Positions 1 to 35,086 of a stretch of 35,086 nt of DNA are shown here, in pieces. Positions within the stretch are counted from its first letter, which is position 1. The number at the start of each line of letters is the position of its first letter. The notes under the pieces were generated by a model that was not told the origin of the DNA, made no database searches, and was given only the letters and a program-made list of their open reading frames with translations. Origin of the DNA: Chrysochromulina tobinii (taxonomy: Eukaryota); contig JWZX01003160.1 of the NCBI GenBank assembly GCA_001275005.1, positions 1 through 35,086 on the forward strand, read 5' to 3'. A program made the translations under genes and the position numbers.

Positions 1-107
1 CTGTCAAGGTCTGTCGAGGTCTGTCGAGTAGCTGTCGAGCTATCCTGTCGAGTAGCTGTCGAGTATCCTGTCAAGGAGCTGTCGAGTTTCCTGTCGAGTT
101 GTCGAGG
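1..107. repeat. Degenerate tandem array of a CTGTCGAG/CTGTCAAG core, probably truncated by the window start
   Basis: About ten copies of (c)tgtc(g/a)ag separated by 1-6 nt variable linkers, e.g. ctgtcgaggt ctgtcgagta gctgtcgagc tatcctgtcg ag. Confidence 0.85.
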
Positions 108-841
108 CCCAAGGGCTCAATTTAGACCATGGCGGCGTTTACCCATTACCGTTTTGGCATTTGGGCGGCGGGCGGGCCGGCCCGGCGCGTGGGGGACATG
201 GCGGGGGCGGGGCGACCAGAGGAGGCAAATCCGGGACATTACACCGATTGGACATTGAGCCCGGCGACCGGACCCGCGGACAGCCGTCCCCGAGACGGCG
301 GACGGAGACGGGTGTCGCTGTCGGGGACGCTCGCTCCCGCGCCGGCCGGCCCGCCGGGCGGCCCCGGCATCGCGGCATGGGCGGACCCCGCGGCCGAAAG
401 ACGAAACGTCAAACGAACTGACGCTTATTACAAATATTACTGACGAAGCTTACGGAATCGGAAACGTACTTTGAACTTTCAACTTATATGTACGTTCGGC
501 GAGTGAAGTTTTGCCGGTCTCTGTCGGAGGCTGCTAGAATGACCCCATCCAATCTCTCTAGAGCTCATCACCCATCTCGCGGGGCGGCTTTCTTGGCGCT
601 CATGATGGCGCCCGCTCAGCGGAAGAGGTGCTGAGCCACTGATGTCGCGGCAAAAGCTAGGCCGAGCGCAGCCTCTTGGCGCTGGCGCTTAGCCCACTCG
701 TCTTCTGTCGCACGTTTGATCTCATTGTGAGCCAATTGTGAGCGATCGCTCACAATTTTTCCGAGTGTGTTTGTTCGCACCGCTATTCATACAAGTCAGT
801 GACAAAGTGACGCCAGTGTGGGGTGACGCGCCGACCACGCG

Positions 842-2383
842 ATGAAGCCTTTCGTTTCGGCAGGTATCCTGCCGCAAGACCCTCAAGACCTCAACACATT
901 TGTGCCACCAAGGCCACCGACCGTTCCTGCCCACTATGTATACGATCCGAAGCAGGGTATCTGGCTACCTCCTTCGGCCATCAGCTGCCATCCTGGTGGT
1001 GCGACCGCAGGCCATGTCATCGAGGTGCACAAGTTTACGGGCCCAAAGATGCCGGGTGTCGACGACCCAAACGAGCCGATTTGCTTTGGGTATATCAACA
1101 TGGGTGTGTGCCCCCGGCTCTCTCGTGGCGATCGGTGCAGGCATCGCCACTTGCCACCAGACCACCCTGCGGTCATTGAGGACCGCGTCAGGTGCGGAAA
1201 GTTGCCATCCACAGCGCTCGAGGCGGTTCGGACAGGTAATACGGTGGAGCTCGCGCGCATTCTGTGGTTCGCCGCCGATGCAAGAGTCATCTCCAGCGTC
1301 AATCTCCCGCCCCGGCCGCCGCCGGAGAAGACGTCGGTGGCGGCGTCGGGGTCCGTCATGCGCGATGGCTTCATGATGGATCCTGGCCCCGAGTTCCAGA
1401 TGTGCTTCGACTACGTGACCAAGGGCGCCTGCAAGCGGCTGGCAAACGGGATCGTGTGCCGCTCGCGCCACCTACCCAAAGACCACCCGGACGTAGTCGA
1501 GTACCTCAAGAAGCCAATCCCTGCCTCCACCTCAGGGCTGCGCTTCAAAAGCAAAGAAGAGAAGGAGAAGGCGGCGCGCGAGGAGGCAGCCAAGATGATG
1601 GCGATGCAGATGCAGGCAATGATGCCCGGACTGCCGCCTGCAGCCGCCAACGCGTATGCGACTTCGGTGGCCGCCGCGCCGGTGGGTATCAGGGACGCAG
1701 CTGCAATGCAACAGGCGGCCTTTCTAGCCACCCTGCAGGCCAAGTACGTGGCCGCCGCTGCTGCCACCGCCGCCGCCGCCGCCGGGCCATCTGCCGCGTG
1801 CTCGGTCGCGCCGCCGTACGAAGCACCTGCCTTTGGCGAGCGTGAACGCGGCCGCGCCCGGTTCGAGGATCGATACGATAGGGATAGAGACAGGGTTCGG
1901 GAAAGGGGCAGGGAGAGGTCGCGTGAGCGAGAGCGACGAGGTGGCAGGGATCGCTATGGTGACAGCGACGACGACCGCTACGACAACCGCTACGCCGACC
2001 GCTACGCCGACCGCTACGCCGATCGCTACGACGACCGTTACGACGACCGTTACGACGACCGTTACGACGACCGTTACGACGACCGTTACGACGATCGGGG
2101 TGGCGACCGCGGCGGCGACCGGGGTGGCGACCGTCGCCGCGGCGACCGCGGCGGTGAGCGCCGCAGTGGCGATCTCGGCGGCAGCAGGCGACATGGATCA
2201 ATGGACGAACGCGATCGAATCGAGCAGGACGCAGATCCTCTTGATCTACTGCTTAGCCAGCGCTCCCGTTCACACGAGCGTTCTCGAGAGCGACTAGGTC
2301 AGCGCGAGGATAGTGATCCGCCGCCCGACTTCACCGCTGAGGACGAGCCAGAGTACCGCACGTTCTTGGAGCCCAGGGATTGA
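842..2383 (+). CDS. Tandem CCCH-type zinc-finger protein with Arg/Asp-rich C-terminus (putative RNA-binding protein)
   Basis: Two repeats, CFGYINMGVCPRLSRGDRCRHRHLPPDHP and CFDYVTKGACKRLANGIVCRSRHLPKDHP (C-x8-C-x8-C-x3-H), then an Ala-rich linker and an RD/RE-rich tail. Start not confirmed. Confidence 0.75.
   Translation: MKPFVSAGILPQDPQDLNTFVPPRPPTVPAHYVYDPKQGIWLPPSAISCHPGGATAGHVIEVHKFTGPKMPGVDDPNEPICFGYINMGVCPRLSRGDRCRHRHLPPDHPAVIEDRVRCGKLPSTALEAVRTGNTVELARILWFAADARVISSVNLPPRPPPEKTSVAASGSVMRDGFMMDPGPEFQMCFDYVTKGACKRLANGIVCRSRHLPKDHPDVVEYLKKPIPASTSGLRFKSKEEKEKAAREEAAKMMAMQMQAMMPGLPPAAANAYATSVAAAPVGIRDAAAMQQAAFLATLQAKYVAAAAATAAAAAGPSAACSVAPPYEAPAFGERERGRARFEDRYDRDRDRVRERGRERSRERERRGGRDRYGDSDDDRYDNRYADRYADRYADRYDDRYDDRYDDRYDDRYDDRYDDRGGDRGGDRGGDRRRGDRGGERRSGDLGGSRRHGSMDERDRIEQDADPLDLLLSQRSRSHERSRERLGQREDSDPPPDFTAEDEPEYRTFLEPRD
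1970..2096 (+). repeat. Coding 12-bp minisatellite encoding (RYDD/RYAD)n
   Basis: About 10 units of gacgaccgttac / gccgaccgctac. Confidence 0.9.
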
Positions 2384-3236
2384 TTGATCCGGTAGACCTA
2401 ACTGGGAACAAGGCTTGGAGCTGAAGAGTGCGCTGCGGCATCTGGATGGAAGAGTCCATCTGAAGGTTCGTGGCTCGTGCGTCGTGGCGGTCGCACGACG
2501 GCGACGCGCCCGAGACGGGGGAAGGCTCTCCTCTCGCGCCAACTCGCGGTCGCGCCACCCTGTCAATGGCGGCACGGAGCGCTTTGTGGCCCGGCCGCGT
2601 TATCCGCGTTTGAGAACGTTTGAGCATTTGAGGTCTCTCACTTGTCACTACATAGTAGTTTAGTCCACGATCCGTTCTAATTATGCGTAACCAGATGTTT
2701 GTAACCGGGCCGGACCGGCCCGGTATACCGCTCCAGCCCCACCACGATACACGACCACGAGTTATATTTATCTGCTCTCGTCTACGCTCCAACGTTGAAC
2801 AGCACGCAGCGCCGAGGAGTCATCACGTCACCGTTTACCGGCGCGACCCCCGGCCGAGCCGCGGGGCCCCGTGCCCACATCATTCTTCCGATACCTGTGC
2901 GATCTCTACCGTACGTTCTCCATCCTCCCAGTCTGCCATCGATGGCCCCACACGTTCTCCATGCAGTCTCCGACGCCCCTCTGTGCTGCCCGCTGCCCAT
3001 GCGCCCCGAAGCTGGCAGGGCCTCGTACCGACCTCGTACCGGTACCGGCCTCCCTAGCCCGCCCCCACGTGCCTTGCACACCGCACATGCACAGGACATC
3101 ACACGACATGATGCCACGCTCCGGCTACGGGCCAGCTGCGTCCAGCACACACAGCCCCTGCACCCGGCGCGCCTCGCGAGCGTGCACGCTCTCTTCCGTT
3201 GCTCAGCCAAGATTGAGCTGCCTCCGTGCGTCTCGC

Positions 3237-6156
3237 TCAGGCGGTCTCCTCCGTCGAGGGTGGCGGCCAGCCGTATGGATCAGTGGTGAGCCAGGGGTGC
3301 TGGAGCGCCTGCTCGGCCGTCGGGCGCTCCTCGGGGTCAATCCTGAGAAGCGAGCCCACAAACGAGAGGAAGAGCTTATCGTCCGTGTGGCAGCGGTGCT
3401 TGAGGGAGGTCTGCTTGGGGCGCAGCAGGAAGGGCTGCTCGTCGCGGTCGCGCTCGTACACCATGCCGTCCACAAAGTACTTGTGCGAGTGCCGCCCCTT
3501 GGCAAGGAAAGCCTCGGGGAAGGGGCCGACGATGGCCGAGATACGGGCGAGCATCGATGCGACGGAATCGTTCTGGAAGAGCACGTAGCCGGTGAGCAGC
3601 TCAGCTAGGATCGCGCCGAGCGACCAGATGTCGATCTTGCCGTCGTACTGCAGTCCGAGGATCACCTCGGGCGCGCGGTAGCTGCGGCTCTGTACATAGC
3701 TGGACAGGTGGTCAGTCAGGTAGCACGACGAGCCGAAGTCGATCACCTTGACCTCGCATCGCGAATAGCTCTTGATGAGAATGTTCTCCGGCTTGAGGTC
3801 GCAGTGGATGAGGTTGAGCTTGTGCACAAAGTCGAGCGCCTCCAGGCACTGCTTGGCGATCCGTCGCAGCCGAGGCAGCGTGAAGTAGGGCTCGCCGCCC
3901 TGCTCGCGGTTGTATTTCGAGAACTCGTAGAGGTTGTCGCGCAGCAGCTCGCACACGATGAAGAGATGCTCCTTGTGGTAAAAGAAGTCGTAGATGTGAA
4001 CTACATGGTGAGAGTCGTCCGGGTCGTGTTGCTTGAGGTAGTCGAGCAGCATCACCTCATCGAGCGACTGGTCGAAGAAGTCCTTGTTGTTCTTGATGAT
4101 CTTGACGCACACCATCTCCCCCGTGTGGAGATCGAGGCACTGCACCGCCTTCGAGAAGGCGGCGGAGCCGAGGAATTCCTTGACCTGGTAGCGCGCCGCA
4201 ATGAGCGAGTGCAGGCGGATCTGGAAGTCCTTGTGCTCTTCGAATCCGGTGCGCCCACGCTCATGCACCACCTTGAGCGACATGGTCGCCAGCTTCGCTG
4301 CCTCGCGCGTGGCCTTCTCGTATGGGTCGACCTCCGGGTCCGACTCGCCGATGACCTCCTCCTCTTCGCCGCCCTCCTCCTCATCGGCGCCCTCCTCCTC
4401 CTCGCCCTCGGCGGGCGGCCCAAGGATGTCGGACGCAAGCACGCCGCGCCCGCCCACGTGCCTCGCGTCCTCAAGGGCGTCCTCGTCCTCGTCCTCATAA
4501 AACTCAGCTTCCTCATCCTCCTCTCCCTCATTCTCCTCGCCATCCTCCTCATCGTCGTCGATGTCGTCGAGGTCGTCCTCGTCCGGCGCCTGCTCCTGCG
4601 CCATCTTCCGGTGCTTGGGCGGTGCCGAGGCTGCCTCCTGCGACAAGATCGACGGCGAGTCGAGGCTGGACAGCGCACCGAGCGCGAGCGGCTTCTCGGC
4701 CTTCGACCCGCCCGCGGAGACCGTGCGAATCGCACTCTCGAGGGATGCTTCCACAGCGCTCTCCATTGCCTTCACCTGCTCGGCGAGGGCCGCGAGGCGA
4801 GCCTTAGCGTCGAGCACACCCTTCTCTTTGGCCTCCTCCGCGCTCGTGGCATCCGCCCCCCCGTTGCCTGGCGCTGTGGTGAGCACATCCGCGGTCGGCG
4901 CTGTGGTGGGCACGCCCTCAGCCGTGGGCTTGGCGGCGCCCTGGACGAGGGCGGTGATGTGGGCGAGCACGGCGGCGGGGTCGGGCAGCGTCGAGGGAGA
5001 TGGGCCGTGCTTGGACGCTGGCGTCATCCCCGACATCGCCCCGCCCTCTACCACCAGCTTGAAGGGCGTCGTGCTGGGCGACGACGTGGCCACACTCACG
5101 CTCGGTGCACCACTCGTCGTCGGCGGCGGGGTGGCGGCCTCGCCAGGGGCCGATGAGGCGGACACAGCCGATGCACTTGGCGTCGTGCTGGGCGCCATGC
5201 TGGGCGTCGTGCTGGGGCTCGGCCGCGGCGCGGAGGCTCACCATCACTTCGGCAGCGTCGCCATGGGGCCTTGTCGCTTGACCCGCCGTGACCACGGCCT
5301 CCATCTGCATCACCTGCTCATGCAGCGCACGCAGCCGCGCCTTGGTGGCTTCCGCATCGGACGGGGTGGACGGGGTGGCCGCGGGGGTGGCCGCCGCCGG
5401 CTCCGCGGCCTTGGACGGCGCGCATCCCGTCTTCACGCCCGCACCATTGCTTGAGCACAGCACGCGAGGGTCGGGCGCAGTCGCAGCAGCGCCGCTCGCG
5501 CTGGCCAAGGCGGTGGCGGCGCCTGCCTGCTCCACCTCGTCGTCATCGTCGCCGTCGACGTCATCGCCCGCCTCGTCGTCGGCCATCTCGCCACGGTCGG
5601 CTGCCGTCGGATACTCATACATCTCAAAGATTGGGTCGCGGGGGTTGCGGCCAGCGCTCAGCTCCTCGGCGGCAAAGGAATCCCTCGAAGTAATCGAAGC
5701 GGCGAAGCCGCGCATGAGCGCCTCCTCGCTGCATTCGATCTGCAAGTAGCCGAGCGCCTCATCATCGGTCCACGCGTCTACATCGCCGTCCGCGTCCGGG
5801 TCGTGCCAGCGTATCGTCACCGGCGCCGCGGCCGGTGCTGGGGCAGAGGGCTTTGCGGCGGCGGCGGCGTGCGTGTCCGGGCTCTGCGGCATGTCCTCGT
5901 CCGCGACGATCGCCTTCAGGACGGGCGGACGCATCTCCTGAAGGATGCTTCCGGTCGACTTCGCAGGGCCCGCCGTGGCGCCGCGAATGAGCATTGCCTC
6001 GAGCTGCGAGAAGCCTTGCTCCGTCACGGGCAGAGGTGTCCGCTCGAGCTCGAGCTGCTCCCGCAGAGCGGCCTCTGCGTTGACAAAGCCCTTTGCAGCG
6101 AGGAATTCGAGCACCAGCTCTATGGGCTCGACGCTCTCGGTCATCTTTTGCGCCAT
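3237..6156 (-). CDS. DYRK-family kinase of the plant-like DYRKP type, in two frames joined by an intron or frameshift near 4941-5241
   Basis: Kinase motifs LGSAAFSKA, VCVKIIK, HCDLKPEN, DFG and SSYVQSRSYRAPE; DH-box-like RTGFEEHKDF; N-terminal LisH-like VLEFLAAKGFVNAEAALREQL in ORF 4918..6171. ATG at 6156. Confidence 0.85.
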
Positions 6157-6273
6157 CGCTGGCGACTCCAATCGGCGGCGCTCGCAGAGACAGTTGGTCC
6201 CTTCGCGCCGGCGCCCGCCGGCGCGGCGCGCGCCGCTGGAGCCTGCCGCTGGAGCCTAGACAAGGCACTCGGG

Positions 6274-6373
6274 TGAAAACAAAAGTACGCGGAGAGCAGG
6301 TTTCCTGTCATATCGCCGCTGCTGCTTCTCACGTCGACATGACAGCAGGAAACTGAAAACAAAAGTACGCGGA
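6274..6373. repeat. 20-bp direct repeat flanking a hairpin-forming filler
   Basis: tgaaaacaaaagtacgcgga at 6274-6293 and 6354-6373; internal gtttcctgtcat ... atgacagcaggaaac imperfect inverted repeat. Confidence 0.85.
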
Positions 6374-6580
6374 CCATGCGGACCCTACGAACCGAAAGCA
6401 TCCGCTCGGACAACGAATCTGATCGGAAGTTCGGCATCCGCTGGGGTCACACGACACGGTTGCTTCTGAGCATACAATAGAAACGCTGCATGCACAGTAA
6501 TTGCCGGTCAACGTCATGCGCATCATCATCATCAGCATATCCAGCCCTCAGGAGAGGCCGGCCGCACGCGCCGCTGCCGA

Positions 6581-8065
6581 CTACTCCTTCTTCTTCTTCT
6601 TCTTCGGTGCCTCGTCGGAGTCCGAGTCCGAGTCCGCATCCTTCTTCTTCTTCGTCGCGCTGTCCCCGCCGGCCGATGCCGCTTCCTTGGCCGCCTTCTT
6701 AGCGGCCTTGGCGGCCTTCTTGGCCGCCTTCTCCTCCTTGCTCAGCTTCTTTTCGCCCTCCTCGGCTGCGCCATTAGTCGGTGTCGTCGATGACGCGACG
6801 GGCCGGCTGCTGCTCGCACCGGGCGCGGCCGCGCCGCTGCTGCTGCCACCGGGCGTCGTGCCGGGCGTCATGCCGCCGCCGCTGAGCCACTCGGCGGGAG
6901 TGAGTGCGTTGGGCTTGCCGTGCTTGTCGAGCTTGCCCTCGGCGATGAGCGCCTTCTTCTGCGTCGCCTTCGGGCCGAGGCCCCACCGGCGCGGGTACGT
7001 GTCACGGTCCATGACGACACGTTTGATCTTGGCGACAGCGCCGTGGTCGCAGTGCGCCATGTCGGCCGTTGCCATGAGGGCGATGCCGACCGCGACGGCT
7101 TCGCCCTTGGTGGTCATGAGCACCACCTCCTCGTTCACCTCGATGCCCGCCGCGAAGCGAAGCAGGCCGGGCAGCATCAGCTTGGCACCGTAGCACACAG
7201 CGTTGACGGCCGAGTCCTTGAGGACGATCCGCTTGTAGTTGGTGAGCAGGATCTCAAGCGGTTTGATGACGTGGCGCAAGTAGGTCTCGTCCTTCGTCTG
7301 GTCGTACATGTACTGCGCGTCCATCACGTCGTGCATCGTCATCAGGTGCTCATTCTCCGACAGGATACCCGAACGTGAGCGGCGGAGCTCCTGCATGTGG
7401 CCACCGGTCCCAAGCACTAGCCCGAGGTGCACGCAGAGTGTGCGGATGTAGGTGCCCGCCTCGCAGTCGACGCGGAAGACGGTGAGGTTGCGCTCCTTGT
7501 CGAACTCGGTCAACTTGTTATCGTAGATCGTGCGCACGCGCAGCTGCCGCTTCACAGCCGAGATGAGCGGCGGACGCTGGAACAGCGCGCCCGTCAGCTG
7601 CTCGAGTGCCTGCAGCATTTTGCGCTCGCTCTCGACGGCAGCGTGCGTGCGCAGCACCGCAATGTACTGCTTGCCCGCACCCTGCTGCGACTTGACGAGC
7701 CGCGTCGCTCGGTTGATACAGACGATCAGGCAGCCAGTCACCTTCGGGTCAAGCGTGCCCGAGTGCCCTGTCTTCTCGACGCGCAGAATGCGCCGGATCC
7801 ACGCGACGACCTCGTGCGACGAGGGGTTGGCCGGCTTGTCGAGGTTGATCACGCCGTACTTGAGGTACTCCTCGAGTGGCCGCTTGAGCGGCGTAAACCC
7901 CGAGGGGATGGGCGTGTAGTGGCCCGTGCGCACGTGCAATTGGTCATAGTTCTTGAGGAGCAGCGGCCACTTGGAAGTGTCAAGCGGCGGCGTGGTCGCC
8001 TCCGGCTTGATCAGGAAGTCGTGCGCCGACTGGTCTGAGGAGGAGGACGCCTTTTTGCCAGACAT
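6581..8065 (-). CDS. DKC1: H/ACA RNP pseudouridine synthase dyskerin/Cbf5
   Basis: [31 protein letters not shown], catalytic [15 protein letters not shown] domain, [11 protein letters not shown] and a Lys-rich tail. No intron needed. Confidence 0.98.
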
Positions 8066-8305
8066 TTTCTGCTCAGGTTAGGTCAGCAGCACTCCGATGC
8101 GTACAGTAGGCCTCGTCGCAAGAGCGATTTCTGTTTCTTCACACTTGCGTCGCGCTGTGAAACGACCCGCGAACCGGGAGCTTAGCGGCAATCCGTTACG
8201 AAGACGCCAGGTTAGCCACACCACACGATTCACACGCAGGCCCCAGCTTGGCCTCCCTTGTGACGTGCAGGGATAGCTTAGGTGCCGCGGAGTAGGCGCG
8301 GGGCG
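8066..8305. promoter_or_regulatory. Putative bidirectional promoter between DKC1 and Nup155
   Basis: 240-bp gap between two divergently oriented ATGs (8065 on minus, 8306 on plus); inferred from gene layout only. Confidence 0.55.
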
Positions 8306-11300
8306 ATGTCGCGCGGCATCCTGTCCAAGGCGGAGAAGGAGAAGCTCGCGGATTCGCGCAAGCAGGTGGCCAAAGTGCTCGAGCGCGATGCCAACCTCTC
8401 CGATCGGGACCTCTACGATCGGCTTCTCAAGCAGGCACGCATGCCGGAGCAGGACATGTACGAGGAAAAGCTCGCGGACAACGCACTCATCCACCAGCGG
8501 CCGGCTTTCAGCGAGGTGCCGGGCGGCTACACGCCGATGCCGGCCGCGCTCCAGCAGGCGGCCCAGGGTGAGTACTACCACAGCTTCCAGGGCCTCTTCC
8601 CGCAGATCCACCGCGCTTGGATGACCATTGACCACGTGCTCTACCTGTGGGACTACAACGACCCACGGGGCTCGTTCTACCTGTATGATGGGCTCGACCA
8701 GACGATCATCCACGCGTCCCTCGTCCGCCCGCGCCAGGGCGTTTTCGAACCCACGCCGGACTGGCTCTTGCTGCTCTCCACGCCGGTTGAGGTCATCCTC
8801 CTCGGGCTGTACACGACCGCCACCCACGACATCAACGTTTTCGAGACGGGCTACTCGGTGGCCACCGACGGCGCGAACCTGCTCCAGATCGTGGGGACGC
8901 CGAGCGGTCGCATCTTCATGGCCGGCGCCGACGGCTTTGTGTACGAGCTCACTTACGGCGATAGCGAGGGCTGGTTCTACACCAACAAGAAGTGCACCAA
9001 GCGCAACCGCTCACGCAAGCGAGACGTGGCGCTGCAATACCTCAGTTCAGTGGTGTACGACTCCTCGGACCCCATCCTCGATCTGGTGTACGATGCTGAG
9101 CGCTCGCTGCTGTACACGCTCTCGCGTGCGTCGACGCTGCAGCTCTTCGACCTTGGCTGGGACGGCGAGGGCCCTGTGCGGTTCGTCGCGCGTCTCGAGG
9201 CCCAGAAGCTCGCTGCCGACCTCCGATCCCAGAGCAAAGTGCGCGACGCGCCCATCTACGCGAAGGTGGATAAGGACATCAAGGAGGGCGAGCAGAACAA
9301 AGAAGGGCAGACCGCCTTCGTGGCGCTCGCGCCGCTCCCGTCGGCGCTCTCCAAGCAACTTCAGCTCGTGATCACGACCGTCTCCGGGGTAAGAGTCTAC
9401 CTGGAAGTCGTCGACGCGAATGGGAAAGGCCTGGAGAGCGCGCCCGACAGCCCGCGCGCCGCGAGAGTGAAAGTGCTCTACGCGCTGCCGCCGCCTCGGC
9501 CTCTCAAGTGCCAGCGCGGCACGGTGCCCAACGCAGCGGACGTGAATGTCTTCGCGGACGAGCTTGCGCGCTCCGGTCTCGAGCCATCCCACAGAGAATG
9601 GGAGTTGCTCTGCCTCTCGGATCTGCCGCTGCTCCCCTCCGACCGGCCAGAGGGCAGAGATGACAAGTCGACCCTCAGCCGGCTGCGCGTCCCAGGAGTT
9701 GTCTTGGCCCTCGCCGAGGACGTCCACGGCGCCGTGACGAGCGCCGCGGGCAGCTACGAGCTCGTCAGTCAGCATCGGGTCGATCCGGCGCGCGCTCGTA
9801 CCTTCATCGTTCTCACGACGAGTGTAGCGGGTGTGAAGCGCATCGTCAAGCGACGACCAGTGGATGAGCTCCAATTGCTCCTCGGGGCGTCTAGTGCCTC
9901 TTGGGTCGACCAGCCATTGGACTTTTTTCGTCGGTACGGCCCTGACGAAGCATGCGCCGTGTGCCTGCGTGCATGCAAGTGCTCACCACGACGCCCCATG
10001 CACTTCCCCACAGATACGGCCCCGACGAAGCATGCGCCATGTGCCTGCTCAGTGCCATCAGCCAGCCTGCCCTCAGCCAGCCAGCCCTCCAGGCGCAGCT
10101 CGCGGAGTGGGCTCGCCGCTGGGGGGAAGGCGCATCATCGGCGATGGCCGCGGGCCAAGGTGGCGCACCGAACGTCGCGCAGACCGCAGCGGCGCACGGG
10201 CAGGCAGTGCCGCTCGCGGAGAAGCGGTACAGCGGGAGACACGGCGGGCTATGCCGGGTGCTCGCGAGGCTGCTTCAGCCCTATTGGGATCGGCCGTTGA
10301 TCCTCAAAGTGCCGGAGCCCTCGAACGCTACCGGTGAAGATTTGCGCCTGTGCGAGCCTCGCGAAAGATGGAACGAGCTCCAGGGCAAATTGCTCTGCCT
10401 CATCAACCATATCGAGACGCACGGAGAAGCTTGGGGACGCTTGGGTGCTGCCGGGTACGCGGGTACGAATCCGCGCGCGTCCCTTGGCGGCGGTGGCGCC
10501 GTCGGGATGCACCAGCTTGGGCAGGGGCTCTTGGCCGACCCGAATGTCCCGCAAGCGCTCAGACATGCATTTCCGCCAGCGCTCAGACTTGGCGCCGTCG
10601 TTTCTCAGGACGAGGCGGATTTGAAGAAGCAGGAGGCTGCCGCGATCGACGCCCTTTTCTACTTTGCGAAGCGTGCGGCGGAGGCGGCCACCTTCCTCGC
10701 GACGATCGCGGCCGATTCGCGCGCGCCCGGCGGCGGCGGTGGTGCCACCGTGCCCGAGCCGGCGCGTCTGCAACTGCTCGACAAACTCGCGAAGCCTCTC
10801 GACGCGCCGCAGCGTGAGGCACTGCTTAAGATGACCCTCTCTGATCTGCTCGTGCCGCTCCAACGGGATGCAAACGGCCGGCCGCAGCCGGACAAGTGGG
10901 ACGCGCGCGTGGAGACCGAGCTGCCCAAGAAGCTCTTCATGGAGCTCGGTAAGGTCGAGGGTGTCCCAGTGGCGTCCCAACTGCAGCGCCACTGCCACAC
11001 CTTCTTCTCGGACGCGCACAAGGAGGAGCAGACTGGTTTGGATGACTTGAAGAAAGCGGAGGAGAAGCCTGAACAGCGGACCGAGAACGTCAAGAAGGCG
11101 CTCGACGCCTTCGGCCGGGTGGCGGCGCACATCGACCTGCCGCAGGTCCTCGACGCGCTGCTCAAGTCCCGTGCCAAGTTCGCCACAGATGGGGCCAGGG
11201 CGGCCGCGGTACTCGAGCTGCTCAACCAAGGGATCGCATCACTACCCCTCGCCGCCGCCAGGTCGGACGATCCTACGGGCGACGCCACAAGCCTGCTAGT

Positions 11301-13080
11301 ACCCGTGGCAGGCGGCGGCGCCATGACCGGCGATCCGATGGCGATCATCAAGGGCTGGCCTGACAAGAAAAAGGAGTGTCTGGTGAGGCGCTTGAGTCGC
11401 TACCACCTGCTGTTCAAGAAGGTGGAGGAGCTCGAGAAGCCGCCGAAGCCGTCGAGCGCGCCGACCCCGCACGACAACGAACGCGGTGGGCTCGACGGGT
11501 TCCGGGTGCTCTCCCTTGCTATGCGACAGCAACCGGTAGATGAGCTCTTCCACTACGCCGCCTATTATTGGCTCCTGTACGGACAGCGGGCCGACATGTT
11601 GCTTCTGCTGGCTCAGGAGAAGAGCTCTCCGTACCTCGAGCGTTTCGTCTTCGATATGCAGCGTTTCAAAGTGAGGACTACGACAGAGCCCGATCTTCGT
11701 CAAGAGCACCGCGAGCTCCTGCACGCCCTTGTTCGCGCGCACGAGGTGTGGAGCCGCTTCGTCTTCGTCTCATCGCAGGAATCCTTCGCCACACTCGACA
11801 AGCTCATGGAGAGCTCGCCCGATGACTCGAAGTGGCAACATGTGGAAGAGGAGCTCGACTCGGGCGAGCTGCTGCCGAGGTTGTATGCCCGCCAGGAGAG
11901 ACTTCTCGAAGCAGCGATGGCCTTCGCAGAGCTCGCCGAGCGGCCCGACTCGGCTGCACCCCAGCCGCCCGCGCCAACCGCGCCCGGGCTCGCTCCCGCG
12001 CCAACGAACCCACCGCCAGCCCCGAGCGCTAACCAGCTGGAGCAGCGCCGTCGGCACGTCGAGAAGCGCGTTTTTTATATGAATCGGGCGCTGTCCTATG
12101 CGCCGAAGGGCGGGTTGGGCGCGGACGAGCGCCGCTCGCTAGAGGACAATCTGCAGCGCGGGAAGCTGCAGATTGACGTGGCGAAGTGGCTTGAAGCACT
12201 CCTGCTGAGCCACGCGGACGTGGAGCTCGAAAGATTGCGGCCGCACACATTGGACGACCGCACTGGAGCTCCACGGGACAAGGAGGAGCTGCGTCAGGCG
12301 ATTGTTCACTTCCACGCGCAGGTGTGCGGCCGGCTGCTCGACATCATCGCGCTCTTCAAGGGCGCGTGGGCAGCTCGCCTCTGGCGGCCGTCGCTGGCAA
12401 TCCTTGACTTTTCGCGCCCGTACCGCGAGTACCCGCAGTTGATTACGAGTGCTCTGCAGGAAATACTCGGCCAGCCGCCGAGTGTCTGGGCGCTGCCCGC
12501 CGTCGACGCCCGCGCCGCCTTTCGCGAGCGCGACGAGCTGCTGCGCGAGGTGGTGGAGCTTCGAAAGCACTTTCCGAATGAATATGCCTTCCAGGCCGAC
12601 GCGGTGATTGCGTGCCTCGAGGCTCACGAGCTAGCCCGCCCAGACCAGGCGAAGCCAGGCGAAGTTGTGAAGATGTTCTGCGCGGGCCGCGCGGGCGTGC
12701 AGCCGCCCGTGTGGCCGCAAGTGCCATGGCCCGTTCTGTACCAGTGCTATGGCTCGCCGGAGCGGTGCGGACCTCTCATGCAGAAGCTCTGGGCGGGGAG
12801 CCGGCGCAACCTCGGCCAAGGAGTGAGGCAGAGTGACGCAGAGGCTCGAGTGACGCAGAGACTCCACCTCATCGGTGGGTTAGTGGAGCTGTTGAGCCGT
12901 TGGAGGGAAGCCGCGCGCGTGGAGTTCATGGCCGCGCAGCGCCAGCTGGGGATCGCCTCCGACTTGGAACGGCTGATGACCGAGCTGGACGGCATCCTCT
13001 CGGCGAACTCGGGAACGTTCCCGAGCGCTCAGGACCTGAGACGTCGAGTCACCGAGCTCCACCATTCCCTCGGCCGCTAG
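8306..13080 (+). CDS. NUP155: Nucleoporin Nup155/Nup170 family; exons 8306-9933 and 10014-13080
   Basis: GLFPQIHRAWMTIDHVLYLWDY, GRIFMAGADGFVYELTY, RYGPDEACAMCL, YSGRHGGLCRVLARLLQPYW and DELFHYAAYYWL match Nup155/170. An 80-nt GT..CAG intron restores the frame (CG|A). Confidence 0.92.
9934..10013 (+). other. Spliceosomal intron (80 nt) made of an exon duplication plus a cassette
   Basis: gtacgg...ccccacag; removal joins ORFs 8282..10300 and 9952..13080 in frame. Confidence 0.88.
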
Positions 13081-13121
13081 TGACACACGCTTGGGACACA
13101 CGCTTGTGACACACGGCCATT

Positions 13122-13212
13122 CTGGACGGCGCGCCGGAGGGGACGAGAGGGGCAGCAGGCATGTGCTCGCCACTATGCTCTCTCCCCACTGGACGGCGCG
13201 CCGGATGGGACG
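13122..13212 (+). repeat. 24-bp direct repeat around a degenerate GCATG-TGCTC-CCAC cassette, just 3' of Nup155
   Basis: ctggacggcgcgccgga(g/t)gggacg at 13122-13145 and 13189-13212; filler includes gcatgtgctcgccactatgctctctcccca. Confidence 0.8.
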
Positions 13213-13242
13213 GCGCGCTAAAGCGGCCGGCGCGGCGCGAAA

Positions 13243-13290
13243 GTGCTGAATTCGGCTCTGTGCTGAATTTGGGACTGTGCTGAATTTGGA
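13243..13290. repeat. Three 17-bp-period repeats of gtgctgaatt
   Basis: gtgctgaatt at 13243, 13260 and 13277. Confidence 0.8.
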
Positions 13291-14338
13291 AATGTAAGTG
13301 CCGCAGAGGCGCATGCGGGAGACGAGGACGGTGGCGGCGGCGACGCTGATGCGGCCATAGTATTGAGGGTATTGGAGGTGGCGCGCCGTTGTGAGCGCGG
13401 AGCCCACGAGGGAGCTGGGGCACGTGCGATGACGACGCTACTCTCGAGAGCGGCTCAGCTCACAGCTGGACGCTGCGGGTCGGGTGGCGAGCGTGACTTT
13501 GTGGCAGAGCTACTTTGGAGGACGCCGCGGCGGCTCCTGTGCGGTCGAGCGCAGATCGGGACGGACACGATATCCCAGCGGCAGCGGCTGCGGGGCGGAG
13601 AACAGAATCCAGGTGTGTGCGTTCGGCCATTCTTGGTTCATGTCGTTGCGGTTCATCTTGTGTGTTTTGTGTGTCATTGCACATTGCGGTGCGCGAGCAA
13701 GCGCGCCGGTCCGTCGGTCCGGTTGTTCCGTTATCGGTGGTGTCGGTGCTTAGTCGGTGCCGCCACATACGTATGGTTTACCATTATGGTATTGAAAGGA
13801 AGGAAAGGAAAGTGGAAAGGCTGAGACACATCCGCGGTGCACGTTCTCAGATAAATTATCATTTGAGATTTCGTACCATGAATTTGAGGACACACACATC
13901 CACACAGACACACCGCATCACCGGGGCCACGGCCAGCACGGTCCACCGCAGATAGGTGTTCGCAGCGGCGCCACCTAAGTTTAGGGGCGAGTCGTGAGTC
14001 GACGTGTCCACCAGGATATAACTCGAGTAACGCGAGTATGATGTATGTTACTTTCCGGCGTTGTGTGAGATGTGAGCGGGTGGCTGGTGTGGCGCGTGGA
14101 AAATTTGCAAGGTCCTGTCCTCATGTGAATTGCGGAGGTTCTCGTTTTCCAGTGGAATTCGATGCCTTGATTCGATGAAGCGAGTTCCGTCATTGAGCGT
14201 TTGTGTTTCACAGCCAATGTTTATAATTCGACACCCAAGACACCGGACCTGCGTACCAGTACATACCGGTACGTGTGCGGTTACATCGTTTCACTATCGT
14301 TTCACAGCAGCAAGCCGGAGTGTGGTCTAGAAAAAAAG

Positions 14339-15535
14339 ATGCTCGCTCGCGCCTGCAGCTCGCGCCCCGCGAAGCTGCACTACTTTCGCGGTCGCGGGCG
14401 CTCGCAGCTGTCGCGGTGGGCGCTGTTGGTCGGGATCATCATCTTTGCACGGAGGAGGAAGATCCGCGTGCTGGCAGCAATAGCAGCGGCAGCGGCGCTA
14501 GTAGCTGGTGGGGTGTACTATCACCGACTGAGAGCGGCGCTCGCAGCACTCGTGGCCACCAACCGAGATCTTGCCGTGCAATATCACCGACTTAGTGCAG
14601 AACTCGCGACACTCACGACCACATGCCGATATCTTGCAAGATATTACCACCAGATGAAAGCAGCAGTGGCGACGCTTGCGACCGCAAACCGAGCACTTAC
14701 CATCGAGGCCGAGAGCGTGGTCAGAGCCCAGCCTCTCCTAGGTCGCGTTGCGCTCGTCACGGGTGCGGGCGCTGGGATTGGACAAGGTGTGGCAGTGGCG
14801 CTTGCGAGCGCGGGCGCAGTTCTGGTGCTCAGTGACATTTCGCAAGCGGCTGCGAACGAGACTGCCGCGCACTGCAGGGCGATCGGCGCAAAGAGCGTGA
14901 GCGTCGTCGTTGCAGATGTGTTCGACGACGAGAAAGCGGGCAGGCTCATCGTCGAACACGCCATCTCACAGCACGGAAGGCTGGACTGCGTCGTGACAAA
15001 CGCAACCTGCTGGTCGAGCAGGTCATTGAGCGCACGTGCGTCGCTAGTCGAGCAAGACGCGAAGGAGACGATGCGGAGCATTGAAGCCAACCAGCTCGGA
15101 ACACTGCATACGCTGCAAGCCGCTGCCGAGGCGATGCAACTTCAGGAGCCGCTCGATGGGAGTGAGAGCCGAGGGAAGATGGTGATCATCTCCTCGATCA
15201 TGGGTCTGCCCATGCTCTCCAAGCAGGCGGCTTCATACTCGATGAGTAAGGCCGCCATTAGCCACCTCGGCGCGTGCCTCGCTTCACAGCTGATCGACGA
15301 GCGCATCAACGTCAACACAGTCAACACAGTTTGCCCAGGCTGGCTTGACGCATCGGAGGCGGACATTGCTCGACTTGGGGCACAGATGCCATGGAGGCGA
15401 CTCGGCAAGCCTTCCGAGATAGGGAAGGCTGTCGTCTTCCTGTGCAGCGAGGATGCCACGTACATCACGGGTAGCACGCTAGTGGTTGACGGGGGCTACA
15501 CAGTGAGCAACAGGCTTTCGTGTGGCGGCGCGTAA
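14339..15535 (+). CDS. Classical short-chain dehydrogenase/reductase with N-terminal hydrophobic segments and 21-aa repeats
   Basis: VALVTGAGAGIG, GRLDCVVTNA, ISS, catalytic YSMSK, VCPG, RLGKPSEIG and YITGSTLVVDGG. First plausible ATG at 14339. Confidence 0.88.
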   Translation: MLARACSSRPAKLHYFRGRGRSQLSRWALLVGIIIFARRRKIRVLAAIAAAAALVAGGVYYHRLRAALAALVATNRDLAVQYHRLSAELATLTTTCRYLARYYHQMKAAVATLATANRALTIEAESVVRAQPLLGRVALVTGAGAGIGQGVAVALASAGAVLVLSDISQAAANETAAHCRAIGAKSVSVVVADVFDDEKAGRLIVEHAISQHGRLDCVVTNATCWSSRSLSARASLVEQDAKETMRSIEANQLGTLHTLQAAAEAMQLQEPLDGSESRGKMVIISSIMGLPMLSKQAASYSMSKAAISHLGACLASQLIDERINVNTVNTVCPGWLDASEADIARLGAQMPWRRLGKPSEIGKAVVFLCSEDATYITGSTLVVDGGYTVSNRLSCGGA

Positions 15536-15765
15536 CATAAAGTAGCGCTCCCGGTCAGCACTCAGGGTCGAGGGTCCTCAGTCCTGTCACGTCAGGTTTT
15601 TTGGCGTTTTGCTCAACGGGCCCGCGCACTCGCACAGCTCACCGGCTCAGCGGCTCTCACGGCAGCGGAGAGGAGTGGGCATAAACTTTTGGTAGGAATG
15701 CAGAGGTTTCGAGGCAAATTGCCGCTTTTTTTCACAAATTTCATTTCCACGGGCGCCACCCTGCC

Positions 15766-17982
15766 ATGCGCAGGAGCAGCTCACCCGTCATGAAATGCGA
15801 GGTGGATGCGGCGCGTCGGGAGACGATTGGCACTCCGCGCCGCCACCGCTCGCGCATCGGTGTCGACGCGGGCACACCGCCGACTCCTGTTCCGATGGCA
15901 TTGCCCTTGCCGCCTGCAGAGCCGTCCACGCCGGCAAATGAAGGCGTTGCGTGCACGCCTCACCGGCCGCCGGGAGAGCCCACCAGCGCCAATCGACCAC
16001 CTCCCCCGCACGCACGGCCCCAAAGGCACTCCTCGCGCACGGCCGCGGCAACGGCGGAGGCCACGGCGCGCGCCTCACGCATCTGCGTCGGACTCATGCG
16101 CATCATCCAGCAGGGGACAGAGCTGCAGCGATGGGTGGACAGCGCCGAGGGTGTCCAGTGCCCGCTCGATCAGCTGGAGAGAATCGTGAGTGCGCTACAG
16201 CTCGCCGAGGACGCGCTCTCGCGCCTGCGCGCATGCATCGAAGGCGCTTCCCAGCGGGAGAATGTGTGCGCCGCACTCCTGCGACAGGCAGACAAGACGA
16301 ACGCTCTAAACGAGGCGTACGAGCTGGGCAGCAGGCGCACCCCCGCGCTGACCATGCTGCTGCACAACCTCCTCACGTCCATCTCGGCCACCGCCTGCGC
16401 GTGCGTCAAGCAGCTCAGGCCGGCGCCCTCGCCGGCGTGCTTGGTGCAGCTGGACGACGGGACGGAGGAGGCGCTTCGGCAAGCAGAGCTCGAGCTGAGC
16501 CGTGCGTGCGGCACCGACGGGTGCCTGCCCGAGCCAGCGGAGGGCGCGGCGCCCTCCGACGGTCCCCTGCGCCCCTGGTCGGCGGCGAGCTCGGCGGCGG
16601 ACGCGTCGGTGGATGCGTCGGCGGCGTCGTCCTCGGGGTCTTCGTCCTCGACGGCGGCCTCGGCCTCTGTGACATGGCAGTCGACCTCTCGAAGCTCCAA
16701 GTGGCAGACTACGACAATCGAGACCCTCGAGTGGGAGGCGTGCGTGGCAAGCTGCACGCCGCAGCAGCAGTGCGACTCGCCGGTGCCTCGCTCGCCGCGT
16801 CCGCCCTCATCAAGCGCGTACCGCGCGCGTGCAGAGGCCGCTGCCCTAGCTGCCCGCGTACCCCTGCGGCGCGTGATGCATCAGCAGCATCGTGACTCGC
16901 CGCCGCCCTACGGGCTGGGCGCCGAGAACCACGAGCCCGCCTCCGCGAGTGGAAGTGCTCCGAACAGCGCCTCGGCCGGGCGGCCCTTTTCGAGCCCGCT
17001 CCCCTTGGCGGACTTGGGCGCTCGTCTGGGCGCGGGCGTGCTTGAGCGCCTGGCGGCGGTTGCGCCGCCGCCGCCGCCGCCGCCCACGGACGCGCTCGGC
17101 GCGTCGCAGCCGCCGCCAGGCGACACCTCCACGGCGCGCCCACCCAGCTCTTGTAGCCGACGATGCGCTTCCTATGCCCCACAGCCGCCGCCTGCCGAGG
17201 CCGATCCGCTCGGGGCGGCGCGCCACGGCACGCCACGCACGCGACCCGAAACGCCAGCCGGCGACGGCTGGCGTGTGCCCGTGCGCCCCGAGACGCCAGC
17301 CGGCGACGGCTGGCGTGTGCCCGTGCGACCCGAGACGCCGGCGGCCGGCACGACTTGCGCTGCGCCCTTGGCGGTGCCGCGGCCCATTGCGGCTATCGCC
17401 GGTCCTGATGGCATTCGACCGGCCTCAGCCTACGAGCGGAGGCCCTCGTTCGGCAATCTGGAGCCGCTGCGCGATCCGCCAGCGTGCCCCCCTCTCGAGC
17501 TCTGCTTCGCCTCCCTGGCCGACCGGCCCGATCTCGAGGAGGACTCGCTGAGCGATCGAAGCTTCGAAGCTGCCTTTGGCGACAAGGGTGGCGGCCTTGG
17601 CGGGCTGGGCGGCGGCCCTGGAAGCTTCGGCCGCCCCCGTCGTCTCGAATTCCTCTCGCGCCCGGGCTCAGCGGCGTCGCTGCGGGGGGCACCGCCACCG
17701 CTCCTCTCGCCCAGCTCCGCGTCCTCAGCCGCCTCGTCCTCGCCTACCTCGCTCACTCCGAGCACGTCGCTCACGCCTCTCTCGAACACCTACAGCCCCT
17801 CGCCGCTCGCCGCCTCGATCGATGCGGCCATGCGGGCAGCCAACTCGGCGCGCAGCTCGGCGGTCAGTGACGCCTCCAGGCCAAGCAGTGAATCGCCGGT
17901 GGCGTTGCCGCACAGGCCGCACTCGCCGCCTCCGCTGAGCCGCTGGCCGACCTCTCTGGCGGCCGCCGAGGGCGATTCTTGA
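15766..17982 (+). CDS. Hypothetical Pro/Ser/Ala-rich protein with a helical N-terminal region
   Basis: 738-codon ORF with GC-rich third positions; no recognised domain; contains a 14-aa tandem repeat. Confidence 0.6.
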   Translation: MRRSSSPVMKCEVDAARRETIGTPRRHRSRIGVDAGTPPTPVPMALPLPPAEPSTPANEGVACTPHRPPGEPTSANRPPPPHARPQRHSSRTAAATAEATARASRICVGLMRIIQQGTELQRWVDSAEGVQCPLDQLERIVSALQLAEDALSRLRACIEGASQRENVCAALLRQADKTNALNEAYELGSRRTPALTMLLHNLLTSISATACACVKQLRPAPSPACLVQLDDGTEEALRQAELELSRACGTDGCLPEPAEGAAPSDGPLRPWSAASSAADASVDASAASSSGSSSSTAASASVTWQSTSRSSKWQTTTIETLEWEACVASCTPQQQCDSPVPRSPRPPSSSAYRARAEAAALAARVPLRRVMHQQHRDSPPPYGLGAENHEPASASGSAPNSASAGRPFSSPLPLADLGARLGAGVLERLAAVAPPPPPPPTDALGASQPPPGDTSTARPPSSCSRRCASYAPQPPPAEADPLGAARHGTPRTRPETPAGDGWRVPVRPETPAGDGWRVPVRPETPAAGTTCAAPLAVPRPIAAIAGPDGIRPASAYERRPSFGNLEPLRDPPACPPLELCFASLADRPDLEEDSLSDRSFEAAFGDKGGGLGGLGGGPGSFGRPRRLEFLSRPGSAASLRGAPPPLLSPSSASSAASSSPTSLTPSTSLTPLSNTYSPSPLAASIDAAMRAANSARSSAVSDASRPSSESPVALPHRPHSPPPLSRWPTSLAAAEGDS
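17242..17343 (+). repeat. 42-bp coding tandem repeat (RPETPAGDGWRVPV x2.4)
   Basis: Visible in both DNA and translation. Confidence 0.9.
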
Positions 17983-18055
17983 TGATGGAGGCAATCAGAC
18001 TGATGAGGGAGGCAATCAGCATGCCCAGAGCAGCCGAGGGCGATTCTTGATGATG
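17965..18055. repeat. 23-bp direct repeat spanning the stop codon, flanking a gaggcaatcag-containing filler
   Basis: gccgagggcgattcttgatgatg at 17965-17987 and 18033-18055, with a 45-nt filler. Confidence 0.88.
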
Positions 18056-18744
18056 ATATTCATCGACGAGCCAGTGCCACACCGATTCGTGAGAGTGAGC
18101 GAGGGGTCGCACCGCACACGCACTGCCGCACGCGTGCACATGGCGCGCCCAGGCCCTCCGGCACGCGACTGCGGATTGCCGCTCGCGTTCGGATGAGGCC
18201 GGGGCGTTTCAGATGGAGACCAACAAGGATTCAACGACGGGCGAGGCTCAGCGGAGCGTATGGGTGAAGCTTGTCACCCATAGCTGAACAAGGCTCAGCT
18301 GTACTCAGCTGCATGTCTGCGTATGGGTGACACGGCTGGGATGGGCCGCGACGAGGCACTGGCATTGCGACACGGCCATCGCTTGGAGCGATGCGCCCAT
18401 CGCTTGGCGCAACGCTGGGCGCTCTGCGCTGGAAACTGTCCATGTGCGGGCGTGGTCGTGGTGTGCAGCGAATCGATCTCGGCGGTGAAGCTGAGTGACT
18501 TATCGGGAATGCTGTGCGATGTGTGGATGTGGGCGAGGTGGCGCGGGCGTGTACATGTCGGGTGATGGGGCGGGCGAGCGGCGTGTGGGACCTCTGCCTC
18601 CACCCGTGTGTGGCCCGCGGCGACTACCGCCATCGACACATTTGTGAATTGAGAGACATGTGGGAGTGTCTGGGTACGACGCGTGGCTTCGTGAGTCTAC
18701 GTGTTATATCAGAGGAATATCACATGGGGTCCATGAACGAAGAT

Positions 18745-18993
18745 CTACCTCACAGGGGTGGGCTGCTCTTTATCGTGGATGTCCACTGTGCCTGGCATGT
18801 TGCCTTTGATGCGCTTGCGCATATCGAGTTGTCCACGTTTGCACTCGTAATAGGCGGTGCGAAACTCCTTGCAGCCGGATTCCTCCTTTGTCAAAGTCAT
18901 GCACTCCTTCACTGGACGGCCGTTGAGTACGAGAGGCGAGTCAGCGAGGCACTCAAGGAGTGCGTATTTCTGGTCGGCGCATGAGGAAGCCAT
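18745..18993 (-). CDS. COA5: Cytochrome c oxidase assembly factor COA5/Pet191
   Basis: SSC..LLECLADS..KEC..GCKEFRTAYYECKRGQLDMRKRIKGN is the Pet191/COA5 pattern. Confidence 0.9.
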   Translation of the reverse strand: MASSCADQKYALLECLADSPLVLNGRPVKECMTLTKEESGCKEFRTAYYECKRGQLDMRKRIKGNMPGTVDIHDKEQPTPVR

Positions 18994-19148
18994 GGCACTA
19001 TCGCCGCGACTGCGACAGTTGGAGGACAGCGTGTCAGCAACAGGGTCACGAAAATGATGCTGAGAACTTCAGGCCTTGCGCGCCTCTCTCTGCGTAGCGG
19101 CCCGCTTCGGTCGCCGACGATGCGAGATATCCGGATAACACTTCCGAG

Positions 19149-19229
19149 ACTCATCTCCCCTACTTCCAACTTCCAACTTCTTCACAGGCTCATCTCCCCT
19201 ACTTCCAACTTCCAACTTCTTCACAGGCT
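19149..19229. repeat. Tandem duplication (39-bp period) upstream of COA5
   Basis: ctcatctcccctacttccaacttccaacttcttcacagg occurs twice in tandem. Confidence 0.9.
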
Positions 19230-19545
19230 GTTCACACACTATCATCAGCCCCCAGATCACGCAGGATCAGGTGTGGGGCGTTGGCCTCCATGTGTATAAC
19301 GTTTGGGGGCGTGTTGAGGAGGTAGTCGACGTCCTTCGATGCCGCGGCGACGCGTGCCGCGTGGTCTTTATTAGATTTATTTACAATTTAGGGGGGGCGG
19401 GCCAAGCCCAAGGCCGGGCGGGACCAGCGTGAAGTGTGTGACGATCACAAAGCTCAAAAGCACAAGCTAGGATGCTGTGTGAAGTGCTGTGCGAAGCAAC
19501 TCTGAGGGCTCATCTTCTTCCGCTTCTGAAGAGTTTGAATCCATA

Positions 19546-21807
19546 CTACTTGTCAGCGGTGTATGGGGATCGACCGGGTAACCGGATGGGCGCCCCTTGT
19601 CTGTTGTCACCTGTGCATGCGCGCCCTTTGCTGCCGCGCGCCAAGCATCGGCTCGGGCAAATATAATTGGTCCGGGCGGCCCGCAGCCAGCGGCACCTAG
19701 GTGACGCGATGACACCTCGTCCTCGTCCTCTTCGCCGTCCTACGTCGAGCATGTCCCACTTGGAGTAGTCGACGGTGCCTTTGCCCCACGCGCGGCTGCC
19801 GGCCTGGGGCTTCTTTGGGTTCATCTTTGGAGGGTCGAGGGGATTCTTTGGAGGGTCGAGCATCGCCGGGTCGATCTTGTCATACATGAGCTTGCCGAGG
19901 ACCTCCTGTAGCTTACATTTGATAAGTGCGAGCGCGGCAGGCGCGAGCATCGTCGAGATCGCATCCTGCGCCGGCCCCGACTCAGCCGCGTGCGTGCTGC
20001 GCAAGTGAAGGTGCTTCCAATCGTGAAACGCGGTGTAATGGTTCACGTTCCACAGGCGCGTCTTGCCACCCAGCTGCTCTTCCCGCTCCGTGCCCTCGCC
20101 CAACACGGCGCGCCAGGGCACTTCGAGCGTCAAGTGGAAGAAAAGCGCGCGCCGCCCACCGTGGTACCGGATCGTGCACTCACCCTCGAGGATGCCGAAC
20201 ACATCGCACTTGCGACCCTCTTCGGGGTCGGGATCAAAGTCGCTCAAGCGTATGATGCCGTGGCGAGCCGTGTAACCGTTGGGTGCCGTGAAGGGTTCCT
20301 TGCGCTCAAATTGGAGACCCTTGAAGCCACGCGCGCAGTGCTGCCGCACGAACCAGATGTAGTCCTGCGTCTTGTCGCCTTGCAACGCGTAGTGGCCGTA
20401 GCCGGACTTGCTCTTCGCGTCGGAAAAGGCTCCGAGCGGGATGCCATGCTCCTCAAGCTCGCGCCGCTCCTTGCCTTCGACTTCGGCCTTTGCCTCCTGT
20501 TGAACGGATTCCACAAAGCGCTCCATCTCGGCGCCCATCTGCTTGCCCGCCTCGCCGATGGGCTTACCGCCACCCGCGTCACACAGAGCTTTGTAGGCGA
20601 GCTGAGCGTCTTGCAGCGCCCCCTCAGGGTCACACAGATGGCGCTTTGCCTGTGCACGTCGGAAGAGCGCCTTCGTGAAACAAGGGTACAACGCGCACGC
20701 ACTGTCGCACTCTGAAACCGCGTCGCGCCAGCGTCGCTGCTTGAGACGGCACGCGGCTAGGTTGCTGTGCAGCACTGCACGCGCTTTCGGCTCGGCCTCG
20801 ACCTCGTCGAGCTGCAGAGCTCTCTCGTAGAGTTCGGCGGCCTCAGTGATCTTGCCCTTGGCGAAGAGCATGTTTGCCTTCTCCTTAGCATCCGACGACG
20901 CGCGCGGCGCTGTGGCGATCGCGTTTGCCTCCGCCTCCGCCTTTGCTTTCGCGTTCGCGTCCACGTGGCGCTTCGACTCCACATCGAGCTCCTGCTGCTT
21001 GGCGGCGATCACGTCGGCGCCCTTCAGACCCACCGCCTTGACCTGCTTCGACAGCTCCGAGAGCATCTTGTCCACGCCTGGCTGCGGCGGCGGCGGCGGC
21101 GGCGACTCAATCAAAGCCGAACTTTCCTCCTCGTCCTGCTCCTCGCCCAGCTCCTCGGAGGCCTCGCCCTCCCTCGAGCAAGGCTTGCGGCCTGACGCCT
21201 TGCGCTCGAGTACCTTAGCGCACGACTCGTGACCGGCGTCTTCGGCGAGTTCGAACGCGATCTTGCCCTCGTACTCGACCAACTCATCGGCGCCCGCACC
21301 CACGAGCAGCTTGACGCACTCGATGTGGCCTTGGTGTGCCGCAAGGATGAGCGGCGTTGCGCCGTCCTTGTCGACCACGTTGAGCAGCGCGCGCGCTTGG
21401 AGAAGAAGCTCGACACACTCAACCGCGCCGTTGAGACACGCACCGTGCAAGGCAGTCGCCGCGTTGAGATTCTCCGCCTTGTCGATTGCCGCTGTTGCCT
21501 TGACCAGGAGATGGGCGCAGCCATGCCAGCCGTTCTCACATGCGATGATAAGCGGCGTCAGGCCATGCTTGCTGGTGCTATCAACGCGTGCACCGGCGCG
21601 CAGCAGCAGCTCAACGCATTGGTCGTGGCCCTCCTGACACGCGGCGTGGAGCGGCGTCATACCATCCTGATCGGCATAGTCCACAGACGGGCAGTCGAGC
21701 AGCGTGCCATCCTCCTCCTCAAGGTACCTTTGCAGCTTCGAAAGCTTGCCGTGGAAGGCAGCCGCGCTCACCTTGGGGCCGAGGGCTCGGACATGCTGCG
21801 ATTTCAT
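19546..21807 (-). CDS. Ankyrin-repeat + TPR + Aha1 N-terminal-like protein (putative Hsp90 co-chaperone); C-terminus uncertain
   Basis: Ankyrin repeats (GMTPLHAACQEGH, GLTPLIIACENG, ATALHGAC, GATPLILAAHQGH); clamp-type TPR (KEKANMLF, SNLAAC, KALFRRAQA); GECTIRYHGGRRALFFHLTLEVPW resembles Aha1_N; VDYSKWD. ATG at 21807. Confidence 0.8.
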   Translation of the reverse strand: MKSQHVRALGPKVSAAAFHGKLSKLQRYLEEEDGTLLDCPSVDYADQDGMTPLHAACQEGHDQCVELLLRAGARVDSTSKHGLTPLIIACENGWHGCAHLLVKATAAIDKAENLNAATALHGACLNGAVECVELLLQARALLNVVDKDGATPLILAAHQGHIECVKLLVGAGADELVEYEGKIAFELAEDAGHESCAKVLERKASGRKPCSREGEASEELGEEQDEEESSALIESPPPPPPQPGVDKMLSELSKQVKAVGLKGADVIAAKQQELDVESKRHVDANAKAKAEAEANAIATAPRASSDAKEKANMLFAKGKITEAAELYERALQLDEVEAEPKARAVLHSNLAACRLKQRRWRDAVSECDSACALYPCFTKALFRRAQAKRHLCDPEGALQDAQLAYKALCDAGGGKPIGEAGKQMGAEMERFVESVQQEAKAEVEGKERRELEEHGIPLGAFSDAKSKSGYGHYALQGDKTQDYIWFVRQHCARGFKGLQFERKEPFTAPNGYTARHGIIRLSDFDPDPEEGRKCDVFGILEGECTIRYHGGRRALFFHLTLEVPWRAVLGEGTEREEQLGGKTRLWNVNHYTAFHDWKHLHLRSTHAAESGPAQDAISTMLAPAALALIKCKLQEVLGKLMYDKIDPAMLDPPKNPLDPPKMNPKKPQAGSRAWGKGTVDYSKWDMLDVGRRRGRGRGVIASPRCRWLRAARTNYICPSRCLARGSKGRACTGDNRQGAPIRLPGRSPYTADK

Positions 21808-22187
21808 GCCTCCTCCCTCTTGGCTGGTGAACGCGCTGACTCTTAATTCGTGAAGTGCGGCCCCTCCCCGCACGAAAGCCAGGACCAAGGAGGAATTCCA
21901 AAAACCCCTGTGACAAGAGCTTTATCTGAACGTGACCTGTGGACACGCGGCATGGCTTGCTGTGTGCGCGGGCAAGTGTGCCCCGATTCCCGGATGTGGC
22001 AAGCGCCCGGCCCCGGTCATCTCGCGCTGAGTCTGAGGTCTGACGTGAGTCTGACACTTCTCCCGTCCCTGTAGGAGATGGACAGCACCCACACCCCACA
22101 GCCCCTTCGCATCCTCTAGAGCTCTATCGCTCTCCTCACTCGGGAAGGCGAGGTCTTCCTCTCTCTCCCGGTCTCACTTCACAAGAT

Positions 22188-23294
22188 TCACTTCACCAGA
22201 TTGAGCTTCTCGAAGACGTAGTATCCGCACATGAACTCGGCACCGTTGTTCGCGCCAAAGGCCTCGGCAACTGCAATGTAGAACATGCGGAAGCCTTCGT
22301 AAAAGTCGGAGCCGTACTTCTTGACGAAGCGCGCCTTGTTCTTCTCCTGCAGCTCGAGCCACGCGAGGCTCGTCTTCATGTAGCCGACCCCACTGATCGG
22401 CTGGACGTCAGCCAAGTACAGGTCCTTGGGTGCGAGATGGAAGTATGAGTTGAGAGCGAGGATCGAGCCGCCCGTGTAGAAGTTGCGCCCCATCCACGTG
22501 TCGGGGCTAAGCAGGTAGCTGCACGACTGGTGCAGCAGCGAGTGCACGAAGAACTTGGCACCCGGCTTTAGGCGGAGTGCAACGCCTCGCAGCAGCTCAC
22601 CGATGTTCTGTGCGTGCTCTACAGTCTCGATGGCAATGGCGGCATCGAAGAGGGGCGCACCCGCGGGCGCGACCTTCGACTTGGATGGATCGACGAAGAG
22701 CGCGTAGTCCTCGACGGACACTGTCAGGTTGGTGATGCCCCGCTCCTTGGCGCGCGCACGGATGAACTCGATCTGCGGCGGCGAGTTCGAGAAGCTGATG
22801 AAGGTGAGGTGCGGGAAGCGCGCCGCGTTGGTGAGCGAGATAGCGCCCCAGCCGCAGCCGAGCTCGAGCACACGCGCGCCGGCGGGCAGCGACGCGAGCC
22901 CCGCCTTTTCCTGGTAGATGGCGACAGTGTAATCCTCTGCCTTGCCGAGGCCGGCGGCGAACCCGTCCTTCTCCGAGCCCTCGGGCCACTCGCACGCGCT
23001 GTACTTGAGACGCGGCCCGAGGTGCAGAAGGAAGAATTCGGGATCGTTTGCGTACAGCTGCTCGTTGGTCACCTCGACCTCGGCCGTCACCGGACGCATG
23101 AAGCGCTCCTTGCGGTCCAGAATGATCTGCTGCACCACGACATCACCACTGCGCATCAGGTAGCCACAATACTTCATCCACGAGGCCACGAGGAAGCGCA
23201 AGAACCATGTGGGCATGTAAGGCTGCACATCCTTGACGAAGAGCTCTGCGAGCTCGCCGTTGAGGAGCAACCGGAGACGCGACTTGGTCGCCAT
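22188..23294 (-). CDS. SAM-dependent methyltransferase, coclaurine N-methyltransferase-like / Cfa family
   Basis: NEQLY, FFLLHLGPRLKYSAC, VLELGCGWG, SNSPPQIEFI, IETVEH, WMGRNFYTGG, AEAFG. Confidence 0.9.
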   Translation of the reverse strand: MATKSRLRLLLNGELAELFVKDVQPYMPTWFLRFLVASWMKYCGYLMRSGDVVVQQIILDRKERFMRPVTAEVEVTNEQLYANDPEFFLLHLGPRLKYSACEWPEGSEKDGFAAGLGKAEDYTVAIYQEKAGLASLPAGARVLELGCGWGAISLTNAARFPHLTFISFSNSPPQIEFIRARAKERGITNLTVSVEDYALFVDPSKSKVAPAGAPLFDAAIAIETVEHAQNIGELLRGVALRLKPGAKFFVHSLLHQSCSYLLSPDTWMGRNFYTGGSILALNSYFHLAPKDLYLADVQPISGVGYMKTSLAWLELQEKNKARFVKKYGSDFYEGFRMFYIAVAEAFGANNGAEFMCGYYVFEKLNLVK

Positions 23295-23529
23295 TGTAGA
23301 TGCCGACCGGATCCAAGTTCCTGGCGGAGGAACTGCGTTTACATGTATCTCGGGAGAACGCGATCACCTGCGGTTACTTCGAGCGCGTAAAACTCTCCCA
23401 CAACCGCGAACTATTTTCCTCACGGCGACTTCTCTCCATGTCCTTTGGTTCTTTCGGTTAGCGGTTTGTTTTCACGCGACCTATGTTTGGAAGAAACTTG
23501 GCTCCAAATCCACTTGCGCTTCGCAAAAA

Positions 23530-24781
23530 ATGTGAGTTTGCCAATATGTCGCGGTCCTCGCTGCTCTCGTCGCTGCCGGCCTGTACGCCGGCCATCACTC
23601 ACGGCTGGCAATCGACTCTCGCTCTCTCGCTCTCTCGCTCTCTCTTTCTCTCTCTCTCTCTGGCAGGCGACGATCGCCAGAACCCCTACCCAAGTACGAT
23701 GTGTTGCCTTGGTCGGAACCCGCAGATTTTTGCTACCAACCGTCGTGGCCCAGGCGCGCCCCCGGTCCGCCCCCGATCATCAATCCCGTGCAGCATTCTG
23801 GCAAGAGCGAGATGATGGGTTCGTCCCTTCAGTCCAACGCAATCAACTCGCGCAAGGCTGGGCCGACCAGCATTGGCGGCGGACTGAAGAAGATGATGTC
23901 GGAGGGTGCGACGCGCGGTCAGAGCGAGGCAAAGCTCCTGTGCGAGTACGCCTCGAAGAAGTGCCAGAGTGAGCTCTCTCTGCTGTTGAAGTCGGGCGCC
24001 GACCCGAATGTTCTATGCAAGGTGGACTGGCAGCCGTTCGAGACGACGCCTCTGCTGGAGGCCTCCGTTGCCGGGTACAAGCGTTTGGTGCGTCTGCTGC
24101 TCGAGCATGGCGCCAAGCCGAACACTGTGGTGGGCCCGGGCTTTACGGCCATCTACAACGCTTGCATGGTGAGCTCGCACCCACCCCTCTTCCTCCACCC
24201 ACCCCGCTCCCTCCACCCACGCACCCCTCACCTTCTGCCCACCCGTCGCTATGCAGAATGGGCACTATGAGGTGGTGGCCCTCCTTCTCGAGCACGGGGC
24301 GACCGTGACGCAGCTGACGGACGAAGGCTTCTCGCCCCTCTACATCTCCGCCCAGAATGGCCATATGGACTGCGTGGTTCTTTGCCTTGGGGCAACGAGC
24401 ATGACCAAGGAGCTCGCCGATCTCGGACCGAAGGAGCTTGGGGGCGCCACAGCGCTGTACATCGCGGTGCAGAATGGGCATCCCGACTGCGTGCACCAGC
24501 TCATCAAGGCGGGTTGCGCCATTGACCCCGTCACCGAAGCGGGTTCGACGCCGTTGATGATTGCCCTGTACCTTTCAGACATTTACGCCGACAAGCCACA
24601 CATCGACTGCGCGCGGATGCTCCTCGAGGCGGGCGCCTCACTCGAGCTGAAGGACAAGTCCGGCCGGGACGCGCTCGGCTGGTGCGGCCACGACTACTCT
24701 CTGATTGACCTTGTGGTCGAGGAGCAGAAGCTGCGCGATCGCCAAAAGAAATCTGGAGAGTTTGGCCGCGGCTTCTGGTGA
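23530..24781 (+). CDS. Ankyrin-repeat protein; intron 24169-24256 and probable intron 23532-23666 (alternative start at ATG 23812)
   Basis: TTPLLEAS, GFTAIYNACM|NGHYEVV, GFSPLYISAQNGH, ATALYIAVQNGH, STPLMIA. The 88-nt gtgagc..atgcag intron joins two ORFs in frame. Confidence 0.85.
23613..23661. repeat. (CT)n-rich microsatellite acting as a probable polypyrimidine tract
   Basis: ctctcgctctctcgctctctcgctctctctttctctctctctctct immediately before ggcag. Confidence 0.8.
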
Positions 24782-25318
24782 GCTGGCATGGGTGTCGCAA
24801 CTTGTTCAAAGCGCCCGCGGTCCTGCTTGAGCGGGGCAGCTCGGGCATACGTGGCCTTTGTCCATAGACTGCGGGCGGCGCATTATCATGATCGTGGTAG
24901 AACCATGGCGCCCACCATGGCGCCGAGCTGCCGCCCGTACGCTCTCGGTACGTGAACGTGAGCACGAACGCGAGTCGCGGGACGTGCGTGGTGTATGTCT
25001 GGCGTGTGTGGCATAAGTGGAGGGAAGGGGATGCGTGTGGCACCGCCTGGGTGCGACGAGCAAACGAGCGACGAAGGGACGCTCAGTGTGACCGATGTAC
25101 GGCTACATGTACGGTTGCTGACAGTGGTTCTCGGTCACGATGGGGGGACTGAGATGAGGGACTTTTGACTATTTGATGGAGGCACGACCTTTTCTGAGTT
25201 AGTTGGTGACCGAGTGTGAAGACTTGTGGGTTGTGTATTCATATGAAGAGACGTGCTCACACCTCCCTGTGGTCGCAAGCTCGCACCTCTGAGCCGACCA
25301 CTCCGACGCGTCATCCCT

Positions 25319-26002
25319 ATGCATCGCTTACGTAGCAAGCTCGTCACCATGCTGCTCGTGGCGCGGTGCACGGCAAGGGACTGCACCCTATCTGGTGTGG
25401 TGGAGGGCGGGTCGGCTTGGAGCTTCAATCTCGCAGGGTGCAGCTTCGTCGATCTCTCTGCGAGCAACCTGCCCGAGGACGGTCTGCTAGCGCTGGCCGA
25501 GGTGCTAAACACCAACACGGAGCTCACTTCGCTCAGCCTCCGCCACAATTCGATGAGTGACAACGGTGTGAGGGCGCTGGCTGATGCACTCAAGATCAAC
25601 ACCGCTCTCACCGTACTGCTGCTGGGCTTCAACTCGATTGGCAACGAGGGCGCAAGGGCGCTCGCCGGAGCGCTCGAGGTGAACAGCGCGCTCACCCTGC
25701 TGGACCTCGACTCCAACGCAATAGGCGCCGAGGGTGCGAGTGCGCTCGCTGAGGCGCTCAAGGCGAACAGTGCGCTCGTCGTGCTGACCCTCGGCTCCAA
25801 CCCGCTTGATGGTGAATCCCGGCGTGCTGTCGAAACGGTGCTCGCGGTGCGTCCAGAGGAGCGAATGCAGAGGTATGCCGGAGGAGGCGCCAGAGGTATG
25901 GCTTCGCTCCATGAGGAGGTACGGCGTCGCTCCATGCTGGACGACGATGCAACCGGAGCCGACGTCGCCGGTGCAAACGCCAACGCGCGACTTGAGCTGT
26001 AA
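25319..26002 (+). CDS. Ribonuclease-inhibitor/NLRC3-like leucine-rich repeat protein
   Basis: 28-aa repeats LTSLSLRHNSMSDNGVRALADALKINTA, LTVLLLGFNSIGNEGARALAGALEVNSA, LTLLDLDSNAIGAEGASALAEALKANSA. Confidence 0.88.
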   Translation: MHRLRSKLVTMLLVARCTARDCTLSGVVEGGSAWSFNLAGCSFVDLSASNLPEDGLLALAEVLNTNTELTSLSLRHNSMSDNGVRALADALKINTALTVLLLGFNSIGNEGARALAGALEVNSALTLLDLDSNAIGAEGASALAEALKANSALVVLTLGSNPLDGESRRAVETVLAVRPEERMQRYAGGGARGMASLHEEVRRRSMLDDDATGADVAGANANARLEL

Positions 26003-26312
26003 AGTGTTAACATGAGGGTATAGGTTTTACATTATTACTTTTTACGATTTTCCGCGGCTACAGCCGGTACGCAGCAGTGTCGACGGCGCTAAGTACCGCT
26101 CGTTCCGGTCCACCGGGGTCCGAGATAATTTTTTATCACACGGGTCACGGCCGCCGCGCGCCATAAAATTAGATATGACGCTCTGGCGTGGCCAGGGTGG
26201 CTCACAGACCGGACTGTCACCGCACGGGTACAGCGGCCGGAAGCGCCACGTCTCGCATCGCACGGTCGCAGGTCTGCACTGCCGTCCACCTCTCCGTCCA
26301 CCTACCGTCCAC

Positions 26313-27498
26313 CTAAGCGCCCGGCAGCACCAGCGGCAGCGGATTCTCACTTGCGCCGTGGTCCTTGGTCAACAGCTCCAGTTCGACGGCCCAGCGCTCC
26401 CCAAAAGTCTCGACGGGCAATAGAGCCCAATTCGCCGGTGTGGCACCCGGAGCAAGCTCAGGCTCGTTGAAGTCATGAACGGCAAACCACTTGCAGCGGA
26501 AGGCTTCTGGGTCGATGTTGGCCTTAGCAAGGTGCACCGCCAACTTGGGGTAGGCTGCGTTCCACGGCCCGAAGCTCATGCGCGTGCTGCTCTCTATGAT
26601 GGGTTTGAGTGTGAACAGGCGTAGCACGCACTCGTCGCAGTCGCGCGTGCGTAGCTGGCGGCACACGGCGCTCAACCGAACTCCCGAGCACTCGCGCAGC
26701 ATGAGCGAGCCGTCCACAGGCCCCAAGAGCACGCGGCAGCCGTGGCAGCCGTCAATCCGTCACTTGCTGCGTCCAGTCGAGCACGTGTACCTCGCAATCG
26801 ACGAGATCGCTCAGCTCGCAGCAGCCGCCGTTGAGCTCACCAGGCTGCACCACGAGCCGCTCGGAGCGCCTATCGCTCAGCACCATACGCTGAGGTGCAT
26901 TTGGGTCGGCCAATTTGGGAGTGGCCACTGGCAGCGGCGCCACGACCGCGGCCGTGACGGCTTCATCTCCAGATGCCTGAAAGCCAGGGGGCAGCGTGTT
27001 CGGGGTGCGCACACCCCTTTTCGCGGATTGCGGCCGCGCTGGCCGAGGCCGTGCCGCCGATGCAGTTGGCATCGGAGGTGCGGGTGGTGCGGGCGGAAGC
27101 GAAGCGGCGGCGGCAGCGGCGGCGGCAGCGGCGGCCGCCGCGGCAGCCTCAGCAAGCGGGCCACCCGATGGCAAGGAGACGGAGAAAGTAGTGCTCGTCG
27201 TGCTAGTGCGGCACAGAAGCGTTGGCTCGTCGTCATCATCATCCGGCATGTAGAAGGTCGACACGAGCAGCTCGAGGAGCGTTCGCAGCGGCGCCGCTCG
27301 CTTGCGGTTGGCCAGCAGAAGCGGCTCAAGCTTTAGAAGGCGCACGATGTCTGCGCGCGACGTGAGGTCCTCATCGGCCGGTGGTCGTGCGGCGTCGAGC
27401 TCGGACAGCGCCGCTTTAAACCCTTGCCGGCTAAGGTACTCGCGCACCACGCCGAAGGCGAGCGTCTCCGTGGCTGCGTCGGCGGCCGATGGCTGCAT
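26313..27498 (-). CDS. RP2/TBCC-domain protein with LisH/MINDY4-like N-terminus; 1-nt frameshift near 26757
   Basis: LSDLVDCEVHVLDWTQQVT/IDGCHGCRVLLGPVDGSLMLREC..AVCRQLRTRDC..PIIESS..FGPW is a TBCC beta-helix. The sequence ACG G ATT GAC carries one extra G. Confidence 0.82.
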
Positions 27499-27808
27499 GG
27501 CCAGAGCGAGTGTGTGCCCCACGTTCGCAAGTCCGCAGAAGTCCGCGGGAAGTTTTTAACCTGTATTCACAGTCGAACTCCAATGCCCTTCTCCTCGTCT
27601 GTCGTCTACAAGTGCGCCATCCTGATCTGGCCGGAAAGACGAGCCGCCGTCCCCTGACCGTCGGCTCCCCAGGCTTCACCTGATGAGTGTGAATGGCGGG
27701 CACACCAGGCTGCTACTCCCGTCCGTGTGCTCAGCTATGTGCTCAGCACTCAGCAAAGAGACCCTCGCTAGACCCGTCGCCGACCCACCGAGTGCACCGG
27801 CATCTTGC

Positions 27809-30800
27809 CTAGTCGCGCGCCTCTTTGCACACCGGGCCAAAGCCGCGGCCGCTCGCGTCAGTCACCTTGGTGAAGCCCATCGAGATGCATCCGCTCTCCT
27901 CCGCCGCGCGCGCGAGGCACGGGTCAGCCTCGGCAAGCGCCGGGTGGCCCGTCTTGAGGTGCAGCCAGCCGTTGGAGTCGGGCGACGAGCAGCACTTGCA
28001 CGTCATCTTATCGTGGAAGTTGGAGCGAGAGTCGAACTGCGGCTCAAAGAGGGAGCTGAGCTCACCCGCGGAGAAGCGGTTGGCGGCTCCCTCGCCGTCG
28101 ACAATCTCGCCCGCGAGACCATTCTTCGAGAACTGACGACCCAAGCACACCTCTTCGAGGCTGCCCACCTTCAAACAGGGTGGGTTGCAGAGGGAGGGGG
28201 GCGCCATGGTGAGCACTTGCATGCAAGGCAGAGTGGGTTGCAAAGGGAGAGGGGCGCCATGGTGAGCACTTGCATGCAAGTACATGCAAGGAGACGGTTA
28301 CGGCAGCATCGAAGAGGTTCAGGAGAGAGCGAACGTACAGCAAAGAGCCGGTACACGTAACACGGCTTCTGCTGCCCGCTGCGCCACACGCGCGCGAGCG
28401 CCTGGGCGTCGATGGCCGGATTCCAGTCCGGGTCGAAGAGGATGAGTCGGTTGGCGCCGATCAGGTTGATGCCACAGCCGCCGGCCTTCGAGGAGAGTAG
28501 GAAGGCGAAGATGGACGGATCGGTGTTGAACGCGTCGACCCGCTCCTGCCGCTTGTTGGCGGCGAGCGAGCCGTCGAGCCGCATGAAGCGCAGCCGCTCC
28601 TTGCTCAGGACTGCGTCGAAGAGGTCCAGGATCGAGGTCGAGTTGGAGATCAGCACGAAGCGGTCGTCCGTGGTGCGTTTCACCTCGCGCAGCAGAGCGC
28701 GCATCGCCCTCAGCTTGCCAGAGGCGGCAACCGCCGCGTCCACATCGATGGCACCTTGCCGCGCCTCGAGCGCCTCGAGCACGCGCTTGCCGCTTACGCC
28801 GCCGCCTACGCCTCCGCCCGCGCCACCAGTCACCGCCGCCGCTTCAGTCGCTCTTGCTTCGGCCGCGGCGAGGCTCTTGGCTGCGAGAGGGTCGTTGACA
28901 ATCTTCTTGAGCATCGCGACAGTGCGCAGCGCCGTCTTGTTCTGCTGCGCCTTCTCGCCGGTCTTGGCGGCACGTTGCCAGGCTGCGCGGCCGACGGTGA
29001 CCTCGTGCGTGTAGGCAGCCTGCTGCTCGCCCGTGAGGGAGCAGAAGACAAGTACGTCGAGCTTGGCGGGAAGGTACTTGGCGATCACCTCGTTCGAGCG
29101 ACGGAGCATGAGCTGGTTGACGATGGCAATGAAGGCGCTCGATGCGGCGCTCCCGCGCTCAATCTCGGCGTCGCTCGCCTCAAGGTCGCGCGCCTTCTCG
29201 ATCGCCTTGCCATATTTGGCCTGGAACTCCTTCTCCGAGCCGAGCCCGTCCGGGATGCAAAAGTGGAGCAGTGCAAAGAACTCCTCGAGACCATTCTGGA
29301 TGGGTGTACCGGTGACCATCAAGCGCATCTGTGTGGGCAGTCCGAACAACGCTTGAAAGAGGGCCGTCTTGAGATTCTTGAGTTTGTGCGCCTCGTCGCA
29401 CACGAGCAGACCAAGCGGGATCGTGCGCAGCGTCTCGACGTGCAGCCGCGCCGTGTCGTACGAGAGGATGAGCAAACGCGCCGTGCGCAACGCTCGGAAG
29501 CTCATGAGCTTCGCCTCGATGTCATCCTTCATGTCGCTCGTCAGAACTGTGAGGTTGAGCTTTCGGGGCAAGCCCTCAGTCCACTTGGCCACCTCGTCGC
29601 GCCAGTTGTGCACAAGGCTCGTCGGGCAGATGACCGCCGCCGTCGTGATCAGCCCCTTGCTTTTGCCCGGCTCCATGCACGAGTACAGCAGCGTGTGGAT
29701 CGTCGCGATCGTCTGAAGCGTCTTGCCGAGTCCCATATCATCGGCTAGGAGGCACCCCTTACCGATGGCCTTGCGCCCGAGGCACGCCTGCACGATGAAC
29801 TGACAGCCGGCGCTCTGATGCGGGCGCAGCTTGGCGGCGAGCAACGGGTCCATCATGAGCGCGCACTGGCCTTCCTGCCACGGCTCGCAGAGTACAAGCC
29901 GTACCCCCGCGGCTGCCGCTGCGCCATCTGCGCTACTGCCGCCGCCGCCGCTTCCCATTCCGCGCTTCTTCCGCAGAAGGCCGCCGCCGCCGCTACCGAA
30001 GCCGCTCGTGAGGCTCACCATCGTGCCCATCCACATGCTGCCTCCGCCTCCGCCTCCGCCTCTGCCGCGCTCACCCTCGTCGGTCGCCTCCTCGTCGTCG
30101 TCGTCGTCCGCGTCCTCGCCGTCGGCGCGCTCGCGCTTTACCTTTGAGCGCGGCGGGGGGGGTGGCATCGCCCGCGCGATTACCGTGCCCGCGACAGCTT
30201 TGGGCGCGCCGAACTTGCGCTTCTTGAAGGGCATCGCCGGCCTCGCAACCGGAGGCACGTCGCCCTCGGCAGGCAGGTCCTCATCGGCCGTCTCTTCCGC
30301 CCCGCTGACGAGCAACGTGCCTCCCTGCGCTGCCTCGCTGAGGAACGTGCTGACGAAACGAGCCTGGGAAGAAGACGGTGCCGCCGCGCTCATGCCAAGG
30401 CCGCCGTGGCCGCTCGTGAACATGAAGCCGTGAAGTGGCTTGCGGCTGCCGAACAGGCCGCCGATCGGGGTCGAGCGCATCTGCTCTGTTGCATGCGCCC
30501 CGATGAGATCGCAATCTCCATCAACACGTTCCTCGCCGTCGAGCGCCTCCACCTCCTCTTTAGCTTCCTTCGCAGCCGTCGCCGCTGCTGACGCCGCTGA
30601 GGTCTGCGCGGGCTTCCGCGCGAGCTGCTGCTCCACCTGCTGCTCGTGCTGCTCCTCCGCCGGTTCCTCCTCCTTGACAGTGGGCATCGGCAGCAACGTC
30701 GGGCGAGCCGCAGCCGCCGTCGGGCGCGAGCTTCCGTCCTTGCGTGGCGGTGCAAATGACTTGCGCTTGCGCGCGCCGGGCTGCTTGGTGGAGTCGGCTT

Positions 30801-31377
30801 TCACGGCCACGTTCTGCGTCTCGTCGGTGACAAGCAACTCGGGCTCGTCGGCCAGCACGTCAAGCAGATCGGCTACCGCGTCCTTGACGGCGGCCATGAC
30901 AAGCGTGTCGGCGATGGTACCATTCTCGTTACGCGTGCTGCTCGTCAGGATAGCTGCGTGCGATGCCTTGCGCGCCGTGGTCGGCGGCAGCGTCGTTGGC
31001 TCATTGTTGTTCTTGGGCGCATTGAAGCGCTTCTTGGGCTTCGTGGCGGCCGTCGTGACCGCTGCTGGCAGCTCAGCGGCCTTGAGTGCGTCGAAGTCTG
31101 AGGCTGCATCGTCGCCGCTTGGAGCATCCCCAGCTTCGACCACGAAGAGGCCGAGCGTGCCCGATCGCGACGGCGAGTGCTCCCGCGGCATCGCAGTGGG
31201 ACCCTTGGGGGAGTGCTGCTGCACTTGCGTCGGCACGACGGTGCGAGGCTCTTCCGCCGCGTCATCGGCGATCGACGGCGGTTTGGAGGAGGAGGGGTGG
31301 CAGAGGGACGGGCTGTTCAGATCGACAACCGCGAGTGCGGCACGCGAGGGCGAGAGCGCCTGCTCTCGCTCGCTCAT
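27809..31377 (-). CDS. RAD54: Rad54-like SNF2-family DNA translocase; exons 31377-28339 and 28168-27809
   Basis: LRPHQ, LADDMGLGKTLQ, CPTSLVHNW, CDEAHKLKN, TGTPIQN, FLLSSKAGGCGINLIGANRLILFDPDWNPA, QALARVWRSGQ, YRLFA|VGSLEE. A 170-nt GT..AG intron restores the frame. Rad54 vs Rad54B not resolved. Confidence 0.88.
28169..28338 (-). other. Intron with two tandem GCATGCAAGTGCTCACCATGGCGCCCC units
   Basis: gtacgt...tttgaag on the minus strand; in-frame join of ORFs 28171..31455 and 27809..28285. Confidence 0.88.
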
Positions 31378-31738
31378 GTCCGCTCGCCACACACAGATCG
31401 CCCGATCTCGCGACGTCATATCATTTGTGTGTGCATGCAAACAGGAGGCAAACAACGGGCCCTACGTAAAACCTCACTACAAACCCCTGACGTCAGTAGT
31501 GAACTACTAACGTGCATCGGCCATTCTTACCGGTAACAGGATTCTCCTATTCACGGTCAGTATTCACACTATAGCTCCGCATGACGTGAGGTCTTACGTC
31601 CGATCGGATAAACGGCCGTACTGGGTGAACTCTCTGTCACGTCACAAGGTCACCGATCCGTCTTGTCACATCTGTACCCGATAGACGATAGTTGATACAG
31701 CGGTCAGCGCGAGTCCAGTGCTGTACTACGGCTTACTG

Positions 31739-33108
31739 TTACTCCCTCAAACTGAGGGGAAGAAGCGAGTCTAAAACAGTTGAGGGTAAGAGGCTCATCA
31801 ATCCTCCAACCACGTTGAGCCCAACAGATGCTACAGTTGAGGTTGAAGGTGAAGGTAAGAGACTCGTCAGCCCTCCAACCAAGTTGAGCCCGACAGATGC
31901 TACAGTTGAGGTTGAAGGTGAAGGTAAGAGACTCGTCAGCCCTCCAACCACGTTGAGCCCGACAGATGCTACAGTTGAGGTAGAGGGAATCGACTGCCAC
32001 AAGGTCGTCGCGTCTTGCGAGTTGTGCAATTCAAGCCACAAACACGGGAGGCGATCACGCATGGAGAGCATCACTCCCAATGCTGGTGCGATTCCGTGTC
32101 CGGAGCTGGGATCGCACTCGACATAGGGAATATGGATGTCCCCATCGCTGTCGCTGCGTGAACTGAGGGTCGTGCTCATGGACGCTGCAAAATCGCGAGC
32201 CTTTTCATACGACACCTCTCGCTCTTGTCGCCTGGGTTGGTTCGATGAGCAGACATCGGAGGCCAACGAGCCACTAGCGAGCGATATGTACTTGGATCAC
32301 GGTATTCCCAATAGGAAGGGTCAACCAATCGTTCGAAAGTTGTGGCCTGGTGAATATTGAAGCACACACAAACGCAATCGGCATCGCGGATGAGACGGTC
32401 ATATGCCTCACGTTCAGTCGCTGGCAAGTCCCAAATCAGCATCTTGTAGACCTTGCCAAGGTAGCGCGCAAAGCACACGCCACATTCGACATCCCCACGC
32501 CACATCGCGTCTCTCGGATAAAACTCACTTGGTCTGTGGCACGACAACTTGAGGAAGGTCGACCCGCAGAAGGAAGGGCCCAGCAGAACAACTTTGCAAA
32601 GGTGATCACAGAAGTTATCACAGTCTTGGTCAAAGGTACTACTGTCAAAGGGCACCGATATACGTTGAGCAAAGACAAAGTGCCGATATGCCGCACGCCA
32701 GCCGGAAGGCGGTGAGACCATGGGAACATGCGCCACGCCCCGTGTGAGTGAATCGCGCAAATAGAGAGAACGCCAGAGATTCTCGCGAGTAGCCACGCGC
32801 GACCACGTCATGCACGTTGCCGCCGCACACAAAACCTCAGGCAAGTGCAGCGCCGACATGCATAACTGGAGCAAGTCCTCATCGAAGAGTACGCGCTTCG
32901 CTATCGTCGTACTGTCCAATTGCGACTCAGCGGTGAGCCTTCCGGGTGTCTGGGCCTCCCCTTTGCAGTCCACCTCCGCCGATGCCCCCACCGCCGATGC
33001 CCCCATAGCTTGCCGTCCTCGCGAGTCAGGATGCAGAGGCCACTCGGTGCCGTCGGGCAGCGAGATGAAGACTAAATTCTCTGGCGTGGAGGGCGAACGC
33101 GAGTCCAT
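31739..33108 (-). CDS. F-box + degenerate Rab-like GTPase protein, frameshifted near 32300 (possible pseudogene)
   Basis: F-box-like FDEDLLQLCMSALHLPEVLCAAATCMTWSRVATRENLWRSLY; Rab-like DHLCKVVLLGPSFCGST, KMLIWD, IRDADCVCVCFNIHQATTFERL; second frame EREVSYEKARDFA..IPYVEC..SGHGI. Confidence 0.7.
31782..31988. repeat. 69-bp tandem repeat x3
   Basis: gaaggtaagagactcgtcagccctccaaccacgttgagcccgacagatgctacagttgaggttgaaggt; encodes PSTSTVASVGLNVVGGLTSLLPS on the minus strand. Confidence 0.92.
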
Positions 33109-33948
33109 TGCACGTTCGTGCCTTCGCGCGCTCGTTAATAGTGCTCGCGCCCGCACGATCGCGCGAAAGGCCCCTCTTTCTCTTTGTGAATTTCCGTACC
33201 AGTCCGACAGTCAGTTTCGTCGCGGTCCCCCCGCACTCACCACACCAAAGGACGGCTCCGCTCCCCTCGGTCAACACAAGTACTGAGTACTCGCCCGATT
33301 CCGTATGATGGTATGAATGTCCGCACACAGCACCGCAACGAGGCACCGTAAGCGACGGGTCGGGCATGGCCCTGCCATGGAGGCCGCGATACGCGCGGCC
33401 ATGCCCGCCTCGTAGCGCACGCGCATCCCCGCCCGTCGCACCATTGTTTGATAATCGGATTACATTCGCACCGGCTGTACACCAATTTCGTGCCGTGAAC
33501 ACGCACGATCACATCGTAGACGTAGCCGGGCGCGGGCGGACGGATAGCACTCACGTCGTCGTCGACACAACACCACACACCTTCCACAGGGGAGTCGGGT
33601 CCGGCGCGCGGCACGCGCGCCGGCATGTGTCCATGGAGCATGAAGGTGAGACCCTCACAGCACAGGCGTCACCGTCCGGTCCTAACCCACAGACATCTAC
33701 AGTGGACATACGGCTGCGCTGATATGTACGACGACATGGCTGGCTCGCGACCCTCGTGCGCGGCTCTCCTAGTCCCGCACCCCTCAACCCTCGACTCCCC
33801 ATGAAAGAGGAGTCTTCAGTCTAGCGCCTGTGCGCTAGAAGTGATGGTGCGCTAGAATTGATGTAGATGCCTCGTTACAGGGAGTGGCACACTGTTGACT
33901 GCACATCCGACATGGGCATTCCATCGACTGCGTGCATCGTGTCGACGG

Positions 33949-35086
33949 TCAGATGTGGTCCCCCTTGGGAACCCAGCTACCTTCGCTCCGTATGGATTCG
34001 ATCTGATGGTTGGCGTCCAAGTTGGCAATGATGGGCTTGTCTAGGGCATGGCTCAGCGGCACAGTCACCACGACGGGCGCCACATCTTTCTTGTCCCCGG
34101 GAGTACCGCGGCCTGCCGCTCTATTACTCGCCTGGGCCCGCGCCTTGGCAGCAGCGTTGCGCGTCCCACCAACGCCAGACTCCTTGGTCTTCGCCGAGCC
34201 GATGTCGACGAAGCCCTCGACATTGTCGACGAAGGCGGATGGCGGGGGGGGCATGGGCCTGCCGTCAAAGCCCTTTTGGCTGGTGTCCGGGCTGGCCAGC
34301 GACGGGCTGCCGGGCCAAGAGACCGGGCTGTTGGGCGCTGAGCCCATCTCGACCGAGTTGGAGAAGCCGCGGTCGTTGAAACGGCTGGACGCTCTGGCGG
34401 ACCCATCCGTGAGGTCGAGCACCCCAAACCTCTTCCTGCCGAGGGTGGGTCGAAAGCCCTTGCGCTTCAAGCGCCAGTAGAGCGACTGGCCGACGACGAG
34501 GAGGAGGAGCACCACGATGGTCCCGCTAAGAATGGAGACCCATCCATCTCCGCCGCCATTGCCACCACCGGCCAGGCCCGCAGCGTCGTTGTTGAAGCAA
34601 TTCATGCACCGATTCGAGGGAGGGGAGACGACAATGACTGACATGGGGCTGCCGCCGACCATCACTGACGCGAGCATGGCGGACGCGCTGGTCGGGCTTG
34701 CGATGTTCGTAGCGATGTTGCTCGTGATCGACGAGGCCGCCGCCTGCTGCATCACGAGGATGCTCACGTCGAGTACGACGCTGCCCACGCGGACGTCGAT
34801 GAGCACGTCGGCCGGAAACACGCCGTTGCCGGCCGCGGTGGCGACCGCCGACCGGATCGAGGCGAGCACCGAAGAGCTGTAGTCGGACACGTCGCCTGCA
34901 GCGGCCAGCATGAAGGAGACCACAGGCCCAATGTGAGGCGGCGGCGGCGGCGACGGCGACGGCGGCGGGTTTGGGTTCGGGGGTGGGGGCGTTGGGGGCG
35001 GGCTGGGTGGCGGCGAGGGCGAGGGCGGCGGGGGCGGGGGCGAGGGCGGCGGCGCATAGTAGGCGGGAGTCGAAATGGAGATGGAG
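33949..35086 (-). CDS. Partial single-pass membrane protein with a Pro-rich (PPSPP) ectodomain; 5' end outside the window
   Basis: Frame is open to the window end (SISISTPAYYAPPPSP..); VSFMLAAAGDVSDY domain; TM ILSGTIVVLLLLVVGQSLYW followed by RLKRK. Confidence 0.8.
   Translation of the reverse strand, partial: SISISTPAYYAPPPSPPPPPPSPSPPPSPPPTPPPPNPNPPPSPSPPPPPHIGPVVSFMLAAAGDVSDYSSSVLASIRSAVATAAGNGVFPADVLIDVRVGSVVLDVSILVMQQAAASSITSNIATNIASPTSASAMLASVMVGGSPMSVIVVSPPSNRCMNCFNNDAAGLAGGGNGGGDGWVSILSGTIVVLLLLVVGQSLYWRLKRKGFRPTLGRKRFGVLDLTDGSARASSRFNDRGFSNSVEMGSAPNSPVSWPGSPSLASPDTSQKGFDGRPMPPPPSAFVDNVEGFVDIGSAKTKESGVGGTRNAAAKARAQASNRAAGRGTPGDKKDVAPVVVTVPLSHALDKPIIANLDANHQIESIRSEGSWVPKGDHI

Follow-up and report, generated by a model that had tools for sequence, protein, structure and literature searches.

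An intron of the Chrysochromulina tobinii Nup155 gene apparently built from a duplicated exon segment and a recurrent splice-acceptor cassette

Results

The Nup155 intron and its parts

The window analysed here, a whole stretch of 35,086 nt of Chrysochromulina tobinii DNA with a GC content of about 63%, contains a Nup155 gene with two coding exons separated by a short intron (Table 1). A GC content of 63.4% is listed for C. tobinii, and the nearest named dyskerins belong to haptophytes, at 79%. Removal of the 80-nt GT..AG segment at 9934-10013 restores the reading frame (FFRRYGPDEACAMCLL), with Pfam Nucleoporin_N upstream and Nucleoporin_C downstream, so that the coding sequence is intact, as the initial annotation had assumed. 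The junction predicted there is also seen in RNA, where precisely 80 nt are missing from a contig of 2323 nt (X13 record 10); this support consists of one contig from one run, and a contig from a second RNA run, X14, ends at 9951, short of the junction. Its GT-AG ends and its removal from RNA agree with an intron of the U2 type.

The start of the intron (9934-9968) and the start of exon 2 (10014-10048) are identical at 32/35 positions in the window, as originally described. This value becomes 33/35 with DNA runs X1 and X9, which read G where the window has A at 10014, making the acceptor junction AG|GT. Since window and runs differ at about 11 positions in 11.5 kb, the A is a strain allele, silent for the protein, or an error. 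Both intron junctions are present in the two DNA runs, although on separate contigs (8000-9997; 9970-10715/10722), with no single contig across the whole intron, and no contig of either run skips it. An assembly artefact, raised at the outset as a possible refutation, is therefore unlikely.

The cassette accounts for 45 of the 80 nt, the AG included; the target site reads CG|GT, with the AG imported with the cassette. The fold of the whole intron is unremarkable (z -0.11), and a 7-bp hairpin in the cassette copy (z -2.6) lies internally and has no counterpart in the nearest tails among the matches listed, those of loci L094 and L060. At 10013, 11 contigs of run X9 depart from the match, and the consensus of their next letters is GT.

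Table 1. Coordinates of the Nup155 gene, its intron and further cassette- or repeat-related features in the window
Feature	Position	Strand	Basis
Nup155 coding exon 1	8306..9933	+	ORF; PF08801, E 3e-46; RNA contig X13 record 10
GT-AG intron of Nup155, 80 nt	9934..10013	+	80-nt skip in RNA contig; frame restored on removal
Intronic copy of first 35 nt of exon 2, source of GT donor	9934..9968	+	32/35 in window, 33/35 in runs X1/X9
Cassette core, 25 nt	9970..9994	+	exact 19-mer at at least 135 loci; conservation stops 6 nt past the 19-mer
CTCAC in cassette core	9982-9986	+	putative branch A at 9985, from sequence
Pyrimidine-rich cassette tail ending in CAG acceptor	9995..10013	+	X9 contig exits at 10013; similar tails elsewhere
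Exonic (retained) copy of the duplication	10014..10048	+	encodes YGPDEACAMCL, same in P0001
Nup155 coding exon 2	10014..13080	+	ORF; PF03177
24-nt duplication around degenerate cassette, Nup155 3′ UTR	13122..13212	+	unskipped in RNA
23-nt direct repeat (17965-17987, 18033-18055) enclosing fragments of the second cassette	17965..18055	.	DNA depth high at 17980-18020
Candidate GT-AG intron, 170 nt, SNF2/RAD54-type gene	28169..28338	-	two cores in 53-nt tandem; no exon duplication

Related proteins bear on the history of the site. One of them (P0001, 89% identical, 1590 aa, on an 11.7-kb contig) runs uninterrupted through it, and this single protein hints at an intron-less Nup155 in a relative. 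Another, P0138, begins just after the intron site and exemplifies how gene callers break at such introns. At the position where V would be encoded by the intronic copy, three related proteins that continue across the junction have M, so the exonic copy is the ancestral one.

The cassette family

A metagenome scan for the exact 19-mer of the core returned at least 135 loci, the stretches containing it being estimated at about 1700 across many assemblies. The summed DNA depth of the cassette bin reaches about 25 times the background, a value that is not a copy number. The core sequence was the basis on which every copy was found. The 173 matches listed fall into 157 distinct contexts, including three core matches in bacterial genome contigs that were taken as chance and excluded; of the remaining 154 contexts, 140 had full flanks and 101 were non-tandem, and removal of five second sightings left 96 single copies for the sorting of builds. 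In viral contigs the core pattern had no matches and no Nup155 relative was found. Since locus L105 is 99% identical to the window, and the runs holding the window also hold locus L015, at least part of the sampled loci come from this alga.

The portable cassette without terminal inverted repeats (TIRs) postulated in the initial annotation, supplying a branch-like CTCAC, a pyrimidine tract and CAG, thus recurs as a pattern at many loci, with the branch assignment remaining a prediction. Nevertheless, no single fixed element is involved; the cassette varies and appears to represent part of an existing intron. Among the matches listed, the copies showed no TIRs and no poly(A) run (0/224) and revealed no longer parent element, the longest common head being 57 nt with a low score; sequence shared far beyond an intron-sized unit was found only between orthologues. 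Rfam gave nothing at the gathering score on loci L015, L009 and L042, and four sub-threshold matches there to miRNAs were rejected.

Within the window, the core allowing up to three mismatches has four matches, while 0.03 are expected. Two of the further ones, on the minus strand at 28207-28277, lie in the SNF2/RAD54-type gene, in a candidate intron called by read-through translation. The insertion in the Nup155 3′ UTR is crossed without a gap by RNA contigs of X13 (12144-13797) and X14 (12427-13801). At 4870-4890, on the minus strand, a core fragment lies in frame in the low-complexity region of a kinase ORF (VLTTAP), and in-frame fragments occur likewise at loci such as L042 and L028, which suggests exonised pieces of the cassette. 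Loci L037, L048, L035, L135 and L136 contain head-to-tail arrays, which probably arose by unequal recombination and in which a duplicate and its cassette, together a complete candidate intron, form the repeated unit.

Two intron builds

The initial annotation had also proposed a search for the cassette with the duplication measured at each match. Among the matches listed, a flanking direct repeat scoring at least 14 accompanies 74/101 copies, compared with 6/2000 mismatched pairs and 14/215 shifted sites. Sorting of the 96 single copies gave 48 of type A, 18 of type B and 30 others, with 6/178 controls passing; a few of the automatic calls look wrong (L033, L047, L081, L098). Type A is the Nup155 build. 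Its duplicate opens with a GT or GC, and a pyrimidine tail followed by AG closes the cassette. That the duplicated exon provides the donor, as first suggested, is borne out by the RNA skip at Nup155 and by the recurrence of this build in half of the copies. Type B extends the original description by a mirror arrangement, in which the cassette begins with its own donor and halts a few bases past the core, while the duplicate ends in AG; these are candidate introns, their splicing being read from sequence. The 30 others include introns with short duplications and genuine non-splicing insertions, such as 13122-13212 in the window; the orientation of non-splicing copies is mixed, as judged by weak scoring.

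Duplications measure 10-46 nt in type A (median 27, n=48) and 11-35 nt in type B (median 20.5, n=18) among the matches listed. In the same sample, the codon frame matches on the two sides of the intron in 54/66 copies of both types, with about one third expected, and the distance from donor to branch-like A in the 48 type A copies is 38-64 nt and never less than 38. The spacer between duplicate and cassette varies from 0 to 32 nt at the 5′ side and is at most 10 nt in 36/48 listed cases, and many 3′ ends in listed type B and non-splicing copies lie some 9 nt beyond the branch-like A. The duplication lengths of type A show no clear enrichment of multiples of three (19/48 of those listed), as expected if insertion and duplication were one step. 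A match at the junction before GT was found in 49/64 vs 47/169 cases, which selection of donors explains equally well.

Several introns of this kind can accumulate in one gene. The DEAH helicase gene of locus L015 contains four cassette introns within 900 nt of the helicase core, interrupting conserved motifs, e.g. GETGSG|KTTQ; the gene is identified by its motifs, Pfam giving one weak DEAD match (E 0.065) on the four exon pieces. RNA skips two of the four (71 nt in X13 and X14; 77 nt in X13 record 4), and the first two are absent from the listed RNA joints. In the freshwater run X19 no orthologue of L015 was found, an outcome that carries no weight as evidence. At four type B loci with GC donors (L034, L052, L135, L121), the exon ends in the same 9-12 nt and the tails are nearly identical, which hints at a transfer guided by homology.

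The initial annotation regarded the Nup155 intron as recent, and for the family this holds in part. Intronic and exonic copies of the listed duplications differ at 55/1213 positions and 17/48 duplications are perfect, yet loci L040 and L056, about 85% identical, have one cassette intron in common, so some cassette introns are older. Locus pairs L078/L132 and L047/L101 differ by units of 82 and 42 nt at cassette sites, showing that these are still changing.

Putative source introns and likeness of neighbours

The insert at locus L100 is a whole L059-type intron, spanning exactly GT to AG of the source and including the 16 nt that L059 had duplicated from its own exon, and the tail at L039 holds 16 nt of the L013 exon. 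Each of these passenger 16-mers occurs only in its own pair among 437,747 bases; both pairs lie on different contigs and were chosen by eye, the automated list being mostly tandem or family matches. Furthermore, copies on the same contig are more alike than others, the observed values of three head/tail measures being reached by 16, 21 and 22 of 3000 permutations; a fourth measure, tail alignment, was not significant (362/3000). This test comprised 110 collapsed copies on 53 contigs, from one id group. Heads share at least 8 nt in 10/195 same-contig pairs vs 18/15,513 other pairs, with 8 of the 10 coming from one contig, and two neighbour pairs on opposite strands have 16 flanking nt in common. 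On the basis of the passengers in two copies and the likeness of neighbours, the template appears to have been existing introns and not one master element, although the local likeness is modest and gene conversion between neighbours could also be its source. Microhomology at the 5′ junction, testable in 11/40 cases (1.7 vs 0.6 nt), is suggestive only, as the cases are non-independent, with one reciprocal pair and one putative source that is its own daughter.

A second cassette and plain duplications

A second acceptor cassette, unrelated to the first, has a forward duplication in 20/50 cases vs 8/600 random AG sites; the true count is lower, as the 20 include several tandem or overlapping cases. 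As two unrelated cassettes have the same build, the build is independent of one element. Plain tandem duplications of 15-80 nt number 33 in 253,838 bases, counted without a comparison genome, and P0001 contains in-frame tandem duplications of 27 aa and 23 aa with no cassette; together these suggest a duplication-prone background. Near-perfect plain duplications also lie in the window at 19150-19229 (39 nt), 25893-25936 (23 nt) and 31781-31981 (69 nt).

Discussion

Relation to known intron sources

Recent surveys credit transposons for intron gain (PMC9860276, PMC12130899). Introners with one splice site of their own and the other co-opted from the target site duplication (TSD) are described in Polarella (classes 4/5, 6/8/10) and Symbiodinium (bioRxiv 10.1101/2020.10.14.339549), and family 5 of Chrysochromulina sp. 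TARA carries the 5′ site, with a 4-bp TSD and no TIR (Gozashti 2022, PMC9860276). Like these, the introns studied here recur with similar sequence at unrelated loci in large number, carry one splice site while taking the other from the duplicated exon, and leave the length of the mRNA unchanged. The sources give Introners TSDs of 3-8 nt, fixed per class, and defined element ends (10.1101/2020.10.14.339549; Gozashti 2022, 10.1101/2022.06.06.494994 / PMC9860276; PMC11282704), and the methods of PMC9860276 require similarity starting and ending near both intron boundaries. Here, in contrast, up to half of the intron is host-derived, duplications of 10-46 nt at one end are locus-specific with medians that differ between types A and B, ends are variable, and copies contain exon sequence of other introns. 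The Nup155 intron acts like an Introner and, by the criteria tested, lies outside that class. Within haptophytes, family fam24 of Emiliania huxleyi (about 70 nt, "10bp terminal direct repeats", mechanism given as unknown) likewise co-opts the 5′ site and carries the 3′ site, a likeness by description only, and its five copies are far fewer than the cassette loci found here; the same survey gives 0 introner families for Chrysochromulina tobinii (Gozashti 2025, PMC12130899).

At Nup155, the exon-derived repeat is present at a length of 35 nt. Neointrons of Daphnia also have a direct repeat of the adjacent exon at the far end of the new intron, and their inserts are reportedly not a repeated family of splice signals. 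Their origin is ascribed to the repair of staggered double-strand breaks, with repeats of only 4-12 bp in 33 cases (PMC4202315). In the Rogers model, as given in PMC3443670, tandem genomic duplication of AGGT yields both splice sites; a duplicated exon precisely provides a splice site here too, but the AG at Nup155 is imported and the intron as a whole does not stem from the duplicate. The expectation that the intron would not fit either the Introner or the tandem-duplication model cleanly has held. Intron transposition with template switching by reverse transcriptase would likewise produce new introns resembling existing ones, although it moves whole introns, with no long duplication (PMC3443670). 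Alternative end joining (alt-EJ/SD-MMEJ) and patch-mediated repair in rice generate duplications with nearby or ectopic inserts and switches at 2-5 bp of microhomology, and the available text does not present them as a self-propagating source of introns (PMC7407515). We found no description of a long variable exon duplication combined with a cassette in the literature, of which supplements and subscription journals were partly covered, nor in the accessible text of PMC3296678, PMC8469720 and PMC13746701.

Mechanisms of intron formation

With regard to the mechanism, we give about even weight to a single step, in which host repair inserts templated sequence where a staggered break or a template switch occurs, followed by selection for splicing. 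At a staggered break or stalled synthesis, repair would copy part of an existing intron, often a nearby one, into the gap, and synthesis would resume upstream, about 35 nt at Nup155, leaving the exon duplicate beside the cassette. Junctions would form at microhomologies of 1-4 nt, and the copying could be performed by host machinery such as polymerase-theta-like end joining or template switching. Selection would then retain those exon insertions that splice out cleanly, favouring targets that start with GT or end with AG and a donor-to-branch-site distance of no less than 38 nt. The new introns could serve as templates in turn, and the family would spread without a transposase of its own. We lean towards DNA as the template, though the exact GT-to-AG insert at L100 and the 3′ ends about 9 nt past the branch-like A would also fit intron RNA. 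The broader proposal, held a little more tentatively, is that host break repair pastes donor- or acceptor-side halves of introns into sites duplicated over 10-46 nt, without a transposon, that chimeric introns beget introns, that several unrelated cassette lineages spread alike, and that standard Introner scans fail to see much of what this lineage has in introns.

The main rival, which we consider rather unlikely, is that intron RNA, after excision or trimming, serves in trans as the substrate of an endonuclease and reverse transcriptase of a non-LTR element (L1/RTE/Penelope-type), the long duplication resulting from staggered nicks. Variable TSDs and 5′ truncation are hallmarks of non-LTR elements, and both the long variable duplications and the variable 5′ spacer are seen here. 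The exact CAG end in type A and GT start in type B, the whole-intron copy at L100, and the 3′ ends near the branch-like A in type B and non-splicing copies agree with it as well. However, the poly(A) tail and the full-length or longer parent that such elements possess are missing among the matches listed, and likeness between neighbours would be unexpected for a process in trans.

The other readings fit worse than either repair or reverse transcription. A classical non-autonomous DNA transposon (Introner/MITE), its TSD giving one splice site, would account for the high copy number, and builds carrying the 3′ and co-opting the 5′ site, or the reverse, are described for Introners in the sources cited above; it is improbable in view of duplications well beyond the short fixed TSDs described there, the lack of TIRs and fixed ends, the exon sequence of other introns within copies and the like behaviour of an unrelated cassette. 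Just as doubtful are two separate steps, namely a plain tandem duplication, common here and in P0001, and a repeat later landing between the copies and rescuing them as an intron: the 35-nt duplication would frameshift Nup155 until its rescue, multiples of three are not clearly enriched, and the cassette adjoins both copies, mostly with a short spacer. Finally, old introns whose 5′ half was later overwritten by the neighbouring exon, a reading that the intron common to L040/L056 and the duplication-free SNF2 intron would favour, are very improbable given the perfect duplications, the four cassette introns crowded at the L015 helicase core and the apparently uninterrupted P0001.

Should templated repair be the source, it would address the long-standing question of the origin of new spliceosomal introns. 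A source intron and its daughter can be matched through exon sequence carried along, which makes the copied tract, its ends and the distance to the source measurable genome-wide, and such measurements would separate DNA-templated repair from reverse transcription in a culturable alga. Introns of this kind would probably be overlooked by scans that require similarity from end to end. Given the long repeats at their flanks, recombination would also be expected to remove them precisely and to multiply them in tandem.

Other repeats and introns in the window

A second very high-copy short repeat lies at 14207-14250, upstream of a short-chain dehydrogenase ORF, with a depth far over background and many loose contig ends. 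A pyrimidine-rich segment at 24178-24244 is a probable intron of an ankyrin gene, without the cassette core. The first 99 nt of the window consist of a short tandem array with units of 11/23 nt.

Follow-up and report, generated by a model that had tools for sequence, protein, structure and literature searches.

The stretch of DNA analysed here (the window) comprises 35,086 nucleotides, positions 1 to 35,086 of the forward strand of the Chrysochromulina tobinii contig JWZX01003160.1. Two of its genes, Nup155 and Rad54 (Table 1), contain an identical 18-mer, found at 9971-9988 on the plus strand in the former and at 28207-28224 and 28260-28277 on the minus strand in the latter, always in sense orientation to the gene. 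The cassette family that bears this motif in its core is here named family 1. At up to three mismatches the window contains four matches to the 18-mer, and none of 100 shuffled sequences reached four (mean 0.03).

Table 1. Genes, introns and repeats of the window discussed in the text.
Feature	Position	Strand	Remarks
Nup155 host gene	8306..13080	+	Exons 8306-9933 and 10014-13080; Pfam Nucleoporin_N and Nucleoporin_C
GT..AG intron, 80 nt, type A	9934..10013	+	35-nt duplicate + 45-nt cassette
Intronic duplicate of downstream exon, source of GT donor	9934..9968	+	32/35 nt identical to 10014-10048
Family-1 cassette	9969..10013	+	Core 9971-9994, pyrimidine tract, CCCCACAG acceptor; HMM E=2.6e-10
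Exonic copy of duplicated target	10014..10048	+	Kept in spliced RNA contigs, 0 other letters from 10015 on
24-nt direct repeats (13122-13145 / 13189-13212) around 43-nt filler (13146-13188)	13122..13212	+	After Nup155 stop
23-nt perfect direct repeats (17965-17987 / 18033-18055) around 45-nt filler	17965..18055	-	Family-2 motif at 18000-18019
Rad54 host gene	27809..31377	-	Pfam SNF2-rel_dom, Helicase_C; named matches are RAD54
Predicted intron, 170 nt, atypical mosaic	28169..28338	-	GTACGTT start, 17-nt inverted exon copy, two core-bearing 53-nt units, TTTGAAG end
Tandem 53-nt duplication with two cores (28201-28224, 28254-28277)	28176..28280	-	TRF period 53, 94% matches
Inverted copy of exon bases 28149-28165	28302..28318	-	16/17 nt; not family-wide

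Excising the 80-nt intron opens a Nup155 ORF of 1564 aa, and these 80 nt are missing from the X13 and X16 RNA contigs, the spliced RNA having G at the first position of the duplicated target. Similarly, excision of the 170-nt predicted intron opens a Rad54 ORF of 1132 aa. In both cases homologs continue uninterrupted over the junction. The end of the Rad54 predicted intron, TTTGAAG, is unlike the family-1 acceptor, and in P0141, a near-identical protein, translation continues through a shortened tandem region. As the two Rad54 cores belong to one 53-nt tandem duplication, the window has two independent 18-mer sites.

A first-pass annotation, made from the letters of the window, had placed the 18-mer once in Nup155 and twice in Rad54; positions and orientation stand, but the Rad54 pair is a single duplication. 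Its reported flank copies of 17-35 nt are all present (35 nt direct, 17 nt inverted with one mismatch, 24 and 23 nt), as are filler lengths of 43-45 nt (45, 43 and 45 measured). The degenerate copy that it saw at 13159-13190 is doubtful as a member of family 1, because the 13146-13188 filler lies after the Nup155 stop, is kept unspliced in 3/3 RNA runs and was not retrieved at E<=10 by an HMM built from 57 cassettes. At 17988-18032 the 45-nt filler and its flanking repeats are real, but the filler carries on the minus strand a different motif, CTGATTGCCTCCCTCATCAG, and belongs to a second family; contigs of X9 and X16 have a joint stepping back 38 nt at this place. Of the four sites named, the ones at 13159-13190 and 17988-18032 are therefore not introns of this family.

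Further copies were drawn from a metagenome scan covering 3/64 parts, so that all site and locus counts are lower bounds. Family-1 sites had been selected by motif. Among the matches listed (hereafter "listed"), 190 sites were found and 22 redundant ones dropped, giving at least 168 unique sites of the core in at least 136 loci. Subtraction of 11 sites with short flanks left 157, of which 48 have a second core within ~100 nt; the remaining 109 are referred to as non-tandem. From 137 listed loci 16 redundant or viral ones were removed, and the 121 non-redundant loci hold at least 248 core-like sites (none in shuffles). The cassette is estimated to have several hundred copies in the haptophyte genome, based on the scan, a recapture estimate from six pairs and DNA-run depth. 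The highest named matches for Cbf5 are Scyphosphaera and Prymnesium, at 79%. A viral donor for the cassette was considered; the sole listed match, located where the viral contig L137 ends, was discounted as evidence.

At 67 of the 109 listed non-tandem sites the 5' part of the intron is a duplicate of 9-44 nt of the next exon (type A), compared with 1/536 in the swapped control. The duplicate starts with GT or GC at 58 of these 67 listed sites and with GTR.G at 41 of them, a pattern seen at 0.58% of coding positions; G stands just before it in 46/58 listed cases. The two copies are near-perfect: 56 differences were counted in 1463 nt, and there is no mismatch in 26/58 listed pairs. Ten listed copies, all predicted introns, have a mirror-image arrangement (type B) in which the insert bears the donor and AG is borrowed from a duplicated stretch of the upstream exon. 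A direct repeat flanks the core at 83/109 listed sites vs 1/545 swapped sites and 50/374 random positions, the latter value (13%) being high because the loci contain other duplications. Conservation extends outside the 18 searched bases (CRGCGC at 75-98% per position). The first-pass annotation had described an acceptor-bearing cassette: the cassette is real, but its constant part is a branch-point-like core, not the acceptor, and the host duplicate can supply either splice site or both. The branch A of the Nup155 cassette is predicted at 9985 within GCTCAC, since the corresponding position lies 20-36 nt before the AG end in 65/67 listed type A sites. An origin of the pyrimidine tract by mutation of an upstream-exon copy was rejected (mean score 4.35 vs 4.25).

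Removal of the insert leaves the coding frame continuous at 17/17 listed sites that are confidently sense-coded, including 11/11 whose length is not a multiple of three. At L020 RNA contigs skip four introns of 77, 71, 133 and 79 nt, and together with Nup155 five introns are cut out cleanly where checked against RNA. The earlier suggestion that the insertions are tolerated in exons by splicing out thus holds, and so does that of a genome-wide, sense-biased process linked to flanking duplications: the motif is not rare, it is strand-biased, and duplications are enriched around it. Inverted flank copies, which had been taken as part of the pattern, are not enriched (1/108 listed sites vs 8/643 controls) and are incidental.

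Presence/absence variation is found in family 1 at L014/L129 and in family 2 at L061/L088. Compared with the empty site L014, the filled L129 has an extra 81 nt consisting of a 34-nt perfect duplicate and 47 nt that match an intron ~480 nt downstream (candidate donor core at 477 nt). At up to two edits, the 48-nt L129 cassette occurs in the 137 listed loci and the window only at L014, L057 (the same site) and L129. It is the one clean empty/filled family-1 pair among the matches listed; the empty allele is present in two assemblies, and the direction is probably gain, not loss. Filled and empty close relatives, the duplicate architecture and clean splicing together make it likely that new introns arise when part of one already present is copied into an exon, with no transposon involved. 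It could be argued that introns are not being created at present and that these are ordinary old ones whose branch-point consensus is strong and specific to the lineage, supplemented by tandem duplication, intron loss or assembly artefacts, given that the genome is rich in tandem duplications, that sites were selected by motif and that second cores lie close by at the 48/157 listed sites. We consider this very improbable, as the L014/L129 pair with its empty allele in two assemblies largely refutes it, the listed duplicates are near-perfect, plain tandem duplication cannot provide the cassette, and proteins of relatives are uninterrupted at the Nup155 and Rad54 sites though the same database contains unspliced read-throughs.

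Copies seem to be taken from introns already present, often neighbouring ones, and not from a fixed element. Among the matches listed, cassettes are shared by 12/167 same-locus pairs vs 185/19,874 pairs between loci and rare core variants by 16/167 vs 409/19,874, same-locus pairs being non-independent, with a few loci dominating and L062 and L064 overlapping. For listed pairs scoring >=40 the proportions are 0/167 and 9/19,874, and sharing on the 5' side is hardly above background (6/173 listed pairs within loci vs 66/3406). Long-range copying also occurs, because L010 and L115 share an 80-nt near-identical stretch in unrelated exons; L050/L082/L124 are further long-range copies. Junction microhomology of >=2 nt was seen at 5/10 sites vs 71/570, with n=10 only. 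Both marks of templated break repair, junction microhomology and a nearby template, are found, provisionally and in small numbers. L122 matches 6 nt that precede the GT of its candidate donor, bases that would be missing from an excised intron. Junctions at L113, L122 and L134 are mosaics with several switches. Of the listed gaps, only 7/58 end in >=4 nt of a known 5' master; for most long listed gaps no source was traced.

We give even chances to a model in which introns arise when a staggered break is filled by microhomology-primed copying from an existing intron, part of which is reproduced, the target being duplicated on rejoining. A host repair or replication polymerase at the break would use a few matching bases, the 3' end of the antisense strand at an exonic G|GTRNG site annealing to an existing intron's AG|GTRNG junction. 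Exon starts resembling donors would remain from previous events and make these junctions common, so that targeting would be self-reinforcing. About 45-50 nt of the donor intron's 3' end would be copied and synthesis would come back 9-44 nt downstream, so that the first exon copy would supply the donor and splicing would restore the mRNA exactly. In the mirror event the 5' 54 nt would be copied and AG taken from the upstream-exon duplicate. Selection would retain products with a branch point, both splice sites and a length of ~57-95 nt, and for this reason the core would be the constant part. A dedicated transposase would probably not be needed; polymerase-theta-like end joining or fork template switching may be the enzyme route. 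End-joining polymerases are expected to yield inverted templated copies. A candidate snap-back insert is seen once, in Rad54, with no family-wide excess; this lack and the near-complete co-orientation of same-locus copies weigh against break repair and fit an RNA template equally well or better.

The main rival is indeed RNA-templated copying, in which a reverse transcriptase, by LINE-type target priming or RNA-templated break repair, starts synthesis at a nick with an RNA that includes the intron as template (debranched intron, lariat-exon intermediate or nascent pre-mRNA), leaving a variably truncated, sense-only insert with a long, variable TSD. Same-locus copies are co-oriented in 305 of 316 listed pairs, with 11 opposite. 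Family 1 further shares variable TSD length and 5' truncation with SINEs and LINEs, many inserts end exactly at the intron AG or begin at its GT, inverted copies are not in excess, nascent RNA could account for the local bias, and the long-range sets L010/L115 and L050/L082/L124 also suit this reading. Selection, however, explains exact ends and sense bias as well, and the multi-switch mosaics, the inverted exon copy inside the Rad54 predicted intron and the abundance of intron-free local duplications in the window (19/233 bins vs 0 in 10 Markov controls) are not what it would lead one to expect. As the first-pass annotation had noted, neither poly(A) nor terminal inverted repeats are visible in the inspected flanks of the matches listed, and Pfam finds no transposase or reverse transcriptase domain in the 12 ORFs of the window. 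Insert 3' ends, which fall at CCCCACAG, inside the tract or directly past the core, differ from the fixed poly(A) or simple-repeat tail of SINEs and LINEs, and as to a tRNA-, 5S- or 7SL-derived head no credible Rfam match was obtained in the window and 3/137 loci. On balance we regard RNA-templated copying as rather unlikely, if the most serious competitor.

The second family is built in the same way as family 1 (27/50 listed sites vs 1/481 in the control, omitting matches with more repeat following or too close to the locus end), its duplicates start with GT or GC in 25/27 listed cases, and DNA depth gives ~400 copies. That an unrelated family shares this build speaks against a non-autonomous transposon, i.e., an introner proper, to the core of which some transposase not seen here, such as a Replitron-1-like HUH enzyme, would bind. 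Nor are the ends those of an element: the duplicate-to-core gap is 0-35 nt, inserts stop at AG or just past the core, duplicate length is distributed continuously, differing from the short fixed-length TSD of TIR-type introners, and the fixed termini, terminal direct repeats or 3' hairpin of Replitrons and Helitrons were not found, terminal inverted repeats being likewise absent. At L122 host-derived intron ends have themselves been recopied, and the fold of the whole Nup155 intron is no better than those of shuffled sequences (z -0.11). The transposon reading, improbable in our view, draws on the strong conservation of the core beyond the searched bases, on the G before the duplicate at 46/58 listed sites and on Replitron-1 of Chlamydomonas reinhardtii, which shows orientation-specific insertion near RG, variable-length TSDs and a parent-derived fuzzy end (PMC10288648). 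One Replitron protein has been reported from C. tobinii itself (PMC10288648). Replitron-1 differs from family 1 in its size of ~0.9-3.6 kb, TAAAGG terminal repeats and HUH transposase, and the part of that account considered here describes no intron making (PMC10288648).

The comparisons that follow rest on parts of the cited sources. Family 1 works like an introner without fixed ends or a fixed TSD: similar introns occur in many unrelated genes, splicing preserves the frame and sites vary in presence. In Symbiodinium and Polarella, introner classes 4/5 and 6/8/10 recruit one splice site from the TSD (bioRxiv 10.1101/2020.10.14.339549), and family 5 of Chrysochromulina sp. has a TSD of 4 bp and one co-opted site (10.1101/2022.06.06.494994). 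Like family 1, these are insertions with target duplication that carry one site and co-opt the other, leaving the mRNA unchanged in many unrelated genes. Their TSDs, however, are class-fixed (3-8 nt; 4 bp in Chrysochromulina) and their ends defined, whereas in family 1 the duplicate varies between 9 and 44 nt, ends are unfixed, either site may be carried and donors are seemingly often local. Family 24 of Emiliania huxleyi (~70 nt, class unknown, "co-opt 5' carry 3'", "10bp terminal direct repeats"; PMC12130899, supplementary file 8, row 1026) is likewise short, from a haptophyte, and co-opts the 5' and carries the 3' site, a likeness by description only; it has five copies, and its row gives no variable duplication or local donor (PMC12130899). 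Many haptophyte introner families with TSD "?" in the survey supplement could share the family-1 build.

Direct repeats also flank published intron gains, a pattern interpreted there as the filling of staggered breaks; those repeats are described as short and present in 43% of gains, and the sole source named in the passages considered is mitochondrial DNA, whereas the filler of family 1 recurs as a cassette, derives from introns and can be traced to a candidate donor. In tandem genomic duplication around AG|GT, too, a duplicated exon segment gives the splice sites and removal is precise (PMC3443670); in family 1 the copies are separated by a foreign cassette bearing a branch-point-like core, and the duplicate usually contributes only one site. 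In Oikopleura new introns likewise resemble nearby ones, short introns propagating by unknown or reverse-splicing routes, and partial copying with long target duplication is unmentioned in the citing texts considered (10.1101/051292; PMC4122922). No description of the family-1 build was found in the literature searched, and the motifs had no match in the introner-survey supplements searched, tables that give few sequences.

Where new spliceosomal introns come from has long been asked, and surveys at present attribute them chiefly to transposons with defined ends. The introner search of Gozashti et al. (2022) asks for similarity within 10 nt of both intron ends; family 1 lacks it, as type A 5' and type B 3' ends are locus-specific host copies; a few listed pairs, e.g., L010/L115, do match end to end. 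We hold it somewhat short of an even chance that this is transposon-free, self-reinforcing mass intron gain, in which either half of any existing intron can seed a nearby one, every event leaving a donor-like exon start to prime the next, in at least two unrelated families, active among living strains and largely missed by both-ends searches. Should haptophytes in general gain introns in this way, published introner counts miss such introns by design and gene callers will misread the loci as frameshifts. Since these recent gains still show how they were built (an empty site, a long duplication with few differences, a neighbouring candidate donor and clean RNA removal) in a culturable organism, repair, reverse-transcription and transposon models are directly testable. 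A known ncRNA origin of the cassette gained no support, the three Rfam matches in the window and 3/137 loci being weak and far under gathering scores. Taken alone, the 45-nt Nup155 filler has a fold z of -2.59.

The identical 18-mer that the first-pass annotation had placed in two unrelated genes is indeed found in both, once in Nup155 and twice in Rad54; at up to three mismatches the window holds four matches, a count reached in none of 100 shuffles. In Nup155 a 45-nt filler separates a host segment from its duplicate. Removal of segment and filler gives a 1564-aa ORF, and the unspliced frame stops at codon 664. In RNA contigs of two of the three runs exactly 80 nt are skipped here and the downstream copy is kept; the third run does not bridge the site. 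Both Rad54 copies exist, but they form one 53-nt tandem duplication. Both cores lie inside a predicted 170-nt intron, the removal of which agrees with homologues. The database proteins P0140 and P0141 are unspliced read-throughs of this intron, so the gene callers left the corresponding contigs unspliced. In P0141, 99% identical across the region searched, the intron read through is shorter and seems to have a single 53-nt unit; the tandem copy number thus varies. The proteins P0121 (a 78% identical Nup155), P0142 and P0143 of relatives run uninterrupted across the junctions, which suggests that their contigs, if they are DNA, have empty sites.

Two further candidates fared less well. The degenerate copy proposed near 13159-13190 is doubtful as a member, as its filler is retained in 3/3 RNA runs and missed by the cassette HMM. 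The other GCATGC-containing filler is a cassette, but of a second family and on the minus strand. The kinase ORF also contains a weak resemblance to the core (HMM E=0.002, 13.7 bits, compared with 12.3 for the best of 20 controls); it lies in a local near-tandem repeat and is perhaps an exonized remnant.

Features of the window discussed in the text
Feature	Position	Strand	Remark
18-mer, Nup155	9971	+	exact
18-mer, Rad54	28207	-	exact
18-mer, Rad54	28260	-	exact
Nup155 duplicates	9934-9968, 10014-10048
Nup155 skipped segment	9934-10013
Rad54 intron	28169-28338		predicted
Retained filler	13146-13188
Family 2 filler	17988-18032	-
Core-like match	4869-4894	-	kinase ORF
Tandem duplication	19150-19229		39 x2 nt; ends in acceptor-like CTTCACAG
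Tandem duplication	31781-31981		69 x3 nt
Tandem duplication	17241-17339		42 x2.4 nt
AT-rich repeat	14207-14249		intergenic
Stretch with direct repeat	6265-6380		between kinase and Cbf5 genes
ORF, 738 aa	15766-17982	+	no Pfam match
ORF, 513 aa	842-2383	+	no Pfam match
ORF, 248 aa	26752-27498	-	no Pfam match

The process is genome-wide, as had been supposed. A metagenome scan for the 18-mer gave at least 136 loci from 3/64 parts, with 190 matches listed at 168 unique sites; the tool itself estimates about 3000 stretches. Recapture among 59 contigs of apparently one organism puts the number of contigs at about 270 (range 123-730), each with 1.6 sites, and DNA depth points to about 500 copies; both are rough estimates.

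The conserved core extends beyond the 18 bases into CRGCGC. Of the 109 sites that have complete flanks and a single core, 83 have a direct repeat (score at least 12) around it, compared with 1/545 swapped flanks and 50/374 random positions, which supports the suspected tie between motif and copied flanks. At 67/109 sites (swapped control 1/536) the bases that follow the AG recur as a copy upstream of the core, the host duplicate supplying the donor and the cassette the acceptor (type A). These duplicates measure 9-44 nt and 58/67 begin with GT or GC, the acceptor is CCCCACAG in 48/67, and the introns span 57-94 nt (one of 123). A 30-nt 5' segment is common to 13 sites. In the mirror-image type B (10 sites) the distance from donor to core is exactly 30 nt, and the predicted intron closes with a copy of the AG end of the exon upstream. 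At some of the remaining 29 sites the duplicate provides both splice sites, and others appear not to splice. Duplicate copies differ at only 56/1463 nt, hence the events are recent. Between loci L032 and L079, a whole unit of exon piece plus intron is tandemly duplicated (94 nt) in one assembly and not in the other.

A codon model built from nine genes of the window read the spliced flanks as sense in 52/57 type A and 10/10 type B sites, in line with the anticipated strand bias. Both flanks were called with confidence at 19 sites, of which 17 were sense on both and 2 discordant; the reading frame is continuous after removal in 17/17, including 11/11 with length not a multiple of three. At locus L020, four RNA runs show skips of 77 (one run), 71 (two runs, with a 72 of unknown content in a third), 133 (one) and 79 nt (three), bounded by GT..AG on the gene strand; the lengths 77, 71 and 79 had been predicted beforehand. 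Together with Nup155, these skips show five introns being spliced out, as first proposed.

Presence/absence differences between relatives were also found. Loci L014 and L129, from different assemblies, are 96-97% identical, and L129 has 81 extra bases, namely a perfect 34-nt duplicate starting with GT plus 47 nt. Judging from the perfect copies, we infer intron gain, precise loss being the alternative. The process extends beyond a single motif: family 2, ending in CTGATTGCCTCCCTCATCAG, shows the same duplication at 27/50 terminal sites (control 1/481), 25/27 duplicates beginning with GT/GC, and one such intron is present in L061 and missing from L088, which is 85% identical. This is a real and recently active intron-making process, and it is highly improbable that no gain is ongoing.

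Apart from L129 itself, the cassette inserted there occurs (≤2 edits, 137 loci plus the window) only in the intron located 477 nt downstream in L014 and in L057, a duplicate assembly of L014. In L122 the start of one intron copies the host-derived 5' end of another that lies about 400 nt further downstream, and 6 nt match bases preceding the GT of that second intron. Same-locus pairs with unrelated exons have cassettes in common more often than pairs between loci (12/167 vs 185/19,874), and likewise rare core variants (16/167 vs 409/19,874), although the pairs are not independent. Long-range copies exist as well (L010/L115).

GTR.G starts 41/67 duplicates compared with 0.58% of coding positions; insertion targets look like donors. 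If selection were the only factor, many neutral failures should lie near genes, yet splice-competent forms dominate this sample picked only by the core, which argues for some built-in targeting. It would come from microhomology to AG|GTRNG junctions of existing type A introns. Junction overlaps of at least 2 nt occur at 5/10 testable sites versus 71/570, and we give microhomology-primed DNA copying about an even chance. Inverted flank copies, noted earlier, are not enriched (1 of 108 vs 8 of 643 controls), and copies within a locus mostly share their orientation (305 vs 11). Both observations suit an RNA template and count against DNA copying; RNA-templated copying is the main, though less likely, alternative. 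A hidden non-autonomous element is unlikely.

In the portions of the sources available, introners co-opting one splice site from a target-site duplication (TSD) work alike, but have fixed 3-8-nt TSDs and defined ends (10.1101/2020.10.14.339549; 10.1101/2022.06.06.494994). The 2022 pipeline, as described there, required similarity near both intron ends (10.1101/2022.06.06.494994), which types A and B lack. The catalogue, as far as available, lists haptophyte introners, many families with TSD undetermined, and 0 families for C. tobinii; its nearest entry is E. huxleyi fam24, with 5 copies and '10bp terminal direct repeats' (PMC12130899). The main texts of PMC12130899 and PMC11282704 contain no haptophyte passage. 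Judging from the accessible parts of the reports, Daphnia break-repair gains, tandem duplication (PMC3443670), local intron propagation in Oikopleura and Replitron-1 each share part of the pattern. We found no description of the whole build in the literature searched; relevant material may exist in supplements or in the authors' sequence repository.

The window is eukaryotic (GC about 63%), and the best named matches of its Cbf5 protein are the haptophytes Scyphosphaera and Prymnesium (79%). Eighteen public runs, all labelled mixed culture metagenome and 6/18 of them RNA, share at least half of the sampled words of 6500-13300. Over 9001-29000 the runs differ from the window by about 16 substitutions and 8 small indels, the window thus representing a slightly different strain or haplotype. 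A viral-collection contig (L137:1786-2060) that carries a 658-aa ORF closes with a short stretch rich in repeats, with the core in its last 60 bases; this is likely a chimera or host junction.

Local duplications are abundant in the window (19/233 bins vs 0 in 10 controls). The separate AT-rich repeat, at a DNA depth of about 1,050 copies, had 0 matches in the fetched metagenome loci and 0 in viral contigs; contig loose ends suggest related sequence on to about 14290, and it is possibly the end of a dispersed element. Between the kinase and Cbf5 genes, inspection by eye shows a direct repeat of GAAAACAAAAGTACGCGGA whose copies enclose an inverted arm pair of CAGG(T/A) type; this intergenic stretch resembles a further templated insertion.
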